Part shown: one piece after another, positions 1 to 42,466 of the stretch | Layout of the letters: every line of letters begins with the position of its first letter | How positions within the stretch are numbered: the stretch's first letter is position 1 | IMG/VR virus record: IMGVR_UViG_3300045988_079499 | DNA from: a virus | Strand: one strand, 5' to 3' | DNA length: 42,466 nucleotides | Program-made: the position numbers and the translations under genes | The notes under the pieces: generated by a model | What the model was told of the DNA's origin: nothing | Databases searched by the model: none | Seen by the model: the letters and a program-made list of their open reading frames with translations, nothing else

Positions 1-99
1 AATGAGGAAAACATTATAGAGAATAAAAAACTTCTTGCTGAAATTCGTAAAGAAATTAAAAAATTAGATTCAGAACGATTAGCGGTTAAGCGTGAAATC
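1..99. repeat. Terminal direct repeat, identical to 42368..42466 (circular or permuted assembly overlap)
   Basis: The first 99 nt (aatgaggaaaacattatagag...gtgaaatc) reappear exactly at the end of the window. A reading frame continues across the junction. Confidence 0.9.
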
Positions 100-693
100 A
101 TGACCCCTTATGATGAATTGAATGAAAAGATTAAATTATTGAAGGAAGTGTTAGGTGAAGGAGAGGAGCACATCAATGCTCAAATTAAACAGATTACAGT
201 ACGAGAACAAGAGGAACGTAAGTTACAAATCAAAGACTTATTTAAAAAATATCAAAAGTCGTATAACGCTCCGCAATGGCTTACTTTTGATAAGTTTTTA
301 GCAAAGAACCCAACGCTTATAACCAATAAGGCTACGAGTGCCAAAAAGATACGTGAAGCAGTGGTTTCCTATTTTGATACATTTAAGAATGATTACGAAC
401 AATTAAAACAAACCTATCCTGACAAAGATGATCGTTCAGCGATTTTAATTGCCTACTCTAAAAACGGCTTTAATATGCAAGAAGCTATCATTGACTATGC
501 AAACATGATTGCAGAAAAAGAACGTCTTGAAAAGGAACAGGCTAGAGTAAAAGAAACCAAAGTGCCTGACATTGTTATTATCACTGGAAACGAGCAAAAA
601 CAGGAGGCTCCTAAACCAGTTGAATATGTGACAATTAAGGTTAAGAAAGAAGAATTGAAGAAACTTAAAATTGAGTATGAGGTGGTAAAATGA
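1..693 (+). CDS. 3' portion of a wrap-around CDS (5' part at 42251..42466, ~269 aa in total). Coiled-coil-rich early phage protein, possibly DUF1351-like.
   Basis: Frame 1 is open from position 1. Residues 1..99 (NEENIIENKKLLAEIRKEIKKLDSERLAVKREI) match the C-terminus of the ORF that starts MAFELSIQATGKHEIQF at 42251. It sits upstream of the SSB-like gene. Confidence 0.6.
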   Translation, partial: NEENIIENKKLLAEIRKEIKKLDSERLAVKREIMTPYDELNEKIKLLKEVLGEGEEHINAQIKQITVREQEERKLQIKDLFKKYQKSYNAPQWLTFDKFLAKNPTLITNKATSAKKIREAVVSYFDTFKNDYEQLKQTYPDKDDRSAILIAYSKNGFNMQEAIIDYANMIAEKERLEKEQARVKETKVPDIVIITGNEQKQEAPKPVEYVTIKVKKEELKKLKIEYEVVK

Positions 694-908
694 ACTTAAC
701 AAATGAGGAACTAATTAAATTGGTAGAAGAGTATGATTCAAAAAACTTGGAGTTTGAAGATAATATTAGGGATAATACAACGGTTGAATATAGTGAATTG
801 GAAGACTATAATGCGGGTAACATAATCGTACTACTATGTCTAATTAAACTTAACCAAATAACGATGGATGAAATGTTAGAACAGTGCTTAACTAATCTAC
901 ACAAGTAA
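690..908 (+). CDS. Hypothetical protein (72 aa)
   Basis: ORF with an ATGA overlap onto the upstream gene. Confidence 0.4.
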   Translation: MNLTNEELIKLVEEYDSKNLEFEDNIRDNTTVEYSELEDYNAGNIIVLLCLIKLNQITMDEMLEQCLTNLHK

Positions 909-971
909 GGGAATATATGATATAATAGATTTTGTAAACGAGAATAAAACAAATTAATTGGAGGAATTAAA

Positions 972-1664
972 ATGTCAGAATTGAAAAAAGTAATTATTGT
1001 TAGTGCAGAGGAAGATGATATTAGTGTGAAATTACAGGTAGCCAGCGAAGATTATAGCGCTATCTATGAAGCTTCAGTATTTAAACAAACATATGATAAA
1101 GACTCTAAAACATGGAATGACTTCACAGATGAAGATGTAAAAGGTAAAGAACGATTAGCTAAAGCCTTAGAGTTGTTAGGTGGGTCGTTTGATAACCTTG
1201 AGGATAAAGAATTAGAAATGTACGTAGACGAAGAAACAGGTAAAGCCTACTTTGAAGAAGGAACATCAGTTAAAAAGATTGAAAAGCCACTGGTTTCGCT
1301 GAAACGATTAAAGCAAGTACCAATTGTTGAAATCAAAGACAGTGCAAAAGGACGCGCTGTTGTTGTAGAACATGACGGTAAATACTACTCGTTTAATTTC
1401 AACTCAGGAGTTTATATTGAGAAATTGAATAAATTTATTCCCAATCAAGCGAAACTTGCAAAAGCAAAAGCACGATTCAATGAGTTATTTGAAGATGTAA
1501 ATGTAACATGGGATACAGCAGATATGGCAATTGGAATGGTTGTAGATTGCACCATTAATAAAAACATGTTAGATCCAAAATCCCCATACGGTTGGTTAGA
1601 GGCACAACCTCTTGATCCTGACGATCAGAAAGAGGTTGTGACAGAAGAAGAGTTGCCATTCTAA
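972..1664 (+). CDS. Putative ssDNA-binding protein, non-canonical (gp2.5-like or DUF2815-type), with an acidic C-terminal tail
   Basis: RBS ggaggaattaaaATG. The C-terminus DPDDQKEVVTEEELPF is an acidic tail ending in aromatic -PF, as in SSB and T7 gp2.5. It lies in the early replication module. Confidence 0.45.
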   Translation: MSELKKVIIVSAEEDDISVKLQVASEDYSAIYEASVFKQTYDKDSKTWNDFTDEDVKGKERLAKALELLGGSFDNLEDKELEMYVDEETGKAYFEEGTSVKKIEKPLVSLKRLKQVPIVEIKDSAKGRAVVVEHDGKYYSFNFNSGVYIEKLNKFIPNQAKLAKAKARFNELFEDVNVTWDTADMAIGMVVDCTINKNMLDPKSPYGWLEAQPLDPDDQKEVVTEEELPF

Positions 1665-1675
1665 AATAAATTAAA

Positions 1676-1708
1676 AAGAAGTTAACTGAATAGTTGACTT
1701 CTTTTTTT
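1676..1708 (+). terminator. Rho-independent terminator after the SSB-like gene
   Basis: Stem aagaagt/acttctt with a 14-nt loop, followed by a T-run (ctttttttat). Confidence 0.6.
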
Positions 1709-1752
1709 ATCCATGTTAACATTAACTTGTAAGATAAAGAGGAGGAAATAGA
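1694..1752 (+). promoter_or_regulatory. Early promoter variant (TTGACT-17-TAACAT) plus a leader (TAACTTGTAAGATAAAGAGGAGGA) for HNH #1
   Basis: The -35 is at 1694..1699 and the -10 at 1717..1722. The leader is similar to the recurring early cassette. Confidence 0.45.
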
Positions 1753-2262
1753 ATGGAAGAAATTTGGAAAGATATTGAAGGCTTTGAAGGATTATATCAG
1801 GTGAGCAATTTAGGAAGGGTGAAGAGTTCATATACTAATAGAGTTTTGAAAGGTTATAAAGATACATGTGGATATCTACTAGTTGGTTTATATAAAAACA
1901 ATATTAGATCTAGTAAGAAAATTCATCGTCTAGTCGCACAAGCGTTAATACCAAACCATGAAAACAAACCAGAGGTTAATCACATAGACGAGAATAAAAC
2001 AAATAACATGGTTTCTAACCTAGAATGGATGACTGCTAAGGAAAACTCAAATCATGGAACACGTAATGAAAGAGTGAGTAAAACTAAAAACATTCCAATC
2101 ATCGCAATTCATTTAAAGACTGGTGAGTCTACAGACTTCTGTAGTGGTAAAGAATGCGCAATACAATTAGGTTTAGATCCATCAAACATTACAAAAGTAA
2201 TAAAGGGTAGATACAAACAAACAGGTGGATATACATTCAAATATAACGGAGGGTACAACTAA
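1753..2262 (+). CDS. HNH homing endonuclease (NUMOD4 + HNH_3), copy 1
   Basis: N-terminal IWKDIEGFEGLYQVSNLGRV (NUMOD4). The motif NHIDENKTNNMVSNLEWMTAKEN is an HNH_3 motif. It is a paralog of 36674..37177. Confidence 0.85.
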   Translation: MEEIWKDIEGFEGLYQVSNLGRVKSSYTNRVLKGYKDTCGYLLVGLYKNNIRSSKKIHRLVAQALIPNHENKPEVNHIDENKTNNMVSNLEWMTAKENSNHGTRNERVSKTKNIPIIAIHLKTGESTDFCSGKECAIQLGLDPSNITKVIKGRYKQTGGYTFKYNGGYN

Positions 2263-2474
2263 TGAACATTGGAAACGTGGTAGAACTAAAGCGAGATAAT
2301 CTAAATGGCTTAGGTAACAAAGGCGACAAAGGAGTGATTCTGTACAAGCTGTATAAGCCAGTTGATGGTTACGAATACATGCTCAGATTGTATAGTGGTT
2401 CAACAGAAGCCTTCCTAGAAAAAGATTTAAAATTAGCAGTTAAAAACATTGACAAAGTAAACTTTGTATGGTAA
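2262..2474 (+). CDS. Hypothetical protein (70 aa)
   Basis: ORF with a TAATG overlap. Confidence 0.4.
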   Translation: MNIGNVVELKRDNLNGLGNKGDKGVILYKLYKPVDGYEYMLRLYSGSTEAFLEKDLKLAVKNIDKVNFVW

Positions 2475-2508
2475 CGTTAATTCATAAGATAAAGAGAGGA
2501 AGATTAAA
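2449..2508 (+). promoter_or_regulatory. Early promoter-leader cassette copy (TTGACA-17-TAACGT + TAATTCATAAGATAAAGAGAGGA)
   Basis: The -35 TTGACA is at 2449..2454 with a 17-nt spacer. The conserved leader precedes the ATG at 2509. Confidence 0.45.
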
Positions 2509-2841
2509 ATGACTAAACAAAATTCAGTATTAGAAACATTGAAGAAAATGAACACACCACAACAGGAGGAAAATGAAATGTCAAATGAACACTTACAACA
2601 TGAAATTTACAAAGAACAATTACGCCAATTAAAAGAATTGAATGAAGGTAGTAAAAAACCAAGTTTGACTGTTTATTTATTGCTAGCACTATTCTTAGGA
2701 GGAATTGGTGCCCATGATTTCTACGTTGGAAAACCAGTGAAAGGACTTATTAAACTAGTGTTCTGTTGGACAGGTATTCCTACAATTATTTCACTATTCA
2801 ATATTATTGGCGCATTGATAAACAAAGATGATTTCAAATAA
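2509..2841 (+). CDS. TM2-domain membrane protein
   Basis: YLLLALFLGGIGAHDFYVGKPVKGLIKLVF matches the TM2-domain signature (GG.GAH.FY.G) and contains two predicted transmembrane helices. Confidence 0.55.
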   Translation: MTKQNSVLETLKKMNTPQQEENEMSNEHLQHEIYKEQLRQLKELNEGSKKPSLTVYLLLALFLGGIGAHDFYVGKPVKGLIKLVFCWTGIPTIISLFNIIGALINKDDFK

Positions 2842-2855
2842 GGAGGAACTTTAAA

Positions 2856-3062
2856 ATGATGTTAGTAGACAACTTAATTTTAACAGTCAAAGATGAAGAT
2901 GGTGTAATCATCAATAGACATTTTAATGAGGTATATATAAAGATTGATCCAACGCAAATGATGATCGCAAACAAGAAGCACACGATTGCTGTTTATAAGT
3001 TAGATGATGTATTATATATGCAAACACAAGGCCATCCAAGACAGTTTAGAATGTTCCAATGA
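2856..3062 (+). CDS. Hypothetical protein (68 aa)
   Basis: ORF preceded by an RBS (aaggaggaacttt). Confidence 0.4.
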   Translation: MMLVDNLILTVKDEDGVIINRHFNEVYIKIDPTQMMIANKKHTIAVYKLDDVLYMQTQGHPRQFRMFQ

Positions 3063-3164
3063 GATACACTATTGAGAGTTTCATAGAGTTTATAGTTTGC
3101 ACTTGTGTACTAATAATAGATGTGATATACTATATTATATTCAAACGAGAGAGGAAGTAACTAG

Positions 3165-5444
3165 ATGAAAAACATAGCAGAATTTCAAGGTGCTGAAAAA
3201 CTAGCAAGTAAGCTGTTAGAAATATTCGCAGCACTTGCTGGTAATGGGAAAAGCTTTGATCCACTAATAGAAGGTGTTCACCAAATTGTAGTCATTAAAG
3301 CAGAGGAACGTTTAAGCGCTAAAGGTAAAGAAATGAAAGAGATTAAAGTACGTAGCACAAATGATGGACGTGATACTACTTTTTATATTATGAAGTTTCG
3401 CAAACAAGATTGGAAAACGTGGGAAAAGATAGAAGTTGGACAGCAACTGATTATCACTCTAAAATACAGTAATGGTTTCCCTAACGTAACAATTAACCAA
3501 AAAGGAGGAGTTGTTGATAACTTACCTGAGAAACCAAACAAAGCATTAACTAATCAAACTATTTATCTTTATGATATTGAAGTATTTAAAAAAGATAACT
3601 TATTTGTTTTCAGAGATTACTTCACTAAAGAATGGACAGTTATTCATAATGATTTAGATGCGTTACGCAAGTTCTATCTAGCGAATAGAGATTCGTTGTT
3701 TGTAGGTTATAACTCACACTCATATGACTCAAATGTCATGCGCGCTTACTTACAAGGAAAAAACCCATTTCATGTGTCAAAAGCAATCATTGAAAGTGAT
3801 GATAGAGCATTAGCCTATAAAATGTTTGATACTAAGAAAACTCCACTTTTTGGAATGGATTTATATCAAGACAACAGAGGTTTTAGTTTGAAAGAGCATA
3901 GTGCTTTCATGGGTATTAATATTAAAGAAACTGAGGTAGACTTTGATTTAGATAGAGAACTAACAGAAGAAGAACAAGTCTTGAATGAGCTATACTGTAA
4001 AAATGATGTGTTAGCTACTGAAAAACGTTTTGAACAAAACATAGGCATGTTAGTAGCTAAGGCTGCAATTGCCCTATACTTTGGTTTAGATAAAATGGCT
4101 CTATCAATGACAAACGCAAACTTGACTGCTGAACTATTAGGGGCTGAGAAAACACCTGATAGAGGTGATGAACTAGATAAATATGAATTACCAGAAGGAT
4201 TTAAAATTGAGTCAGAGACCATTCGTCAGGCATTTATGACAAATAAGTTTGAGGCGAACGAAAAAGGGCATGCAAGTATTTCATTAGATGTACCACGCAG
4301 AGACGTAACAGAGGTTTTAGGAGTAGGGGGTATACATGGCGCTAAAGAGTCATTTATTCATGTAGGTAAATTCCACGCACGTGACGTAGGTTCACTTTAT
4401 CCAAATACAATGGTTTTATTTGACTACTTATCAAGAAACATCCCAGAAGACAAACGGCATATTTATCAAATGTTACTTGATGAACGTATGGAAGCTAAGT
4501 ATTCTAATAAAGAATTTACTGAAATTAAAGGGGTAAAAATTCCAACCAAACTATTAATTAATGGCTATAAACTACCTTTAAACACTAAATATGGTGCAAT
4601 GGGAGCTGAGTTTAATAAACTGTATGATCCACGTATGCGACTTCTTGTTTGTATCACAGGTCAAATGGCAATGTGGGATTTACTAGAAAAGATTGAAGAC
4701 CATGCTACTATCATTCAATCAAACACAGACGCTCACTATTACATTCCATTTAGTGAAGAAGATGAGAAAGCCATTGATGATATCGCAGATGATTGGATGA
4801 AACGAACAGGATATACCTTAGATGATGATCCTTTTAAAGCCATTTTCCAGAAGGACGTCAATAATTACTTGGCAGTTACATCAGACGGTAAAGTGAAGTT
4901 TAAAGGCGCTATTGGTCTAACAAATGGATTGAAAGTTTCTAAAGCGATTGTGTCAAATGCGTTCATTAATTATGTGGTTGGAGGTAAAGATTATAAAGAG
5001 TTTATCAATGAATGTGATGAACTACGTCAATTCCAAATGATTACTAAAACTGGATGGACGTTTGATGATACTGTAGTACGTGATGTTTATGGTAATGAAC
5101 GAAAAGCCCAAAAGGTGAATCGTACATTTGCAATAAAAGACCCTAACAAAGCTGTTGAAATATTTAAAGTAAAACGTGGAGCTGTTGTTGAAGAGGAAGG
5201 TACTACAATTATTGGTGATGATTCTTACACTAAAGGCTTGCCTAATGCGCCTGAGTATTATGCCATTGACAATGAAGCTATTGGTGAAGGATGGATAACT
5301 ATTGATGATATTGACAAAGAGTACTATATAAACCAGGTGGAAGACCTATTAGTGCTATGGTTTGGTACTAACTGGAAAGAACGGATTGAACAAGCACATA
5401 GTCAAATGAAAGAATTTCCAGAAGTTAAAAATTATATTGATTAA
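3165..5444 (+). CDS. Family-B DNA polymerase with 3'-5' exonuclease and an N-terminal extension of about 130 aa
   Basis: Exo I is YLYDIEVF and Exo II is FVGYNSHSYDSNVM. Pol motif A is RDVGSLYPNTMV (Dx2SLYP), motif B is KLPLNTKYGAMG (Kx3NSxYG), and the motif C region is QSNTDAHYY. Confidence 0.7.
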   Translation: MKNIAEFQGAEKLASKLLEIFAALAGNGKSFDPLIEGVHQIVVIKAEERLSAKGKEMKEIKVRSTNDGRDTTFYIMKFRKQDWKTWEKIEVGQQLIITLKYSNGFPNVTINQKGGVVDNLPEKPNKALTNQTIYLYDIEVFKKDNLFVFRDYFTKEWTVIHNDLDALRKFYLANRDSLFVGYNSHSYDSNVMRAYLQGKNPFHVSKAIIESDDRALAYKMFDTKKTPLFGMDLYQDNRGFSLKEHSAFMGINIKETEVDFDLDRELTEEEQVLNELYCKNDVLATEKRFEQNIGMLVAKAAIALYFGLDKMALSMTNANLTAELLGAEKTPDRGDELDKYELPEGFKIESETIRQAFMTNKFEANEKGHASISLDVPRRDVTEVLGVGGIHGAKESFIHVGKFHARDVGSLYPNTMVLFDYLSRNIPEDKRHIYQMLLDERMEAKYSNKEFTEIKGVKIPTKLLINGYKLPLNTKYGAMGAEFNKLYDPRMRLLVCITGQMAMWDLLEKIEDHATIIQSNTDAHYYIPFSEEDEKAIDDIADDWMKRTGYTLDDDPFKAIFQKDVNNYLAVTSDGKVKFKGAIGLTNGLKVSKAIVSNAFINYVVGGKDYKEFINECDELRQFQMITKTGWTFDDTVVRDVYGNERKAQKVNRTFAIKDPNKAVEIFKVKRGAVVEEEGTTIIGDDSYTKGLPNAPEYYAIDNEAIGEGWITIDDIDKEYYINQVEDLLVLWFGTNWKERIEQAHSQMKEFPEVKNYID

Positions 5445-5448
5445 ACAC

Positions 5449-5510
5449 TTGACACCTCAATTATGAGGTGTTATACTTAATTCATAAGTTAAGAGGAGGA
5501 CGTAAAGAAC
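5449..5510 (+). promoter_or_regulatory. Early promoter-leader cassette (TTGACA-17-TATACT + TAATTCATAAGTTAAGAGGAGGA); the spacer is a 20-bp palindrome
   Basis: TTGACA is at 5449..5454 and TATACT at 5472..5477. The spacer acacctcaattatgaggtgt is an inverted repeat. Confidence 0.6.
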
Positions 5511-6243
5511 ATGAGATACGTAGGAAGTAAAAACAGACTTAGTAAAGAACTAGCACCAATTATTCAAAGTTATATTACAGATGACACAGTAGCATATATA
5601 GAACCATTTGTAGGTGGGGCTAATATGATTGATAAAATAAACCATCATAATAAAATAGGTAGTGATTTACACAAGAATCTAATTGCATTATTAAACTATA
5701 CTAGAGATGATTCATCTTTAATACCTTCAAGAATTTCAGAAGAAGAATACAATCGTGTAAAAGCAAATAGAGATAGCTACGAACCATGGTATGTTGGTTT
5801 AGTTGGATTCTGTGGATCGTTTGGAGCAAAGTATTTTGGTGGATACGCTAGAAACAAAAAAGGAGACGATAGCGGTGAGTGGTCAGCTGGTGCTATCAAA
5901 AATTTAAAAAAAACAATCAACACTGTTTAAAGATGTTACATTTGAATGTAAATCATTTACTGATTATAACCCAACTGATTATAAAAACTGTGTCTTTTAT
6001 TTAGACCCACCATACAGAAAAACATTATCTTATTCAACTGGAAACTTTCCATATGCGGACTTTGATAAGTGGGCTATTGAATTAGCTAAAAACAATACAG
6101 TATTAATTAGTGAATACCAAATGCCAGAAGATAAATTTGAATGTATATGGAGTAAAGACACAAAGGTATCTATTACAAATCAAGGAGATATAAAAAATAA
6201 AAAACGAGTTGAAAAATTATTTAAAGTTAAAGGAGGAAATTAA
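5511..6243 (+). CDS. dam: DNA adenine methyltransferase (D12/Dam class) split by a frameshift in an A8 run at 5906..5913. It would be intact with A9.
   Basis: The N-terminal part (5511..5930) has YIEPFVGGANM (motif I). The +1 frame from 5908 to 6243 has CVFYLDPPY (motif IV). The two frames overlap only within the poly-A tract. Confidence 0.65.
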
Positions 6244-6244
6244 A

Positions 6245-6466
6245 ATGATTAAAATTTATACTAAAAACAACTGCATGCCCTGCAAAATGACTAAGAACTG
6301 GTTTAAAAGAAAAGGACACACCTTTACTGAGGTGAATGTAGATGATAACCTAGAAGGGTTAAATGAATTACTTACTATGAACCTAAGAACACTACCTGTA
6401 GTGTTTAAAGATGATGAGTTTGTGAGTATGGGATTCGCACCAAACAAATGGGAAGAATTTAAGTAG
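6245..6466 (+). CDS. NrdH-like glutaredoxin/thioredoxin-fold redoxin
   Basis: MIKIYTKNNCMPCKMTK contains a CxxC motif. Length is ~73 aa, with RBS aaaggaggaaattaaaATG. Confidence 0.55.
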   Translation: MIKIYTKNNCMPCKMTKNWFKRKGHTFTEVNVDDNLEGLNELLTMNLRTLPVVFKDDEFVSMGFAPNKWEEFK

Positions 6467-6478
6467 GGAGGAAGATTA

Positions 6479-7174
6479 GTGTTGATTACATTAGCTGGAG
6501 TAATTGGGGTAGGTAAATCCTCAATGACACGATTATTAAGTGAGTTACTGGAGACTAAAGCAGTTTATGAACCAGTTGAGGATAATCCTCTATTGGAGAA
6601 GTTCTACGCAGATAAGAAAAAGTATGGTTTTCTATTTCAAATTGACATGTTATCCAAGCGCTTTGAACTTATTCAAGAGGCCATGAGTGTTAAAAATGGC
6701 ATTCTTGATCGTTCAATTTATGAGGATTCAATCTTTTTAAAGCAGCTATATGATGAAGGCTCTGTGAACGAGTTAGAATTTGAGGTCTATACTAAACTGT
6801 TGAATCGCATGTTGAAAGAGTTAGAACCATTGCCAAAGAAATCACCAGATTTAATGATTGTTTTAAATTGTAGCTTTGATGAAGAAATTAAACGCATCAA
6901 TAAACGAGCAAGAGATTTTGAGAAGGTTGAAGAAGATACTGATCTATTTGAGTACTTCAAACGACATCACGAAAATTATCAAGACTGGATGGCTAAAGAT
7001 TTAGGTTTCCCTAAATTAATCATAGATGTAACAGAACTTGACTATGTTAATAATCCAGAACACCGTATGAAAGTACTAATGATGATATTAGATGAATTAT
7101 TCCATGTAGGAGCGCTTAGTGGTGAAGAATACACCTATTTCTCTCAAAAACTGTGTCTCTCACGAGCATTTTAA
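6479..7174 (+). CDS. Deoxynucleoside kinase (dNK family)
   Basis: P-loop GVIGVGKSS, plus the DRSIYEDSIF (DRS/ERS) motif. The start codon is GTG. Confidence 0.7.
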   Translation: MLITLAGVIGVGKSSMTRLLSELLETKAVYEPVEDNPLLEKFYADKKKYGFLFQIDMLSKRFELIQEAMSVKNGILDRSIYEDSIFLKQLYDEGSVNELEFEVYTKLLNRMLKELEPLPKKSPDLMIVLNCSFDEEIKRINKRARDFEKVEEDTDLFEYFKRHHENYQDWMAKDLGFPKLIIDVTELDYVNNPEHRMKVLMMILDELFHVGALSGEEYTYFSQKLCLSRAF

Positions 7175-7187
7175 GCACTTTAAATTT
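7152..7187. repeat. 36-bp direct repeat, copy A (tgtgtctctcacgagcatt..ttaaattt). It overlaps the 3' end of the dNK gene.
   Basis: 32 of 36 positions match copy B at 8943..8978. Together the two copies bracket the lysis cassette. Confidence 0.8.
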
Positions 7188-7222
7188 ATTAAACAAGGTA
7201 ATTACCCAATTAAATACAAAAG

Positions 7223-7250
7223 AAAACCACTGGATTAACCAGTGGTTTTT
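7223..7250. terminator. Bidirectional rho-independent terminator between the convergent early (+) and late (-) modules
   Basis: aaaaccactgg-attaa-ccagtggtttttatt: an 11-bp stem with an A-run on the left and a T-run on the right. Confidence 0.8.
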
Positions 7251-7251
7251 A

Positions 7252-8277
7252 TTATAGGCTCAAATATATTGAGTCAATTCGCACATCATTTACTGCGCCT
7301 TCGCCGTTAGCTTTATTAGCTCTACGCAAGATAACATCTACTTTTTTACCTTTGAACTGAGCTTTCTTAACAGTTACGTCAAACCCAAGCTCTTGTCCAC
7401 CTTGATAACCATATGCTTTCTTCACGTCTGGGCGTTTAATACCAGCAGACTGAACACGTGTCAATTCTTTGTTTGTTCCATGTTGCATGAAGATAACATA
7501 TGCATATCGTCCAATAGGACCTTGTGGCTTATCAGGAACTAACCAACCAGCCACACGAATCTGATCTTTACCATGACCATTAAAGTAGTCAAGTTTACCC
7601 CAAGCATTACCTTGATGTTTAGGTTTTGTAGCAGCTACTGCCTTATCATGTTGGCTAGGTGTTGAAGGTGTTACGTTAGCACCACTTGGAGGTGTTTGTC
7701 CACCTGTAGATGGAGCTTTACCATCTGGTTTAAAACTAGGGTTATTGTAATACTTAAGAACGTTTTTAATCACATAATCCTTCATTGCGTTAGTTACATT
7801 AGCCGGCTGTGCCTGTGTTGAGTTGAAACCAGTGTGAATAATTAACGAACGTTTAGGACATTGCGTGGCTGAAAACTCATGATGTAGACGTACTGTATTG
7901 CGGTTAACTGGTAACCCATAGTATTTCAAATCTTGTGCAATTTGCCAGAAGGTATTTTCTTCAGCTTGCAAGAAGTCTTTTAGTGGTGTCTGATCGTTAC
8001 CACACACTTCATAACCAATATAGTTTGTATTACCATCACTGTTTGCCGTATGCCAAGCGGCATTATAGGTATCTTCAGTACGCCAGATTGTGTTCTTATC
8101 AATGTAGTAATGCGCAAAACCCGCTGCTAATTGATTGTTGTTCATTGCTGCTAAACGATTAGCCTCTTGTTTAGCTGTTGAGTTACCCCATGTATTATGG
8201 AATACTACACCTTTTACTGCACCTGGTCTGCGTCCAGCCACGCCACGTGTGACTGTTTTATTGATAATTTCTACCAT
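7252..8277 (-). CDS. Endolysin: N-acetylmuramoyl-L-alanine amidase (Amidase_2/PGRP) with a C-terminal cell-wall-binding domain
   Basis: N-terminal GVVFHNTWGNSTAKQEANRL...AHYYID...YIGYEVCG is an amidase_2 signature. A Thr/Pro/Ser linker (TPPSGANVTPSTPS) separates it from the C-terminal domain. Confidence 0.8.
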   Translation of the reverse strand: MVEIINKTVTRGVAGRRPGAVKGVVFHNTWGNSTAKQEANRLAAMNNNQLAAGFAHYYIDKNTIWRTEDTYNAAWHTANSDGNTNYIGYEVCGNDQTPLKDFLQAEENTFWQIAQDLKYYGLPVNRNTVRLHHEFSATQCPKRSLIIHTGFNSTQAQPANVTNAMKDYVIKNVLKYYNNPSFKPDGKAPSTGGQTPPSGANVTPSTPSQHDKAVAATKPKHQGNAWGKLDYFNGHGKDQIRVAGWLVPDKPQGPIGRYAYVIFMQHGTNKELTRVQSAGIKRPDVKKAYGYQGGQELGFDVTVKKAQFKGKKVDVILRRANKANGEGAVNDVRIDSIYLSL

Positions 8278-8293
8278 GTTATCACTCTCTTTC

Positions 8294-8575
8294 TTATTTC
8301 TTTGGTTCTGTATAGTTTAATGCTTTTTCACTATCTGTAATACCTTTGGTTGTTGGGTCTGGAATCATATTTAATGCATTAATTACAGTTAAGCCTAACA
8401 CATAAGGGTTACTTACTGCTCTGACTAATACATCTAATAATGTATCAAAGGATGTAATATCCTCAAACTCCAAACCAAAGTACGCTAGGATAGGTACTAC
8501 TAATGCGCCAATAAAACGCAAGATAAATGTTAGGTTGTCTTTGCTAAAACGAACTTTCCAGTTTATTTTTTTCAT
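8294..8575 (-). CDS. Holin (phi LC3 / Holin_LLH-like family)
   Basis: 93 aa, MKKINWKVRFSKDNLTFILRFIGALVVPILAYFG, with transmembrane segments. It sits immediately upstream of the endolysin. Confidence 0.65.
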   Translation of the reverse strand: MKKINWKVRFSKDNLTFILRFIGALVVPILAYFGLEFEDITSFDTLLDVLVRAVSNPYVLGLTVINALNMIPDPTTKGITDSEKALNYTEPKK

Positions 8576-8587
8576 TCTACATCACTC

Positions 8588-8866
8588 CTATTTCATAAAT
8601 AAGGATAAACCAATACTAATTAATGCTCCAATAACTGCACCAACAGTTGTACGTGTTAACCATGTATAGCTGTTTTTAAGATCAGCTAGTGCTTCTCTAT
8701 TCTGTACGGACATGCTGTACGCCTTATCTGCTTTTTCAGATTGACGCTCTAAGCGACTTCCATACTCTTTTAAGTCAGCTTTAATCTCAGGTATATCATC
8801 AAGCTTAACCTCAATTCTTGCTAACTGCTCCTTTAATGACACAAACTCCTTATCGTTTAAGTTCAT
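8588..8866 (-). CDS. XhlA-like lysis accessory protein (coiled coil plus a C-terminal transmembrane segment)
   Basis: An N-terminal coiled coil and a C-terminal hydrophobic segment (VGAVIGALISIGLSLF). It lies adjacent to the holin. Confidence 0.5.
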   Translation of the reverse strand: MNLNDKEFVSLKEQLARIEVKLDDIPEIKADLKEYGSRLERQSEKADKAYSMSVQNREALADLKNSYTWLTRTTVGAVIGALISIGLSLFMK

Positions 8867-8915
8867 AGCAAAACACTCCTATTCATTTATCACCTCATTT
8901 CCTAGGTCTGTAATC

Positions 8916-8924
8916 ATTATACCA
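8916..8924 (-). promoter_or_regulatory. Extended -10 promoter (TGGTATAAT) for the lysis cassette
   Basis: The - strand reads gatggtataatg about 50 nt upstream of the XhlA ATG. It lies downstream of the terminator at 9013..9038. Confidence 0.45.
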
Positions 8925-8942
8925 TCTATATAAGCGAAATAG

Positions 8943-8978
8943 TGTGTCTCTCACGAGCATTCTAAGGCGTTTAAATTT
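8943..8978. repeat. 36-bp direct repeat, copy B
   Basis: Matches 7152..7187 at 32 of 36 positions. Intergenic. Confidence 0.8.
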
Positions 8979-9012
8979 TGTTAGCTGGGTGATTATGCGT
9001 TTAAACGCAAAT

Positions 9013-9038
9013 AAAAAACCATCAAATGAGGGTTTTTT
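9013..9038 (-). terminator. Terminator after the RBP gene
   Basis: aaaaaaccatc-aaat-gagggtttttt: an imperfect 7-bp stem flanked by A and T runs. Confidence 0.5.
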
Positions 9039-10908
9039 ATTGTAGTGTGTAACTAAGAGCACTTAGTGAAAAATACGGTGCTTTCCCAGCTTCTGTAGCT
9101 TGACCTAATGTTTCAGCAGGTATAAATATTATTTTAGGTGTTGTCGTTATAGCAACGCGTCCACCACTACCTTTATTTGTTGCGCTATATGCGAATTCTG
9201 TTTGCGCAGGAGTAATTACGCTAGGTACATACGTATCACCAGTAAATGAAGTTCCTGTACCACTTTGAAATGGATAATAGGACGAGTCTTTCCCAATAGA
9301 TATTCCGCTAGATGGTTTTGGACCAACCTGTCCTTTGAATTCAATCTTACGAGTCCCATCAAGTTGATACACAATACGATATGCTGGAGCATTGTTCTCT
9401 TTCACTTCAAAATTTGAGTTTAATTGTAAGTTAATCCAAGGAGTCTTAGTCAATGCTTTAGCGTCTAATACGCCATTATATTTACCAGATGCGTCACTAA
9501 GCGATAATGTGATTAAACCACCACTTACCCCTGTAGTAGATTCTGATGTTAGTGTACCTGATTCATCATACATTCTCTGTCTAAGGTTTACAGTACCTTG
9601 ATGAATATCTGCTTCTGTAGTAGCAAATTTATATAGTCTTTCACCAGAACTATTTGTTAAATAGTATGAAGCACCAGCCTGTAGAATACCATCTTTAATA
9701 CCTAGTTTACCATCAGTAACTTGATTTGCACCACTAGTAACATTTTCATACTCATTCTGAAACTCAGCACCACTTATTTTACCACCGTCAATAGTACTAC
9801 CTGTCAAATGTGACGCTTGAATAGTTTTACCGATAATGGTTTCAGCAATTACGGAGCTTTCAAAAGGTATCTCAACCCACGTACCAGCTTTAGCTTCATA
9901 TACACCAGTTACTTTGCCAGAAACCACTTTATACCAGATGTCACCTTCATTGAAGTCTGGTGGCTCTGTTTCACCAGTGAATAGTTGTCCATCTGCACCA
10001 TCTTCACCTTGTCTAGCCACGGTGTAGGACTCAGCTTTTGTACCATCAGTATAGTTTAATGTGGTACGTGTCCATAAATATTGACCTCCGCTGATAGATG
10101 GAATAGTACTAGTCCATCCAGTAGTAGGTGGTGTTGTTGAGTTAGTTGACTTATTATATTCAACAATGGTAGTTGATATTCCCACACCGTCAGCTCCATT
10201 TGTTCCGTTTTGTCCGTTGTTACCTTGTCTAGCTACTGAATACCCTTGTTCAGTAGTATTATCAGTATAAGTCCACGTGGTACGTGTCCATAGGTACTGA
10301 CCTGCTGGTGTATTAGGTATTGTAGTAGACCAGTTACTTGTAGGTCTAGTAGTACCACTAGTGCTAACTGCGTATTCAATTACGGTGGTTTTAATACCAA
10401 CTCCATCCTTACCTGCTATTCCATCGTTACCTTTAGCTCCATCTTGACCCATTCTAGCTACTGAGTAGCCAGTTTCAGAAGTTGAGTCTGTATAAGTCCA
10501 TACTGTTTTAGTCCATAAGTACTGACCTGCTGGAACAGTTGGTACTTGCTCTTGCCATCCTGTAGATGGTGGTGTACTTGCATTTGTATGTTTAGCATAT
10601 GTGATGTTAGTTGATTGTAGACCAACTCCATCTTTACCAGCTACTCCATCTTTACCAGAGTCACCCTTCGTGCGCTGCCACTCATACTTAGTGTGGTCTG
10701 TAGAGTCCACCATTTCAAAGTCTGTGTAATAACCAGTAAACGCACGGTTTGTTGGGTCAGTCGTACTAAAATCAACCCCACCGTCTGAGCTATTAGCGTA
10801 TGCAATGTGCACATACGTAGTTTTTCCATCATCACCCTTTTCACCCTTCATACCAACCTCTTCTGGGTCGTAGTTTGGAAGTAGGTATTCTGATTTAATT
10901 ACTGCCAT
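9037..10908 (-). CDS. Tail fibre or receptor-binding protein with collagen-like Gly-X-Y stretches and three tandem repeats of about 75 aa
   Basis: GEKGDDGK, GKDGVAGKDGVG, GAKGNDGIAGKDGVG and GNNGQNGTNGADGVG, each followed by a ...PAGQYLWT(K/R)TTWTYTD.T.E.GYSVAR module. The nucleotide period is about 220 bp. Confidence 0.55.
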   Translation of the reverse strand: MAVIKSEYLLPNYDPEEVGMKGEKGDDGKTTYVHIAYANSSDGGVDFSTTDPTNRAFTGYYTDFEMVDSTDHTKYEWQRTKGDSGKDGVAGKDGVGLQSTNITYAKHTNASTPPSTGWQEQVPTVPAGQYLWTKTVWTYTDSTSETGYSVARMGQDGAKGNDGIAGKDGVGIKTTVIEYAVSTSGTTRPTSNWSTTIPNTPAGQYLWTRTTWTYTDNTTEQGYSVARQGNNGQNGTNGADGVGISTTIVEYNKSTNSTTPPTTGWTSTIPSISGGQYLWTRTTLNYTDGTKAESYTVARQGEDGADGQLFTGETEPPDFNEGDIWYKVVSGKVTGVYEAKAGTWVEIPFESSVIAETIIGKTIQASHLTGSTIDGGKISGAEFQNEYENVTSGANQVTDGKLGIKDGILQAGASYYLTNSSGERLYKFATTEADIHQGTVNLRQRMYDESGTLTSESTTGVSGGLITLSLSDASGKYNGVLDAKALTKTPWINLQLNSNFEVKENNAPAYRIVYQLDGTRKIEFKGQVGPKPSSGISIGKDSSYYPFQSGTGTSFTGDTYVPSVITPAQTEFAYSATNKGSGGRVAITTTPKIIFIPAETLGQATEAGKAPYFSLSALSYTLQ

Positions 10909-10921
10909 ACTTTCATCCTCC

Positions 10922-12346
10922 TTAATAGCTTAATGCTACCTCATATTTAAATTGTGACTCGTTACCAGATGTAACTAAGATGGATCTACCTGTAGCTGTA
11001 AATGTATTGTCTAATGATCCATCTGACTTATACCTAGACCAGGTGAAATCAGTTTCATTAAAAATATTTGTTACATCTTTACCAGCCCATTTTACTTTGG
11101 TACTAAGTGTGATTGTGGTGTTTCCATCTTGTGTTTTACCTCCAATAAACAATGGTGAAGAAGCTTCAATGAATATCTCATAAGGTATCTTAGAGTTGAG
11201 GTCATTTTTCAAATCATTTGCTAACTCTTGTAAACGATCAGATAAGCCACTCTCTAATCTAACAAAGTCAGATAACTCACACACCACTTGTTCTGTTTCA
11301 TAATTAACAGTCAGTTTCTGTACTCTACTAGATAAAAATAGATCTTCATTTTCATCTATGATATCTACCGTATCACCTACAGTTAATTGTGATGGAATGT
11401 TAGCAATATCAACAGTATAATTAATAACTGGAATACTGTATTTTTCTAGCCAGTTCATGGTGGTTTCTGCCAGTTCTTTCTGGTTTGTGGTTGTCCAACT
11501 CTTATGTTGTAGAAAATAATGGGAGTTTGTGTTTGTTCTACTCCACTGTTTTACATTTTGTGTGTCATACACATAGCCGTTTTCTGGATTGATAACAAAG
11601 CGTCCACTAGGGTCACTCCACTTATAGCCTTTAAGCGTAATAGGTTGATCCTTACCTTCTGGCGTTCCACCTGTAGGCTTAATTGCATTAACAAGTTGAT
11701 AAATGTCTTCCTCTGTTTCAATGGAATTAATGTCTTTATTTACATATAATTTTTTGCGTTCATCAACTCCACGATTTTTATAGATATCTATCTTACGTTT
11801 AGCCAACTGGTTTCCAACAAATTCAAATGAAAACTCTATTTCTGCATTATCAAACTGGGTTGCTACTGATTGAACTCGCTCTAATGCAGTCATATCACTA
11901 TCCCATTCAAGTGTACGTGTTAAGTTAGGTATTTCATTTTTACCAATGACGAAACCAGAGTCATAGGTAAATTTCTCAATATACCAAACAATATTATGAT
12001 TCCCTTGTGCTGGAAATGCAGGTAGGTTTTCATTAAGTAAGTCCATTCCAGCGTCTTCACATTCTAGTGTACGTATTTGAGTTAGTGGGTTATGTGTGAC
12101 TTTTAGTATTGTCATCCATACAAATTTCTGATTCAAATCTTGATAAAGTACATAATTCCCAACTGCAACATCTTTTTTTATTTTAGCAGTATTCTCTTTC
12201 GTAAACGCTAACTGCATTGTCATTCTACGAGATGCTGTCTCTAATGTGCTGACATCACTTGCACTTAATACAGGGTATTCTACATTGGCTGTTGTTGAAA
12301 CAATTGTTTTTAATTCAAAAGTGCGATCTGTTATATAAAAATCCAA
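10922..12346 (-). CDS. Tail-associated protein (Tal-like baseplate hub, short form)
   Basis: Position immediately downstream of Dit in the TMP-Dit-Tal order. 474 aa. Confidence 0.45.
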   Translation of the reverse strand: MDFYITDRTFELKTIVSTTANVEYPVLSASDVSTLETASRRMTMQLAFTKENTAKIKKDVAVGNYVLYQDLNQKFVWMTILKVTHNPLTQIRTLECEDAGMDLLNENLPAFPAQGNHNIVWYIEKFTYDSGFVIGKNEIPNLTRTLEWDSDMTALERVQSVATQFDNAEIEFSFEFVGNQLAKRKIDIYKNRGVDERKKLYVNKDINSIETEEDIYQLVNAIKPTGGTPEGKDQPITLKGYKWSDPSGRFVINPENGYVYDTQNVKQWSRTNTNSHYFLQHKSWTTTNQKELAETTMNWLEKYSIPVINYTVDIANIPSQLTVGDTVDIIDENEDLFLSSRVQKLTVNYETEQVVCELSDFVRLESGLSDRLQELANDLKNDLNSKIPYEIFIEASSPLFIGGKTQDGNTTITLSTKVKWAGKDVTNIFNETDFTWSRYKSDGSLDNTFTATGRSILVTSGNESQFKYEVALSY

Positions 12347-12359
12347 TTCTACTCACTCC

Positions 12360-12398
12360 TTTCTTATTCATTATAACATAAAGAGAGAGACTTTTGCA
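12360..12398 (-). promoter_or_regulatory. Hairpin (11-bp stem gagagagactt/aagtctctctc) followed by an extended -10 TGTTATAAT, upstream of Tal
   Basis: The - strand reads gagagagacttgcaaaagtctctctctttatgttataatg. Confidence 0.45.
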
Positions 12399-12412
12399 AG
12401 TCTCTCTCATGT

Positions 12413-15400
12413 TTATAGATAGTTCTGTGTAATTTCTGCCGTTACCTCTGCCATGTTTGCCCACTCTGAAATAATTGGCTGAACAATGGTTTCACCTGTT
12501 TCTAACTCAAATTTTTCCCACTGATTACCTACAACGTTTAACTGGTTGTTCACTCGTCCGTTGACAAATATTTCTCTAGTTGCTGTGTCAATCTCTACTA
12601 AGTCTCCATCTTGGAAATAGTTCTTCAAGTCCTGATAGTATGGTGTTCCTTCCCAACGTGCTTGCATATCAGTCATTCTCATAATAACATGATATTTATT
12701 TGAGAAGCGCATAATCCAGAAACCAGCTTTTGTGAATTTACTTGTATCTGGCTCAGGTAATGTCCAAGTAAATTTATACTCTTTATCTATTGCAACTGTG
12801 GATAATCCTCCTGAAGTATTAGTTAGATGTTTGATTTGTACCATTCTCCATATTAGTTTATCACCTCTCCTATCCATGTTCATTTCATAAAAGGCTTTAG
12901 TGAATACTTTTCTATCTAATATTTGTTCATGTAACCTCTTATTCTTATACCACGCTTCGAACACAAGTTCATTTGATGTGAGGTTACTATCCCTAATTAT
13001 TGCAGTCATAATAGGGTCACCATTGTCATCAAAGGTTGAGAACTCAATTCTACCACGCTGTGCTTTATTATAATTATCAAATATAAACCTGAAATGTGTA
13101 GAAATTGGTAGTGTTCTATCTGTATTTGATGGCGCTTGAATATCTGCCACAATCGTTGGTCCATGCCATACATTTATTTCACCAACACCTTTAAATATTG
13201 GTGAAATTGCATCAACATCTTGTTTCATATCCCATGTACCTTGTACTAAGTTTGGTGTAGATGGATTACTATTCTTATTTGGATATACTGATTTGAAACC
13301 AGTGTTCACTTTTAGAGCTGGATTTAATGTGTTACCCCAAAAGCCTTCCTCCAGACCTTTTTCAACTCTTGCAGATTGTTTCCCATCAACGTCTTCTGGG
13401 TTACCAAATTGAAGTACCGCTCCATTTTGATTCAATAGTGCAACCAGTCCGTTTTCTCCTTTCATTCTGAATGAAAATCGTGGCTTCGTTCTGTACGTCC
13501 CATTGTTTTCAATCTTAATTAAGTCACCAACAGAGTCTCCACTTGGTACGTATTCAACCGCGTTGATATATGAAGGACTATAACCCCAATAATAATCTTT
13601 TGGATTATTTGATGGTGCTGGTGCGATTCCTTCGTATTTGTAGTATGGAATATTTGGAGTTCGTGTGTCTCCTTTTTCAATCTTGAGCCAATCAATTTGG
13701 CATGCGCCAGGAGTATCTGCTGGGGTTTGATTTATAGTAACTTTGCTAGGGTCAGAAGCTACTTTATCTACTGTAAAAGTTAATGACCACACATCAGTTA
13801 ATCCTTCTACTGGTGACAAATTACCATATCCACCAATACCTTGATTGAATACTCTAAAATTTTTATCTACTGGTTTAGTACCCTTAAGCGTTACAGTGTA
13901 CGTTTCTCCCACAACAAAAGGCTCTGTCATAGTACTGTTATATATTTGGTACGCGCTAGATTTGATTGGGAACGCAACAGACTTATTAGCAATATTTTCA
14001 CCTAAAGCCACCTTACTCAAATAATACGGTGCATCCAGTAGATTTGGCTGGTACGGGGTGGCTGTTGAGCCACGTTCAACTTTCACGTTTTTTATTTTTA
14101 ATGCTGCTTGAACATCTATAGATAAAAATACTCTAAACTTAAAATCACTTAATTTTTCCATGTTGGCACCACTATTGAATTTTACAGAAACCTTTTGCCA
14201 TACATCTGTTGAAGTTACACCATTCATATAAAAAACACCAAAATAATTACGCTTTCCTTCAAACAGTCCGTCTAATGCAACATTACAAGTTTTTAAATCT
14301 CCTACATATCCATTTTCCACAAGTACATCATATGAAATTACATAATCTGTATTATTCAAAAGATTGCCCAATGCTAAATCAAACGATTGAGCTACATCAA
14401 CTCGTGTTTTTTCTATTCTTACTCCATTATCAATTGGGGTTACATCTGCTCCTGCTACACCACCTATTATATTTTCAGCAATATATGGCTTAGTCATAAC
14501 ATTAGGATTCCCACTATAATCATAGTCACCAAAGTCTAAGCTGTTACTATACGCCTTTGCACCTACACTTGGAGCGGTTACTGTCTCACCAATTGGTGGT
14601 AGAAAACTAACCATTGGTTTACTCCATTTAATGAGATTACTTCCTCTGAAACCATACTGCAAGTTAATGGCATTTGTTTGTTCGTTTTCAATCTTAACAA
14701 CTGACCCATACTCAGTGAACTCAGTTGTTACTTTTTTAGGGATATAAACAATGTGTCTCTTAAGTATTGCTCCCTTAAGGGTATCCCACTCTTCTAGTAT
14801 TACTTGTCCAGCATAGTTTTTGTTGTTTTCTTCATCAATTGATACTACTTGTGCATATACACTAAAGTTAACTTCGTCTCCAACCTTCAAATCAGCATTA
14901 TGAATCGTTGTTGCTGGGTTCCAGTTTAGCCAGCGTTCATCAGAGCTTTTATCACGTTCAAAGTTCAAAGGTATTCCATTCGTGAAATCAGCTTGAACTA
15001 CATTAGAGTTATTAAACTTCTCATCTAACTTCTGTACCCAAGGCTTCATATATTTATTGATCGCATTATACTCACTATCAAGCATTACATTTGTTGTGGT
15101 TGAGTAGGTGTTGGAGAAACCGATTGGCTCTATAGCATGTGCTAGCCCATCTGGTACGTCAAAGGTTAACGTCAGTGGAGTATACTTCAAATCTGTTGCG
15201 TCATATTCTTCAGCTCCTGTGAAGATAGCATTAAAGTATCTATCTGGAAACATGTCAAATACTAGCTTCTGAGGTTCATCACTATTGACAAGTGTTTTCA
15301 ACTCATCCATCACTTGTGGTACTGTTTTACCTGTGTTGTCTTTAATAATAAATCCATCAATGCTTAACGTGTAATCTCCTAATCTTGTGTTTCTAAATTT

Positions 15401-15541
15401 TTTTCCATCTGTGTTACCTACTTGGAAAAACTCATTTTCTTTTGACAAAAACGGTATGTTTAATTTTGCAATTTGAAATAAATGTTTTGTCTCTTTTCCG
15501 TCAATCGTAAATGACCTAAGGAAATCATAATTTTGCCCCAT
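12413..15541 (-). CDS. Distal tail protein (evolved Dit, 1042 aa, with a large carbohydrate-binding-like extension)
   Basis: The N-terminal ~130 aa resemble the siphovirus Dit N-domain. It lies directly downstream of TMP. Confidence 0.5.
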   Translation of the reverse strand: MGQNYDFLRSFTIDGKETKHLFQIAKLNIPFLSKENEFFQVGNTDGKKFRNTRLGDYTLSIDGFIIKDNTGKTVPQVMDELKTLVNSDEPQKLVFDMFPDRYFNAIFTGAEEYDATDLKYTPLTLTFDVPDGLAHAIEPIGFSNTYSTTTNVMLDSEYNAINKYMKPWVQKLDEKFNNSNVVQADFTNGIPLNFERDKSSDERWLNWNPATTIHNADLKVGDEVNFSVYAQVVSIDEENNKNYAGQVILEEWDTLKGAILKRHIVYIPKKVTTEFTEYGSVVKIENEQTNAINLQYGFRGSNLIKWSKPMVSFLPPIGETVTAPSVGAKAYSNSLDFGDYDYSGNPNVMTKPYIAENIIGGVAGADVTPIDNGVRIEKTRVDVAQSFDLALGNLLNNTDYVISYDVLVENGYVGDLKTCNVALDGLFEGKRNYFGVFYMNGVTSTDVWQKVSVKFNSGANMEKLSDFKFRVFLSIDVQAALKIKNVKVERGSTATPYQPNLLDAPYYLSKVALGENIANKSVAFPIKSSAYQIYNSTMTEPFVVGETYTVTLKGTKPVDKNFRVFNQGIGGYGNLSPVEGLTDVWSLTFTVDKVASDPSKVTINQTPADTPGACQIDWLKIEKGDTRTPNIPYYKYEGIAPAPSNNPKDYYWGYSPSYINAVEYVPSGDSVGDLIKIENNGTYRTKPRFSFRMKGENGLVALLNQNGAVLQFGNPEDVDGKQSARVEKGLEEGFWGNTLNPALKVNTGFKSVYPNKNSNPSTPNLVQGTWDMKQDVDAISPIFKGVGEINVWHGPTIVADIQAPSNTDRTLPISTHFRFIFDNYNKAQRGRIEFSTFDDNGDPIMTAIIRDSNLTSNELVFEAWYKNKRLHEQILDRKVFTKAFYEMNMDRRGDKLIWRMVQIKHLTNTSGGLSTVAIDKEYKFTWTLPEPDTSKFTKAGFWIMRFSNKYHVIMRMTDMQARWEGTPYYQDLKNYFQDGDLVEIDTATREIFVNGRVNNQLNVVGNQWEKFELETGETIVQPIISEWANMAEVTAEITQNYL

Positions 15542-15571
15542 GTTTATCTCTCCTCATTCTTTTATGTATTC

Positions 15572-15609
15572 ATTATAACACAAAAAAGGGGCGTATACAA
15601 GCCCCTTTT
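15572..15609 (-). terminator. Bidirectional terminator (9-bp stem aaaaggggc/gcccctttt) overlapped by an extended -10 TGTTATAAT, between TMP and Dit
   Basis: aaaaaaggggcgtatacaagccccttttt, then on the - strand tgtgttataatga. Confidence 0.6.
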
Positions 15610-15611
15610 TG

Positions 15612-18600
15612 CTAAACTAATCCTAAATCACGATTAGCATTTAATTGATTTCTTGATTGAATCTTTTGCAGTTTACTATTTAGCTTCTCACCATCTAGCA
15701 CCACATTTGTATCTTTAGCTAAAATAGCCATTAATAACTCATTCTGTTGTTGTAACAATAGAAGCATTTGTGCCATATCAGAGTTAGTACTAGAAGTTGT
15801 TCCAGATACTGGTGTTGACTGGTTGCGGTTAAGCTTCTCATTGGCATAGGCTAATAGTTGCATAGCTCTTGAACGTTTTAAACCAGACCCTGTTAATGGT
15901 ATAACTACTTCTTCCTTGTTACCTTCTCCAACTCTTGCAATGTGTTCTTTCGTGATGATTCCACCGTTTTCATAACCAACTCCACGATACGCATTTGTTA
16001 GTGAACCATATGTTGCGAGTGCATATCTGATGGAAGCAAGAATGTTAGATAATGGGTCATAGATATTACTGTTGAACCCTGGCATTGCATATGCTCTAAA
16101 TGTTGGGTCTATTACCTGCATTAATCCTTTTGATGGTGTACCCTTCATAGCGTTTGGATCCCACAAGTTAATCGCTTTAGGATTACCATTTGACTCTGTA
16201 CGCATTTGATTTAGTAATGCATTTAGATTTCCTGCACTGTATTGACCAGTCATTTTCAATGCTCTAATTGCTACATTACGCCAGCGTTCTACGCCACTCC
16301 CACCAACGCTATCGCCTGAAATTTGAGTGTTTTGTGGGTCTTTCACACCGTTTAAATGCACGTGATCATAATGGTCTCCAGCTGGCCATGGTCTCCAATC
16401 GTCATGAATACCTGTACCTGATTGTCCTGAACGGTCACGAACCTTCCCATTAGTGATGACATAACCAATCTTGGAAGCGAATTTTTCAAAAGCATAGTTT
16501 GCGGCTTCTGTGTATTTAGGTGAGCCTCCTGTGACACCTGGTAATGCAATATCAATGGCATTACGTTTACCATGTGAATACTGGTCACCTGGTCTGTATC
16601 CACTAGTTACCATGAAGCCTGGAAATTTCTTCATTACAGATTTAGCAACATCTGCTAAATATTTATAAACACCATTTGTTCCTATAGATGTATCCAAGTT
16701 ACCTGATGAGAACAAGCTAGTAATCTTTTCAGTGAGTGCGCTTGTGGCTTTAGATAGTATGCCTTTACCTACTTCTAATGGATATTTTGTCAATCCACCT
16801 AACATATCTAAACCACCAAGTACTTTCCTAGCTAACGCCCCAGGGTCTGAAATGAAATCCCACACATCACCTACTACATTTTTAAGTGTGTTTCCTACAT
16901 TACCAGCAACATTTTTCACACTATCCCACATGTTACCAAAGAAGTTAGTACCTTTCTTATAACGGTAACGAGGCGCTTTTGAACCTTGAAGTTGTGCGGT
17001 CTCTTCTGCTGTCAAGACATGTGTTCCTTTTGGTGCATTTAGAACAACGTTGCGTCCTTTAGGGATGAAGGCTCTACCATCTGGTGTGATGACTGTTTCT
17101 GCTCCACGTCCATCATTAACCATCATTGGTCCATTAATTGGGTGACCACCTTTTGGAGTACCTGTGGCGTATTGCGGTACATCCCATTCTTTTAGAGGTT
17201 CTGCACCCAATTTTTCAAGTACCCATGAAGCACCCTTGATAATCCCATTCACTGGTTTACCTATCGCTTTAAGAGCTCCATTAAATACAGATTTAAAGGC
17301 GTTTGCTACTTTACTTCCTCCTGATTTAAACTTCTCAGCTAATTCTCCTGGTAAGTTTTTGAACCACGTCTTCATCTTGCTTAGCCATGTACTAAACTTA
17401 ATAGATATATCAGTAATCCAACCAGTGAACGCCTTTGTTGTTCTAATGTTCCAGTCTTCAATACTTTTAATCATATCACCTAAGAACGTGTTTTTCAAAT
17501 TGGTTTTGATTGACTCAGATATGCGATCATACATGCCTTTGATCTCATCCCATGCTCCAGACCAGTCACCTTTGAATATTTTACTCCAAATTTTGATAGT
17601 ACTAGAAATGATAATCATGGTTGTTTCTATTGTTGCCATGATGAGCCCAAGTTTTATTTTCAGTGTTTCCCATAATATAGTGAATGCATTAATAAGAATG
17701 TCACTGTTGCGTTTTCCTGATCCACCAAAGTTATCTAGTGCGCCACTAATGTCTGCTAAATAACCTGTGATACGACTGAGCCATCCAGCAAACTGTTCAA
17801 ACAGAGGTAATAAATCAGGTGCAATTACCTCCTCCCAAATCTTAACTAAGTCTTTACATGCTTGAATCATTTTGTCCAAGCCGTCTTCAAGAAGTCTTAC
17901 AATAGTTTCTTTAACAGAATCAAGAGCAGTCTTAATATTTTCTTTAGCTGTTTCTAATGCGTCTATGTCTCCTTGACTCATTCCTAACGAACGTAGTAAT
18001 GAATATCCTTGCATTTGAGTAGCTTCGTCACCAGTAAACAGTTGCCAGAAACCTTTGATGTATTGAGTTAATGTTTCACCTTTCTCCTTAACCTGTGTGA
18101 TGAAATCATCTAACGCCCAGATACTTTCCCAGCTGAATCCCATCATATTTAAAATATGTTGATCAGTTACTGTATCCGTTCCATTCCACATTTTACCAAT
18201 AATATCTTTTAAGTTTGAGATAAAGTTTTCAACATAAAAGAAAAAGAAATCAAGGGTCTTCATGGCATTAGGCAATGTTTTATTGAAGAAATTTTCAATT
18301 GGTTGTGTCATCCCACCAGTAAACTCTTGTGCCCAGATAGCAATTGAATTAACCGTTCCTTTCACTCCGTTTGTGAAAGCATCCCATGCTGTGGTATTAG
18401 TCATGGTGTTATTCAAATCTTCTGCGCTTCCTTTAGTTTCTCCAAAGGAAGTACTAGCTCCTGCCATTGCTTTGATTACTTTAAGTGAGTTGTCTTCACC
18501 TAGTGCAGACCACACTGTACTCGCTCTATTTAGAGAATCATATCCCCCCTCCATATTCGCAAAGTCGTTCATCATGCTCTTGACTACTTCACCCTGAGTC

Positions 18601-20096
18601 GCTTTACCGTTTTTCCACTCATTAAAGATGTTTTTTGTTGATTCACTAAACATATCTGCGTTTTCTTCAAAACGTCCGTCTGTTAATGATATACCCATTT
18701 CTTTAATTAAATCATTTACTTTGTCTAAGTTATAGGCACCACCATCTAAACCAGCTTCAAGTAAACTAAATGTTTCCTCTGCTGTGAATCCCATTTGACC
18801 AAATAATTGAGAGTATTCCGCCATATTATCTGCTAACTCATTTGATTGATTCAATCCGTTTTGTGCGCCTGCTGTCAGTAAGTCAAAAGCTTCCTCAGCA
18901 CTAATCCCAAAGTTTTCCATCATACGTGACGCACCACGCATGGTCTCATTCACATCTGTATCAAATGTTTTACTGAATGATATTGCGTATTTAGTTAATT
19001 GTTTCAATCCTTCTGGTGTGACTTTTTTACCAGCTGTTTGATAGACCTGTGTGATAGCCTCTTGGGCTTCTTCCAATGAGTCCACCATTCCTGATTTTAC
19101 TAAATCATTGGCAAAATTTAGGAACTGTTTAGATTCACCTTTCGTAATTCCCATTTTGCCCTGAAATCTATTAGAGGCTTCCACTACTTCATTGAATGAT
19201 TCTTTCAGAGCGTCTGCTGCCTCAGTTGCCATATCTAGAGCTTTTGTTGATATGGCAACTGCTAGACCTGTAGCTAAGGCACTAAATTCTTTGGTGGCGT
19301 TTTTAAAACCAGTCTCTGCTTTGTTACCTTTTCTACCTGCTTCTTCAAGTGAGTCTCCAGCTTTATCTACTTTATCGTCTACATTAGAAGCCTCTTTTTT
19401 CAACTCAGATAGTGCAGTAGTTACTCCATCCAATCGTGTATCTGTGTTTTTTGCTGAACGTTTGAACTCTTCTAATTTAGTCTGTGCTTGTGCTACTTGT
19501 GTAGATGATTCACCAAATTCTTGAGCCATTTTGTTTATTGCTTGTTTTTGTGATTCAATGGCTTGCTCTGTTAACTCCGCTTGTTTTGTTAGTCCACGTT
19601 GTTTGGCTTCAAGCTCTCCAGCTTTATCCCCAGCTTCTTTGAATGCTTTAATTTCATCATTCATTGCCTTTTCATTGTCTTTGATTGCTGACGCGTATTT
19701 ATCCACACCAGCACTAGCTAGAATGTAAGCTTGTTTCGTTGAATCAAGCTCTTTTGATAGCTTATTGTATTTAACAGTAGCGGTGTTGATTTGAGTTGTA
19801 ACATTAGCCACTTGCTTAGATTCTTTTCCGTAGGTCTGAATATATTCTTCTCTACGTTTTTCCAACAATTGTATTTTCTTTGATTGTAATTCTGTAGTAT
19901 CAATCAATCCTTGTTGTTTGCGTGATAAGTCTTCAGCAGAGGCTCCAGCCTTATCAAATGTTGACATAGTTGCCTTCATACTTGACTCTGATTGTTTTAA
20001 GGCTTTGTTTAATTTATCTAATGTATTTAAAGACTCATCAAACCCATCAAAACCAATGCCAAATTTCATATTTCCTATAGGTCTATCTTGTGCCAT
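15612..20096 (-). CDS. Tape measure protein with a C-terminal lytic transglycosylase (SLT) domain
   Basis: 1494 aa from the ATG at 20096 (RBS aaaaggagtgaa). It has long coiled-coil and hydrophobic segments. The SLT motif is GLMQVIDPTF...YDPLSNILASIRY. Confidence 0.8.
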   Translation of the reverse strand: MAQDRPIGNMKFGIGFDGFDESLNTLDKLNKALKQSESSMKATMSTFDKAGASAEDLSRKQQGLIDTTELQSKKIQLLEKRREEYIQTYGKESKQVANVTTQINTATVKYNKLSKELDSTKQAYILASAGVDKYASAIKDNEKAMNDEIKAFKEAGDKAGELEAKQRGLTKQAELTEQAIESQKQAINKMAQEFGESSTQVAQAQTKLEEFKRSAKNTDTRLDGVTTALSELKKEASNVDDKVDKAGDSLEEAGRKGNKAETGFKNATKEFSALATGLAVAISTKALDMATEAADALKESFNEVVEASNRFQGKMGITKGESKQFLNFANDLVKSGMVDSLEEAQEAITQVYQTAGKKVTPEGLKQLTKYAISFSKTFDTDVNETMRGASRMMENFGISAEEAFDLLTAGAQNGLNQSNELADNMAEYSQLFGQMGFTAEETFSLLEAGLDGGAYNLDKVNDLIKEMGISLTDGRFEENADMFSESTKNIFNEWKNGKATQGEVVKSMMNDFANMEGGYDSLNRASTVWSALGEDNSLKVIKAMAGASTSFGETKGSAEDLNNTMTNTTAWDAFTNGVKGTVNSIAIWAQEFTGGMTQPIENFFNKTLPNAMKTLDFFFFYVENFISNLKDIIGKMWNGTDTVTDQHILNMMGFSWESIWALDDFITQVKEKGETLTQYIKGFWQLFTGDEATQMQGYSLLRSLGMSQGDIDALETAKENIKTALDSVKETIVRLLEDGLDKMIQACKDLVKIWEEVIAPDLLPLFEQFAGWLSRITGYLADISGALDNFGGSGKRNSDILINAFTILWETLKIKLGLIMATIETTMIIISSTIKIWSKIFKGDWSGAWDEIKGMYDRISESIKTNLKNTFLGDMIKSIEDWNIRTTKAFTGWITDISIKFSTWLSKMKTWFKNLPGELAEKFKSGGSKVANAFKSVFNGALKAIGKPVNGIIKGASWVLEKLGAEPLKEWDVPQYATGTPKGGHPINGPMMVNDGRGAETVITPDGRAFIPKGRNVVLNAPKGTHVLTAEETAQLQGSKAPRYRYKKGTNFFGNMWDSVKNVAGNVGNTLKNVVGDVWDFISDPGALARKVLGGLDMLGGLTKYPLEVGKGILSKATSALTEKITSLFSSGNLDTSIGTNGVYKYLADVAKSVMKKFPGFMVTSGYRPGDQYSHGKRNAIDIALPGVTGGSPKYTEAANYAFEKFASKIGYVITNGKVRDRSGQSGTGIHDDWRPWPAGDHYDHVHLNGVKDPQNTQISGDSVGGSGVERWRNVAIRALKMTGQYSAGNLNALLNQMRTESNGNPKAINLWDPNAMKGTPSKGLMQVIDPTFRAYAMPGFNSNIYDPLSNILASIRYALATYGSLTNAYRGVGYENGGIITKEHIARVGEGNKEEVVIPLTGSGLKRSRAMQLLAYANEKLNRNQSTPVSGTTSSTNSDMAQMLLLLQQQNELLMAILAKDTNVVLDGEKLNSKLQKIQSRNQLNANRDLGLV

Positions 20097-20129
20097 GCAT
20101 TTCACTCCTTTTGCTTGCTTTCTTAATCT

Positions 20130-20175
20130 ATTATAACATAAAAAGAGACACTCTAGCTGTGTGCTAAAGTGTCTC
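20130..20175 (-). terminator. Hairpin terminator (gagacact/agtgtctc) followed by an extended -10 TGTTATAAT, upstream of TMP
   Basis: The - strand reads gagacactttagcacacagctagagtgtctctttttatgttataatag. Confidence 0.55.
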
Positions 20176-20723
20176 ACCTTTTACTTTTGCTATATCTTGT
20201 GGACTCATAAATGTACCAAAGAAATCTATTGGGTCTTGCAGTTTTTCTTTTTTAGGTTTATTATCTTTTGTAAATAGTTCCATTAGTAAATTATAATCTG
20301 CGTTGTTAATTTCTGATAGAGACCATGTTCCAGACTCACTGGATAGAAGGTCAGTGTACATTTTATCCATTGCTTCAAGATGTTCCTCCCAACTTATTTC
20401 TGAGAGGTCTTTTTCTCCTTTTTTGCTGGTGCTGCTTGTCCACCACCAATAGCGTCAAATACTCCACCAAGTACTTCTTCTAGTTTGTCTGCTTCAACTC
20501 CATCAATAATGGTCTCAAAGTTTACTTCTGGATTGTCAAATACATCCGCCACCAACATTACCATCGCGTCAATTTGTTCTAATGGTGACATTTCTTCCTC
20601 TCCAGATTGTACCTTTTCCATACGTGCTTGAAACTTCATCATTTCACGCATTGAACGCACCTTAACTGATTTTTGTTTAAACTCTTTTGTTTTTCCGTCA
20701 ATTTCTAATTTTAGTGTAATCAT
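20164..20723 (-). CDS. Tail assembly chaperone gpGT fusion, made by a programmed -1 ribosomal frameshift
   Basis: The -1 frame is open from the slippery heptamer A_AAA_AAG (20418..20424) into the 68-aa ORF 20164..20370. Confidence 0.65.
20394..20723 (-). CDS. Tail assembly chaperone gpG
   Basis: Position between the major tail protein and TMP. It ends ...PAKKEKKTSQK with a slippery site. Confidence 0.7.
   Translation of the reverse strand: MITLKLEIDGKTKEFKQKSVKVRSMREMMKFQARMEKVQSGEEEMSPLEQIDAMVMLVADVFDNPEVNFETIIDGVEADKLEEVLGGVFDAIGGGQAAPAKKEKKTSQK
20418..20424 (-). other. -1 PRF slippery heptamer AAAAAAG
   Basis: gca aaa aag near the 3' end of gpG. The downstream -1 frame is open, reading GEKDLSEISWEEHLEAMDKMYTD... 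Confidence 0.65.
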
Positions 20724-20761
20724 TTTAGTTCCTCCAATGTTTTATTTATCTTTACTAGTTC

Positions 20762-20821
20762 ATTATATCATATAATCCCTCAAGTGTGTAAATAAAAAAC
20801 CTAGTCAATTAAGACTAGGTT
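20762..20821 (-). terminator. Terminator (9-bp stem aacctagtc/gactaggtt plus a T-run) followed by an extended -10 TGATATAAT, upstream of gpG
   Basis: The - strand reads aacctagtcttaattgactaggttttttattt...tatgatataatg. Confidence 0.6.
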
Positions 20822-20827
20822 TAGTGG

Positions 20828-21394
20828 TTAACCTTCTGATACATTGTTAACTTTGTTAATGAATTTTTCTAGTGTTAACTTAGTACCATCTTCCACTCCG
20901 CTCATGTAAGCAATACCGCGTGAGTCCGTTACAAATGAACCTTCAATTGTTTCTGTATTTGGTTCTGTTCCACCAGATTCAGTAGTATTCAATGCTAATT
21001 CAGGGTGTGAGAAACGTCCTTTTGTCAAACCAAGTAACATCTTCTTCCCATCTGCTGTGCTTGATACAAATACTACTGACACATAAGGTGCTTCTGTATC
21101 TTGTCCAACACTTGCAACTCCATCCTCATCACGTGTGATACCCATGATTTTTTCATATACACCGTTTTTGTAAAGATCAAATACGTTTAATGAGGCTGTT
21201 AACTCACCAACACCTTTAGCCGATACCCAAATAGGTACATTTGATGCATATACGGTTGTTTGGTCTGGTGAAATTCCTGAGATACTTGCTTCAATGGTAC
21301 CTCCGCCTGTCTTATCAATTACTAATTGTTCCACGCCAGTACCGCCTGCGTTAGGTACAGAGATAATGGCTTTTTCAAACCCTACTAATGCCAT
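20828..21394 (-). CDS. Major tail protein (phi13 family)
   Basis: 188 aa. Positional evidence, plus a typical Thr/Gly-rich composition. Confidence 0.7.
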   Translation of the reverse strand: MALVGFEKAIISVPNAGGTGVEQLVIDKTGGGTIEASISGISPDQTTVYASNVPIWVSAKGVGELTASLNVFDLYKNGVYEKIMGITRDEDGVASVGQDTEAPYVSVVFVSSTADGKKMLLGLTKGRFSHPELALNTTESGGTEPNTETIEGSFVTDSRGIAYMSGVEDGTKLTLEKFINKVNNVSEG

Positions 21395-21433
21395 ACTAAA
21401 AACTCCTTTTATTTTTATTTTCTTACTAGGTTA

Positions 21434-21442
21434 ATTATAGCA
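21434..21442 (-). promoter_or_regulatory. Extended -10 TGCTATAAT upstream of the major tail gene
   Basis: The - strand reads atatgctataatt about 45 nt upstream of the ATG at 21394. Confidence 0.4.
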
Positions 21443-21465
21443 TATTATCAACGCTTTGTGTTTGA

Positions 21466-21831
21466 TCACAACACACGTTGTGACAATACATATCGCTTAA
21501 TAATTCTACGTCCTTCTTTCAAATCTTGATCTTGCGTGTCTTCTGTGTATGCGCATTGAATGCCTTGCTCTCTCATAACTTTATCAAGTAAAAAGTAATA
21601 CTTGTTTGATTCTTGTACATCACGTACCCATACATCCACTTGAACTATTGTTGTTAGATAATTAGGTTGCTCTGAGGCATAATCTACATAGTCACCAGAC
21701 AACTCTACGATACGTCCTAGTGGATAAGGTGGGTTTACTTGTTTCTCTTCTTCTATCTGATTGACAAACCAATTTATTTCTGGAATGGATTCTTCCAATA
21801 TTTCCGCAATCATTAGAATTGGTAATTTCAT
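21466..21831 (-). CDS. Tail terminator or tail completion protein (putative)
   Basis: Gene order. Confidence 0.4.
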   Translation of the reverse strand: MKLPILMIAEILEESIPEINWFVNQIEEEKQVNPPYPLGRIVELSGDYVDYASEQPNYLTTIVQVDVWVRDVQESNKYYFLLDKVMREQGIQCAYTEDTQDQDLKEGRRIIKRYVLSQRVL

Positions 21832-22226
21832 TGTTTCATCCTCCTCATCATTTCACTTTGAATAATATCCGCAACTTTACTCTCTATATCTTTTAATGTT
21901 TTTTGTATAAAGGCTTGTGGGTCTTGTTTAATTGTTCCAAATTCTACAAAATGCGCGCGCCATGCTACTTTTTTATCAAATCCAACTTCTGACACTGGTT
22001 TTTTTGCAGTAGGTTTACTGTACACTACGTGGTCTTTCATGTGTGTTTTCGTGTCATAATCAATTGGAGTCTTAGTCTTCAGCTGTTTTGACGCATATTC
22101 TCCAGCTGCTTCTACAGATTTAATCATTGCTTTCTCAAGTTCTTTTTCTGTTTTCCCTATAGCCTTATAAGCTGAGCTAAAATCCACATAATTCTTTTTC
22201 ATGGTTAATCCTCCACTTGTTTGCAT
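21828..22226 (-). CDS. HK97 gp10-like tail-component protein
   Basis: Gene order. 132 aa. Confidence 0.45.
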   Translation of the reverse strand: MQTSGGLTMKKNYVDFSSAYKAIGKTEKELEKAMIKSVEAAGEYASKQLKTKTPIDYDTKTHMKDHVVYSKPTAKKPVSEVGFDKKVAWRAHFVEFGTIKQDPQAFIQKTLKDIESKVADIIQSEMMRRMKQ

Positions 22227-22540
22227 ACTAATGTAGTAAAGTCTCTATCAAATGAACCTTCCAGAATGTCTTCTATTCTGTATTGTTTACCTTTGAACTC
22301 AATACGATTAGATTTTGAAACCAGCTGCCCTGTATCATATCTAATAATAAAGTTTGTTGTATTAGCGAGCGTTGTTCCATAAGTATCTTGATAGTCTTTA
22401 AAATACTGCTGTTTGACGGAACACCATATTTTCCTATCTGGATTCCATGTTTCAATCCACTCAAAGAACTCGTTTCGTGAGCGTGTCTTGACTAGCAGTG
22501 TAATCCGCTGATTCAGCTTGGATGTTTTGATATTCGCCAT
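22205..22540 (-). CDS. Head closure or head-tail joining protein
   Basis: Gene order. 111 aa. Confidence 0.45.
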   Translation of the reverse strand: MANIKTSKLNQRITLLVKTRSRNEFFEWIETWNPDRKIWCSVKQQYFKDYQDTYGTTLANTTNFIIRYDTGQLVSKSNRIEFKGKQYRIEDILEGSFDRDFTTLVCKQVED

Positions 22541-22820
22541 GAGCTAACCCCCTCAATTGATGAATCATTGCCGTAATAGTAAAAGGTACTTGTTGTTGTA
22601 GTGCGTTTGTAGCTGGTACACGATTTTCATACCACAATGACACAAGCATGAATACTAGTGTGTTTGTTTTTGGGTCATCTGGTAATACAGTCACTTCAAT
22701 ACTACCTAAAATATAGAGTTGTGCTGCTCCAAGTAACATTTCTAAGTAGGTGTCATCCTCATCATAGTCAATACGCAAATTATTTTTGATTTCTTCTACT
22801 GTAAGCATTGACTTTATCAC
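22461..22820 (-). CDS. gp6-like head-tail connector protein
   Basis: Gene order. 119 aa, immediately downstream of the capsid gene. Confidence 0.5.
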   Translation of the reverse strand: MIKSMLTVEEIKNNLRIDYDEDDTYLEMLLGAAQLYILGSIEVTVLPDDPKTNTLVFMLVSLWYENRVPATNALQQQVPFTITAMIHQLRGLAHGEYQNIQAESADYTASQDTLTKRVL

Positions 22821-22884
22821 TCCTTTATCATATAATAAAAGAGAGACGAGGCATGAGCCCCACCCCTCTTCGTGAATGTTTATA

Positions 22885-24123
22885 TTATTCTCCTAGACCT
22901 TCTGAAGCTGCTGCAGCCGCTGTATCAAGAGTTAAGAATTTACCAGCTGCTGCGTCTACTTTTTTAACGTCAAAACGCATAGCTGCGGCTAGAATTTCTC
23001 CATAGTGTTGATGTTCTTGCCAACGAACTGCCATTTCATTACGGTCAAAGAATGATGTAAATCCAGCAGGATCACCCAAGAATGCTACTTTTTTATTAGG
23101 AGCTTCTGATCCAGCTAACAATTTATCAGAAAGTACAGTTACATTCAAACCAAGTAAAGATTTACCAGATTGAGCTGTAATTGAAGGTTGTAATAGGTAA
23201 CGTCCTTCATTGTCTTTCATTAAGTCTACTTCATTATAGAATGATTGAGAAACTACAAATTGTAAGTTGTATGCTGGGTCAAATTCAGTATTGATGATTG
23301 TTTTGATTTCATCCAAATTCTTAACCGTTTTAGCTGTTGCTGTTTTTAAGTTTTCAACAATTTTAGAATTTGCGGTGTTTAATGCAATGCGTTGAACATG
23401 ACGTCCAATCAATGCTCCTAAGTCCTCATCTGAATCATCTAAAGATTCACGAGAAACTGGAATTTGTCCACGATAAGTATCAACATCATACAATACATTT
23501 TCAAATTGTGGTTTGTCCAAATCTGGATTTGCTTCCAATTCTTCTACAGTGTGCATTACAGCCTCTGTTGATTTCAAAATAGGGTATTTACCAGTTGGAG
23601 TGCTTACTTTAACTGTTTGAACTAGATTTCGTAAATCCACAACTGTTTCAGGTAACATTTTTGTTTTTGTAACAATATCTTGAGGGATAATGGCGCCCAC
23701 ATCAGTTGATTTTACACCTTCTGGAAGCGCTCGCAAGTCCATTTTAGGGTTATGAGAACGTACATAATTTAAAAATCCACGAACTTCTGTTTCTGGTTGA
23801 GAGATTTCTTTTCCATCTAACACTACTTTTTCCATATTTTTTTCTTCTCCTTTTTGCTCTAATGAGCGTTTTTCTTCATCTTTTTGTTTTTTCTCTGGTT
23901 CTTTTTCTTCTTTTTTTTCTGGTTCTTGCTCTTTTGGTTCTTCTTTTTCTTCATCTTTTATTTCTTCAACGGTTTTATCTTCGTCAGGCTTTTTGTCAGA
24001 AGCTTTTTTTTCTAACTCTTCTGCGTCTTGTTTTTTAATGGCTTCAACTAAACTACGTGCTTCTTCAAATTTGCCATCTGACAATAAATCATGTGCTTTT
24101 TTGATTTGCTCTTCACGATTCAA
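22885..24123 (-). CDS. Major capsid protein (HK97 fold) with an N-terminal acidic coiled-coil (delta-like) region
   Basis: TTG start after the RBS ggagtgag. N-terminal EEK/KEE low-complexity stretch. Position after the prohead protease. Confidence 0.75.
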   Translation of the reverse strand: MNREEQIKKAHDLLSDGKFEEARSLVEAIKKQDAEELEKKASDKKPDEDKTVEEIKDEEKEEPKEQEPEKKEEKEPEKKQKDEEKRSLEQKGEEKNMEKVVLDGKEISQPETEVRGFLNYVRSHNPKMDLRALPEGVKSTDVGAIIPQDIVTKTKMLPETVVDLRNLVQTVKVSTPTGKYPILKSTEAVMHTVEELEANPDLDKPQFENVLYDVDTYRGQIPVSRESLDDSDEDLGALIGRHVQRIALNTANSKIVENLKTATAKTVKNLDEIKTIINTEFDPAYNLQFVVSQSFYNEVDLMKDNEGRYLLQPSITAQSGKSLLGLNVTVLSDKLLAGSEAPNKKVAFLGDPAGFTSFFDRNEMAVRWQEHQHYGEILAAAMRFDVKKVDAAAGKFLTLDTAAAAASEGLGE

Positions 24124-24156
24124 TCAATCTCACTCCTTCACTAGCTTTCTGTTTTA

Positions 24157-24202
24157 ATTATAGCATACATATTAGAAGTTGTGGGCTTTAAATTACAAGC
24201 CC
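24157..24202 (-). promoter_or_regulatory. Hairpin (gggctt/aagccc) followed by an extended -10 TGCTATAAT, upstream of the capsid gene
   Basis: The - strand reads gggcttgtaatttaaagccc...atgtatgctataatt. Confidence 0.4.
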
Positions 24203-24744
24203 AACAGCTCCAATTCCACTTCTAAGCGTTGTTTCTCTAATTCATTAACAGCTTCTTCTAATGAGCGTGTCGCAACTCTTACGTCTGTGTCATCGTAGGC
24301 TGGAATGGATACTAGAGAAATTTCTAATAATGAACCAATCTTGTTAATTGAACGTTTCATAATGTCTTTACCTTTTGTCCACTTGTCTTTAGCTACTGTG
24401 AAACCAAATGAGCATTGATTTAGATCACCACGTTTTACAAGTTCCATCGCGTCACGTCCATTACTTGTGTCAGGAAGTACGCAACGAAAACGTAAACCAA
24501 TATCATCTACACTCAGTTCCAGTGTTCCGCTTGATGTGCGTCCTAATAACTTACTAGAGTCGTGATCCATGAAGCAACGTACATCTGTCAAGTCTACCCC
24601 TTCTAATGCTTCTGGTGAAATTGTCTCCACAAATCCACCTAAATTACGTGATTCTTTATTAAATTTTAGTGCATATCCTTCCACTACATTATCCTCTGTC
24701 TTCTCCAGTGTCTGTAGGGCTCTGATTTCCAAGTTCTTCTTCAT
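24193..24744 (-). CDS. Prohead protease (HK97 family)
   Basis: 183 aa. Positional evidence. Confidence 0.65.
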   Translation of the reverse strand: MKKNLEIRALQTLEKTEDNVVEGYALKFNKESRNLGGFVETISPEALEGVDLTDVRCFMDHDSSKLLGRTSSGTLELSVDDIGLRFRCVLPDTSNGRDAMELVKRGDLNQCSFGFTVAKDKWTKGKDIMKRSINKIGSLLEISLVSIPAYDDTDVRVATRSLEEAVNELEKQRLEVELELLGL

Positions 24745-25894
24745 TAATATTCACATCCTGTTCTGTTTTATTTTCAGTTGTTTCTGGTGTTTGACCAAGC
24801 AAGGCTTCTCCTCCTTCAATCTCAGTAAAACCAAGATACTCACGTGCGTCATTTACCGTTAAGGCTTGTGCAAACTCAGACTTCACTCTTCCTTCTGCAA
24901 TTCTACGCAGTCTATCTTCTGTAGTATCTTGACGTAGTTTAGATAAATCTAACTCTAACTCTACTCCTAATTTTAGATTTAACTCATCACAGATAGATGA
25001 TTCGTACATCGCTATAGTACTTGCAATATAGATATCATTCTGACTGGTGTCAGATGAGTTGACCAATTCTTGACCAAACCTGCTTACTGGAATTCCTAAT
25101 ACTTTAGCAATCTGCTGGGTACTAAATTTATTGGCTTGAATTAATTTTAGTACTTCTGTATTAATTTTATTATCAGTGAACTCTTGCGAGTCATCTATCA
25201 CGATAACTCCACCGTTTCCATTTACTGCTTCAAAGTCGTCTCTAATTTGTTTCTTAGCACTGTTGTTGACTGTACCATTTAATAATTTAAGAATACCTCC
25301 AGAGAAGACACCTTTTGAAAAGAAATTATTTAGTACTTTTAACCCATTAGTTTGTAGTGATATTTCATCATTTAATGATAGTAGTGGTGAGCGTCCTAGC
25401 CAGCCATCTGTGGTACTTAATTTGAAGTGCAGAATATCCCGTGGGTCACACTTGTACATAATATTCCCATATGGCATGTTAACCTCATATCTATATACTC
25501 CTGTGACAAGGTCTCTAATGACATTAACCTGTTGTGTTTCTACAAACTCTAGCTCTTTCACACTACCATCATTGTTTCTATGAATGAGAACATATGCGTT
25601 TCCTGTTAAAATAAGGTTTGAAACCACTGCATACATCATTGTATAGTGTGATTGATTTGCCTTTGGCTCTTTATTTAACAAGTGTAATAAGCTTTGATCC
25701 ACTGAGGTGGTAGCTGCTGGTTTAAATTGACTCTGAGCAATATCCCCAGCAATAATGTTAACCCCAGTATAAATATCTGAGTTTGTCAACGCTTTGAGAC
25801 CTGTGAAATTGGTAGTGTAAGCTGTTCCAGTATTGATATAATCAATAAATTGTTGCTCTGTCACTGGGTTTCCGTTGTTTATGAATAATCCCAT
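24689..25894 (-). CDS. Portal protein (HK97 family)
   Basis: 401 aa. Downstream of terL. The C-terminus is acidic. Confidence 0.75.
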   Translation of the reverse strand: MGLFINNGNPVTEQQFIDYINTGTAYTTNFTGLKALTNSDIYTGVNIIAGDIAQSQFKPAATTSVDQSLLHLLNKEPKANQSHYTMMYAVVSNLILTGNAYVLIHRNNDGSVKELEFVETQQVNVIRDLVTGVYRYEVNMPYGNIMYKCDPRDILHFKLSTTDGWLGRSPLLSLNDEISLQTNGLKVLNNFFSKGVFSGGILKLLNGTVNNSAKKQIRDDFEAVNGNGGVIVIDDSQEFTDNKINTEVLKLIQANKFSTQQIAKVLGIPVSRFGQELVNSSDTSQNDIYIASTIAMYESSICDELNLKLGVELELDLSKLRQDTTEDRLRRIAEGRVKSEFAQALTVNDAREYLGFTEIEGGEALLGQTPETTENKTEQDVNINEEELGNQSPTDTGEDRG

Positions 25895-25897
25895 GTA

Positions 25898-26074
25898 TTA
25901 TGACCTCCCTTCTCCTGAATTGGTGGCTTCATGATATAAAACAATCGTTGGTATCATGAATAAAATACCACAGGTGAATAAACCTATGATATTTGATACT
26001 AAAAATGCTGATAAAGCGATAAATACTGTGCTAATTATATACAAAACAGCTACAATAACCGCAACAAATTTCAT
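25898..26074 (-). CDS. Small hydrophobic membrane protein (58 aa), not in the ORF track
   Basis: RBS aaaaggagcgtgaaaacATG. MKFVAVIVAVLYIISTVFIALSAFLVSNIIGLFTCGILFMIPTIVLYHEATNSGEGRS. Its stop is 3 nt before the portal ATG. Confidence 0.5.
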   Translation of the reverse strand: MKFVAVIVAVLYIISTVFIALSAFLVSNIIGLFTCGILFMIPTIVLYHEATNSGEGRS

Positions 26075-26108
26075 GTTTTCACGCTCCTTTTGCGATATTT
26101 CTAACTCT

Positions 26109-26156
26109 ATTTTAACACAAAATAGACGAAAAGGGTATGCTGTTTAAACATACCCT
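26109..26156 (-). terminator. Hairpin terminator after terL (8-bp stem agggtatg/cataccct) followed by a TGTTAAAAT element
   Basis: The - strand reads agggtatgtttaaacagcataccctttt. Confidence 0.45.
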
Positions 26157-26167
26157 CAGTTGTTGTA

Positions 26168-27940
26168 TTAGTATCCAAAACCAAACTCGCCACTATCTAG
26201 TAAGTCTTGCAATGTTGGTGCGTCATAATCGTGATATTGAGCGTCACTCATGGCATTTATTATGGCATCAAGTGAGTCAATTTTATTCCTATTTATTTGC
26301 TTATCAATCGCAACGCTATCATTGTACTCTTTAATCATTGCATTGTATGCTGCACGATTCAATAAAGGGTTATTGGTGTGCATTACTTCACCTCTACGAA
26401 TTAACTCACGCAGGGCTCTTGTTGGGGATGATAAATAATTTATTTTCTGTGGTACTTCAATTAGTTTTTTAGGGTAGGTTTTACTTAGATTAATTAAAGC
26501 CTTATCCATCATAAATGGATCATAATAAATACCAACCAATTGTAAGTCATTATAATCTATGAAATCACGTATCCAATCACACATTTCTTCTGTATCAATT
26601 AAGCCGTCTTCACGTTGGGAAATATGAATGAGGTTCATTGCCTCATACTGTCTATAGGGTATTTTATCAATTGATTGTTTATGGTCTATACCTCCAACTG
26701 AAGACACAAAACCATGTGTATCTAGTAATAACTTTTGTTCTTCTTCTATTGGGATAATCCATGAAACGGCTGTCATATCTGATGTTCTTGCTAAGTCAAT
26801 GCCAATATATACTTTTCTACCCTTAATATTATAATGATTGGGTGCTTTGACGGAATCCCACTCTTCTTTGGTTACAAAACTATCTTTAGATGATTGTACC
26901 CAAAAATTCATTTCTTTCGTTAACCAACCTGATAAATCCATTTTACCCTTGTATTCATCAAGTGAGTTACGCTTATGCTCCATCATTGAGTCATATGCTT
27001 CTGGTATTTCAAATAGTGGGTTTGATTTTATCCAATTTTCTTCATCATCTACTTCTGATAGACTATCCATTTCCCAACAAAGAGCCAAATAAGCGTCACC
27101 TTTAACCTCTTCATTAAGTAATTTTTCAACGAATGGATATTCTACAGAGTGCATAGGCCCAGTTAGGTTTTTAGTAGTTGTTGAAATTATTAGTATTAAT
27201 CCCTCTAATTGTTGAGATTGAGAGGATTCTAATACTTGAATAATTGCGTCATCTTTAGCTTCACCATATTCATCTAAAATACCGCATAATACATCTAGTC
27301 CATCAAGTGTATCAGCGTCACTTGATAGCGGTTTTACTGTTGATTCGTCACTAGCTTCAATATCATATCTACGAACAGTTGTTCTTTTTTTAACTTCTTT
27401 TGACACACTACGTAACGCAGTTAGCTGTGATTTAAGCATTCTGAAAACGATTCCTGCTTGCTCTTTTGTGTTTGCTGCTGCAACAACTTGACGACTGGCT
27501 GCTGGATTCTTACCAAACAAAAACTCATATAGTGCTATCCCTGAAACCAGTAACGACTTACCATTTTTACGTGCTAGTGAGATGTATGCTTTTCTAAAGC
27601 GTCTAGTATTATCTTTCTTTTTACGCCATCCATAGAGTAATCCAACAATAAATTTCTGAAAGTGGGCTAGTGTTGTGGTTTTGCGAGACTTAGGATCTGG
27701 AAGCATTTCAAGAAATCTAACTGGCGGTATTGCTTCCTCTGGCCTATAAATATATGGATATTTAGGGTCTTTTGAGCGTTCAATATCCTTCTGATGTCTT
27801 TCAATGGCTTTCTGTATTTTTTTACCAACTTTGATTTTAACTTTAATAGGTTTATAATAATCATCTTCTACTATATATTTACGTCCTTCAATCCATCCTG
27901 TTTCAATCAGATTGATATAATCTTGTACAAAGTCTTCCAT
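26168..27940 (-). CDS. terL: Terminase large subunit (Terminase_1 family)
   Basis: 590 aa. It has the RKNGKS Walker-A-like region and lies immediately upstream of the portal. Confidence 0.8.
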   Translation of the reverse strand: MEDFVQDYINLIETGWIEGRKYIVEDDYYKPIKVKIKVGKKIQKAIERHQKDIERSKDPKYPYIYRPEEAIPPVRFLEMLPDPKSRKTTTLAHFQKFIVGLLYGWRKKKDNTRRFRKAYISLARKNGKSLLVSGIALYEFLFGKNPAASRQVVAAANTKEQAGIVFRMLKSQLTALRSVSKEVKKRTTVRRYDIEASDESTVKPLSSDADTLDGLDVLCGILDEYGEAKDDAIIQVLESSQSQQLEGLILIISTTTKNLTGPMHSVEYPFVEKLLNEEVKGDAYLALCWEMDSLSEVDDEENWIKSNPLFEIPEAYDSMMEHKRNSLDEYKGKMDLSGWLTKEMNFWVQSSKDSFVTKEEWDSVKAPNHYNIKGRKVYIGIDLARTSDMTAVSWIIPIEEEQKLLLDTHGFVSSVGGIDHKQSIDKIPYRQYEAMNLIHISQREDGLIDTEEMCDWIRDFIDYNDLQLVGIYYDPFMMDKALINLSKTYPKKLIEVPQKINYLSSPTRALRELIRRGEVMHTNNPLLNRAAYNAMIKEYNDSVAIDKQINRNKIDSLDAIINAMSDAQYHDYDAPTLQDLLDSGEFGFGY

Positions 27941-27995
27941 TTATGTATCCTCCTTTTATACTATTCACTTACATTATAGCACAAAAAAGAACTTC

Positions 27996-28256
27996 CTAGT
28001 CTGGAAGTTCTTTTTTAAATACTTCTAAGTCTTTATATAGATAATCAAAACTTTCTTCAATTTCTGTTAGCATGTAATGTGTTTTTGGTAATCCTTGTGT
28101 AAGTCTCAATGTAATCACTTTGTTAGTATCAACATATTTTTTTAGATTGTCACATTCTGATTTGTATTCTAATAATTCTGATAATGTATAAAAGTGACTT
28201 GTTACTTCTTCTAGTTTTGTTTCGATATTTTCAAGCATTTCGTTTAATGTTGTCAT
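27996..28256 (-). CDS. Hypothetical protein (86 aa) preceded by an early-type leader
   Basis: The - strand reads tgatatacttaattcataagttaagaggaggaaacaacaATG. Confidence 0.45.
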   Translation of the reverse strand: MTTLNEMLENIETKLEEVTSHFYTLSELLEYKSECDNLKKYVDTNKVITLRLTQGLPKTHYMLTEIEESFDYLYKDLEVFKKELPD

Positions 28257-28318
28257 TGTTGTTTCCTCCTCTTAACTTATGAATTAAGTATATCATGGAG
28301 TCTATTATATTTCAACAA
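28257..28318 (-). promoter_or_regulatory. Early-type promoter-leader cassette on the late strand (TTGTTG-17-TGATATACT + TAATTCATAAGTTAAGAGGAGGA)
   Basis: The extended -10 is at 28287..28295. The leader is a match to the + strand early cassettes. Confidence 0.5.
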
Positions 28319-28346
28319 TAAAGATTAAATATTAGAATATTCTAAT

Positions 28347-28383
28347 AAAAAAAAAAGACTCCCTAGTTAGCTAGACTAGGGAG
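28347..28383 (-). terminator. Strong rho-independent terminator (9-bp stem ctccctagt/actagggag plus a T10 run)
   Basis: The - strand reads ctccctagtctagctaactagggagtcttttttttttatt. Confidence 0.8.
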
Positions 28384-28758
28384 GTGTTAGTATCTGCTAG
28401 TATCCACGCCCTACGTTAAGTGTATACTAGCTTTATGTGTGCACGTCATCAAGTAGGGTCATACTATCACACTCTGCGCCAGACACTGTGGCGAGCACTC
28501 ATTTTTAGAGAGGTGGTGTATCCTCTATCCCCGCTGACGGTTAAGGTTTCCAACTCCGTCACAGTATAACCTTAGTCATACGTTTTAGCATACTCTCGCT
28601 TGCGGTGTCACGAGAGGTGTATTAGATTCCACCTATTCATTGATTTACTTAATATGCTTTTGTCAATTGTAGTTGAAAAATTACTGTCACCCTTATTATA
28701 AAATCATACCCGTGATTTTACTTAATTAGTATACCACAACTTTTTAGTTTTGTGTAGG
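28384..28758 (-). ncRNA. Candidate structured non-coding RNA or structured 3' UTR between terS and terL (GC-rich, ORF-free, hairpin-rich)
   Basis: ~375 nt with no ORF of 60 aa or more on either strand. GC content is clearly above the surrounding ~34%. It contains several hairpins and is bounded on its 3' side by a terminator. Strand inferred from the terminator. Confidence 0.3.
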
Positions 28759-29223
28759 TTATCCCTCAAACATTTTCGCAAATGGGTCAAGTACTTCTTT
28801 CTCTTTCTCAGCTGGAAGAATAATCTTCATTCTTGAGTTGATTGTTAGTCCTAAGTCGTTGGTTGCCGTTTTAAGCTCTTTTGAATAGGAGTTCATGGCA
28901 TTAACCCAGGGGTTGGCTTTACCTGTCTCAGGATCAATAGCGCCCATCTGAGCCACCTTCTCTACTGCCTCTGCGTATAAATAATTATAGTTGCAATATC
29001 TAATGACTGTATTTACATCTAACTCACTAATAGGCAGGTCTCCCACATATGCTCCAATGCGATCCCATTCATTGAATGCTTGTGGCAATAGACCTGGTGG
29101 ATAAAAACTGAAGTCCAGCTTTTCATAATTGTAAAGTAGTTCTTCCTCCTTCTCACGCGCTTCTCGTTGTTGAGTGGTCAAGTTACCACTTTGAGCGTTT
29201 AATAGTTTTCGTGGTCTTGCCAT
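28759..29223 (-). CDS. terS: Terminase small subunit (P27 / Terminase_4 family)
   Basis: Starts MARPRKLLNAQSGNLTTQQREAREKEEELLY with RBS aaaggaggagtgataatATG. It lies downstream of the terminase-associated HNH gene. Confidence 0.7.
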   Translation of the reverse strand: MARPRKLLNAQSGNLTTQQREAREKEEELLYNYEKLDFSFYPPGLLPQAFNEWDRIGAYVGDLPISELDVNTVIRYCNYNYLYAEAVEKVAQMGAIDPETGKANPWVNAMNSYSKELKTATNDLGLTINSRMKIILPAEKEKEVLDPFAKMFEG

Positions 29224-29227
29224 ATTA

Positions 29228-29410
29228 TCACTCCTCCTTTGGTACTTCTGTAATTTCAAAATGACGATTACGTCCACCTAGTTTTGTTTTAACGTCCTTA
29301 AAATAGCCACGCTTCTTTCCATAAAATTCATCTGCTTGAAATTGCGATTTGAACTTACGTGTTTGTCCAGTCGCCAAATCTTTTACGTACACAGGTTTTG
29401 GTGCAGGCAT
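29228..29410 (-). CDS. Small basic protein (60 aa)
   Basis: ORF with RBS aagggagg. It is the first gene after the terminator and promoter. Confidence 0.4.
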   Translation of the reverse strand: MPAPKPVYVKDLATGQTRKFKSQFQADEFYGKKRGYFKDVKTKLGGRNRHFEITEVPKEE

Positions 29411-29467
29411 TTATTCTACCTCCCTTACATTATTGTTAAGTTAAAAGCTAACTCCCTTATATCTATA

Positions 29468-29511
29468 ATTATATCATATAAAAAGAACCCTGTGTAGAGA
29501 AACCAGGGTTC
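29468..29511 (-). terminator. Terminator (8-bp stem gaaccctg/cagggttc plus a T-run) overlapped by an extended -10 TGATATAAT, upstream of the packaging genes
   Basis: The - strand reads gaaccctggtttctctacacagggttctttttatatgatataatt. Confidence 0.6.
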
Positions 29512-29599
29512 AATGGTGTCTAATGGGGGATAAATCATATTAGGGAAATAACATACTATATATAGTATGAGTCCTTGATTTACAACACAAGAAACCAGT

Positions 29600-29768
29600 T
29601 TTAAATCACGTTTACGAGGGGAAAAGGGCGTTTTCGAAAGTTCGTTTTTAGAATTTCGTGCGAAGAAGAGGGGGCAGCGATTAATTCGTTATAAAAAGGC
29701 GGGCGGGTAAAAACATTTTGGGTCTCCCTAAAAATAATTTTGGCTGCGCGCTTGTTGATTTAGCGCTG
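29600..29768. other. Candidate cos region: GC-rich G-runs plus repeated TTCGT/CGTTT motifs
   Basis: gagggggcagcg at 29668..29679 and aggcgggcgggt at 29697..29708. Five TTCGT(T)-type repeats lie within about 100 bp upstream. The position between HNH and terS is typical of HNH-dependent cos phages. Confidence 0.35.
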
Positions 29769-30152
29769 TTACCTACCTCTATTTTTCCAACTGTAGCTAT
29801 GTTCTTCCTTGTTGTGACACTCGTAACAGATTGACTCTAAGTTATTTAAATCAAGTCTATGTTTCCATCCATTTGGACTTCTTAATTCTATATTATGGTG
29901 AACCATATCAGCGTTGGTGTACTTGCCTTGTGCTAAGCATACCTCGCAGAGTGGTTGCTCCATTAGCTTAGCTTTACGTGCATTCCTCCATTGAGTACTA
30001 TGATAGAACTGACTGTACTTCTTGTTGTCGTCATTATATCGTACATGTTTATTGTATTGGCTATTGTTATATCCACTATGCTCCGTACAATAGCGCTCTG
30101 GTAGCGTGACATAGTTGCGGCATGAAGCCACTGCACACTTGCGTTGTGGCAT
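29769..30152 (-). CDS. HNH endonuclease (terminase-associated, zinc-ribbon type)
   Basis: CAVASCRNYVTLPERYCTEH, then ...CEVCLAQGKYTNADMVHHNIEL...NLESICYECHNKEEH. Adjacent to terS. Confidence 0.8.
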   Translation of the reverse strand: MPQRKCAVASCRNYVTLPERYCTEHSGYNNSQYNKHVRYNDDNKKYSQFYHSTQWRNARKAKLMEQPLCEVCLAQGKYTNADMVHHNIELRSPNGWKHRLDLNNLESICYECHNKEEHSYSWKNRGR

Positions 30153-30195
30153 TGTGTTACTCCTTCCTTCTATTGTATATAAGAAAAGACTACTA

Positions 30196-30411
30196 TTATT
30201 TAGTAGTCTTCTTTGTGTTCATGCTCTTGCTAACTTTATCCACATCTACTTTAAGTGTTAGGTCTGATGCTTTGGTGTCTTGTAACGGTTTGACTGACTC
30301 AGGTTCTGGTAATGGATTAGGTACCTTTAATCGTGTATGCTTATAACAGTATTGTGCTGGTAGCTTAACTGTTTCGTTGCATCCTTCTTGATTGCAATAC
30401 ATATATGGCAT
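30196..30411 (-). CDS. Small Cys-rich protein (71 aa), a paralog of the HNH N-terminal zinc-ribbon
   Basis: CNQEGCNETVKLPAQYCYKH has the same C-x4-C-x9-C-x2-H pattern as the N-terminus of the HNH gene at 29769..30152. Confidence 0.5.
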   Translation of the reverse strand: MPYMYCNQEGCNETVKLPAQYCYKHTRLKVPNPLPEPESVKPLQDTKASDLTLKVDVDKVSKSMNTKKTTK

Positions 30412-30608
30412 TATACTCCCACCTCCTTTAGTTTATGATTGATATCATATAGCTCATTCATTACTCTTGCATATGCTTCAGCATGTTGCATATATTGTGC
30501 GTCATACATTGGAAGACCAGCTTCTAACTCATCACGTCTGGCAACTAAGCGAGCGATGTCTGTTAGTGTTGGTTCTGTTGGCTGAGTAATTGGTTCGTCC
30601 ATAATCAT
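30411..30608 (-). CDS. Hypothetical protein (65 aa)
   Basis: ORF. Confidence 0.35.
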   Translation of the reverse strand: MIMDEPITQPTEPTLTDIARLVARRDELEAGLPMYDAQYMQHAEAYARVMNELYDINHKLKEVGV

Positions 30609-30613
30609 TCCTC

Positions 30614-30796
30614 CTAGAAGTTATAATCTTGTTTCTTACGTACTATCATATTATTATCCTGTACTATCTTAATAGCGTCTTCAAGTGTTGGCTCTTTAGT
30701 ATTAGTTGATACGTTTTGTAGTTTACTTTCTAACTCACGATATTCTTTTACTAGGTCTGTTTTGTTTAGTGCTAGTAGTTGTTTGTCAGTTTTCAT
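30614..30796 (-). CDS. Hypothetical protein (60 aa)
   Basis: ORF. Confidence 0.35.
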   Translation of the reverse strand: MKTDKQLLALNKTDLVKEYRELESKLQNVSTNTKEPTLEDAIKIVQDNNMIVRKKQDYNF

Positions 30797-30944
30797 GCGT
30801 TAATTCCTCCAATACAATCTTTCCATTCTCACATACTTGATACTATTATTTAACGTTTTAGATACCATATAAGTATGCCTAGTGCAATCACGCAAATTCC
30901 AATCAACAGTGACATCATCAACAATGATACTATAATATCTATTG

Positions 30945-31136
30945 TCATCTGCCCTTACCTCCTAATAACCAACTCCATACGATAACCAGTTGTGCAATTG
31001 CAAAGCCCCACTCACCTTGCTGAAATAATTGATATGGTAACTTCATACCTAAATAGATAGCAATGTAACCGAAACCAATGATAATCAAAAGACTTAATAT
31101 AATTGATAAACTCGTGGTTAATACGTCTTTCATCAT
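30945..31136 (-). CDS. Small membrane protein (63 aa), the first gene of the - strand module
   Basis: Two predicted transmembrane segments. RBS aaagaggaggagATG. An extended -10 TGATATAAT lies at 31157..31165. Confidence 0.45.
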   Translation of the reverse strand: MMKDVLTTSLSIILSLLIIIGFGYIAIYLGMKLPYQLFQQGEWGFAIAQLVIVWSWLLGGKGR

Positions 31137-31618
31137 ATCTCCTCCTCTTTGTTTCTATTATATCATATATAAGGGATACTGTGTGAGTTAAGTAAACCAG
31201 TTATTAGTGACAAAAACTCAGCCTAAAATGGTCATTTTGTCACTAAATTGCTTGTTTTTGTCAGCGTTTTGTCACTAATTTTGACACCTAAAAACGCTGT
31301 AACCCTTGATAAATCTACATTCTTATTTTTATAATGACAAAATGACAAAATATTATATATATTAATTAAAAAATAAAGTTACTACATTATAATGTAGTAT
31401 TACAGTATATATAAAGAGTATGGTACTTTTTTTGTCATTTTGTCATTAAACTGGTCTCTTACTTAGAGTATCAAGGAATAGAGCGATTTTAAAAAAGTCA
31501 TTTTAGTGTCATATAGTGACAAAAACGCAAAATTAGTGACATTTTTTAATCTTTTCTATTGACGTTGGTTTCTATACATGCTATACTTAGTTCATAAGAT
31601 AAAGAGGAGGAAACAATT
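31137..31618. promoter_or_regulatory. Divergent control region and putative origin: iterons TTAGTGACAAAA / TGACAAAA in both orientations around an AT-rich core with a 20-bp palindrome. It holds the - strand promoter (TGATATAAT) and the + strand early promoter (TTGACG-17-TATACT).
   Basis: TTAGTGACAAAA at 31204 (+), 31235 (rc), 31267 (rc), 31515 (+) and 31533 (+). TGACAAAATGACAAAA at 31335..31350, with its reverse complement at 31431..31446. Palindrome tactacattataatgtagta at 31380..31399. Confidence 0.6.
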
Positions 31619-31855
31619 ATGACACACGAAAAATATGACGAACTACAAAAGAAAATGGACAAGCTTTACAGCGATTTTATTGATCTAGCAGCTGACACTG
31701 AATCAGCAGGCGAAGATATGAGCAAAGTTTCAGAATGGGTAGACAACAACATTCAACCAATTATTAACTGGGTAAAAGATCATGACGCTGAAGAAAAAGT
31801 TCTAGCTGAACTACAAGATGACTATAATAAATTAAAGGAGATGTTAGCATGTTAG
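31619..31855 (+). CDS. Hypothetical early protein (78 aa)
   Basis: ORF after the conserved leader. Confidence 0.45.
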   Translation: MTHEKYDELQKKMDKLYSDFIDLAADTESAGEDMSKVSEWVDNNIQPIINWVKDHDAEEKVLAELQDDYNKLKEMLAC

Positions 31856-32175
31856 TAAAATATTATACAGAAATCATGAAAATACAACTTAGAGAGTTCA
31901 AACGACTCTCTAAGTACCATGATAAGTACGTAAGTAAAATGATGGAAATGAACGAACCAGGTAATATGTCAAATCACAACACCCAACGTTACTGGCAAAC
32001 ACATAACAAAATAGAACAATCTGAGAAAGAAATGCGTATCATAATTGAAGAGTTAAAGGAGTTGAATAACCGCTTTCATTGGCGAGATCATTTACACCAA
32101 GAACGCTTTCATTTTCTAACAAAAGACGAAGAACTATTTCAGAGAATCGTAAAGCTGATGGATATTTACAGATAG
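31849..32175 (+). CDS. Hypothetical early protein (108 aa)
   Basis: ORF. Confidence 0.4.
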   Translation: MLVKYYTEIMKIQLREFKRLSKYHDKYVSKMMEMNEPGNMSNHNTQRYWQTHNKIEQSEKEMRIIIEELKELNNRFHWRDHLHQERFHFLTKDEELFQRIVKLMDIYR

Positions 32176-32186
32176 GAGGAAACAAA

Positions 32187-32348
32187 ATGACTACATTTAT
32201 TATTTTAGCAAAAAGAAACACACAAACCATTCAATTAAGCTACTTAGCTGAAACAATGAGAGGAGCAATTGATGAATTTCGCTTGACATATCCCAAAAAG
32301 AAGTATAAAATTATTGATTGTAAGGAAGCAACTAATTACAATATGTAG
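32187..32348 (+). CDS. Hypothetical protein (53 aa)
   Basis: RBS taggaggaaacaaaATG. A shorter start is preferred to the overlapping 89-aa call. Confidence 0.35.
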   Translation: MTTFIILAKRNTQTIQLSYLAETMRGAIDEFRLTYPKKKYKIIDCKEATNYNM

Positions 32349-32411
32349 TAACAAGTAAACTAACAAACAGTACACTTAGTAGTGTAATCATAACAGAGGA
32401 GGAAAATAATA

Positions 32412-32732
32412 ATGAACAATTTAGATTTAAAAGAAGGACAAACATATATTTGTACAGACACAAAATATAGATGGTGGACTGAAGGTAAAGAATATGAGGT
32501 AGTATTAAACAGTCAAGGTGAACTATGTTTAGTTGATAATGATGGTGATCGCTGGACGCGAGATTCTTTGGAGTACGATCTATGTCAATTTAAACTAAAA
32601 TACAAATCACTAGACCTAAATAAACTAACAGTTTATCAACTAAAAGAGTACGCAGATTTACAACAAGCTCTGGAGTTAGCAAAGAGCGAATTGGATAAAT
32701 TTATTGAAAGGAGTAGACAAAATGAAATTTAA
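32412..32732 (+). CDS. Hypothetical protein (106 aa), a paralog of the C-terminal half of the next gene
   Basis: L(D/N)xKEGQT..C....WWT..KEY.VV.....L..VD.DG..W....L......KLK....DLN.LT..QL.EY is shared with 32971..33282. Confidence 0.45.
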   Translation: MNNLDLKEGQTYICTDTKYRWWTEGKEYEVVLNSQGELCLVDNDGDRWTRDSLEYDLCQFKLKYKSLDLNKLTVYQLKEYADLQQALELAKSELDKFIERSRQNEI

Positions 32733-33282
32733 AATTGGAGATACTGTAAAAGGAATCACATTCGGTACATTTGGTTATGAGACTAAAGAAGGAAAAATTG
32801 TAGAGATTAATGAGCATACCCCAACATGTATGTATGCAATCAGAAGTGACGGGTACAAATGGCACCTAAGAACAGAAACTGTAGAATTAATTGAAAAAGA
32901 ACCCATACCAGTATATATCAAAAACGAACTCAATAAGGATATTTTGCTAAATAAAAAGGAGGAAAACACAATGGCCACATTAGATTTTAAAGAAGGTCAA
33001 ACATTTGTTTGCAAACGTGATGATATAGGCTGGTGGACGAAAGATAAAGAATATAAGGTTGTTTTTGATAAGTGTCATGGACTAGTAATTGTAGATGATG
33101 ATGGATGTAAATGGGATCTACCTAACGATAAGTTGTTGAATGATATCTTCAAACTAAAAGAAAAAATATTTGATCTAAACACATTAACAACAGTACAGCT
33201 AAGAGAATACGTTGGTTTAATTGAAGATAAGGAGGATGCAGAAAACTTATTAAATGAGTTCATTGAAAGGATGAGTGAATGA
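32722..33282 (+). CDS. Two-domain protein: a unique N-terminal domain fused to a C-terminal paralog of 32412..32732
   Basis: An internal RBS plus ATG (aaaaaggaggaaaacacaATGgcc at about 32971) lies at the domain boundary with no stop codon. Confidence 0.45.
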   Translation: MKFKIGDTVKGITFGTFGYETKEGKIVEINEHTPTCMYAIRSDGYKWHLRTETVELIEKEPIPVYIKNELNKDILLNKKEENTMATLDFKEGQTFVCKRDDIGWWTKDKEYKVVFDKCHGLVIVDDDGCKWDLPNDKLLNDIFKLKEKIFDLNTLTTVQLREYVGLIEDKEDAENLLNEFIERMSE

Positions 33283-33455
33283 TGTTCACTATTACAGTAA
33301 CCAAATTTAATGGTGAAGGCGTAGAAACAATATTCTACACAGATGTTAATAAGTATAAGATTACGGATGACTATCTAATATTAGAACGTAAAGAGATTAG
33401 TAGCATTGTATATATTCAAAAAGATCAAGTGTTAGAATTTGAAGTTAATTGGTAA
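33279..33455 (+). CDS. Hypothetical protein (58 aa)
   Basis: ATG overlaps the upstream stop (TGAATGATG). Confidence 0.3.
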   Translation: MMFTITVTKFNGEGVETIFYTDVNKYKITDDYLILERKEISSIVYIQKDQVLEFEVNW

Positions 33456-33533
33456 ATATTAAAGAAAAGTATAGCACAAATGAAAAGTTTGTGCTATACT
33501 TAGTACATATCAGATGAGGGAGGACTTAATGGA

Positions 33534-35120
33534 ATGAATGAATTAACGAAAATAGACTATTCAGCACCAGTTGAAGAGTTATTACCTGTTTCAAATAAAC
33601 ACTTTCCAAGTGAGGAGTTTGTGGATTTTAATTCAGAACTAGGACGAATGTACTACGGTGGGAAAGATGGTACACAAGCAAAATTTGAAATCCAACAAGA
33701 ATTGTTTATTGATAAATTTAATCAGTTAGCCTATGTGTATGCACACCCTAACTTAAACGCTCCATATGTGTATAACGCAGACACACGTATCTGGTCTGAG
33801 GTAAACCTAGGTAGTTACAAATATGCTGATTGGTACTTTGAGAACATTTTAGCGCCAAAATTTACACCACAATTCAGAAATCCAGAATTTGGGAATGAAA
33901 TTCGTAAAGAAATGAAGAAACTAGCACCTGAGTTAGCTAATCGTTCCATGACACGTGGGGAACATGCACCATTGGGTGACAACCCTAACCCAAACATTAT
34001 TGCGTTTGAAAATGGCACATATGACTTTAAAACCAATGATATACGTGAGACCAGGTTAGAAGACTACCACACACTCCAATTACCCTATCCGTTAATTAAG
34101 ACAGATGAAACAGATGAACTATTGGCTAAACAATGGATTGACTATCTATTAAAAGATCAAGCACAGACATTATATGAGTATATTGGGTATATGTATTATA
34201 GAGAGTACAAATATCAATCAATTTTGTACCTCTTAGGTAATGGGTCAAACGGTAAGTCTTACGTAGGTGGCTTTATCATGAATAAATTAATTGGTTTCAA
34301 AAACAGCTCAGCAGTTGGTCTAGACAGCTTAGCAGATAAAAACAATCGTTTTGACAAAGCTTCATTACACCATAAATTATTGAACTTTGAAGCGGATTCA
34401 AGTGCCAACTTTGTGAAGGGTACTGAAACACTGAAAAAGCTTTCAGGAGGTCTTGACGCCGTTCATGCTGAGAAAAAGGGTAAAGATGCCTTTAGTTTTA
34501 CCAACTATGCGAAATTGATGTTCTCAATGAATGAACTACCATCCTTTAATGACCGCACCAATGGATGGTATAGACGGATTTTAATATTAAATTTCAATAC
34601 CAATCTTGATACACCAGAAGCACGTGAACGCATTAATGAGTTTAACAAACAACGTGAAGAACGTGAGTCAAAAGAGCAGCTGGGTAAATTTGCCTGGTTC
34701 TGTATTCAGCAATTCAAAAAGATTTTAGACGCTGGTACAAATGGTGAAAACCCATTCACAGAAACTGAAGATATGATTGCGTTCAAAAAAGCTTATATTG
34801 AATCCAACGATCCATCTAAAGAGTTTTTGAGTGAAGTACCTGTAATTGTGGAAGATAAAGAAGGTACTGTTAACCTAACATTATTGAAGAATATCTTTAA
34901 CGTGTACACAAAAGAGAATAATATTAACAAATCAATGAACTGGCGTACCATGAAAGAATTGCTGCTGAAGCAAGGGTTTGAAGAAAAACGTACAAGTAAA
35001 GTACGTGTACTCACTGGTCTAAAAATCGCACGTAACGGAGACAATGAATCCATTAGACCTTATTTAATGAACGCACTAGCAGGGACAGAGTACGTGAACA
35101 TTTTTAACGATGTATTGTAG
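33534..35120 (+). CDS. DNA primase-helicase, P4/D5 family (D5_N plus an SF3 helicase P-loop)
   Basis: LLGNGSNGKSYVGGFIMNKL (Walker A), then ...LLNFEADS. 528 aa. Confidence 0.7.
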   Translation: MNELTKIDYSAPVEELLPVSNKHFPSEEFVDFNSELGRMYYGGKDGTQAKFEIQQELFIDKFNQLAYVYAHPNLNAPYVYNADTRIWSEVNLGSYKYADWYFENILAPKFTPQFRNPEFGNEIRKEMKKLAPELANRSMTRGEHAPLGDNPNPNIIAFENGTYDFKTNDIRETRLEDYHTLQLPYPLIKTDETDELLAKQWIDYLLKDQAQTLYEYIGYMYYREYKYQSILYLLGNGSNGKSYVGGFIMNKLIGFKNSSAVGLDSLADKNNRFDKASLHHKLLNFEADSSANFVKGTETLKKLSGGLDAVHAEKKGKDAFSFTNYAKLMFSMNELPSFNDRTNGWYRRILILNFNTNLDTPEARERINEFNKQREERESKEQLGKFAWFCIQQFKKILDAGTNGENPFTETEDMIAFKKAYIESNDPSKEFLSEVPVIVEDKEGTVNLTLLKNIFNVYTKENNINKSMNWRTMKELLLKQGFEEKRTSKVRVLTGLKIARNGDNESIRPYLMNALAGTEYVNIFNDVL

Positions 35121-35131
35121 GAGGAAACAGA

Positions 35132-35350
35132 ATGAAAAAATATAGTATTTACACAACCAATTCATCAGAACCATTTTTGGTAGAAACTGAGGAAGATTTG
35201 ATTGATAAATATTTAAGGGCAATACAATCTGGAGACAAATCATTAGTTATTCAACATAAAAAAGATTTAATTGGAATGGGCACATATAGATACAATGTAC
35301 TACTAAACGTGAATCGCATTGTCTCAATCACAACATCAGAGAAAGTTTAA
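35132..35350 (+). CDS. Hypothetical protein (72 aa)
   Basis: ORF. Confidence 0.4.
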   Translation: MKKYSIYTTNSSEPFLVETEEDLIDKYLRAIQSGDKSLVIQHKKDLIGMGTYRYNVLLNVNRIVSITTSEKV

Positions 35351-35360
35351 TCTTTTTGAA

Positions 35361-35408
35361 AGAAAGTTGACTAAAGCAGTTGACTTTCTTTTTCTATCAT
35401 GGTATTAT
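35361..35408 (+). promoter_or_regulatory. Terminator (agaaagt/actttct plus a T-run) overlapping an early promoter (TTGACT-17-TATTAT)
   Basis: The terminator's 3' arm and T-run form the -35 (35380..35385) and spacer of the promoter. The -10 is at 35403..35408. Confidence 0.5.
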
Positions 35409-35434
35409 TAATTCATAGAGAGGAGGAAGTAATA

Positions 35435-35647
35435 ATGTATATTGCAGAGATTATAAATCCTGAAAAATGCGAATTAGAGTACAACTCAGAGACATTCAGT
35501 AGTCAGGAGGAGGCAGAAGCTTATATAAATGAAGTATGTGAAGATAGGCATGGGTTAGAGGGTGTAGTAATATCAATACTGATAGAAAAACAAAATTTTA
35601 GTGGAACTAACATTTTGACACGTGCAGACGTTGTATACCACACGTAA
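35435..35647 (+). CDS. Hypothetical acidic protein (70 aa)
   Basis: RBS agagaggaggaagtaataATG. Confidence 0.4.
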   Translation: MYIAEIINPEKCELEYNSETFSSQEEAEAYINEVCEDRHGLEGVVISILIEKQNFSGTNILTRADVVYHT

Positions 35648-35659
35648 GGAGGAAACAAA

Positions 35660-35752
35660 ATGACATTCATGATGATGGGACTATTATTTATTGGAGCAGT
35701 GATTTACGGAGCTGGAGTACTTATTCACTGGTTAGAAGAAGGAGGATATTAA
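35660..35752 (+). CDS. Tiny membrane peptide (30 aa)
   Basis: RBS aaggaggaaacaaaATG. MTFMMMGLLFIGAVIYGAGVLIHWLEEGGY. Confidence 0.3.
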   Translation: MTFMMMGLLFIGAVIYGAGVLIHWLEEGGY

Positions 35753-35753
35753 G

Positions 35754-35933
35754 ATGCATACTGGATTTAAAGACAAAAATCATATTTATGCTATGGAAGT
35801 ATTGAATGATGGTGAGTGGGTGCTGGGTATGTATGATATCCCTACAGATTTCTATAGTTTGAATAAATTATGTGATTACTACAACAGAAGAGGATATGCA
35901 AACAATCAAATTAGAATTGTGAAGGTGTTGTAA
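35754..35933 (+). CDS. Hypothetical protein (59 aa)
   Basis: RBS gaaggaggatattaagATG. Confidence 0.35.
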   Translation: MHTGFKDKNHIYAMEVLNDGEWVLGMYDIPTDFYSLNKLCDYYNRRGYANNQIRIVKVL

Positions 35934-35934
35934 G

Positions 35935-36147
35935 ATGGAGAAATTGAATTATAAAAAAGGCTTAATAACAGAAACTAATGAGCAAGTAGGTGTTGGAACG
36001 TATGCTAATAATAGTGACATTTACCTTGGATTAATAGATGATGAAGAAGATTGCGCCATTGTAACACTAACTCTGAAAGAGGCACAACGTGTAAAACGCT
36101 ATTTGGAAGATGCTATTACAACTCATATTATAAATTGGGAGGAATAA
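35935..36147 (+). CDS. Hypothetical protein (70 aa)
   Basis: ORF. Confidence 0.4.
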   Translation: MEKLNYKKGLITETNEQVGVGTYANNSDIYLGLIDDEEDCAIVTLTLKEAQRVKRYLEDAITTHIINWEE

Positions 36148-36353
36148 TGATGGAAATTTATTTGGATAATATACCAAAAATAGAGGTATTATTAGGAATA
36201 ACTAAAAAAGAATGGTTTGAAATTGATAATATTGATTTTCAAGAAGAAACATTTGATGTATTGGACGAAATGGGTCAACCGCATACGTATAATTTTATTG
36301 GTAAAACTATTAGAATTAAGGAGTTTAAAAATGAAAGAAAGTCAGTTCAGTAA
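36147..36353 (+). CDS. Hypothetical protein (68 aa)
   Basis: RBS gggaggaataATGATG. The start overlaps the upstream stop. Confidence 0.4.
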   Translation: MMEIYLDNIPKIEVLLGITKKEWFEIDNIDFQEETFDVLDEMGQPHTYNFIGKTIRIKEFKNERKSVQ

Positions 36354-36681
36354 GCTAGTTGTGAAATATCTAAAAGAAAAAGGAGCATTGGTAAACGTCA
36401 ACACCGCCAACATATTTGACAAAGTTGGGCGTTCTGATGTAGAATGTTGTTATAAAGGGCATTGGATTAGTTTAGAATTGAAGGTGGGTAACTATCAGCC
36501 AGATCCTTTACAGATCACGTACTTGCAAAAAATACGTGATGCAGGTGGCTTTGGGCTAATTCTACGTGACACACTTCAAGAACTCATGGTTTTGTTATCT
36601 TGTATTGACAATGGTATTGAAAGGCAATACAAGCAACCAGAGTTGCCAGAAATTAAAGTGGAGGAGATTACTTATGACTAG
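36331..36681 (+). CDS. VRR-NUC domain nuclease (PD-(D/E)xK)
   Basis: GRSDVECCYKGHWISLELKVGNYQPDPLQITYLQKIRDAGGFGLIL fits the D..E.K...Q pattern. It lies upstream of the SNF2 helicase. Confidence 0.55.
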   Translation: MKESQFSKLVVKYLKEKGALVNVNTANIFDKVGRSDVECCYKGHWISLELKVGNYQPDPLQITYLQKIRDAGGFGLILRDTLQELMVLLSCIDNGIERQYKQPELPEIKVEEITYD

Positions 36682-37177
36682 AGAAATTTGGAAAGATATT
36701 GAAGGATATGAAGGACTGTATCAAGTGAGTGACTTGGGAAGAGTTAAAAGAGCTACAACCGGTAGGATTTTAAAAGGTATGATTAGGGGAAGTGGTTATT
36801 TACAAGTTGATTTATCTAAACAAGGAGCTAACTCTAACAAGTATATCCATCGTTTAGTAGCTCAAGCATTCATACCAAATCCTGAAAACAAACCGCAAGT
36901 AAATCATATTGACGAAGATAAAACAAATAATATGGTTTCTAATCTTGAATGGTGTACAGCTAAAGAGAACATAAACCATGGTACGCGTATTGAAAGAGCT
37001 ATCATATCTAATCAAAAGAAAGTCAAAGCGATAGATATCGCAAATGGCGAATACAATTACTATGAATCAATAATTGAATGTGCAAGACAGTTAGATCTTA
37101 ATCAAGGCAACATTTGTAAGTGTTTAAAAGGTAAACGTAAGACATTAGGGGGATACACTTTTGAATATGCAAAATAA
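36674..37177 (+). CDS. HNH homing endonuclease (NUMOD4 + HNH_3), copy 2, inserted between the VRR-NUC and SNF2 genes
   Basis: IWKDIEGYEGLYQVSDLGRV, then ...NHIDEDKTNNMVSNLEWCTAKEN. About 55-60% identical to copy 1. Its ATG overlaps the VRR-NUC stop (ATGACTAG). Confidence 0.85.
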   Translation: MTREIWKDIEGYEGLYQVSDLGRVKRATTGRILKGMIRGSGYLQVDLSKQGANSNKYIHRLVAQAFIPNPENKPQVNHIDEDKTNNMVSNLEWCTAKENINHGTRIERAIISNQKKVKAIDIANGEYNYYESIIECARQLDLNQGNICKCLKGKRKTLGGYTFEYAK

Positions 37178-38465
37178 AATAGGTAAAATAGAACTTCTTC
37201 CACATCAAGTTGAAGCTATTAAATATTGGAAAGAAAAACCGCTTGATCTGTCAGACGTTGGGGTAGGTAAAACGTTTGCAGCACTTGGTTCCTATTCAGC
37301 TTCTGGCTGTGAGAAGTTATTAGTAATATGTTTGGCACCTAAAGTAAACGACTTTGTTGAAGATGCTGAATTAATGGATATTGAGATTACCCCACTTAAT
37401 CATGGGACAAAGAAAAATATAGAGCTTTTATCAAACTCCAAGCGGGTAGCAATCAGTTTTGAAAGTTCTTGGAGAGTAAAAGAATTATTGAAATGGGTGG
37501 ATAAGAATACTTTTATTATTATTGATGAAGCTCACAAAACGTCTGTTAGCACATCAAAAGTAACCAAGTTTGCTATGCAGTTATGTAAGAAGACTGAAAA
37601 TGTACGTTTATTGACAGCAACCCCAGTTAGCAACGGAAAATTAGAAAACTATTATCCGTTGCTATATATGATAAACGTGTTCAGAAAGCCTAAAAAAGAG
37701 TTTGAAGAGCTATTTGTCATAAAACAAATGCGTCAAATGGGAAGCGCTAGATTCCTCCAAATCACTGGCTATCGCAATGAACATTTACTTCAACAGATGA
37801 TTGACGAAGCAAGTGTGAACTATAAACGTGATAAAGGCTATTTACCACAAGATTACGTCTACAAAACGAAGAAGCCTGCAATGTACAATAAGTTGAAGAA
37901 GAATAGAATTTATAAAGATGACTTTGACAACATTGTGGAATTAGATAACGCTAGTAATCTATTTAACAGACTAAGACAGGTATCACATGGTTTTCTTGAA
38001 GGTGTACTTAAACCAGTATCCAAAGAACCGTTTGAACGTTTAGAAGCTATACTTGAGACACACCATAACGAACGTGTAGTGATTTTCTATAATTACAAAG
38101 CAGAATATTTAATGCTAAGAATGTTACTAGACAAACTAAAACGACCATATGGTGTGTACAATGGCAGTATGAAGGAACTAGATAACTTCAAACAAAATGA
38201 AAATGGTGTAGTAATAGCACAATACAAGTCCGCTTCAACTGGGATAAATGATTTTGTAATTAGTAATGTGACAGTTTTCAATAGCATGCCTCTAAGCTCT
38301 ACAGAATATTTACAAGCAAAAGGTAGAACTGACAGACATGGGCAAGAGAAAACACCACTGTATTATCATATTGTGCCAGATACACCAATTGAGAAAAAGA
38401 TCTTTGAGACAGTAACAAATGGAAAAGATTTTACAAATGAAATGATGGAGGAGAGTGTAAAATGA
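37161..38465 (+). CDS. SNF2/DEAD-like helicase
   Basis: LPHQVEAI..., the sequence DVGVGKTFAA (motif I), IIIDEAHK (DEAH box), and QAKGRTDRHGQ (motif VI). Confidence 0.7.
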   Translation: MNMQNKIGKIELLPHQVEAIKYWKEKPLDLSDVGVGKTFAALGSYSASGCEKLLVICLAPKVNDFVEDAELMDIEITPLNHGTKKNIELLSNSKRVAISFESSWRVKELLKWVDKNTFIIIDEAHKTSVSTSKVTKFAMQLCKKTENVRLLTATPVSNGKLENYYPLLYMINVFRKPKKEFEELFVIKQMRQMGSARFLQITGYRNEHLLQQMIDEASVNYKRDKGYLPQDYVYKTKKPAMYNKLKKNRIYKDDFDNIVELDNASNLFNRLRQVSHGFLEGVLKPVSKEPFERLEAILETHHNERVVIFYNYKAEYLMLRMLLDKLKRPYGVYNGSMKELDNFKQNENGVVIAQYKSASTGINDFVISNVTVFNSMPLSSTEYLQAKGRTDRHGQEKTPLYYHIVPDTPIEKKIFETVTNGKDFTNEMMEESVK

Positions 38466-38617
38466 AAAAGAGATATAAAGGCTACTTTAAGAAACCAACA
38501 TATACTACACGTGATATCATAATCAAAAAGAAAATGATGGAGTCGTTCAACTTTAAAGAGAAACCGCGTGTTGGATCATGGGTAAACACTTATAAAAAAT
38601 ATATAAATAAATTGTAG
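38462..38617 (+). CDS. Small basic protein (51 aa)
   Basis: ATGA overlap with the helicase stop. Confidence 0.3.
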   Translation: MKKRYKGYFKKPTYTTRDIIIKKKMMESFNFKEKPRVGSWVNTYKKYINKL

Positions 38618-38624
38618 AAAACAG

Positions 38625-38682
38625 TTGACACCCCTTAATTGGGGTGGTATACTTAATTTATAAGTTAAGAGGAGGAAGTTAA
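38625..38682 (+). promoter_or_regulatory. Early promoter-leader cassette (TTGACA-17-TATACT + TAATTTATAAGTTAAGAGGAGGA); the spacer contains the palindrome caccccttaattggggtg
   Basis: The -35 is at 38625..38630 and the -10 at 38648..38653. Confidence 0.6.
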
Positions 38683-39423
38683 ATGAAAGAATTAAGACTG
38701 AAAAAGAATGGTAAAGCCCCACTAGTGGCTGGAGCATTTGATGGAGAAGATTATAAACTGATTCAAACGTGGGTGCAAGAAGGTGGAAACGTTGGCACAC
38801 TCACCGGTTCAGCGAGTGGTATTGTAGTCATTGACATTGATAATCACAATGGAGTAGATGGTCTTGGCAACTTAAAAGTTTTTTTAGAAATGTATGACAT
38901 TAAGTTACCTAAGACTAAAGTAGTTAAGACTCCAAGTGGTGGACTACACTACTACTTTAAATTAGATGAGAAATACAATGAAACGCAATTCATTCAAAAC
39001 CATTCCCAACTAGAAGGCGTTGACTTTCAAACTCATGGTAGATATGTAGTAGCACCACCTAGTCAAATTGATGGTAAATATTATGAAGTAGTACGTGACG
39101 TAGAAATAGCAGAACTACCTGAGAAATGGTTAGAGATGTTCACAGATAAAACGATTACAAAAAAGAACAAAAAGAGAGAACGCAGATGGACGGCAACCTT
39201 ATTAGGTGATATAATTGCAGGTAGTGGTGAGGGTGGACGGAATATCTGGCTCACCACTCAGATTGGTAAATTATTTGCAACTGGTTTAAATCATGATGAG
39301 GTGCGTGTATGGTCTCTATATGTAAACCAGATTGGCTGTAATCCACCATTATCAGAGGATGAAGTAATGCAAACATATGAGAGCGTACGTAAGCGTGAAA
39401 TAAGAAGAATGGAGGAAGACTAA
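38683..39423 (+). CDS. Bifunctional primase-polymerase (AEP PrimPol N-terminal domain)
   Basis: GIVVIDIDNHNG (the DxD motif), SGGLHYYF, and GRYVVAPPS. Confidence 0.65.
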   Translation: MKELRLKKNGKAPLVAGAFDGEDYKLIQTWVQEGGNVGTLTGSASGIVVIDIDNHNGVDGLGNLKVFLEMYDIKLPKTKVVKTPSGGLHYYFKLDEKYNETQFIQNHSQLEGVDFQTHGRYVVAPPSQIDGKYYEVVRDVEIAELPEKWLEMFTDKTITKKNKKRERRWTATLLGDIIAGSGEGGRNIWLTTQIGKLFATGLNHDEVRVWSLYVNQIGCNPPLSEDEVMQTYESVRKREIRRMEED

Positions 39424-39527
39424 TGAATTACGATGAATTACTAACTAAATTAGACCAATTATTACCACCAAAGAATCAAACACAGAAGGTGTCTGACAAA
39501 TATTTTATTATTGCTATGGATACTTAA
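39423..39527 (+). CDS. Tiny ORF (34 aa)
   Basis: ATG overlaps the PrimPol stop. Speculative. Confidence 0.2.
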   Translation: MNYDELLTKLDQLLPPKNQTQKVSDKYFIIAMDT

Positions 39528-39630
39528 CAGCGTTAAACAATGTTAATATTATTTCAAAAGAAGACTACCTAAACGCTCACAGGTATGTGACCCATAGTAT
39601 GAGTAAAAATAGGAACAAGGAGGAATAATA

Positions 39631-39831
39631 ATGGATAAGCGATTATTTAGCACAGAGTTTACAAATGGATACTGCGCGACAGTATTCAGCCAATCAAGAT
39701 TTGACTTAAAATATTATGTAGAGGTTTTTCATGTTAATGAACCACAAGATACTCATAGAGTTGATTTTCATACAGCGCGCGAGGTTTTTGGATATTTATC
39801 CGATATTCAAAATTATAAACAAAAAGACTAG
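39631..39831 (+). CDS. Hypothetical protein (66 aa)
   Basis: RBS aaggaggaataataATG. Confidence 0.4.
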   Translation: MDKRLFSTEFTNGYCATVFSQSRFDLKYYVEVFHVNEPQDTHRVDFHTAREVFGYLSDIQNYKQKD

Positions 39832-39847
39832 TCAATTGACTAGTCTT
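39824..39847. promoter_or_regulatory. Perfect 24-bp palindrome aagactagtcaattgactagtctt
   Basis: Exact dyad overlapping the stop codon of the upstream ORF. No T-run follows it on the + strand. Confidence 0.5.
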
Positions 39848-39909
39848 AACGAGAGGAGGGAGGAGGAATATCCCTATAATTAATTATAGCATAAAATAAA
39901 AGTTTTGTG

Positions 39910-39938
39910 TTGACAAGTAAGACACTATATGATATTAT
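39910..39938 (+). promoter_or_regulatory. Early promoter TTGACA-17-TGaTATTAT
   Basis: The -35 is at 39910..39915. The extended -10 spans 39930..39938 (TG at 39930..39931, hexamer TATTAT at 39933..39938). Confidence 0.5.
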
Positions 39939-39969
39939 AAATATATAAACAAAGAGAGGATTTGATATA

Positions 39970-40209
39970 ATGACTACAGTTGAAGAATTAGAAAATACAG
40001 CACGTTACAAAACCAACTCAGGAAAACAATTATTTGATATTTTTGAAGACGACCTATTGACATACGAGCAGGTAACGGGTTTCTACTTAGGTAATACAAT
40101 TAAATATTTAAAACGTTATAAACAAAAGAATGGAGTTGAAGATCTGAAAAAAGTGAAAGTTTATGTAGATCAATTAATTAAATTGGAGGAAAAACATAAT
40201 GAGATTTGA
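39970..40209 (+). CDS. DUF3310-like phage protein (putative)
   Basis: LLTYEQVTGFYLGNTIKYLKRY, then ...DLKKVKVYVDQLI. Confidence 0.35.
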   Translation: MTTVEELENTARYKTNSGKQLFDIFEDDLLTYEQVTGFYLGNTIKYLKRYKQKNGVEDLKKVKVYVDQLIKLEEKHNEI

Positions 40210-40669
40210 ACCATTAAATGAGCCTTACGATATGTATGCCATAACAGATGAAGGTCATGTGTTTCATTTAGACAAAGAACGATATGAAACTGAACTAGTT
40301 GATCCAAAGAATGGAAAAATGTATGTAGTACTTGAAGGTTCACATACAAAGTCACGTAAATTCTACGTCTCTCAATTAGTAGCAGACATGTTTGTTAAAA
40401 ACGAGCATAACTTAGGGTACTTATATTTTAAAGATGGTAACGTACAAAACAGCCACCACACTAATATTGGTTACGCCATTAATCCAAAAGAAGGGGTAGA
40501 ACGTGTGGCACGTCCCTTCAGAAAGAAAGTAGAGCCAAAAAGGCATGCATTAATTGTAGCTATTGGAAAAGCGTGTGAGCAAAAAAACTGGAAAGAAGCC
40601 AATACGCTTGGTAGAGAACTTTGGGAATTAGAAGGAGCAAAATACGCAGACAGAAATAAATTAGTATAG
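40199..40669 (+). CDS. HNH_3-type endonuclease-like protein, copy 3 (divergent)
   Basis: YFKDGNVQNSHHTNIGY resembles the H-DGN..NN...NL motif. The N-terminal YAITDEGHVFHL region is NUMOD4-like. Confidence 0.4.
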   Translation: MRFEPLNEPYDMYAITDEGHVFHLDKERYETELVDPKNGKMYVVLEGSHTKSRKFYVSQLVADMFVKNEHNLGYLYFKDGNVQNSHHTNIGYAINPKEGVERVARPFRKKVEPKRHALIVAIGKACEQKNWKEANTLGRELWELEGAKYADRNKLV

Positions 40670-40683
40670 TTGGAGGCAAACAA

Positions 40684-41439
40684 ATGTCAGAATTTGAATT
40701 TGATGTACATTACACAGGAAGTAAGGGTAACAGTGTCTCAATTTATTATGAGAATATGGGGTTCCTAATTGATATTGGAAAGCCATACAAATACATTGAG
40801 CCATATTTATATGATAAACAATTTGTATTGATTACGCATAAGCACCAGGATCACCTTGTATATACAACATATAAAAAGATTAGAGAAAACTTTCCCCACA
40901 TTAAAATATTATCTAACGAAACTGTTAACAATGAACTAATAAAACGCAAACTTAGTAGTGTAGACATAACATTCAAAGATGATTTCCAGTTTAAAATTGG
41001 AGATGTAAAATTTACAACACTTCAAAATTATCATGGTGCAGCTGAAGACTACACAGAAACACATGGTTTTATCCTAGAGAGTCCTTTGCAAAACTTAATC
41101 TATGCCACTGATTTGAGTACTTTAATAGATTATGAAACTTATCTATTGACAAATGAGTTAAAACTTGATATTATTCTTTTAGAAGCTAATTATGACCCAC
41201 AAGTCATTGGCTTATCAGAGTATATGAAAATTCACAGTGGATATGATACATTTAACAACGGATCATACCGTCACTTGAGTACTGTAGATAGAGAGGAGTT
41301 TGTTACTAAGTTCAAGAAACCAGACGCTGTAGATGTTGAGCTTCACATTTCAGAGCGGTATCGTAGTTTTGACGGATTGGTTAGATTAGAAAAAGGAAAA
41401 ATTACTCAAAAAGATGTTGACAATTATTTAAAGAGATGA
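40684..41439 (+). CDS. Metallo-beta-lactamase-fold hydrolase
   Basis: VLITHKHQDHL matches the HxHxDH motif. 251 aa. Confidence 0.55.
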   Translation: MSEFEFDVHYTGSKGNSVSIYYENMGFLIDIGKPYKYIEPYLYDKQFVLITHKHQDHLVYTTYKKIRENFPHIKILSNETVNNELIKRKLSSVDITFKDDFQFKIGDVKFTTLQNYHGAAEDYTETHGFILESPLQNLIYATDLSTLIDYETYLLTNELKLDIILLEANYDPQVIGLSEYMKIHSGYDTFNNGSYRHLSTVDREEFVTKFKKPDAVDVELHISERYRSFDGLVRLEKGKITQKDVDNYLKR

Positions 41440-41468
41440 TATAGTTAATATATAGAGGAGGAAGAATA

Positions 41469-41648
41469 ATGAACTTAAAATTAGATATAACGTGGAGAGA
41501 ATCACAAGTAGTATTAGAAACAATAAATGCATGGATATCAAAATATGGGTATGACAATATGTCAGACGAAATGAAAGAACTTACAGCCAAATGTCTTGCA
41601 TTTGACAAACAAATATTAGATGAATTTGGAGTGGAGGAAATCAAATGA
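41469..41648 (+). CDS. Hypothetical protein (59 aa)
   Basis: RBS agaggaggaagaataATG. Confidence 0.35.
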   Translation: MNLKLDITWRESQVVLETINAWISKYGYDNMSDEMKELTAKCLAFDKQILDEFGVEEIK

Positions 41649-41872
41649 AATACCAATATGGAGACTTAGTTAGATTCACAAATAATTATGGAATGCACGC
41701 AGCACAAGACGATGAAGGCACTGTACAACATGTGGACAAGTTTGGTAACATCTTAGTATTAGTAGAGTCAGGAGAGTTTGCAGCACGCTTTGAGGAAGTA
41801 CGTGAGGAAGATATTGAACTGATTGATCGTTTAAGTGATGAGGATCTAGAGTTACTGAAGGAGGAGCTATAG
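41645..41872 (+). CDS. Hypothetical acidic protein (75 aa)
   Basis: ATGA overlap. Confidence 0.4.
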   Translation: MKYQYGDLVRFTNNYGMHAAQDDEGTVQHVDKFGNILVLVESGEFAARFEEVREEDIELIDRLSDEDLELLKEEL

Positions 41873-41873
41873 T

Positions 41874-42104
41874 ATGAAAAAATACAATGTAAAGGAATTA
41901 GCATATTTATTCCAGGATAACGGACGAATAGAAGTTATTTTTGAAGATGAGCCAGATATATTTCCTTATTATGAAAATATCTATACTATAGAAGAAATTA
42001 TTGATAGTTTTGGAGAAAGAATGATAACGTGGATTTCACTTTATGCGGATGATGGTGATCAACACTTAATGATTGAATTGGAGGGAAAAAAGAATGAACT
42101 ATAA
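41874..42104 (+). CDS. Hypothetical protein (76 aa)
   Basis: ORF. Confidence 0.4.
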   Translation: MKKYNVKELAYLFQDNGRIEVIFEDEPDIFPYYENIYTIEEIIDSFGERMITWISLYADDGDQHLMIELEGKKNEL

Positions 42105-42261
42105 AACACTGTTGAAATTAGACTATGGATACACTGAAAATCAGTTGTTTGATGTGATTGAGAAATATGTGTGGCTTTTAAAAATCAACTACACAATCGC
42201 AGAAATCTTTGCTGTAGAATACAAACGTCTCAAGTTAGAGGATGAAGAACATGGCATTTGA
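42073..42261 (+). CDS. Hypothetical protein (62 aa)
   Basis: ORF. Confidence 0.35.
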   Translation: MNWREKRMNYKTLLKLDYGYTENQLFDVIEKYVWLLKINYTIAEIFAVEYKRLKLEDEEHGI

Positions 42262-42466
42262 ACTATCAATACAAGCTACAGGTAAACATGAAATACAGTT
42301 CATTGGTTACGAAAAAACACTTGAAGACGTAAGGAGGTTAGCTGAACGAATGAAAGAACAAGAAGTGAATGAGGAAAACATTATAGAGAATAAAAAACTT
42401 CTTGCTGAAATTCGTAAAGAAATTAAAAAATTAGATTCAGAACGATTAGCGGTTAAGCGTGAAATC
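42251..42466 (+). CDS. 5' portion of the wrap-around CDS that continues at 100..693
   Basis: ATG at 42251. The frame runs without a stop to the window end and into position 1. Confidence 0.6.
   Translation, partial: MAFELSIQATGKHEIQFIGYEKTLEDVRRLAERMKEQEVNEENIIENKKLLAEIRKEIKKLDSERLAVKREI
42368..42466. repeat. Second copy of the 99-bp terminal repeat
   Basis: Exact duplicate of 1..99. Confidence 0.9.

Follow-up and report, generated by a model that had tools for sequence, protein, structure and literature searches.

Several virulent phages use families of early promoters that serve the unmodified host RNA polymerase, among them T4, T5, T7 (class A) and the Bacillus phages SPO1 and SP82. The early RNA of SP82 carries a purine-rich, Shine–Dalgarno (SD)-like 5′ stabiliser, and in Bacillus a strong SD near the 5′ end stabilises mRNA, as in SP82 and in the ‘Stab-SD’ leaders of aprE and cryIIIA. 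In Cluster K mycobacteriophages, start-associated sequences (SAS and ESAS) were reportedly described by Pope et al. in 2011, and morons are said, after work by Juhala et al. and Hendrix et al. in 2000, to be promoter–gene–terminator units inserted in phage late operons. A further class of composite elements, the promoter-early stem-loop (PeSL) cassettes, was found in T4-like myoviruses (Arbiol et al. 2010, PMC2839356; Comeau et al. 2014, PMC4122927).

Here we describe a repeated promoter–leader cassette in the complete ~42.5-kb genome of a virulent Enterococcus siphophage (the window, the whole stretch of 42,466 nucleotides analysed, to which all positions refer). The cassette is an ordinary kind of element with unusually wide and rigid conservation, and its closest known analogue is the PeSL cassette. 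We found no earlier description of it in the literature, also when searching for the motif itself. The one transcriptome of an enterococcal phage that we found, from VPE25, concerns an unrelated phage with 132 ORFs and does not give start sites (PMC7064774).

A cassette reused across the genome

Seven near-identical copies are present, each at the position at which it was first noted. In order, the cassette reads TTGAC(A/T), 17 bp with TGn at the end, TAtAcT, TA(A/G)TTCATAAG, a strong SD and ATG; the SD and ATG stand at the 3′ end of all strong copies. A profile built from the seven recovered each of them (E = 4e-17 to 2e-11) in the orientation given by the earlier note, whose main observation, that a promoter and leader recur as a unit before many genes, is borne out by the sequence. 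The same profile detected an eighth copy at 41417–41471 (E = 2e-4), which that note had overlooked, and three degenerate relatives lie at 39910, ~3123 and 33490–33536. We call the cassettes early on the strength of their promoter type and the genes that they precede, so the timing is a prediction. The description ‘upstream of early genes’ fails for the minus-strand copy, which is located among the packaging genes, between terS and terL.

The focal cassette, of the H1 type (5449–5513, plus strand; E = 6e-17), comprises a −35 element TTGACA (5449–5454), a 17-bp spacer ending in TGT (5455–5471), a −10 element TATACT (5472–5477), the discriminator TAATTC (5478–5483), a predicted +1 at A5484 and the SD GAGGAGG (5493–5499). 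Its ATG at 5511 opens a gene for a truncated D12 Dam methyltransferase (5511–5930; Pfam). The T-type cassette at 1694–1755 (plus strand; E = 6e-15; −10 TAACAT, predicted +1 G1729) precedes a gene for an I-HmuI-like HNH homing endonuclease (1753–2262; Pfam), and the K-type cassette at 2449–2511 (plus strand; E = 2e-11; −10 TAACGT, predicted +1 at 2484) shares bases with the 3′ end of ORF 2262–2474 and precedes a TM2-domain gene (2509–2841; Pfam). The S-type cassette at 31559–31621 (plus strand; E = 9e-16; predicted +1 at 31594) heads the promoters of the rightward early arm, borders the divergent control region and stands before ORF 31619–31855. A second T-type cassette at 35380–35437 (plus strand; E = 2e-13; −10 TATTAT, predicted +1 at 35415) has the short leader TAATTCATAGAGAGGAGGA and is followed by a 70-aa ORF that begins at 35435. 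The H2-type cassette at 38625–38685 (plus strand; E = 4e-17; predicted +1 at 38660) starts 8 nt past the stop of ORF 38462–38617 and precedes a Prim-Pol gene (38683–39423; Pfam). The seventh copy, on the minus strand at 28254–28318 (E = 1e-14), has a −35 TTGAAA (28315–28310), a −10 TATACT (28292–28287) and a predicted +1 at 28280. The weaker eighth copy, on the plus strand, reads TTGACA-17-TGATATAGT-TAATATATAGAGGAGGA-ATG, overlaps the 3′ end of an MBL-hydrolase gene and is followed by ORF 41469–41648.

The relatives, all on the plus strand, keep less of the unit. The site at 39910–39972 retains the skeleton TTGACA-17-TGATATTAT with a different leader, before a DUF3310 gene (39970–40209; Pfam), and that at 3123–3167, before the DNA polymerase gene (3165–5444), combines a weak −35 and another leader with the extended −10 TGATATACT. 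These two had been listed as degenerate copies at about 3098–3164 and 39910–39969; they are promoter-like, but their leaders differ from that of the cassette. At 33490–33536 little but the −10 and a part of the leader remains: TGCTATACT is followed by TAGTACATA and an SD, a good −35 is lacking, and the −10 lies within a 14-bp inverted repeat (33467–33501) upstream of the primase gene (33534–35120; Pfam). One further match to the skeleton, at 41146–41174, is intragenic and lacks the leader, and was not counted as a member.

Conservation extends from the −35 into the leader

Against expectations from dinucleotide-preserving shuffles, the exact 23-mer leader (up to three mismatches) occurs 4 times versus 0.00 expected, and the skeleton TTGAC-N15-TGNTANNNT 9 times versus 0.21, with all nine matches on the plus (coding) strand in the early arm. 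The 11-mer TARTTCATAAG alone is weakly enriched (9 matches versus 3.9, ~2.3-fold). Among 67 unique copies from 11 Enterococcus phage genomes, conservation averages 1.69 bits per position in the −35, 1.26 in the −10 and 1.12 over the 14 nt past the −10, compared with 0.55 in the spacer and 0.41 upstream. Within this AT-rich block past the −10, the conserved C and G reach 1.67 and 1.05 bits. The block is anchored to the −10 with zero indels in the 67 copies and spans the predicted transcription start; between paralogues it is 78% identical (11–14 nt), versus 31% for the spacer.

These values bear on the simplest account of the likeness, namely AT-rich intergenic DNA combined with consensus hexamers and a strong ribosome-binding site (RBS). 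The genome, with a G+C content of 33–38%, and the slight enrichment of the 11-mer by itself would suit such an account, but the shuffle counts for the 23-mer and the skeleton, the information content at the C and G and the contrast between block and spacer make it extremely improbable. The earlier claim that conservation goes beyond an RBS is thus upheld, and the outcome that would have undone it, a likeness due to RBS and AT bias only, is ruled out by the same three lines of evidence. The block–spacer contrast also indicates selection, since shared descent alone is not enough to produce it. Leaders are not more alike within genomes than between them (permutation p = 0.53), so gene conversion within a genome is not the cause of their likeness, and we rejected concerted evolution as the source of the conservation.

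In their −35, spacer with TG, and −10, the cassettes fit the Firmicutes sigma-A promoter with an extended −10. TTGAC is (nearly) invariant in the 67 unique copies, with TTGAAA in the minus-strand copy; the spacer measures exactly 17 bp in all extracted copies; and the extended −10 has T at −15 in 100% and G at −14 in 99%. The −10 is invariant as TAnnnT with the consensus TATACT, position 5 being C in 69% of copies where the textbook consensus has A. CAT, the classical start-site consensus, lies at +6 to +8 past the −10 in 54 of the 67 copies (YAT in 62), and transcription is therefore predicted to start from the A 7 nt past the −10. The predicted 5′ untranslated region (5′UTR) is 22–27 nt long (mode 24; 67 copies), and the SD core begins 15–17 nt past the −10 in 65 of 67; as this spacing is rigid (±1 nt), we dropped an argument for a DNA-only function that had relied on a variable distance between block and SD. 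It follows from the predicted start that the ‘23-nt leader’ of the earlier note is composite: its first 6 nt, TAATTC, lie upstream of the start and would be promoter DNA rather than RNA, and the remainder falls in the predicted transcript. In E. faecalis and E. faecium, tgnTAtaaT is found at 96–98% of mapped start sites and a canonical −35 at only ~4% (PMC7724050), which places the cassettes in a rare full-consensus class.

Taken together, we think it probable that each cassette joins a strong early promoter for host sigma-A to a 5′UTR of ~24 nt that is fixed and unstructured. Every copy would then contain, in portable form, all that host RNA polymerase and ribosomes need for expression. The promoter parts resemble the strongest sigma-A class (A-rich upstream DNA, TTGAC(A/T), a 17-bp spacer, TGn and TAtAcT) and would be followed by an AT-rich discriminator of 6 nt (TAATTC), CAT at the start site and a 5′UTR of the form AUAAGUUAAGAGGAGGA-N7–10-AUG, with a strong SD from ~10 nt past the 5′ end. 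Host RNA polymerase would fire the cassettes on DNA entry without a phage factor, and a Pfam search of the 40 window ORFs found no RNA polymerase, sigma factor or helix-turn-helix (HTH) protein. About ten short, highly expressed transcription units would result along the replication arm. The invariant block past the −10 may be constrained by the host machinery, for example through open-complex stability, start-site choice or promoter escape, or through a ribosome that covers the whole short leader and shields the 5′ end from decay. That the family −10 is TATACT and not the consensus TATAAT argues against simple selection for maximum strength.

The leader is shared by unrelated phages of the same host

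Relatives of the phage carry 5–9 copies each, mostly as syntenic operon starts. Five cassette types are syntenic in these relatives, for example after the DNA polymerase gene, before the Prim-Pol gene and before the TM2 gene. The same −10 and leader recur in unrelated enterococcal podo-, myo- and siphophages (podophage Efmus3, a Herelleviridae myophage, and 58- and 68-kb siphophages) and in Leuconostoc phages. By tblastn with the window proteins, Efmus3 shares only HNH homing endonucleases, a DUF3310 fragment, a lysin domain and one marginal 45-aa match, and Leuconostoc phage Lmd1 only distant replication and terminase homologues. A host origin of the leader was rejected: the exact 22-mer had no match in representative genomes of 185,579 species, the 10 matches to a degenerate pattern in the same genomes lay outside Enterococcus and other Lactobacillales and were no more than chance by a rough estimate, and a plasmid collection gave only marginal, SD-only matches.

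Given that the leader occurs in phages that share few proteins (Efmus3 being the one compared), a specific partner is more likely to be a host component. A common regulator encoded by the phages was also rejected, because the Pfam search had returned no sigma factor, RNA polymerase or HTH protein and because Efmus3 and Lmd1 share so few proteins with the window. The distribution points to host machinery or horizontal spread, rather than a phage regulator, as what holds the sequence constant. We tentatively raise the possibility, to which we give a minority weight, that TATACT-TAATTCATAAG(W)TAA-SD is a ‘promoter commons’ of virulent Enterococcus and Leuconostoc phages that arose by horizontal exchange or convergence. 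In one version, the cassette may have been exchanged horizontally among Rountreeviridae, Herelleviridae and several siphophage lineages; in the other, the phages may have converged on an undescribed, sequence-specific requirement of Lactobacillales transcription, translation or RNA decay past the −10.

A regulator acting at the same block would be a different explanation. The invariant start-site block ACTTAATTCATAAGT might be an operator at which a phage or host protein switches the early promoters together. The block is as conserved as the −10 and overlaps the predicted +1, and the consensus ACTTA–ATTCA–TAAGT forms a weak 5+5 palindrome over the start site. Such symmetry would suit a protein that binds DNA as a dimer, and an operator would explain the C of TATACT through its pairing with the G of TAAGT. 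Also in favour, minus-strand, late-type promoters lack both the −35 and the block. We nevertheless consider an operator unlikely: a 5+5 palindrome is statistically unremarkable in an AT-rich region of 25 nt, −10 position 5 and the G of TAAG do not covary, K- and T-type copies break the symmetry, and the same block is found in phages without a plausible shared regulator. The 40 ORFs also yielded no HTH or other DNA-binding family, which is weak evidence given that many small ORFs belong to no family.

The block might instead act in RNA. The earlier note had proposed the leader as the target of a translational regulator, RNA-binding protein or RNase, which would have to recognise roughly the first 10 nt of the transcript, AUAAGUUAAG. 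The transcribed ATAAG(T/A)TA is indeed conserved beyond the SD, and a common 5′ end on all cassette mRNAs would offer a handle for co-regulation or for protection from 5′ decay. However, the equally conserved TAATTC, a quarter of the ‘23-nt leader’, precedes the predicted +1 and could not act in RNA; the predicted leaders are unstructured in six of seven copies (0 to −2.3 kcal/mol, the same as shuffled sequences); Rfam had no match in the window at gathering thresholds; and the occurrence of the leader in unrelated phages disfavours a partner encoded by the phage. The proposal is not supported, and we regard an RNA signal of this kind as improbable. Structured cis-regulatory RNAs (a riboswitch, leader or attenuator) were rejected in view of the empty Rfam search and the six unstructured leaders.

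Hairpins within the spacer of two copies

In the focal cassette the spacer contains a hairpin, ACACCTCA-ATTA-TGAGGTGT (5452–5471, plus strand), which begins 8 nt past the stop codon of the DNA polymerase gene (5444). Within its stem lie ACA from the −35 and TGT from the extended −10, and RNA from 5440–5492 folds at −14.8 kcal/mol (z = −4.3). The H2 cassette at 38625 has a comparable spacer hairpin, ACACCCC-TTAATT-GGGGTG(G), with a fold of −13.6 kcal/mol. Orthologues keep the 5452 stem through T–A, T·G and C–G variants and differ in their loops; covariation in the H1 and H2 hairpins is limited to one stem pair. A conserved hairpin is confined to these two types (5449 and 38625), or 10 of 118 unique cores; an apparent hairpin in the K-type spacer (2449) was rejected, as its orthologues do not conserve it. 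Neither the H1 nor the H2 hairpin has a proper U-tract or was passed by a terminator scan, which 5452 failed because that tract is weak. The position and fold suggest that the 5452 hairpin is a terminator or 3′-end stabiliser, and the spacer hairpins probably terminate or stabilise the upstream transcript. On our preferred reading of the cassette as a host-type promoter with a fixed leader, these two copies would be composite terminator–promoters.

A moron-like insertion and the role of recombination

Alignment with six relatives shows that the minus-strand copy belongs to a moron-like unit at 27983–28346 (minus strand), which is made up of a flank of 31 nt, the cassette, an ORF of 86 aa (28256–27996) and its own terminator (28011–27983). 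The unit is bordered by the T-run of an upstream terminator (28383–28359) and by the extended −10 promoter of terL (27983–27973). IME-EFm5, dArtagnan, IME-EFm1, RG1 and BUCT630 lack the whole unit at the same exact point with intact flanks, and EF36P1, one of the six, carries it. Homologues of the 86-aa ORF are found only in EF36P1–3 among 50,697 phage records; the ORF has no PHROG match, and its sole Pfam match is below the curated cutoff. The minus-strand copy is thus the predicted promoter of a clean promoter–ORF–terminator insertion, that is, of a moron.

This insertion brings into view another suggestion of the earlier note, that the repeats are recombination linkers. In the sense proposed for PeSLs, they would persist mainly through the shuffling, insertion and deletion of gene cassettes, and the same recombination would spread them between phages; such a role is compatible with promoter function. 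Individual cases favour it. In addition to the moron, found only in the window and EF36P1 among the relatives aligned, the 5′ flank of the moron, TTTAATCTTT, is common to the S-type cassette at 31559 and to a copy that phage 9184 carries at a third location. IME-EFm1 has a chimaera in which a T-type 5′ half is joined to a 3′ half and MTNTV gene; in RG1 and KEN18 the latter two follow a 5′ half of the S type. A permutation of the primase module has a cassette at its junction, and RG1 has an additional cassette and 71-aa gene, flanked by two cassettes that are identical in their 3′ halves and differ in their 5′ halves. The cassette is also common to phage families with almost no shared genes, and PeSLs of T4-like phages act likewise (PMC4122927).

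Against this, homology transitions counted from −90 to +15 of early gene starts, using blastn against 10 relatives, averaged 5.0 at the 6 cassette starts versus 4.24 at 25 other early starts (one-sided Mann–Whitney p = 0.24, a test of low power), and the early arm is mosaic at nearly all gene boundaries. Synteny of most copies among the relatives indicates that operon starts were inherited vertically; the leaders are not homogenised within genomes; and ~30 nt of near-identity is a short substrate for homologous recombination. The suggestion is therefore supported by single events only (the moron, the chimaeras and the permuted modules), and persistence mainly by recombination seems to us a possible but doubtful explanation of the family. 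If the cassette is in the first place a host-type expression module, short homology for illegitimate or paralogous crossovers would be a side effect and not its primary role, and the module could travel with genes because it is self-sufficient and repeated.

Discussion

The cassette marks the predicted early transcription units of a phage group used against vancomycin-resistant enterococci, in whose annotated records few or no promoters are listed. It also offers a compact, self-contained and presumably strong expression module for engineering enterococcal phages and their hosts. If the block reflects a host requirement, it would reveal an unrecognised promoter-proximal or 5′-end determinant in enterococci; if it reflects horizontal spread, regulatory DNA would move between phage families independently of genes. 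Should a promoter commons exist in either version, early genes could be recognised by it throughout enterococcal phages.

The cassette resembles the early promoters of T4, T5, T7, SPO1 and SP82 in that many above-average copies of a host-type promoter appear to drive early genes, and differs from them in that the conserved unit is unbroken from the −35 to the start codon, has a fixed geometry and crosses families. With SAS and ESAS it shares a conserved motif directly upstream of many start codons that exceeds the needs of an RBS; SAS, however, are anchored to the start codon and lie outside promoters, whereas the block described here is anchored to the −10 and spans the predicted start. The likeness to morons concerns the minus-strand copy, its 86-aa ORF and terminator, which relatives either have or lack as a single block in the terS–terL gap. 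The likeness is limited to that copy, the other cassettes being syntenic operon promoters of the replication arm, and classical morons were described from temperate lambdoid phages, where the prophage expresses them, whereas the present phage is virulent.

The parallel with PeSLs is closer. Both are small, strongly conserved, multi-copy composite modules in which AT-rich upstream DNA is followed by a near-consensus early promoter of the host sigma-70 type, an SD and the start codon of an ORF; both lie in plastic early regions rich in small ORFs, and in both some copies carry a stem-loop, in the cassette a putative terminator, and some lie beside ORF insertions, replacements or permutations. 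The two are unrelated in sequence, and an enrichment of breakpoints was not found here in a test of low power (p = 0.24, n = 6 versus 25). PeSLs belong to T4-like myoviruses of Gram-negative hosts, and the cassette to a ~42-kb siphophage of a Gram-positive host, so that the idea of promoter, terminator and SD cassettes as building joints of genomes is extended to small Gram-positive siphophages. This extension comes with two twists. The stem-loop, which lies upstream of the −35 in PeSLs, is here present in two of about eight copies and nested in the 17-bp spacer, where some of its bases also belong to the −35 and the extended −10. And the discriminator, start site and leader, for which near-invariance is not described in PeSLs, are here almost invariant, as a block that is common to unrelated phage families of the same host.

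A conserved cassette precedes many putative early genes

The repeated unit studied here comprises a −35 box, a 17-bp spacer, an extended −10 box, a leader, a Shine–Dalgarno (SD) sequence and an ATG, and its sequence suggests that it is quite probably a strong early promoter of host type joined to a short leader of fixed form. All seven main copies were confirmed where an earlier note had placed them in the window, at 1694, 2449, 5449 (the focal copy), 31559, 35380, 38625 and, on the minus strand, 28257–28318. Profile E values and counts against expectation establish the repeat family as real, with high significance: a profile built from the seven copies recovers them with E = 4e-17 to 2e-11 and picks up an eighth, weaker copy at 41417–41471, the leader with three or fewer mismatches occurs 4 times in the window (0.00 expected), and the skeleton TTGAC-N15-TGNTANNNT occurs 9 times (0.21 expected), each time on the rightward arm's coding strand. 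Two 'degenerate' copies (39910; about 3123) have the promoter skeleton with a different leader, and a partial plus-strand site at 33490 keeps the −10 box, part of the leader and nothing else. Inside the MBL-hydrolase gene, a full skeleton (TTGACA-17-TGATATTAT, 41146–41174) with no leader or start codon behind it could be either an internal promoter or a coincidence.

The window is the entire genome of a virulent siphophage of Enterococcus. It appears as a circular permutation, since a DUF1351 gene is apparently cut by the window ends (1–693, of which 100–693 is its C-terminal part, and 42262–42466). Its nearest database relatives, IME-EFm5, RG1, BUCT630, Aramis, dArtagnan, IME-EFm1 and EF36P1, are 84–90% identical over mosaic segments, with coverage of at most about 76% of either query. 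Strand composition and open reading frames (ORFs) define two arms: a rightward, plus-strand arm (31.6–42.5 kb, continuing into 1–7.2 kb), where genes for replication and nucleotide metabolism accompany numerous small ORFs, and a leftward, minus-strand arm (7.2–31.1 kb) with genes for lysis, the tail, the head and packaging. Between the arms, a divergent control region (31137–31618) contains an iteron-like array of TTTGTCAY, with 8 of the window's 12 occurrences within 31207–31523. These repeats face either way, many of them paired in tandem, and surround AT-rich DNA and a palindrome (about 31370–31405); this array is a candidate replication origin or regulator-binding array.

Conservation extends beyond the promoter hexamers

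The description of the cassette rests on 68 copies, 67 of them unique, taken from the window and from ten Enterococcus phages related to it. Geometry is rigid across the unique copies: the spacer is exactly 17 bp, ends in TGn and is followed by TAtAcT and then by TA(A/G)TTCATAAG, without any indel. The SD core starts 15–17 nt past the −10 box in 65 of the 67, and the start codon lies another 8–10 nt on. Information content per position is 1.69 bits in the −35 box, 1.26 in the −10 box and 1.12 in the 14 nt after it, compared with 0.55 in the spacer and 0.41 upstream; likewise, paralogues with unrelated spacer types are 78% identical over the 11 nt after the −10 box, compared with 31% in the spacer and 39% upstream. 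Together, these values uphold the earlier claim that conservation reaches far past the hexamers and ribosome-binding site and does not stem from AT bias. Leaders are no more alike within genomes than between them (p = 0.53), which rules out within-genome gene conversion as the keeper of the conserved block directly after the −10 box and argues that it is maintained by selection.

Within this block, a CAT whose A sits 7 nt after the −10 box is present in 54 of 67 copies (YAT in 62 of 67), the position and sequence of a classical start site. The preceding TAATTC would be a discriminator present only in DNA, and the predicted transcript begins AUAAGUUAAGAGGAGGA, with a predicted 5′ untranslated region of 22–27 nt (mode 24). 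RNA folding predicts unstructured leaders in six of the seven window copies, and an Rfam search of the whole window returned no match. Mapped start sites of the hosts have an extended −10 in 96–98% of cases and a canonical −35 in about 4% (PMC7724050), so the cassette would belong to a rare full-consensus, activator-independent promoter class. A search of 40 window ORFs revealed neither an RNA polymerase nor a sigma factor nor an HTH protein, consistent with reliance on the host polymerase. Promoter-like minus-strand sites with an extended −10 (TGnTATAAT) and no −35, at about 15593, 21454, 24181, 27973–27983 and 31165, precede structural, packaging and leftward small-gene operons and resemble a separate promoter class, probably later or activator-dependent.

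Some spacers contain a nested hairpin

Spacer types hold their positions across relatives: H1 (5449) right after the DNA polymerase stop codon, H2 (38625) before the Prim-Pol gene, K (2449) before the TM2-domain gene, T (1694 and 35380) after a 230-aa ORF (972–1664) and after the primase module, and S (31559) at the start of the rightward arm. Both the H1 and the H2 spacer fold as ACACC[T/C]C(N)-loop-(N)G[A/G]GGTGT; the stem of this hairpin takes in the ACA of the −35 box and the TGT of the extended −10 (H1 RNA fold, −14.8 kcal/mol, z = −4.3). It is present in 10 of 118 unique promoter cores from all loci; loops vary among the ten, and one stem pair runs T-A, T.G, C-G. The hairpin lies 8 nt past the upstream stop codon, and the promoter's own predicted transcript begins downstream of it. 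The simplest reading is that it would act in read-through RNA as a terminator or 3′-end stabiliser; it failed a terminator scan, its U-tract being weak, and a palindromic operator is possible.

Some cassettes of the genus Efquatrovirus, such as those of IME-EF4 at 3356, 7465 and 7728, have another G+C-rich hairpin, GGGGTTGA...TCAGCCCC. It overlaps the −35 box and does not fill the spacer, a second way to fuse a terminator-like hairpin to a promoter. The −10 box of the primase-gene promoter is enclosed by a perfect 14-bp inverted repeat (AAGTATAGCACAAA-N7-TTTGTGCTATACTT, 33467–33501), which could be a regulatory hairpin or operator. Behind the focal cassette (5511–6245 region), a D12 Dam methyltransferase gene encodes 139 aa matching the N-terminal 88 of 253 profile positions and is followed by some 300 nt that do not code; at the same place RG1 encodes the enzyme in full length (240 aa), and the window's copy is probably a truncated pseudogene.

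Cassettes as possible recombination joints

We aligned the terS–terL spacer of the window and six relatives. In five of the six, a terminator and T-run are followed by the terL promoter with its extended −10. EF36P1, like the window, has an extra unit (28346–27983, minus strand) exactly between the T-run and that promoter, in which a 31-nt flank and the cassette precede an 86-aa ORF with a terminator of its own. This unit is a moron (an inserted promoter–gene–terminator unit), and the minus-strand cassette is its predicted promoter. The 86-aa ORF had no PHROG match and one sub-threshold Pfam match, and among 50,697 phage records it was found in EF36P1-3 only. The surrounding spacer (27940–28760, minus strand; about 800 nt) contains several TGnTATA(A/C)T boxes as well as blocks of sequence that every relative conserves, and may be a cos/packaging signal or a non-coding RNA; a dArtagnan × Aramis hybrid has a recombination patch in the same spacer (PMC11210271).

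The moron speaks for the earlier suggestion that the cassette is a recombination linker, as do other individual cases: in IME-EFm1, a T-type 5′ half is fused to a 3′ half and gene which in RG1 and KEN18 stand behind an S-type 5′ half; RG1 has an extra cassette–gene unit whose flanking cassettes have identical 3′ halves; and the primase module is permuted with a cassette at the junction. Other results speak against it: homology transitions near the gene start were seen in a mean of 5.0 of 10 relatives for 6 cassette starts and 4.24 for 25 other early starts (p = 0.24, in a test of low power), nearly every early-arm gene boundary is mosaic, and most cassettes are syntenic. Cassettes can therefore serve as joints, and we found no evidence that joining is their purpose.

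The window also has four free-standing HNH-type endonuclease-like genes (1753–2262, 36674–37177, 40199–40669 and, on the minus strand, 29769–30152), one directly behind a cassette. Two have I-HmuI-like domains and 29769(−) a plain HNH domain; weak similarity to an HNH gene is the sole basis for 40199–40669. Homologues with 38–50% amino-acid identity are present in podophage Efmus3 and Leuconostoc phage Lmd1. These genes may carry flanking DNA from one phage family to another.

The cassette occurs in unrelated phages

The 69-nt cassette matches 149 phage records, and the 42-nt −10-plus-leader 196. Cassette-bearing siphophages of about 40 kb include the genus Efquatrovirus, and closely similar cassettes occur in phage SE (58 kb), in the E. 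hirae phage EH802P1 (68 kb), in myophage 156 (Herelleviridae) and in Leuconostoc phages; Efmus3 (Rountreeviridae) has two, one of them again directly behind the DNA polymerase gene. An exact 22-mer had no match in representative genomes of 185,579 species, a degenerate leader pattern had 10 matches in representative genomes, none in Enterococcus or other Lactobacillales, and a plasmid collection gave no real match. What Efmus3 has in common with the window is limited to homing endonucleases, a lysin domain, a fragment of DUF3310 and a single marginal match of 45 aa, and Lmd1 shares only distant homologues (DNA polymerase, 24% protein identity), so a phage-encoded regulator common to all cassette-bearing phages is unlikely. 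Either the host machinery constrains the block or the cassette has spread horizontally; cross-family copies show the same pattern as within-family paralogues, leader conserved and spacer not, and thus fit both.

Comparison with known promoter modules

Our literature search found no description or printed form of the motif. The closest described kind is the promoter-early stem-loop (PeSL) cassette of T4-like phages, in which an AT-rich upstream region, stem-loop, sigma-70 early promoter, SD and start codon lie near indels (PMC4122927). Like PeSLs, the cassette is a conserved, multi-copy promoter/SD module in plastic early regions. It has no sequence relationship to PeSLs, most copies lack a stem-loop, which where present is nested in the spacer, and its gene starts showed no significant excess of homology transitions; it is not a PeSL family member. 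Unlike mycobacteriophage start-associated sequences, it is anchored to the −10 box and spans the predicted start site. Its less ordinary features are the near-invariant discriminator–leader block, the putative terminator that lies inside the promoter spacer, and the occurrence in unrelated phages of the same hosts.

Follow-up and report, generated by a model that had tools for sequence, protein, structure and literature searches.

[quoted passage not shown] The P23-45 protein gp39 favors such promoters and also antiterminates at intrinsic terminators (PMC3351154). In SPP1, stem-loop terminators delimit the late gene clusters, the late promoter PL1 combines a canonical −10 with an atypical −35, and late transcription needs an early factor that was not identified (PMC6316719). 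Composite terminator/promoter cassettes are also known from T4-like phages, in which they are termed PeSLs (PMC4122927).

The window analyzed here is the whole ~42.5 kb genome (42,466 nt) of an Enterococcus faecium siphophage of the IME-EFm5/IME-EFm1 group. Its late module carries a pattern that is real, conserved across the phage family, and made of known kinds of parts. SPP1 is likewise a virulent Gram-positive siphophage (~44 kb) with terminator-delimited late clusters and an atypical PL1 −35 (PMC6316719), but no consensus late promoter could be recognized at its other clusters, whereas here one recurs at nearly every gap. PeSLs resemble the cassettes of the window as short stem-loops fused to host-type promoters between genes, associated with inserted genes. 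However, PeSLs recur as near-identical copies with early promoters in hyperplastic regions, whereas the hairpins of the late cassettes here are unrelated to one another and the cassettes lie between conserved structural genes; the only repeated unit is an early-type promoter and leader, in three copies.

P23-45 with gp39 (and T4 with AsiA) offers a further parallel, in that middle and late genes have extended −10 promoters, another class has −10/−35 promoters, and intrinsic terminators occur in the late region. The host and phage lineage differ, and the early promoters here are of the host TTGACA type and carry the TG as well. The likeness to T4 middle promoters is one of geometry only: a box near −30 replaces the −35 of a good, often TG-extended, −10, but it is TGCTT in T4 and CACAA here. 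Searches of the ~45 ORFs with Pfam and PHROGs recognized no phage transcription factor and found no homologs of MotA, AsiA, RinA, ArpU, Alt, or sigma factors. They also found no protein of the gp39/AsiA type, able to bind RNA polymerase or sigma region 4 and block −35 use, which is weak evidence since such proteins evolve fast.

The window contains 17 copies of the exact element TGNTATAAT (4.5 ± 2.0 expected), 10 of them on the minus strand within 8916–31165. All 10 late-strand copies fall in the non-coding gaps of the late module (2,138 nt in all), whereas 5,000 dinucleotide shuffles of these gaps gave a mean of 0.125 and a maximum of 3. No exact site was found in the 22,074 nt of same-strand late coding sequence scanned, or in antisense orientation in the late-module gaps. 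This bears out the first-pass annotation, which had placed TGnTATAAT elements upstream of late gene starts. Its list gave TGTTAAAAT at 26109 correctly, but placed at 12360 the element that lies at 12370 and omitted both 27973 (TGCTATAAT, before terL) and the TGGTATACT variant at 28728–28736. With the TGTTAAAAT and TGGTATACT variants added to the 10 exact copies, all sites have a TG one base upstream of a near-TATAAT hexamer, and the −10 ends 20–57 nt upstream of the start codon. As in described extended −10 promoters of the TRTG class, the TG stands one base before a consensus −10 without a TTGACA-like −35, and T-R directly precedes it in 10/11 elements of the first-pass list; these promoters are predicted from sequence, however, and about half of the sites have a conserved CACAA at the −35 position, which the textbook class does not include. 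Nearly all late-module gaps of at least 55 nt contain a promoter-like element, in most cases immediately 3′ of a hairpin resembling a terminator (Table 1). Gene identities (terS, terL, portal, protease, capsid, tail tube, TAC, Dit, and Tal) were checked with Pfam.

Table 1. Predicted promoters, hairpins, and terminators in the window.
Feature	Position	Strand	Details
Ten exact TGNTATAAT sites of the late module	8916, 12370, 15572, 20130, 20762, 21434, 24157, 27973, 29468, 31157	−	
CACAA-type promoter before orf63, first minus-strand gene	31157..31183	−	CACACA box, 17-nt spacer, TATATGATATAAT; no upstream hairpin
Hairpin and promoter before orf60/terS	29468..29511	−	GAACCCTG..CAGGGTTC at 29485-29511, −14.7 kcal/mol, then TTTTTATA and TGATATAAT
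CACAA-type promoter with TGGTATACT	28728..28754	−	Directly 3′ of terS stop
Putative intrinsic terminator closing the terS-terL non-coding unit	28349..28383	−	9-bp stem, T10
Early-type promoter before orf86	28287..28315	−	TTGAAA, 17-nt spacer, TGATATACT, leader TTAATTCATAAGTTAAGAGGAGGA
Hairpin and promoter before terL	27973..28017	−	−17.6 kcal/mol, T6 G, TGCTATAAT
Hairpin and TGTTAAAAT variant before orf58 (membrane)/portal/protease	26109..26157	−	−14.2 kcal/mol
Hairpin and promoter before capsid	24157..24214	−	No T-run; CACAA on 3′ side, then TGCTATAAT
Strong putative terminator directly 3′ of capsid gene	22838..22871	−	−20.9 kcal/mol; no extended −10 after it
CACAA-type promoter before tail tube gene	21434..21460	−	
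Tail tube terminator and promoter before TAC gpG/GT	20762..20822	−	Terminator at 20797-20822, T6; CACA box, TGATATAAT
Terminator and promoter before tape measure gene	20130..20175	−	13-bp terminator, T5 A, TGTTATAAT
Terminator and promoter before Dit	15572..15610	−	10-bp terminator, T6 G, TGTTATAAT
Hairpin and promoter before Tal	12370..12408	−	11-bp hairpin, TTTA, TGTTATAAT
Two hairpins 3′ of orf623, upstream of lysis promoter	8996..9040	−	−14.1 kcal/mol together, z −5.5
Promoter before holin-holin-endolysin	8916..8924	−	TGGTATAAT, without TRTG; CACAC 2-3 nt out of register
Bidirectional terminator where late and early strands converge	7223..7249	.	
CACAA-type promoter on early strand, before ORF 972-1664	900..926	+	
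CACAA-type promoter inside early region	39883-39909	−	Heads candidate small RNA unit 39820..39909
Early-type promoter, for contrast	31559..31587	+	TTGACG, 17-nt spacer, TGCTATACT
Further early-type copies like 31559..31587	5449-5477, 38625-38653, 41417-41445		

Significant hairpins lie within 50 nt upstream of eight elements (29468, 27973, 26109, 24157, 20762, 20130, 15572, and 12370), with energies of −14 to −22 kcal/mol and z-scores of −2.4 to −5.6; at 8916 the hairpins are instead ~75–115 nt upstream. At 29468, 27973, 20762, 20130, 15572, and 12370 the stem is followed by a clear T-run, whereas the T-run at 26109 is poor. Not every hairpin resembles an efficient terminator, since 12370 has only three T and 24157 has no T-run. 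Six or seven of the eight hairpins are terminator-like with a T-run, and the hairpin is weak or absent at 31157 and 21434. A GC-rich stem-loop followed by a U-tract, the form of an intrinsic terminator, is found at 29468, 27973, 20762, 20130, 15572, 28383, 22871, and 7249.

Compensatory changes of the kind sought in intrinsic terminators occur at the TMP and Dit junctions. In the TMP hairpin, both partners have changed at 5 of 13 pairs, pairing holds in 97% of cells (vs. 32–60% with the partners slid), and G-U pairs appear only on the late-strand reading. The Dit junction has a hairpin in 34/34 unique sequences, comprising 25 distinct hairpin sequences at one position, always with a T-run, R, and TGnTATAAT next. 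Independent annotation of the relative 9184 places terminators at the same junctions.

We compared the same junctions in 47 related genomes and contigs, counting unique sequences. The exact TGNTATAAT is present at the tail tube junction in 41/41 and before terS in 29/31, and the element occurs at the TAC, terL, and Dit junctions in 40/42, 32/34, and 35/39, respectively; the terL hairpin was found in 23/23. A relaxed motif is present in all sequences at the capsid (32/32), orf58 (26109; 19/19), and lysis (8916; 20/20) junctions, and the promoter before orf63 is conserved in L001, L002, and L005. Gap-less control junctions have the element in 0/30 (portal), 1/37 (adaptor), and 1/33 (terS) cases. 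Across the family, the abutting hairpins have been swapped for others or compensatorily altered, while the element stays. The family logo of 242 unique sites reads T-4, T-2 (84%), R-1 (95%), TGnTATAAT, and an A 7 nt past the −10, in agreement with the Gram-positive −16 region (TRTG). A given cassette is dispensable, because the close relative L006 lacks the one between TMP and Dit and has only a 27-nt gap there. Between terS and terL, the promoter at 28728..28754 is followed by ~370 nt of structured non-coding sequence, the terS-terL RNA. The neighboring orf86 is an insertion, missing in most relatives.

Across six complete genomes, TG-extended sites that also have a good TTGnnn −35 are found 50 times on the early strand and 5 times on the late strand. 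A perfect TATAAT is present in only one of the 55, the others having TATACT, TATTAT, TATAGT, or TACAAT, whereas the late strand is dominated by perfect TATAAT without a TTG −35. These statistics support two predicted promoter classes, as the first-pass annotation had suggested: early-strand TTGACA with an imperfect −10, and late-strand perfect TATAAT without a TTG −35. Its description of the late sites as lacking a −35 needs qualifying: none in the window has a TTG-type −35, but about half of the unique family sites (129/271) have an exact CACA at that position, with the consensus CACAA. In the window, CACA(A) is found there at 31157, 29468 (within the 3′ arm of the hairpin), 28728, 24157, 21434, and 20762, and the late sites without it (terL, TMP, Dit, Tal, and orf58) are those that a hairpin directly abuts. 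Counted from the T of TG, the register is C-18 A-17 C-16 A-15 A-14, which puts the box at ~−33 to −29 relative to the predicted start, and its information content is 0.4–1.1 bits compared with ~0.05 in its flanks (242 unique sites at ≥8 non-homologous junctions).

The segmented layout of the late module is conserved family-wide, but the predicted cassette design is not specific to it, because CACAA-type promoters also occur at 900–926 (+) and 39883–39909 (−) and the early strand has terminator/promoter fusions of its own, in which the 3′ arm of the hairpin carries the −35 TTGACT. A candidate small RNA of ~55 nt, from ~39876 to 39820 (−), combines a terminator with a CU-rich stretch of anti-Shine-Dalgarno type.

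We consider it likely, on the strength of these sequence features, that fused intrinsic terminators and sigma-A extended −10 promoters segment late transcription. Each unit would consist of two elements joined within a few bases, a terminator and then a promoter. The stem-loop and U-tract, read on the late-strand RNA, would halt the transcript of the upstream unit, probably only partly, and leave a protective hairpin at the RNA 3′ end. The promoter would be a host sigma-A extended −10 (T-R-T-G-n-TATAAT), whose perfect −10 and TG would permit a start without the normal −35 contacts. Such initiation would be necessary because the −35 position is taken by the terminator stem or the non-canonical CACAA box. 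Transcription would begin ~7 nt downstream of the −10, at the conserved A, to give leaders of 13–50 nt whose GGAGG ribosome sites are strong. In all, ~12 units would result on the late strand. The capsid and tail tube genes would each lie between a promoter and a terminator of their own, in keeping with the high copy number of both proteins in the virion, and TAC, TMP, Dit, Tal-orf623, and the lysis cassette would each receive a fresh start. We infer that the cassettes both terminate and initiate, as well as their strength and any role in timing. The first-pass interpretation of the pattern is partly supported.

How lateness could arise is a separate matter, as a perfect extended −10 should fire on naked DNA from the onset of infection, which is hard to square with the term “late.” The scheme of one activator-dependent late promoter ahead of terS was rejected, given ~12 promoter-like sites and, in the Pfam and PHROGs searches, no match to the RinA/ArpU/LtrC/Alt late activator families, orf60 just upstream of terS included. 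It is quite possible, though we would not call it probable, that there is no dedicated switch and that the sites are constitutive, with late dominance brought about by the number of template copies and the shut-off of the host. Somewhat doubtful is a phage factor that disables −35 recognition by the logic of gp39/AsiA, which would spare the late class and silence the TTGACA class. An activator that controls timing at the CACAA box seems unlikely.

The box might be the binding site of a phage-encoded factor that replaces the contacts of sigma region 4, an activator at ~−30 in the style of T4 MotA/AsiA or phi29 p4, an explanation to which we give little credence overall. Box promoters would then be factor-dependent middle/late promoters, and the box-less hairpin sites weak or fed by polymerase from upstream. 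The fixed distance of CACAA at non-homologous junctions fits this proposal, as does its constancy while the flanking bases drift. A conserved C stands where TTGACA has G, and there is no conserved TT, unlike in a degenerate sigma-A −35, although ACA is also the 3′ half of TTGACA, so a weak sigma-4 contact is possible. Box sites mostly have a perfect TATAAT (40/45) and lie on the late strand (39/45), but the promoter is kept without a box at five late junctions, and in the E. faecalis clade the box is gone from the tail tube promoter. SPP1, with its early factor and atypical PL1 −35, would be a precedent; however, the searches above revealed no candidate, and the first early protein is modeled as a simple bundle of three helices, for which structural comparison gave nothing informative. 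T4 MotA/AsiA sigma appropriation proper was rejected on the box sequence and the lack of homologs in these searches.

Long late transcripts are a common layout of siphophage late operons. One or two such RNAs from 31157 and 29468, combined with antitermination, would make the hairpins processing or stability elements or attenuators and the internal TGnTATAAT minor, which we regard as very improbable. Hairpins are not necessarily full stops, as gp39 antiterminates at intrinsic terminators (PMC3351154), and a good T-run is missing at some (24157 and 12370). Yet this would not account for a perfect 9–11 nt sigma-A element kept in 30–41 of 30–41 divergent sequences while its surroundings and hairpins change, nor for its absence from gap-less junctions and coding sequence. 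It is equally hard to credit that the cassettes are mainly portable regulatory modules and recombination points for gene swapping, as PeSLs may be (PMC4122927), with the tuning of late expression secondary. An identical promoter-leader cassette does occur three times (5449 and 38625 on the plus strand, 28315 on the minus strand), two cassettes flank the orf86 insertion, and the gpG promoter shares the spacer CACAAGTAAGGGAAT with the plus-strand promoter at 900. In relatives, an I-HmuI-like HNH gene separates the TMP-Dit cassette from Dit, and another precedes terL. The late cassettes, however, are not repeats of one another, each having a different hairpin, and they occupy fixed core-gene junctions rather than hyperplastic regions.

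Ribosome sites of the type GAGGAGGAA are found in the window on the leaders of early-type units and on no late gene. An early-to-late switch with two arms can be imagined, although we think it decidedly unlikely: a phage factor acting through CACAA (~−31), or by disabling −35 recognition, would activate the perfect-TATAAT class, and the small RNA, made from one promoter of that class within the early region, would pair through its exposed UUCCUCCUC with the GAGGAGGAA sites. If true, this switch, not described to date in Enterococcus siphophages, would shut down early translation while late transcription rises.

If CACAA or −35 independence is a handle for a phage factor, it would offer a new route to redirect Gram-positive RNA polymerase. 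The tight fusion of terminator and promoter would be a natural case for the restart of a just-terminated polymerase at the adjoining promoter. IME-EFm1, IME-EFm5, 9184, and Efquatrovirus relatives are in development against vancomycin-resistant enterococci, and for these phages the recurring terminator-fused consensus T-R-T-G-n-TATAAT, with or without CACAA, may provide testable transcription units and compact engineering parts.

The window is a complete siphophage genome (~42.5 kb, ~35% G+C) that is, over most of its length, 88-91% identical to the E. faecium phages IME-EFm5, BUCT630, EF36P3 and IME-EFm1; the E. faecalis Efquatrovirus phages are more distant relatives. Virion and lysis genes occupy the minus strand from 31136 down to 7252, and replication and early genes the plus strand from 31619 to the end of the window and onward to 7174. 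Pfam matches recover the expected gene order (terS, terL, portal, prohead protease, capsid, tail tube, tail assembly chaperone, Dit, Tal-like protein), in agreement with the annotation of IME-EFm5. A tRNA search of the window found none, and Rfam gave no match across the whole window at the gathering threshold; permissive Rfam searches of 28200-28800 and 39780-39920 returned sub-threshold matches only.

The first-pass annotation described about ten late gene starts preceded by a TGnTATAAT extended -10 element. This pattern is confirmed and is highly non-random. The exact element TGNTATAAT occurs 17 times in the window (4.5 +/- 2.0 expected), and all ten of the minus-strand copies within 8916-31165 lie within the non-coding DNA of the late module, which totals 2,138 nt. 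Dinucleotide shuffles of these gaps gave a mean of 0.125 copies (maximum 3 in 5,000 trials), and no exact element was found in 22 kb of late coding sequence on the same strand or on the opposite strand of the gaps. Only two late-strand gaps of at least 55 nt lack an element, one after the capsid gene, which has a terminator only, and one between the first two small ORFs. The end of the -10 lies 20-57 nt upstream of the start codon. Ten of the 11 elements originally listed carry TRTG (T-R before TG), the "-16 region" typical of Gram-positive promoters. Most of the listed sites stood, but the one placed at 12360 is actually at 12370, and the list omitted 27973, before terL, and a TGGTATACT variant at 28728-28736.

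Folding of the 50 nt upstream of each of eleven elements revealed significant hairpins at eight (-14 to -22 kcal/mol, z -2.4 to -5.6). A stem-loop directly 5' of the elements had been reported as almost universal; none is present at the first promoter (31157) and only a weak one at the tail tube promoter, and the two of the lysis promoter lie farther upstream. A simple terminator scan alone is not significant against shuffles (9 vs 6.9, 10 vs 5.9), and the hairpins are supported instead by their position and strand, by fold z-scores and by covariation. At the junction before TMP, both sides changed in 5 of 13 pairs, and 97% of cells pair, compared with 32-60% when the partners are slid. G-U pairs occur there in the late-strand reading only, which points to RNA structure in the sense transcript. 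The GenBank record of the related phage 9184 independently annotates terminators at the same junctions. The sequence CTGGTTT upstream of two promoters was considered as an activator site and rejected, as at 29468 it is the 5' arm of the hairpin.

The comparison with relatives covered five full genomes together with 42 contigs of IMG/VR retrieved with the tail tube protein. Across this set TGNTATAAT is fivefold commoner on the late strand (312 copies vs 62 on the complement). Among distinct sequences, the exact element is kept at the orthologous junctions of tail tube (41/41), TAC (40/42), terL (32/34), Dit (35/39) and pre-terS (29/31) and, with one relaxed position, at capsid (32/32), orf58 (19/19) and holin (20/20). 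Control junctions that have no gap are without it (portal 0/30, adaptor 1/37, terS 1/33). The hairpin sequences evolve freely while their position is fixed: the TMP-Dit junction has a hairpin in all 34 distinct sequences, with 25 different hairpin sequences, and each hairpin leads into a short T-run, then A or G, then TGnTATAAT. One close relative (L006) has no TMP-Dit cassette, only a 27-nt gap, so individual cassettes are dispensable. Two antisense TGATATAAT copies on the plus strand (25834-25842 within the portal gene, 27913-27921 at the terL start) are also conserved in relatives; as they lie inside conserved coding sequence, they are probably held by protein sequence and not by promoter function.

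The elements had been described as lacking a -35. This is true of the five window sites where a terminator directly adjoins (terL, orf58, TMP, Dit, Tal), but about half of all sites carry a conserved box: the family logo has C-A-C-A-A 14-18 nt upstream of TG, the position of the -35 hexamer, and 129 of 271 distinct sites have exact CACA there. In the window, the box is found at 31157, 29468, 28728, 24157, 21434 and 20762. It lies at approximately -33 to -29 from a conserved A that probably marks the transcription start. CACAA shares ACA with TTGACA; it has a conserved C in place of G and no conserved TT, and thus is not an ordinary degenerate -35. The suggestion of two promoter classes proved real, and the division is sharper than first described. 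Of the 55 TG-extended sites in six genomes that have a good TTG-type -35, 50 belong to the early strand and the other 5 to the late strand, and only 1 has TATAAT, whereas 39 of 45 CACA-box sites are on the late strand and 40 have TATAAT. Promoters of the T4 late type (TATAAATA) and of the SPO1 sigma-like type were considered and discarded, as the -10 matches the sigma-A consensus perfectly. When IMG/VR was scanned for CACAA-N11-TATGNTATAAT, the matches listed were mostly single occurrences in unrelated contigs; several per contig occurred, among these matches, only in the phage family of the window, giving no evidence of wider use of the box.

The design is genome-wide and not confined to the late module; terminator/promoter fusions also occur on the early strand (described below). 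One CACAA promoter precedes a plus-strand ORF (972-1664), and another is on the minus strand inside the early region. The product of ORF 972-1664 (230 aa; phrog_6479) has no Pfam match and no PDB sequence match, and terminates in ...DDQKEVVTEEELPF, which resembles the acidic tip of single-stranded-DNA-binding proteins. A palindromic pair of CACAA-type promoters on both strands (AGTATAGCACAAA..TTTGTGCTATACT, 33463-33500) lies immediately 5' of the primase gene (33534). The first minus-strand and first plus-strand genes are separated by a 480-nt divergent region, where nine of the 14 window copies of TGACAAAA/TTTTGTCA (5.0 +/- 2.3 expected genome-wide) cluster at 31208-31524 on both strands. This cluster, located where early and late genes diverge, is likely an array of operators or iterons.

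In the simplest account, each unit would be an intrinsic terminator fused to a sigma-A extended -10 promoter, and we infer from the sequence that the elements both initiate and terminate transcription. Extended -10 promoters need no sigma region 4 contacts (PMC3950348), so a terminator stem or a foreign box can occupy the -35 position. This account would explain the pairing of a perfect -10 with an absent -35, and of a consensus -35 with an imperfect -10. Two genes would each be bracketed as a separate unit, capsid (promoter 24157, terminator 22871-22838) and tail tube (promoter 21434, terminator 20822-20797), which fits the abundance of both proteins in the virion, and each long tail gene would get its own start. 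We found no transcriptome or promoter mapping in the literature for this phage group.

A perfect extended -10 would be expected to function on naked DNA from the outset, and thus "late" expression needs explaining. There may be no dedicated switch. Timing could also depend on a phage factor that disables -35 recognition, by analogy with AsiA of T4 and gp39 of P23-45, the latter of which also antiterminates at intrinsic terminators (PMC3351154), or on an activator acting through the CACAA box, which is positioned similarly to the MotA box in the middle promoters of T4. Pfam and PHROGs searches of ~45 ORFs identified no sigma factor, anti-sigma factor, RinA/ArpU/LtrC/Alt or other transcription regulator; this is weak negative evidence because such proteins evolve fast. 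The first early protein (78 aa) is modeled by AlphaFold as a three-helix bundle (pLDDT 92), and Foldseek against the PDB gave no match below E = 2, so no AsiA-like assignment is made. In SPP1, the nearest well-studied Gram-positive siphophage, late clusters are likewise delimited by terminators, the late promoter has a canonical -10 and an atypical -35, and late transcription needs an early factor, itself unidentified (PMC6316719). The first-pass interpretation is partly supported.

Composite terminator/promoter cassettes known as PeSLs mediate gene shuffling in T4-like phages (PMC4122927). Some similar signs here are an identical early-type promoter-leader cassette in three copies, the insertion of orf86 between two cassettes and, in relatives, homing-endonuclease genes positioned just after the TMP-Dit cassette or ahead of terL. 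However, the late cassettes are not mutual repeats and lie between conserved core genes, and they fall outside the PeSL definition. The homing-endonuclease genes in relatives are I-HmuI-like HNH genes, located between the TMP-Dit cassette and Dit in relatives L007 (~15202-15802) and L010 (~16062-16663) and upstream of terL in L002 and L011. The promoter-leader cassette consists of TTGAC/A, a 17-nt spacer and TGnTATACT, then TTAATTCATAAGTTAAGAGGAGGA. In the plus-strand copies, the spacer forms an inverted repeat (CACCTCA..TGAGGTG; CACCCC..GGGGTG) linking the -35 to TG and differing compensatorily between the two. The minus-strand copy is predicted to drive orf86, the terS-terL insertion missing in most relatives. 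In two early-strand terminator/promoter fusions, the -35 TTGACT is in the 3' arm of the hairpin and the T-run is the spacer, followed by a TG-extended -10 (TGGTATTAT; TGTTAACAT). A direct minus-strand repeat, TTTAAA(C/G)nnCTTAnAATGCTCGTGA (~8948-8975 and ~7160-7186), flanks the holin-holin-endolysin cassette and could mark an exchange site for lysis cassettes.

Promoter-leader cassettes, early-strand fusions and non-coding units in the window
Feature	Position	Strand	Promoter
Early-type promoter-leader cassette	5449-5500	+	
Early-type promoter-leader cassette	38625-38676	+	
Early-type promoter-leader cassette	28264-28315	-	
Terminator/promoter fusion	35358-35405	+	
Terminator/promoter fusion	1675-1725	+	
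Candidate small RNA, ~55 nt	39820-39909	-	CACAA-type, TGCTATAAT at 39883-39891
terS-terL non-coding unit, ~370 nt	28350-28754	-	CACAA-type, directly after terS stop

Beside the main finding, the most novel items are the candidate small RNA, inside the early region, and the terS-terL unit. In the predicted small transcript, UAGGGAUAUUCCUCCUCCCUCCUCUCGUUAAGACUAGUCAAUUGACUAGUCUUUUUG, a CU-rich anti-Shine-Dalgarno stretch is left unpaired, and the 10-bp terminator folds at -18.6 kcal/mol (z -4.9). All six full genomes retain the promoter, the CU stretch and a terminator; the stems in phiSHEF2 and Bp29 are different. Its sole Rfam match, sub-threshold (19 bits vs 50), is a Betaproteobacteria toxic sRNA family that also has CCUCCUCCC motifs. 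The CU-rich stretch is complementary to the 9-mer GAGGAGGAA, of which the window has 8 copies (0.27 expected): six at ribosome sites of plus-strand early units, one at orf86, which has an early-type leader, one at the RNA's own locus and none at late genes. Across six genomes, there are 3-11 copies on the early strand vs 0-1 on the late strand. The terS-terL unit, a candidate structured RNA, has no ORF above 49 aa, ends in a strong terminator with T10, matches no Rfam family and is conserved in the E. faecium-phage relatives. RNAalifold on its 3' 180 nt (10 sequences) gave 36 pairs, with compensatory changes in 12.

The late cassettes are a well-conserved example of element types already known, and two features could make them more than this: the CACAA box and the exact abutment of each terminator on its promoter.

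Follow-up and report, generated by a model that had tools for sequence, protein, structure and literature searches.

Morons, a frequent type of addition to phage genomes, are extra pieces of DNA between genes which are adjacent in close relatives. They have been described for the phages HK97 and HK022 (Juhala et al. 2000, as summarised in Cumby et al. 2012, PMC3594210), and in the lytic siphovirus SPP1 morons interrupt the packaging/portal module (PMC6316719). Another known system is that of the PeSL (promoter-early stem-loop) cassettes in the T4-type phages (Arbiol et al. 2010, PMC2839356; Comeau et al. 2014, PMC4122927). With respect to transcription, SPP1 has early promoters (PE1-5) of sigma-A consensus and a late promoter, PL1, with a canonical -10 and an atypical -35, and its late transcription needs an early phage factor (PMC6316719). 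Finally, RNAs which may be structured and which lie upstream of a family of large terminases are reported, without detail, in a large survey (PMC10690425).

Here we analyze the terS-terL region of IMGVR_UViG_3300045988_079499, a stretch of 42,466 nt which we call the window. Between the two genes lies a small unit with a promoter/leader cassette and an 86-aa ORF (ORF86). Like the morons of HK97/HK022 and SPP1 this unit is extra DNA between genes adjacent in close relatives, and like other morons it has its own promoter and terminator, a deviant GC content and a short ORFan and is located inside the late (packaging) module. Unlike the classical morons it is found in a phage which, to judge from those genes that were seen, is strictly lytic, so that expression from a repressed prophage is not applicable, and its promoter is not foreign but the phage group's own replication-arm cassette. 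We therefore describe the unit as most likely a moron built on the replication-arm promoter/leader of the phage group itself, a reading which derives from the sequence comparisons detailed below.

With the PeSL cassettes the cassette shares a repeated early promoter motif of sigma-70 consensus with an AT-rich upstream region, the Shine-Dalgarno sequence at the 3' end, the position upstream of ORFans and a link with indels between close relatives; at the copies at 5448, 35379 and 38626 there is also a hairpin in or over the -35/spacer (-13.5 to -14.9 kcal/mol). At the - strand copy the hairpin is a separate terminator which is part of the neighbouring RNA unit; its stem ends 43 nt upstream of the -35, and its T-run is 31 nt upstream. 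The differences are that the phages are Firmicutes siphophages and not T4-type myoviruses, that there are about 4-7 copies per genome in contrast to about 50, that the shared block here spans the -10 to the Shine-Dalgarno sequence with 28-32 nt identical, and that the indel junctions are at terminator T-runs and not at cassette copies, as recombination between the motifs would have it. Since the phage type differs and the junctions are at T-runs, the cassette would work like a PeSL without being a member of the PeSL family. As in SPP1, the replication genes stand behind sigma-A consensus promoters, the -10 in front of the late genes is canonical and the -35 either atypical or missing, and the late clusters are bounded by stem-loop terminators; in SPP1, however, timing and factor dependence have been measured, whereas the classes described here are sequence classes.

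Genome organization

Judged by its sequence the window is a ~42-kb Enterococcus siphophage genome of the IME-EFm1/IME-EFm5/9184/KEN22 group. Its terS-terL region matches 88 phage records, all of them Enterococcus phages, with a query coverage of at most 76% in each. The genome has two arms. The + arm (31619-42466 and 1-7174, + strand) codes for DNA polymerase, primase, helicase, primase-polymerase, nucleotide kinases, a Dam methyltransferase and several HNH endonucleases. On the - arm (31136-7252, - strand) follow in this order small ORFs and an HNH endonuclease (29769-30152), terS (28759-29223), the 86-aa ORF (27996-28256), terL (26168-27940; 590 aa, phrog_9, E = 6e-137), portal, and the structural and lysis genes. 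ARAGORN found neither a tRNA nor a tmRNA. Upstream of terS there is a 358-nt gap at 29411-29768 (- strand) between the HNH endonuclease gene and a 60-aa ORF; the cos site is probably in this gap, because the linear record of phage 9184 begins 260 nt upstream of the homologous ORF.

The promoter/leader cassette

The first-pass annotation had proposed that the cassette of the + strand early genes is also present on the - strand, where it would drive the 86-aa ORF and terL. The proposed string, TTGTTG-17 nt-TGATATACT-TAATTCATAAGTTAAGAGGAGGA, is indeed there as written (28318-28264, - strand), and it is immediately followed by the 86-aa ORF, whose ATG is at 28256. TTGTTG itself had to be rejected as the -35 because the spacer to the TATACT hexamer is 20 nt. 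The likely -35 hexamer is TTGAAA (28310-28315), which has five of six matches to TTGACA and is separated by 17 nt from the extended -10 TGaTATACT (28287-28295; TG at -15/-14, TATACT as -10). With 10 of 12 consensus matches, a 17-nt spacer and the TG, this is the make-up of a sigma-A/sigma-70 extended -10 promoter. The conserved leader TAATTCATAAGTTAAGAGGAGGA (28264-28286) contains the Shine-Dalgarno sequence AGGAGG (28270-28265) 8 nt before the ATG; transcription is predicted to start near A28280, and on folding the leader RNA is unstructured (dG 0). The region upstream of the -35 (28316-28346) is 87% A+T and holds a perfect 16-bp palindrome, ATTAGAATATTCTAAT (28346-28331), which is kept, less perfectly, in the other carriers of the unit. 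Possibly this AT-rich palindromic region is a UP element or an operator; a second copy of the palindrome as candidate operator does not occur elsewhere in the window.

For comparison there were eight other unit-bearing sequences, five of them distinct, and a ninth locus which is cut upstream of the -35. Across the carriers TTGAAA, the 17-nt spacing, TG, TATACT and the entire leader are invariant, whereas the spacer is variable at many positions, a pattern which is expected of a working promoter. The fact that ORF86 is accompanied by the cassette in all carriers could also be explained if the cassette were a scar without function, left by the recombination which brought ORF86 from a replication arm. 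A scar would decay, however, and the -35, its spacing, the TG, the -10 and the Shine-Dalgarno sequence are kept while the neighbouring positions drift; moreover ORF86 is under purifying selection. We therefore regard a scar as very improbable.

An insertion between two terminator T-runs

The unit extends over ~370 nt (28346-27983), from the AT-rich palindromic region through promoter, leader and 86-aa ORF to a terminator of its own. In the phages 9184, IME-EFm5 and KEN22 there is neither the cassette nor the 86-aa ORF, and the upstream terminator (...CTAGTCTAGCTAACTAG... and T-run) is directly followed by aTGcTATAAT and terL. In EF36P1 and the metagenomic relatives L005-L010 this slot is occupied by the complete unit, and the terL promoter which comes after it is the same. 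The alignment accordingly shows an indel of ~370-385 nt. The window shares the extra DNA with EF36P1, L005, L008 and L010, while KEN22, IME-EFm5 and 9184 are without it, and both junctions are at TCTTTTTT(A/G)T, i.e. at terminator T-runs. The GC content of the unit is 25.4%; the genome has 35.2%, terS 41.1% and terL 34.7%. Being extra DNA in a slot between neighbouring genes, with a promoter and a terminator of its own at the sequence level and with a deviating base composition, the unit fits the definition of a moron.

The slot is bounded on the terS side by an intrinsic terminator at 28347-28383 (- strand), which had already been noted as strong and is indeed real: its stem CTCCCTAGT/ACTAGGGAG (28383-28359) is followed by TC and T10, its folding energy is -14 kcal/mol (z = -3.4), it is kept with compensatory changes in 16 relatives and it is annotated as a terminator in phage 9184. 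With this terminator the terS-distal structured RNA unit ends on its 3' side. The intrinsic terminator of the ORF86 unit itself (27983-28016, - strand) has the form A6-GAACTTCC-AGACTA-GGAAGTTC-T6 and contains the stop codon of the 86-aa ORF at the junction of loop and 3' arm. It reaches -20.6 kcal/mol with the A/U extension (z = -5.3) and is kept in all carriers. The core GAACUUCC-N6-GGAAGUUC has -10.3 kcal/mol and is followed by U6, and with six U and a core of this strength some read-through into terL is plausible. Weak Rfam matches at this position were rejected as terminator-only matches.

Directly after the T-run of the unit follows the extended -10 promoter of terL, TGTGCTATAAT (27973-27983, - strand; TRTG and a perfect TATAAT, no -35), and then the Shine-Dalgarno sequence AAGGAGG (27955-27949) and the ATG of terL at 27940. 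This promoter is conserved in every relative, with or without the insertion, and also in the Efquatrovirus EfaCPT1. Downstream of terL the previously noted hairpin (26132-26156) is present as a terminator-like structure of -14.2 kcal/mol at 26131-26157 (- strand), followed by an extended -10, TGTTAAAAT, at 26117-26109.

These signals bear on the earlier proposal that the cassette drives terL. In this proposal ORF86 and terL are transcribed as a bicistronic RNA from the cassette, and terL and the downstream genes up to the post-terL terminator are early and uncoupled from terS. In its favour, cassette and terL share a strand and the cassette comes first, a strong terminator separates terS and terL, and the intervening terminator with its moderate core could leak. 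This intervening terminator (28016-27983), which had gone unnoticed, overlaps however with the ORF86 stop codon in every carrier, the terL promoter is conserved with or without the cassette, and the cassette-less phages have identical terL signals, which means that the expression of terL is independent of the cassette. A bicistronic ORF86-terL transcript which makes terL early is thus unlikely, and we do not uphold the claim that the cassette drives terL. The related claim that terL is decoupled from terS is correct in so far as a promoter, a structured RNA supported by covariation and a terminator stand between the two genes; but this uncoupling is found in all relatives and in EfaCPT1, so that it characterizes the phage group as a whole and is not an effect of the cassette.

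We consider it probable that the cassette is the promoter (of host sigma-A type), leader and strong ribosome-binding site of a self-contained moron. The unit sits at a natural boundary of transcription units, between the terminator of the structured RNA and the extended -10 promoter of terL. Unmodified host RNA polymerase would transcribe ORF86 together with the replication-arm genes, presumably early; the terminator within the unit would stop most ORF86 transcripts at 27983-27988, and TGTGCTATAAT would be the main promoter for terL, just as it is in relatives without the unit.

Promoter classes of the two arms

Both strands were scanned for TG-n-TAnnnT with at least five of six matches to TATAAT, and two classes can be distinguished. 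Class A has TTGAC(A/G/T) at 17 nt, usually with a TAATTCATA-type leader. It is found at six intergenic sites on the + strand (5448, 31559, 35379, 38626, 39909 and 41416) and at only one on the - arm, which is the cassette at 28315. Class B is without a TTGACA-type -35; often there is ACACA at this place, or a terminator hairpin and U-run directly before TRTG-n-TATAAT. This class has 12 intergenic sites on the - arm and three on the + arm (918, 33492 and possibly 3123). The ratio of class A to class B is 6:3 on the + arm versus 1:12 on the - arm (Fisher p = 0.0066), and in EfaCPT1, whose genome is likewise laid out in two arms, the three cassette copies are all in the replication arm and none is in the structural arm. 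From its sequence class and its position, and by analogy with SPP1, it appears reasonable to regard the cassette as early.

The two classes may on the other hand be without temporal meaning. The extended -10 promoters of both arms would then be ordinary sigma-A promoters which are always active, and the cassette would be just the strongest generic signal for an acquired gene. Both classes carry TG-n-TATAaT elements, they are mixed on the + arm, and L005 joins a class-B -35/-10 to a cassette-like leader, which shows that class and leader are not strictly linked. In addition a PHROGs scan of 20 + strand and 9 - strand ORFs did not recognize a sigma factor or late activator. A perfect TRTG-TATAAT extended -10 can be used by sigma-A without a -35; since the - arm elements are of this type, two sequence classes need not be two temporal classes. 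Nevertheless, the TTGACA-type class shows a strong arm bias (p = 0.007), the bias recurs in EfaCPT1, and in SPP1 it is the early promoters that have the sigma-A consensus and the late PL1 that has an atypical -35, late transcription being dependent on an early phage factor (PMC6316719). Promoters without any timing are hence possible but doubtful. A literature search found no transcriptomes or promoter mapping for this Enterococcus phage group; VPE25 we take to be a different, larger phage.

In the course of the scan further regularities were seen. A hairpin and U-run followed within a few bases by TRTG-n-TATAAT is found at 29476, 27981, 26117, 20770, 20138, 15580 and 12378 on the - strand and at 35379 on the + strand; with at least seven such terminator-promoter composites on the - arm, the structural arm resembles a chain of terminate-and-restart units. 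Many of the promoters which lack a TTGACA-type -35, namely those at 918(+), 20770(-), 21442(-), 24165(-), 28736(-), 29476(-), 31165(-) and 39891(-), have ACACA or CACA in its place, with 17 nt to the -10. In the terS-distal promoters ACACA/CACA pairs with TRTG to form a palindrome CACAAAA...TTTTGTG, which could be the site of a phage factor.

Cassette copies and the invariant leader

That the cassette is the same as the one in front of + strand genes is borne out by the copies in the window. The 32-nt block from the extended -10 to the Shine-Dalgarno sequence (TGATATACTTAATTCATAAGTTAAGAGGAGGA; TGATATACT...GGAGGA) occurs three times at up to two mismatches, at 5469-5500 (+), 28264-28295 (-) and 38645-38676 (+), and zero times in 100 dinucleotide-preserving shuffles. 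The first + strand copy (5448-5500; TTGACA-17-TGtTATACT and leader, with a hairpin in the spacer) precedes the Dam methyltransferase gene and the second (38626-38676; TTGACA-17-TGgTATACT and leader, again with a hairpin in the spacer) a primase/polymerase-like gene. A diverged copy (31559-31610, +; TTGACG-17-TGcTATACT and TAGTTCATAAGATAAAGAGGAGGA, diverged block at 31579-31599) precedes the first gene of the + arm, and IME-EFm5 has an exact cassette ahead of the homologous 78-aa gene. In total the window has three near-identical and about four diverged copies.

The Dam methyltransferase gene behind the copy at 5448 is interrupted. The region extends over 5511-6245 (+), the ORF stops at 5930 after 139 aa, covering Pfam positions 1-88 of 253, and beyond an A8 run (5907-5914) the sequence goes on in a different frame with the DPPY motif (gacccaccatac, about 6006). 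The relative L025 has an intact gene of 242 aa. Possible explanations of the interruption are a frameshift, a pseudogene and an assembly error.

Outside of the window the cassette is found at 317 places in 143 phage records, 138 of which are Enterococcus phages. The exact 28-mer is present in 20 IMG/VR contigs with differing upstream spacers and downstream genes, among the latter genes for helical proteins of 62, 68 and 78 aa, Dam methyltransferase and others. The exact 22-nt leader does not occur in 185,579 species genomes of bacteria and archaea and is therefore a phage signal which was not taken from a host gene. As the cassette is a replication-arm module of this phage and of more than 140 Enterococcus siphophage records, ORF86 is probably transcribed together with the replication-arm genes.

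In 36 distinct Enterococcus phage contexts, a sample whose conservation figure is inflated because it was gathered by similarity to the cassette, the leader (22-28 nt) is invariant and the spacer, the upstream region and the stretch from the Shine-Dalgarno sequence to the ATG vary. One may ask whether the leader from the -10 to the Shine-Dalgarno sequence is itself a regulatory target, either an operator over the +1 (there is an imperfect palindrome, TTAATTCATAAGTTAA) or a site on the mRNA for a phage nuclease or translational repressor. All leader-bearing units including ORF86 could then be shut off jointly, which would be compatible with the unit being a moron. The T4 proteins RegB and RegA control early mRNAs through their ribosome-binding regions, and, as a pure analogy, the shared sequence around the Shine-Dalgarno sequence could permit a collective shut-off here. 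The invariance of the leader while its flanks vary, its retention across carriers in which ORF86 has diverged to 76% identity and its absence from host genomes are in line with such a role. On the other hand, beside the bias of the sample, concerted evolution or recombination between the copies would be equally able to keep them identical, and neither a candidate regulator nor a RegB- or RegA-like protein was identified. A regulatory leader therefore seems rather unlikely to us.

The 86-aa protein

ORF86 is an acidic ORFan (pI 4.7, net charge about -8), for which AlphaFold predicts a three-helix bundle (pLDDT 82). Only 19 homologues, with 76-100% identity, are present in a set of about 5.8 billion clustered sequences, and all but one (95 aa) have a length of 86 aa. 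A tblastn search of 50,697 phage records found ORF86 only in EF36P1-3, and at every place examined the homologues are located only in the terS-terL slot. No PHROGs or Pfam family was assigned. Phage_P2_GpU was rejected with 20.6 bits against a cut-off of 27.5. Foldseek searches of PDB and BFVD with the model returned generic three-helix bundles only (best E = 0.5), and BLASTP against all ORFs of the window and the other cassette-driven proteins gave no paralogue. From its size, its charge and its presumed early expression we would guess at a role in host takeover or anti-defence.

A candidate structured RNA between terS and the unit

The region between terS and the upstream terminator (28384-28758, - strand) is free of ORFs. 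It has its own promoter, TACACA-17-TGgTATACT (28756-28728), and ends in the strong terminator extending to 28347. With 40% GC the RNA region (28347-28758) is GC-enriched, and its 3' domain has 48%. The region was also seen in the relatives L001-L010, L017, L026, L027, L034, L055, L056, L065, L069, L075, L079, L082 and L089. All relatives have a class-B promoter directly after the terS stop, followed by 229-597 nt without ORFs and a strong terminator. On the sequence level the ORF-free stretch is a mosaic which is modular across the relatives. For the 3' domain of ~165 nt, for which 16 distinct sequences were aligned, a pseudoknotted model is 95% paired compared to 26-40% in slid controls, and ten pairs are changed on both sides compared to 0-1 in the controls. 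A covariance model found one full-length copy per fetched IME-EFm1/EFm5-like locus spanning the terS-terL gap. L005/L021 and L008 gave weaker matches to part of the model, and L089 has a second match, which is also weaker. There was no match in the fetched Efquatrovirus-type segments, which may not include the terS-terL gaps and leave out that of EfaCPT1. In EfaCPT1 (L213) this gap (40592-40923 and 1-26) is 358 nt long and non-coding, and its sequence is unrelated to the RNA of the window, but the design is shared: a promoter right after terS, two terminator-like hairpins, TGcTATAAT and terL.

Rfam searches at the gathering and E <= 10 thresholds returned no family for the cassette region or the upstream RNA, and among the 185,579 species genomes of bacteria and archaea none has the exact RNA motif. 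In IMG/VR a 16-mer and a 14-mer of the RNA gave mostly chance matches from unrelated environments, the usable ones being only ~42-kb Enterococcus-phage-like contigs.

Some further observations concern single modules of the RNA. L089 (IMGVR_UViG_3300029751_000004, 77.6 kb) has two copies of the 3' domain (23-188 and 289-444) about 100 nt apart, one of which is nearly identical to that of the window and the other diverged. A hairpin module at ~28545-28580 (- strand), also found in L001, L004, L005 and L007, has a conserved 15-nt loop, AGUUGGAAACCUUAR, and a stem which covaries (GACGG/CCGTC in the window and L004, AGGAG/CTCCT in L001, GTGAG/CTCAC in L007). By eye a related loop, UUGGAAACUGAA, is seen in another RNA module.

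The carriers of the unit insert a promoter and a second terminator between the terminator of the RNA and terL and yet persist in several lineages. Therefore the RNA is unlikely to be an obligatory cis-acting leader of terL; a separate RNA or a 3'UTR of terS is more likely. We consider the region a candidate for a new phage structured RNA. One could go further and suppose that the invariant block from the -10 to the Shine-Dalgarno sequence, present in more than 140 Enterococcus phage records, is a common regulatory target and more than a good promoter, through which a whole class of transcription units is switched jointly and which accessory genes like ORF86 join when they acquire the block. 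As a linked possibility, the unit at 28758-28347, which fills the terS-terL gap across the phage group, would be an undescribed modular pseudoknotted RNA controlling the onset of packaging and late gene expression. We would not expect these linked possibilities to hold.

Implications

The transcription map of the packaging region is corrected by this analysis: the cassette would place an accessory ORFan, and not terL, under early-type control. The neighbouring structured RNA is a more unusual object than the cassette and merits a follow-up of its own. The promoter/leader/ribosome-binding block, which is identical across many Enterococcus phages, could serve as an expression signal for the engineering of therapeutic phages and is a possible marker for presumed early or accessory genes. 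For the biology of these phages, carriers and non-carriers of the unit represent a natural experiment on the role of the 86-aa acidic protein, for example in host takeover or anti-defence.

Follow-up and report, generated by a model that had tools for sequence, protein, structure and literature searches.

The interval between terS and terL of this Enterococcus phage very probably holds a real gene for a structured non-coding RNA. In the window, the whole stretch of 42,466 nt that was analysed (IMG/VR record IMGVR_UViG_3300045988_079499), the element occupies positions 28347-28756 of the minus strand. Judged by its sequence, it is a transcription unit of its own, with promoter and transcript ends predicted, and a cassette whose modules are under selection for their fold and are duplicated, deleted and swapped independently of one another. 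Our reading of its role is tentative, and we hold it at a little under an even chance: the element would be an RNA-cargo cassette encoding an accessory factor with no part in packaging, which would act in trans by binding or decoying a host factor.

The window derives from a lytic-type Enterococcus siphophage that, over positions 24000-34000, is closest to phages EF36P1-3 and IME-EFm5 (89-91% identity). Along the minus strand, on which all of these features lie, an HNH endonuclease gene (29769-30152), a 60-aa ORF (29228-29410) and a P27-family terS (28759-29223, with its TAA stop at 28759-28761) are followed by the element, by an 86-aa ORF (27996-28256) with its own terminator and then the terL promoter, and by terL (26168-27940), which encodes ATPase and nuclease domains. 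The element stands at the head of a structural gene block of about 20 kb, between a promoter and a strong terminator. An original prediction, made from the sequence of the window, had placed a candidate structured non-coding RNA here, and the description behind it largely held up. It had pointed to the lack of any ORF of at least 60 aa between the terS stop and the terminator, where the longest that we found are 49 aa (plus strand) and 31 aa (minus strand); to a G+C content above that of the surroundings, which is 0.47 at 28400-28599 versus 0.26-0.38 on both flanks, with no skew shift at the element locus in the composition profile; to a separation of terS and terL by an insertion, the two genes being only 13 nt apart in prophage relatives; and to a terminator, a new promoter and an 86-aa ORF between the element and terL, all of which were located. 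The proposal of an RNA was itself borne out by a promoter and terminator predicted for the element alone, by the lack of a conserved reading frame, and by covarying helices that include pseudoknots.

Transcription would start from a promoter that directly follows the terS stop codon (28728-28756, minus strand) and matches the consensus with TACACA (28751-28756), a spacer of 17 nt and TATACT (28728-28733). The latter is preceded by TG at 28735-28736, forming an extended -10 element within 28728-28736, and an inverted repeat, CACAA/TTGTG (28735-28754), spans the promoter. This sequence, previously described as a degenerate copy of an early -10 and leader, is kept in every relative: the motif ACACAA...TnTGnTATAAT is present in 20/20 unique relatives, half of which (10/20) carry it in tandem, with a second near-identical copy about 70 nt downstream, and in an alignment of 13 relatives the promoter is the sole conserved block in the 5' part of the element. 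The predicted primary transcript of about 375 nt (28347-28722, minus strand) would begin about 7 nt past the -10 element and end in the U-run of the terminator, and its predicted fold has a z value of -2.7, with 0/100 shuffles as good. The intrinsic terminator (28347-28383, minus strand) is made up of the stem CUCCCUAG/CUAGGGAG, a conserved loop UCUAGCUAA and a U-run at 28347-28356. As the original prediction had it, this is a very strong minus-strand terminator: its stem (28359-28383; 9 pairs and a T-run) outranks all others in the half of the stretch that was scanned, and it works one way, on the minus strand only, the plus strand having no T-run. The stem also covaries among homologues (CCCAC/GUGGG, CUCCC/GGGAG, CUCAC/GUGAG). 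In most relatives the terminator abuts the TGCTATAAT promoter of terL, which is followed by a ribosome-binding site and terL, whereas in this phage it abuts not the terL promoter but that of the 86-aa ORF cassette (28287-28315, minus strand; TTGAAA, 17 nt, TATACT with TG). A dedicated promoter, often doubled in tandem, argues that the RNA itself is the product, and makes it unlikely that the region is a plain terS 3' UTR, one of the alternatives first put forward.

The 3' part of the predicted transcript contains a conserved pseudoknotted core of about 110 nt, here termed D2 (28389-28498, minus strand), which rests on covariation among 28 distinct sequences. The model, proposed on an alignment of the 28 distinct copies, has six helices, of which three cross, plus the terminator stem; the helices include H1 (28489-28493 with 28477-28481), H2 (28468-28472 with 28437-28441), H3 (28453-28458 with 28409-28414), H4 (28420-28431 with 28396-28407) and H5, in which the H1 loop (28482-28487) pairs with the 3' tail (28389-28394). 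H2 crosses H3, H3 crosses H4, and H5 crosses H1. As a control for covariation, the helix partners were slid by 1-3 columns, which retains the relatedness among the sequences. Across the 28 sequences, 93.6% of the cells were paired as proposed, compared with 21-50% after sliding, 18 pairs had changed on both sides, compared with 1-5, and the covariation score was 0.233 as against about 0.04. Every D2 helix has at least one compensatory change. In H3, CCCUAC/GUAGGG becomes CCCUCU/AGAGGG, and in H1, GCCA/UGGC becomes GCUA/UAGC; H4 shows four pair types at one position, and H5 a single event, GGUAUC/GAUACC, in phage vB_EhiS_268. The D2 homologues represent a small number of lineages, the D2 model having an effective sequence number of 1.28, so many of these changes were inherited together and are not independent, but the slid-partner control still separates clearly despite this. 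Within the helices, G.U pairs outnumber A.C pairs by 50 to 18, an excess that fits the minus strand as the RNA strand. The covariance model of D2 (R1) finds one copy in this phage, at 120.9 bits. The 3' strand GAUACUAAC could pair with the H1 loop, giving H5, or with the invariant GAUAGUAU, giving the pairing GAUAGUAU:AUACUAAC in place of H5, and the two could be alternative states of the RNA. A pairing between D1 and D2, ACUGUGACG with CGCCACAGU, was discarded, as inspection of the alignments found it not kept in other sequences.

Upstream of D2 lies a second domain, D1 (28535-28630, minus strand), with four helices, three of them supported by covariation in 15 distinct sequences. P1 pairs 28626-28630 with 28587-28591; P2 pairs 28611-28616 with 28593-28598 around an invariant 12-nt loop, UGACACCGCAAG; P3 is a variable hairpin (28564-28581); and P4 pairs 28556-28561 with 28535-28540 around an invariant 15-nt loop, AGUUGGAAACCUUAA. 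For P1, P2 and P4 in the 15 distinct sequences, 94.4% of the cells are paired, against 30-44% when slid, and double-sided changes number 7, against 0-3. Three versions of the P4 stem were seen, GACGG/CCGUC, GUGAG/CUCAC and GGAG/CUCC, and the 15-nt loop of P4 recurs in 9184, IME-EFm1, BUCT630 and L264, where the rest of the D1 backbone is a different, second one. No sites complementary to the invariant D1 loops were found beyond chance in the phage genome. Searching IMG/VR with the P4 loop 15-mer returned about 110 matches, which either code for an ELETL peptide or arise by chance and are therefore not related hairpins, and the matches to a 22-nt degenerate core pattern were mostly chance. Between D1 and D2, and followed by an A-rich linker, is the hairpin H0 (28509-28526, minus strand; AGAGG-8 nt-CCUCU), a position occupied by three interchangeable hairpins, the alternatives being CGUG-GACGGCG-CACG and AGUGG-loop-CCACU. 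The pairings listed in the original prediction fall within these domains and were recovered, namely CTCTCG/CGAGAG (arms 12 nt apart) as P2, gacgg/ccgtc, in full TGACGG/CCGTCA (15 nt apart), as P4, the long-range ccctac/gtaggg as H3, and agagg/cctct (28522-28526 and 28509-28513) as H0, where the hairpin stood and its loop had to be corrected from 7 to 8 nt. The folding and covariation checks that had been proposed yielded a fold better than that of any of the 100 shuffles and compensatory changes that keep the D1 and D2 helices.

The 5' leader (28642-28720, minus strand), an A/U-rich hairpin (arms 28699-28706 and 28713-28720) with a spacer, has a different character. Over 79 nt it is 96% identical to the Enterococcus lactis conjugative plasmid NZ_CP082964.1, in which the corresponding stretch comprises a hairpin and, in antisense, the 3' end of an 86-aa ORF that is not annotated, and among the aligned relatives it is present only in this phage and phage 9184. 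The leader is a hitch-hiking fragment that lies outside the conserved RNA. Elsewhere in the phage genome only promoter- and terminator-like pieces of the modules recur. The loop motifs CUUAAC and ACACC were considered as repeated binding sites and dropped, since a 6-mer count over distinct contexts put neither above A/T-rich background words.

About 25 E. faecium-type lytic phages were found to have the element in the interval from terS to terL, and blastn matched 22 Enterococcus phage records, with four further matches covering the terminator only. In the records that carry D2 it always lies between terS and terL, where it is unannotated or filled with calls of 30-aa ORFs, and the D2 family is also present in IMG/VR. 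We drew relatives of terS from IMG/VR and from genomes and sorted them into three groups. Group A, the E. faecium-type lytic phages (terS identity of at least 75%), has a terS-terL gap of 320-950 nt, with D2 in almost all members; group B, the E. faecalis-type phages (IME-EF4, phiSHEF and relatives; 55-66%), has a gap of 56-620 nt and no D2; and group C, prophages in Enterococcus genomes (57-60%), has a gap of 13 nt and no element. In about 40 prophage relatives, whose terL belongs to the same domain families as that of this phage, 13 nt separate the two genes; the distance is 56 nt for L274 and 170-950 nt for carriers. D2 is limited to the E. faecium-type group: neither nhmmer nor the covariance model found it in E. 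faecalis-type phages, and the covariance model found none in intermediate phages or prophages. The exceptions within group A are L263, which has a promoter, one 45-nt hairpin and a terminator, L264, in which D2 is replaced, and L259, with a partial D2; in group B, L274 has the terminator-promoter junction only. Lytic relatives without the RNA are few, and the element is kept in nearly all lytic members of the two phage groups.

The order of parts in group B is again promoter, hairpin modules, terminator and promoter, and modules of this group are common to more than 100 phage records. Several modules are shared by groups A and B, each with covarying stems, and in one of these an inner motif, GCGCCUCUUAACAAUGCG, is set inside five different outer stems. 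The intermediate contigs L332, L336, L337 and L333 have non-coding inserts with yet other content. A 26-nt core pattern was found in only four metagenome contigs, suggesting that D2 is a narrow family, one among the RNA cassettes that these phages more widely keep at this site. The independence of the domains noted above is seen in the occurrence of D2 without D1 in at least eight loci and of D1 without D2 in L264, and in tandem duplications of D2 in KEN21 and L339, the junctions in KEN21 falling in short repeats. The slot between terS and terL also takes protein-coding cargo, including HNH genes in DELF1, L259 and L260, a DPPY methyltransferase-like ORF in L253, and the 86-aa ORF in this phage, EF36P1 and L264. 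A protein gene standing in place of the RNA, which the original prediction had named as evidence against it, was not seen in relatives, some of which carry one additionally.

Comparison with Rfam 15, as had been suggested, gave no match at the gathering score in this phage and no match to the element with permissive thresholds. There was no match to pRNA at an E-value of 10 or less in 28200-28900, none to any module at 0.1 or less in 18 related loci, and no tRNA or tmRNA by ARAGORN or the Rfam models. Known riboswitches and ribozymes, GOLLD and ROOL were rejected as identities on the same lack of an Rfam match. A riboswitch for terL would also be misplaced, in that the element lies outside the terL 5' UTR, with a terminator, a new promoter and an ORF cassette between. 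A decayed homing-endonuclease or other gene was rejected as well, the best tblastn E-value with eight neighbouring proteins being 0.055, on the antisense strand. With E. faecalis and S. pyogenes CRISPR repeats, tracrRNA and the 16S 3' end as approximate queries, the longest match was 9 nt. The element has no tandem repeats, the sole array being a 7-nt A/T repeat at 28319-28341, outside it. We found no paper on this RNA in the literature.

The position beside the packaging genes had led to the suggestion of a packaging-associated RNA, one that would work with the terminase or portal as an analogue of phi29 pRNA. The constant location between terS and terL in all carriers is in keeping with this, but the RNA is absent from prophages and from L274 despite homologous terS and terL, non-homologous modules fill the slot in E. 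faecalis-type phages, L263 has just one small hairpin, the domains undergo independent duplication, loss and exchange, the pRNA model does not match, and no mutually complementary pair of loops was seen. The packaging genes of this phage are moreover of the classical type, terS, terL and HNH, with a cos site. The ends of IME-EFm1 were determined experimentally as a 9-nt 3' overhang, GGGTCAGCG, with flanks ATTAATTCGTTATAAAAAGG and CTCTTCTTCGCACGAAATTC (PMC4445525), and both flanks are found exactly here around 29671-29679, where the overhang reads GGGGCAGCG. We regard a packaging role as highly improbable, and this part of the original prediction was not upheld. Those coordinates also bear on a function at the level of DNA, as a terS binding or pac-like site or a transcription-activated replication origin. 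Nearness to the packaging genes and the tandem promoters of relatives could be read in its favour; the physical ends, whose location inside the element would have spoken against an RNA, map to this cos between the HNH gene and the 60-aa ORF, about 910 nt away, the composition profile has no skew shift, and compensatory changes with strand-biased G.U pairs indicate a folded single strand, so that a DNA site is very unlikely. That the locus encodes one or more small proteins, such as the products of the 31-aa minus-strand ORF or of the 49-aa plus-strand ORF, is barely credible. Depositors did annotate ORFs of 30-130 aa in KEN21 and KEN18, and D2 is repeatedly overlapped by an antisense ORF of 46-79 aa. 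Against these stand one-base indels inside the conserved D2 core, a stop codon that interrupts the ELETL frame where P4 has its GUGAG form, ORF lengths and frames that are not conserved among relatives, and minus-strand ORFs without a ribosome-binding site.

The main rival is a cis-acting element in late-operon transcription, either as an RNA that modifies polymerase initiated at its own promoter so that it reads through this and later terminators, much as in HK022 put RNA or the lambda PR'-6S-tR' arrangement, or as an insulator between terS and terL combined with a 3' stabiliser of terS mRNA. The place at the head of the structural block, between promoter and strong terminator, suits this idea, both phage groups conserve the junction of terminator and promoter, and in eight relatives part of the terminator stem is repeated farther upstream and could form an alternative pairing; in the passage of an IMG/VR survey that lists them, structured RNAs upstream of terL are also treated as possible cis regulators (PMC10690425). 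Nevertheless, we consider it unlikely. It is weakened by the promoter that directly follows the terminator, serving terL or, here, the 86-aa ORF, which makes read-through unnecessary, and by L274, which keeps the terminator-promoter junction without the RNA. A whole extra cassette separates the RNA from terL in this phage, RNA content differs between groups though the RNA polymerases of their hosts are closely related, inspection of this phage revealed no evident antiterminator pairing, and a 3' stabiliser would need neither its own promoter nor pseudoknots. It is rather improbable that the locus instead holds recombination debris and selfish RNA modules, accumulated at a terS-terL hotspot (through homing endonuclease cassettes, for example) and persisting without benefit to the phage. 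Such an origin would account for the 79-nt plasmid gene fragment inside the transcript, the HNH endonuclease genes in the same slot of relatives, the duplication junctions in short repeats, and the phages that have no RNA. It sits poorly with compensatory changes that preserve six D2 and three D1 helices, which imply selection on the fold, with the persistence of invariant loops of 12 and 15 nt on two distinct D1 backbones, and with retention in nearly all lytic members of two phage groups.

We therefore return to the accessory RNA-cargo cassette as our preferred explanation. The unit of promoter, RNA and terminator between terS and terL would be a moron with RNA cargo, and its product a predicted RNA of about 375 nt composed of the leader, D1, a small hairpin and the D2 modules. 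This RNA would be made abundantly from a promoter of the host sigma-A type and would act in trans, as an accessory factor that is matched to the host clade and does not contribute to DNA packaging. Its most plausible action would be to bind or decoy a host protein, a defence system or an RNA-processing system. Modules may be shuffled by recombination at the promoter and terminator sequences on either side of the cassettes, which are nearly identical. Dispensability and rapid exchange of modules argue for an accessory role, as do content that follows the host clade and neighbours that are accessory cargo, including a methyltransferase of the anti-restriction type. A riboregulator or an anti-defence RNA, both raised by the original prediction, is possible. 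Context and the fast turnover of modules also lead us to a more specific conjecture, to which we assign a low probability: the terS-terL slot may be an RNA counter-defence locus that holds interchangeable pseudoknotted decoys or aptamers, each directed against a defence or RNA-processing factor specific to a host clade, with D1 and D2 for E. faecium-type and other modules for E. faecalis-type hosts, shuffled through repeated promoters and terminators under arms-race selection.

Morons are independent units of promoter, gene and terminator between the late genes of tailed phages, first recognised in HK97 and the lambdoid phages. The element resembles them in having its own (predicted) promoter and its own terminator, in being inserted between genes that are adjacent in relatives and varying in presence among them, and in having other accessory cargo in neighbouring slots. 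It differs in carrying, in place of a protein gene, a folded RNA assembled from shuffled modules, and in that its carriers appear to be lytic, not prophages. The promoter-stem-loop (PeSL) cassettes of T4-type phages, which are mobile and regulatory, are similar in that a repeated promoter and stem-loop flank variable cargo with apparent modular shuffling, and the promoter of the element is likewise spanned by an inverted repeat; PeSL cassettes belong to another phage group, and here the cargo is RNA. The HK022 put and lambda PR'-6S-tR' arrangements likewise have a promoter, a short non-coding transcript and a strong terminator just before the late structural genes. Here, by contrast, a new promoter follows the terminator, terS lies upstream, and the RNA varies between groups; with the put type, position is the only agreement, no put-like two-hairpin unit being recognisable in the element.

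Among phage RNAs, phi29 pRNA (RF00044) is also a phage-encoded, promoter-driven structured RNA of a few hundred nt whose sequence diverges among relatives. The element does not match its model and has no evident intermolecular loop pairing; pRNA is essential in protein-primed podoviruses without terS, whereas the element is dispensable among phages with homologous terminase genes. Packaging in phi29 uses a terminal protein and no terS (PMC5066667), unlike this phage with its P27-family terS, terL, HNH gene and 9-nt cos. GOLLD and ROOL are large ornate RNAs in phages and prophages of Lactobacillales and other Firmicutes (PMC12286853), and share with the element an association with phages, a highly structured and pseudoknotted fold and the same broad host group. 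The element matches neither Rfam model, is much smaller, is built of separable modules, and has a fixed position between terS and terL. Pseudo-ToxI of PhiTE and the RNA anti-CRISPRs are other small non-coding phage RNAs, which act as decoys, and type III antitoxin RNAs are also pseudoknotted, but the element has no tandem repeats of the kind expected of a type III antitoxin mimic (a unit of about 36 nt), and, with approximate queries, no match of more than 9 nt to the CRISPR repeats of E. faecalis or S. pyogenes or to tracrRNA. Closest in location are the candidates from the IMG/VR survey, where unnamed candidate structured RNAs upstream of large terminase genes are already listed (PMC10690425). 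Those candidates, like our RNA, are computationally predicted and adjoin terL in viral contigs, and the survey's listing gives neither structure nor function for them.

Neither morons nor phage non-coding RNAs that stand alone are new as kinds of element. The D1 and D2 folds, and a terS-terL slot for RNA cargo in well over 100 Enterococcus phage genomes, appear to be undescribed in Rfam 15 and the literature searched. A direct consequence concerns annotation, as more than 100 deposited genomes leave a stretch of 200-750 nt blank or fill it with spurious 30-aa ORFs. The carriers are widely isolated and sequenced as therapy candidates against E. faecium and E. faecalis, and natural variants in which the RNA is missing, duplicated or swapped form a ready genetic series. 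If the RNA is made as predicted, the few phage non-coding RNAs on record would be joined by one with a new fold of several pseudoknots, and it would follow that a moron can carry RNA cargo. If the modules tune the interaction with the host, they may have a bearing on host range and on the engineering of therapeutic phages.

The cos site of this Enterococcus siphophage can be placed by homology with the ends of the related phage IME-EFm1, which were mapped experimentally (PMC4445525). Sequence comparison revealed exact copies of both IME-EFm1 end flanks bracketing window positions 29671-29679, and the putative site, flanks included, spans 29651-29699. The 9-nt overhang at 29671-29679 reads GGGGCAGCG in the window and GGGTCAGCG in IME-EFm1.

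Within the predicted RNA, a 10-nt complementarity between 28384-28393 and 28461-28470 (GUGAUAGUAU with AUACUAACAC) may represent an alternative conformation; this pairing and helix H5 of the pseudoknotted domain D2 compete for one 3' strand, which immediately precedes the terminator. D2 occurs as tandem pairs in phage KEN21 (L006, 1347-1718) and at locus L339 (1875-2240), and in each pair the two copies are different sequence variants. The KEN21 duplication junction falls within the first terminator stem (AGTGG|ACGG), and the first copy therefore has no U-run. In the other domain, D1, the invariant 15-nt loop of helix P4, GAGTTGGAAACCTTA, also occurs frequently within genes of several unrelated phage groups, where it encodes the peptide ELETL (IMG/VR matches L134-L250), so that exact-word searches with this loop are misleading. 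The leader of the RNA shares 96% identity over 79 nt (window 28642-28720) with an Enterococcus lactis conjugative plasmid (NZ_CP082964.1, 104001-104079; L342, 4001-4079), where the counterpart forms the 3' end of a hydrophobic 86-aa ORF that lies on the opposite strand and is not annotated. On the plus strand of the window, a 33-aa ORF (28600-28701) matches the end of the plasmid ORF in all but one of its last 16 residues.

Additional genes occupy the slot between terS and terL. One IMG/VR contig (L253) carries, between terS and the RNA, a 229-aa ORF (3842-4531) with a DPPY motif, resembling N6-adenine methyltransferases. Between the RNA and terL of the window lies another independent cassette, consisting of a promoter (28287-28315), a minus-strand 86-aa ORF (27996-28256) and a terminator-like hairpin near 27995-28020. 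The ORF product, for which no PHROG match was found, is probably helical; the ORF is also present in phage EF36P1 and at L264, a locus with D1 and no D2, and is absent from most relatives.

The RNA promoter contains an inverted repeat, CACAA/TTGTG (28735-28754), covering the -35 to -15 region, and matching promoters in relatives (L001-L013) carry CACAAAA/TTTTGTG over the same region; the repeat could serve either as the operator of a regulator that binds as a dimer or as a point of recombination. A terminator of nearly the same sequence as that of the RNA (core CTAGTCTAGCTAACTAG) was found at 1491-1535 of L014, representing the 72-kb E. hirae phages related to and including EH93P1, a larger and unrelated Enterococcus phage group, and the terminator seems to be a regulatory module common to unrelated groups of Enterococcus phages. 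A junction motif, in which a T-run abuts a TG-extended -10 element downstream of it (for example TTTTTATTTGTGCTATAAT), has several minus-strand copies across the late gene block (31144-31172, 15558-15587 and 27942-27988). Its recurrence suggests that the late block is organized as a series of insulated transcription units.

Follow-up and report, generated by a model that had tools for sequence, protein, structure and literature searches.

We describe here a repeat array in an Enterococcus faecium phage that we read, at a probability of roughly 70%, as the phage's bidirectional, SaPI-type replication origin, which would be bound, melted, and fired by the phage's own D5-like SF3 helicase. This reading draws on direct observations, namely the anatomy and statistics of the array, helicase homology and fold, and a repeat word that co-varies with helicase type across related phages. 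It also strengthens an earlier, sequence-only reading of the region as an iteron-type origin, since the architecture is SaPI-like and a homolog of the SaPI Rep helicases is encoded in the genome. Throughout, the window denotes the whole 42,466-nucleotide stretch of the IMG/VR record IMGVR_UViG_3300045988_079499, and all coordinates refer to it.

A sequence search with the 4 kb around the array returned Enterococcus phages exclusively. The nearest were siphophages of E. faecium and E. gallinarum (EF36P1-3, dArtagnan, BUCT630, IME-EFm5, and others), which are 85-91% identical to the query over half to two thirds of its length. IME-EFm5 is the type of the genus Efemquintavirus and, judged by these matches, the window is an Efemquintavirus-like E. 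faecium phage. According to the ORF map, all genes are transcribed away from a 482-bp divergent region: the plus-strand block starts at 31619, passes the window end, and continues to 7174, and the minus-strand block runs from 31136 down to 7252. The same map identifies the array region as the sole divergent intergenic region of this small lytic phage genome. PHROGs and Pfam assign the D5-like helicase, a SNF2 helicase, a Prim-Pol, a metallo-hydrolase, a DNA polymerase, and a thymidylate kinase to the plus-strand block. The minus-strand block opens with five small ORFs, followed by an HNH gene, terS, and terL; portal, head, tail, and lysis genes were assigned from the ORF map and the annotation of relatives. 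The earlier description of the region as an early/late divergence point is plausible on this map. The features of the region and the two replication genes discussed below are as follows.

30945..31136, minus strand: first gene of the leftward block, 63 aa, phrog_31810 (PHROGs and relatives' annotation)
31157..31184, minus strand: leftward promoter ACACA-N14-TGATATAAT with an extended -10, recognized as a motif class
31194..31201, minus strand: ACTGGTTT box, left array boundary, inverted partner of 31450-31457 and kept in all array types
31204..31290, both strands: left outer cluster of five sites read from the sequence, with cores at 31208 (+), 31238 (-), 31259 (-), 31270 (-), and 31282 (+)
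31332..31350, plus strand: left proximal tandem pair TAATGACAAAATGACAAAA, two sites 8 bp apart, from an inverted-repeat search
31351..31429, no strand: AT-rich centre of 79 bp, presumed unwinding element, from duplex stability
31380..31399, no strand: perfect 20-bp palindrome, TACTACATTA joined to TAATGTAGTA, on the dyad axis
31430..31448, minus strand: right proximal tandem pair, exact reverse complement of 31332-31350, from the same search
31450..31457, plus strand: ACTGGTCT box directly after the right proximal pair, kept in all array types
31503..31545, both strands: right outer cluster of three sites read from the sequence, with cores at 31507 (-), 31517 (+), and 31537 (+)
31559..31587, plus strand: rightward early promoter TTGACG-17-TGcTATACT, from a promoter scan
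33534..35120, plus strand: D5-like SF3 helicase of 528 aa, annotated 'DNA primase' (Pfam DUF5906 and D5_N)
38683..39423, plus strand: primase-polymerase (Prim-Pol and PriCT_1; PHROGs/Pfam), a separate gene and the likely partner primase

The array extends over ∼340 bp of the divergent region and holds 12 TGACA cores, seven to the left and five to the right of the AT-rich centre. The individual sites are 8-12 nt long, carry an A-tract, occur in both orientations, and conform to the consensus WWARTGACAAAA. In the left outer cluster the spacings include 11 and 21 bp. The 12-mer TTAGTGACAAAA is present in three exact copies at 31204 (+), 31235 (-), and 31267 (-); a near-copy, ATAGTGACAAAA, lies at 31513-31524 with one mismatch, and only the first 9 nt of a second, TTAGTGACATTT at 31533, match. 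The sequence-only reading had listed five copies of this 12-mer in both orientations. The orientations hold, but three copies are exact and two imperfect, and the one placed at 31515 really starts at 31513. Similarly, the mirrored tandem pair that it reported is present, with TGACAAAATGACAAAA at 31335-31350, but the reverse complement is found at 31430-31445, one base off the original 31431..31446. The perfect inverted repeat is longer than this pair and spans 19 nt (31332-31350 and 31430-31448, 100% complementary). The two proximal pairs point in opposed orientations and are separated by 98 bp centre to centre.

The array is genuine and plainly non-random. When the region was dinucleotide-shuffled 2000 times, the TGACA/TGTCA 5-mer had a mean count of 1.1 and a maximum of 5, as compared to the 12 observed, and the 8-mer TGACAAAA had a mean of 0.06 and a maximum of 2. 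Enrichment over a shuffled AT-rich background, on which the earlier reading depended, is borne out by both counts. Over the whole window, TGACAAAA occurs 14 times versus 5.0 in shuffles, and nine of the 14 copies fall inside 31208-31524 (320 bp); the runner-up 482-bp window of the genome holds five TGACA/TGTCA cores. Neither a tandem-repeat scan of the window nor a check of its next most AT-rich gaps for rival origins (5900-6500, 28200-28800, 29380-29800, and 39400-40000) revealed another iteron-like array. An Rfam scan of the window returned zero families above threshold, and a structured RNA was rejected. The GC-skew analysis proposed earlier was carried out as well, and the cumulative skew has its minimum at 30-32 kb. 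This fits an origin, but the turning point is also where the transcription strand changes, so it is not independent evidence and was given little weight.

The centre of the array is the least stable DNA of the phage. The stretch 31316-31415 is 87% A+T, and no other 100-mer of the genome forms a weaker duplex (-98.5 kcal/mol versus a mean of -124.1, SD 5.9); it remains the minimum of the 42.5-kb genome at all window sizes tried (40-150 bp), ∼4 SD off the mean. The palindrome within it, TACTACATTATAATGTAGTA at 31380-31399, is without mismatch and lies 29 and 30 nt from the two proximal pairs, in agreement with the distance of about 30 bp given in the sequence-only reading. The pairs share their dyad axis (31390) with the palindrome, which is centred at 31389.5. 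Among 5000 shuffles of the local 151 nt, 33 produced a palindrome of at least 20 nt, which makes the palindrome alone just moderately significant. As a single strand, 31326-31454 forms a much more stable fold than its shuffles do (z = -6.96). In relatives a different sequence takes the place of the palindrome, in most cases again palindromic or nearly so. At 97-98% helicase identity, the centre of the array holds TACTACATTATAATGTAGTA in some phages and ATATGC-N6-GCATAT in others, so the helicase does not account for every element of the array. The half-site of the palindrome, ACTACATTA, is the iteron word of phage L024, whose helicase is 75% identical, and a related word, GTCTACAC, forms a second repeat family in the array of phage SANTOR1.

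Both flanking promoter-like sites are present where they had been described. The leftward one has TGATATAAT at 31157-31165 on the minus strand and belongs to a class, ACACA-N14-TGnTATAAT, with seven sites in the genome as compared to 0.05 expected; across this stretch, all nine aligned relatives, LG62 included, agree in most columns. The rightward one, TTGACG-17-TATACT with an upstream TG, is unique in the window and, together with its 5′ leader, forms a cassette kept in many Enterococcus phages. A box of the form ACTGGTYT brackets the array in every array type and is also six-fold enriched genome-wide. Upstream of the early -35, the nearest repeat site stops 14 nt short of it (31545 versus 31559), and upstream of the leftward ACACA box the gap is 20 nt (31204 versus 31184); no site overlaps the core hexamers of either flanking promoter. 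It should be noted, as a caveat to the origin reading, that TGACA resembles a -35 hexamer.

Five ORFs separate the array from the start of the helicase gene, which is 1.9 kb downstream. In a phmmer search of the PDB with the helicase sequence, the sole match was PriRep5 of SaPI5 (7OLA/7OM0, E = 2.4e-10). A helicase profile matched PriRep5 with E = 9e-39, profile positions 63-465 corresponding to chain residues 370-755 of 797; the match covers the N-terminal, ATPase, and C-terminal parts and reaches the C-terminal domain of PriRep5. The AlphaFold2 model of the helicase (pLDDT 81.8, pTM 0.77) gave 7OLA as its top Foldseek match (E = 1.7e-19, 433 aligned columns), followed by the D5-type primase-helicases of ASFV and poxviruses. 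The C terminus of the model has a helix-helix-hairpin pattern. This C-terminal domain is homologous to the winged-helix-containing C-terminal domain of PriRep5 and would itself contain a winged helix. The helicase is proposed as the origin-binding, self-loading initiator; the Prim-Pol gene lies 3.6 kb beyond it.

Among the scanned window proteins, PHROGs and Pfam detected no HTH, CI, Cro, or other regulator family, which confirms the earlier statement that no CI/Cro-like regulator is recognizable, and no other initiator-type protein, O-like or RepA-like included. A plasmid search with the helicase found only 28-33% identical helicases, on lactobacillus plasmids.

Comparison with related phages, which had been suggested as a check, showed that the position and layout of the array are kept and that the word changes with the helicase type. 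Eight relatives are alignable across the whole array region. Of four close relatives checked, three have the nine TGACAAAA sites at the same relative positions and SSBHU differs at the right end. Relatives with a non-alignable centre keep the same plan: a leftward promoter, a AAACCAGT box, the left repeat cluster, and a proximal tandem pair on the left; an AT-rich, usually palindrome-bearing centre; and the inverted proximal pair with ACTGGTCT, the right repeat cluster, and the early promoter on the right. For the majority of IMG/VR contigs with a complete array, the contig's least stable 100-mer falls inside that array. The helicase classes and their dominant words are as follows, where identities are to the window helicase.

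Helicase at least 96% identical, 18 GenBank records and 16 IMG/VR contigs: TGAC[AG], 9-15 cores per array versus a background of 1.7 per 500 bp
Helicase 80-82%, L025 and L026: GTGACATTTAGACA, i.e., [TA]GACA
Helicase 75%, L024: ACTACA[CT], 9 copies, without TGACA repeats
Helicase 58%, L021: GTAACA, 12 copies
Helicase 33%, Efquatrovirus SHEF2, PMBT2, and SANTOR1: GTTCT, 11 copies
Helicase 31%, phage 9184: TTGACAA/CTGACAA, 14 TGACA cores
Helicase 29%, LG62 and IME-EFm1: GTAC[AC], 16-19 copies

Among these relatives, helicase type and repeat word vary together. There are seven helicase identity classes and six dominant words, the exception being phage 9184, which shares the TGACA core. A related-locus search with a narrow alignment returned only helicases at least 96% identical. 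In this class, TGAC[AG] was found in 12 of the 13 IMG/VR contigs holding the whole array and in the GenBank relatives examined, and the word is constant across two array backbones that are non-alignable in the centre. GTTCT is likewise constant across two different backbones in the Efquatrovirus class. In DELF1 and L036, TGACG is about as frequent as TGACA at the sites.

As controls, 17 window proteins were compared with seven relatives by tblastn, and the helicase was the only one of them to follow the word. The Prim-Pol (86-91%), the SNF2 helicase (72-81%), and DUF1140 (72-77%) do not track the word, and the HNH protein and the small leftward proteins do not separate the TGACA phages from the others. 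The sequence-only reading had placed the binding protein among the small early ORFs at 31619..33455. This suggestion is not upheld: the 78-aa and DUF1140 proteins (31619..32175) are 59-83% conserved whatever the word, the three ORFs in 32412..33455 are 41-59% identical and variable even among phages with the same word, and none of them tracks the word, whereas the D5-like helicase at 33534..35120 does.

Within the helicase, the ATPase core is 95-100% identical down to the 75% class, and divergence is faster in the first 160 and the last 170 residues, which is the pattern that would be expected if a terminal domain reads DNA. DELF1 and L036, with their TGACG-rich arrays, share no private helicase substitution apart from H144N/Q. 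Because both termini diverge and this is the only shared change, specificity is not assignable to one domain.

Several features of the sample bear on how the co-variation is to be read. It is partly confounded by the relatedness of the sampled phages. In addition, the helicase gene adjoins the array in LG62, IME-EFm1, and L024, where a single recombination could have exchanged both (the array immediately precedes the gene in LG62 and L024). Phage 9184 is informative here, as its helicase is unique in the phage collection and its own distinct array is located 3 kb away with conserved genes between, which argues that the association is not merely physical linkage. The same phage also demonstrates that not every helicase change alters the word, since its helicase and the H1 helicase of the window, only 31% identical, share the TGACA core.

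The origin systems most similar to the array are those of the SaPIs. A SaPI-type origin is one that Rep binds and melts without ATP and that supports replication. SaPI Reps are self-loading helicases that double as initiators, and a winged-helix domain within their C-terminal domain recognizes penta- or hexanucleotide iterons (PMC9371898). The origin, located immediately downstream of rep, comprises 6-12 short iterons in two sets that flank a central AT-rich region, with at least two iterons per side in opposite directions, and two hexamers are thought to load, one per side (SaPIbov1, SaPI1, and SaPI5; Ubeda et al. 2007 and 2012, as summarized in PMC9371898). The window array resembles these origins in its number of cores (12, within the 6-12 rule), in their division 7 + 5 around the least stable DNA, and in the opposed pairs at 31332-31350 (+) and 31430-31448 (-), which provide two sites per side. 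Its D5-like SF3 helicase carries a putative C-terminal DNA-binding domain and is closest to PriRep5 by both sequence and fold, and word and helicase form matched pairs, here by comparison across relatives. The array differs in that its sites are 8-12 nt with an A-tract rather than penta- or hexanucleotides, in its two-tier layout of proximal pairs and outer clusters with a palindrome on the dyad axis, in the separate gene for the primase 3.6 kb further on, and in belonging to a lytic phage rather than a satellite. Most conspicuously, it is not downstream of the helicase gene but 1.9 kb upstream of it, between diverging promoters, and this placement inside a promoter region means that the sites could serve transcription. 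Taken together, a SaPI-type helicase/iteron origin, i.e., a known kind of system with an unusual placement, is well supported.

A comparable proposal exists for the Efquatrovirus phage Abitsa, where a putative origin with seven 10-bp iterons around an AT-rich region was put forward in silico, with a PriRep5-like helicase named as the initiator (Viruses 2026, PMC13517437). That proposal was based on GC skew and a search for SaPI5-like architecture, without a comparative test (PMC13517437). Efquatrovirus phages are Enterococcus siphophages of a sister genus and share the genome plan, and the equivalent GTTCT array is located in the divergent intergenic region of SHEF2, PMBT2, and SANTOR1. It differs from the window in the word (GTTCT versus TGACA) and in a helicase that is just ∼33% identical. 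A literature search found no origin description for the Efemquintavirus-like/IME-EFm5 group.

SV40 offers a more distant parallel. Its large T antigen is an SF3 helicase initiator, two hexamers of which load head to head on a core origin with GAGGC words in inverted pairs adjoining an AT tract and a palindrome, and the origin lies between the divergent early and late units. The array shares with it the SF3 initiator, the inverted short words, the AT tract with a palindrome, and the divergent units. The DNA-binding domains are non-homologous, however, the SV40 core is ∼64 bp as compared to the ∼340-bp array, and transcriptional autoregulation by the initiator, proven for SV40, is a conjecture in the window phage. 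The origins of lambda (O protein) and of RepA-type plasmids are similar in that repeated initiator-binding sites adjoin an AT-rich unwinding element. They have 17-22 bp direct repeats in one orientation, beside rather than around that element, and initiators that are not helicases and need a separate helicase loader; no such initiator is encoded among the scanned proteins of the window. An origin of this kind was considered and rejected, as the sites are 8-12 nt in both orientations and an O-like or RepA-like initiator was not found.

The position of the array between two diverging promoters of different classes, with outermost sites that come within 14 nt of the early -35 and 20 nt of the ACACA box, upstream of each, raises the question of whether it is instead an operator array, through which a phage regulator balances rightward early against leftward ACACA-class transcription, while replication starts elsewhere. 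SANTOR1, with its second repeat family GTCTACAC and an annotated early 'transcriptional regulator', could be taken to favor this. We consider it unlikely. The scanned window proteins lack HTH, CI, Cro, and other regulator families, and it is the replicative helicase and not a small early protein that tracks the word. In addition, the core promoter elements are free of sites, unlike lambdoid operators, which overlap the -35 and -10, and a switch would not need the least stable centre of the genome or inverted pairs 98 bp apart.

Could the TGACA words, without any dedicated binder, be -35-like hexamers for host RNA polymerase, some of them firing inward? ATGACA and GTGACA match TTGACA at five of six positions, and promoter-like combinations are found at 31334-31363 (+, ATGACA-18-TATATT), 31446-31417 (-, ATGACA-18-CATACT), and 31440-31469 (+, TTGTCA-18-TAGAGT); a scan of a 2-kb stretch returned 22 promoter-like sites as compared to 10 in shuffles. 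A stretch with 87% A+T will, however, yield -10-like hexamers by chance, and the exact 19-nt inverted symmetry would be superfluous. The words found in relatives at these same positions, GTAACA, ACTACA, GTAC[AC], and GTTCT, are not -35-like, on which this explanation fails, and we regard it as very improbable. Least credible is a packaging site in which the repeats bind the small terminase subunit TerS near the genome ends. The array is ∼1.9 kb from terS in the same transcription block and two assemblies break within the AT-rich centre, but the identity of TerS to that of the window (75-99%) is independent of the word, with 79% in KEN18 (TGACA), 84% in L024 (ACTACA), and 95% in L025 ([TA]GACA). 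Moreover, dArtagnan, Aramis, and 9184 have linear records whose ends fall between the HNH gene and terS and not at the array, and defined HK97-like cohesive ends have been reported for related phages (PMC13517437).

For the SaPI-type origin, we propose the following sequence of events. The D5-like helicase, whose gene ends 11 nt before the next ORF, would be produced early from the adjacent sigma-A promoter and would read the short [AG]TGACA(AAA) sites through a terminal DNA-binding domain. The opposed tandem pairs may then place a helicase ring to either side of the 79-bp AT-rich centre, and the outer clusters would raise local occupancy. After melting, the rings would separate, and the Prim-Pol and the phage DNA polymerase would begin synthesis. 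Binding, melting, this two-ring geometry, and a start of replication at the array are inferred. Because all genes are transcribed away from the array, the forks would travel co-directionally with transcription.

A tentative extension, which we hold to be possible but rather doubtful, is that the array has a dual role. In an SV40-like manner, helicase bound at the outer clusters next to the sigma-A and ACACA-class promoters could couple the onset of replication to a shift in transcription, and the central palindrome could be a second, independently exchangeable recognition element. In the same extension, the helicase pairs with TGACA, [TA]GACA, ACTACA, GTAACA, GTAC[AC], and GTTCT might amount to a specificity code of self-loading helicases.

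The analysis provides a concrete candidate origin and initiator for a group of E. faecium phages that are under development as therapeutics and have early regions with hardly any annotation. It places a SaPI-type origin with a self-loading helicase in lytic phages, at a different genomic position. Furthermore, the relatives form a graded natural series of helicase/iteron pairs, with helicase identities from 29% to 98% and six words, which is usable for mapping how self-loading helicases read DNA. Such knowledge could help to predict replication incompatibility or interference among co-infecting phages and satellites, and could assist in designing origin-decoy (Per-type) resistance or phage-derived replicons.

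A promoter-like class with the consensus ACACA-N14-TGnTATA[AC]T was found seven times in the window, where 0.05 copies would be expected by chance, and six of the seven copies match the direction of the local coding strand. The extended -10 motif TGnTATAMT is itself enriched, occurring 25 times in the genome against an expectation of 6.4, and most of these copies precede genes. The matches to the ACACA class are as follows.

ACACA-class promoter-like sites in the window
899-926, + strand, motif match
20762-20789, - strand, motif match
21434-21461, - strand, motif match
28728-28755, - strand, motif match
29468-29495, - strand, motif match in the non-coding gap 29411-29768
31157-31184, - strand, motif match
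39883-39910, - strand, motif match, antisense and near the 24-nt palindrome 39824-39847

The palindrome named in the last entry, AAGACTAGTCAATTGACTAGTCTT, is perfect and lies between two + strand genes, and the antisense promoter is aimed at it from approximately 40 nt away. Together, the two elements could constitute a bidirectional terminator or give rise to a short antisense RNA.

The cassette at 31559-31650 comprises an early promoter, a 5' leader, and a ribosome-binding site. Its conservation reaches 75-92% among phages of Enterococcus faecalis and E. faecium, dozens of which carry it, and in relatives it is found in copies ahead of several early genes. A 91-nt match at 78% is also present in a phage of Staphylococcus saprophyticus. 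In phage 9184 (locus L006, 2262-2345), a 14-nt unit, TCTCAACAAATGTA, is repeated in tandem six or seven times between the repeat array and the first early promoter; no such tandem copies are present in the window.

A further element, the ACTGGTYT box, occurs 20 times genome-wide on both strands of the window (3.4 expected), is present in the arrays of every helicase type, and in relatives comes after the -35 element of the early promoter (TTGACACTGGTTTC). Two copies form an inverted pair that flanks the repeat array.

31194-31201, - strand, ACTGGTYT box
31450-31457, + strand, ACTGGTYT box

The central palindrome of the window (31380-31399), considered alongside the loci L024 (9125-9573) and L020 (6017-6643), consists of two inverted copies of ACTACATTA, which is the iteron word of L024, a metagenomic phage whose helicase is 75% identical to that of the window. 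In the Efquatrovirus phage SANTOR1, the repeat word GTTCT is accompanied by 7-8 copies of another repeat, GTCTACAC. Two independent assemblies break within the AT-rich centre of the array (window ~31346 and ~31404, at the equivalents in CAJDKB010000002.1 and the locus L028): one is the vB_EhiS_268 record and the other an IMG/VR contig, and both begin there. Read coverage probably falls off in DNA this rich in A+T, which would account for the breaks.

The gap 29411-29768, bordered by an HNH gene on one side and by a small ORF before terS on the other, contains an ACACA-class promoter as well as a palindrome of 18 nt at 29552-29569. Because the linear records of the Enterococcus phages dArtagnan, Aramis, and 9184 stop at the equivalent place, the cohesive ends are probably located in this gap. 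For some window sizes, 28269-28368 (region 28260-28400) ranks second in the genome for low duplex stability; it holds a further palindrome of 18 nt, together with a promoter-like site and a hairpin resembling a terminator.

Both gene blocks of the window contain scattered endonuclease genes: at least four of the HNH type, plus a fragment of one more endonuclease.

HNH-type and other endonuclease loci
29769-30152, - strand
36566-37177
40199-40669
1753-2262, + strand
36217-36681, + strand

Close relatives differ in the presence of these genes, which suggests that they are actively homing.
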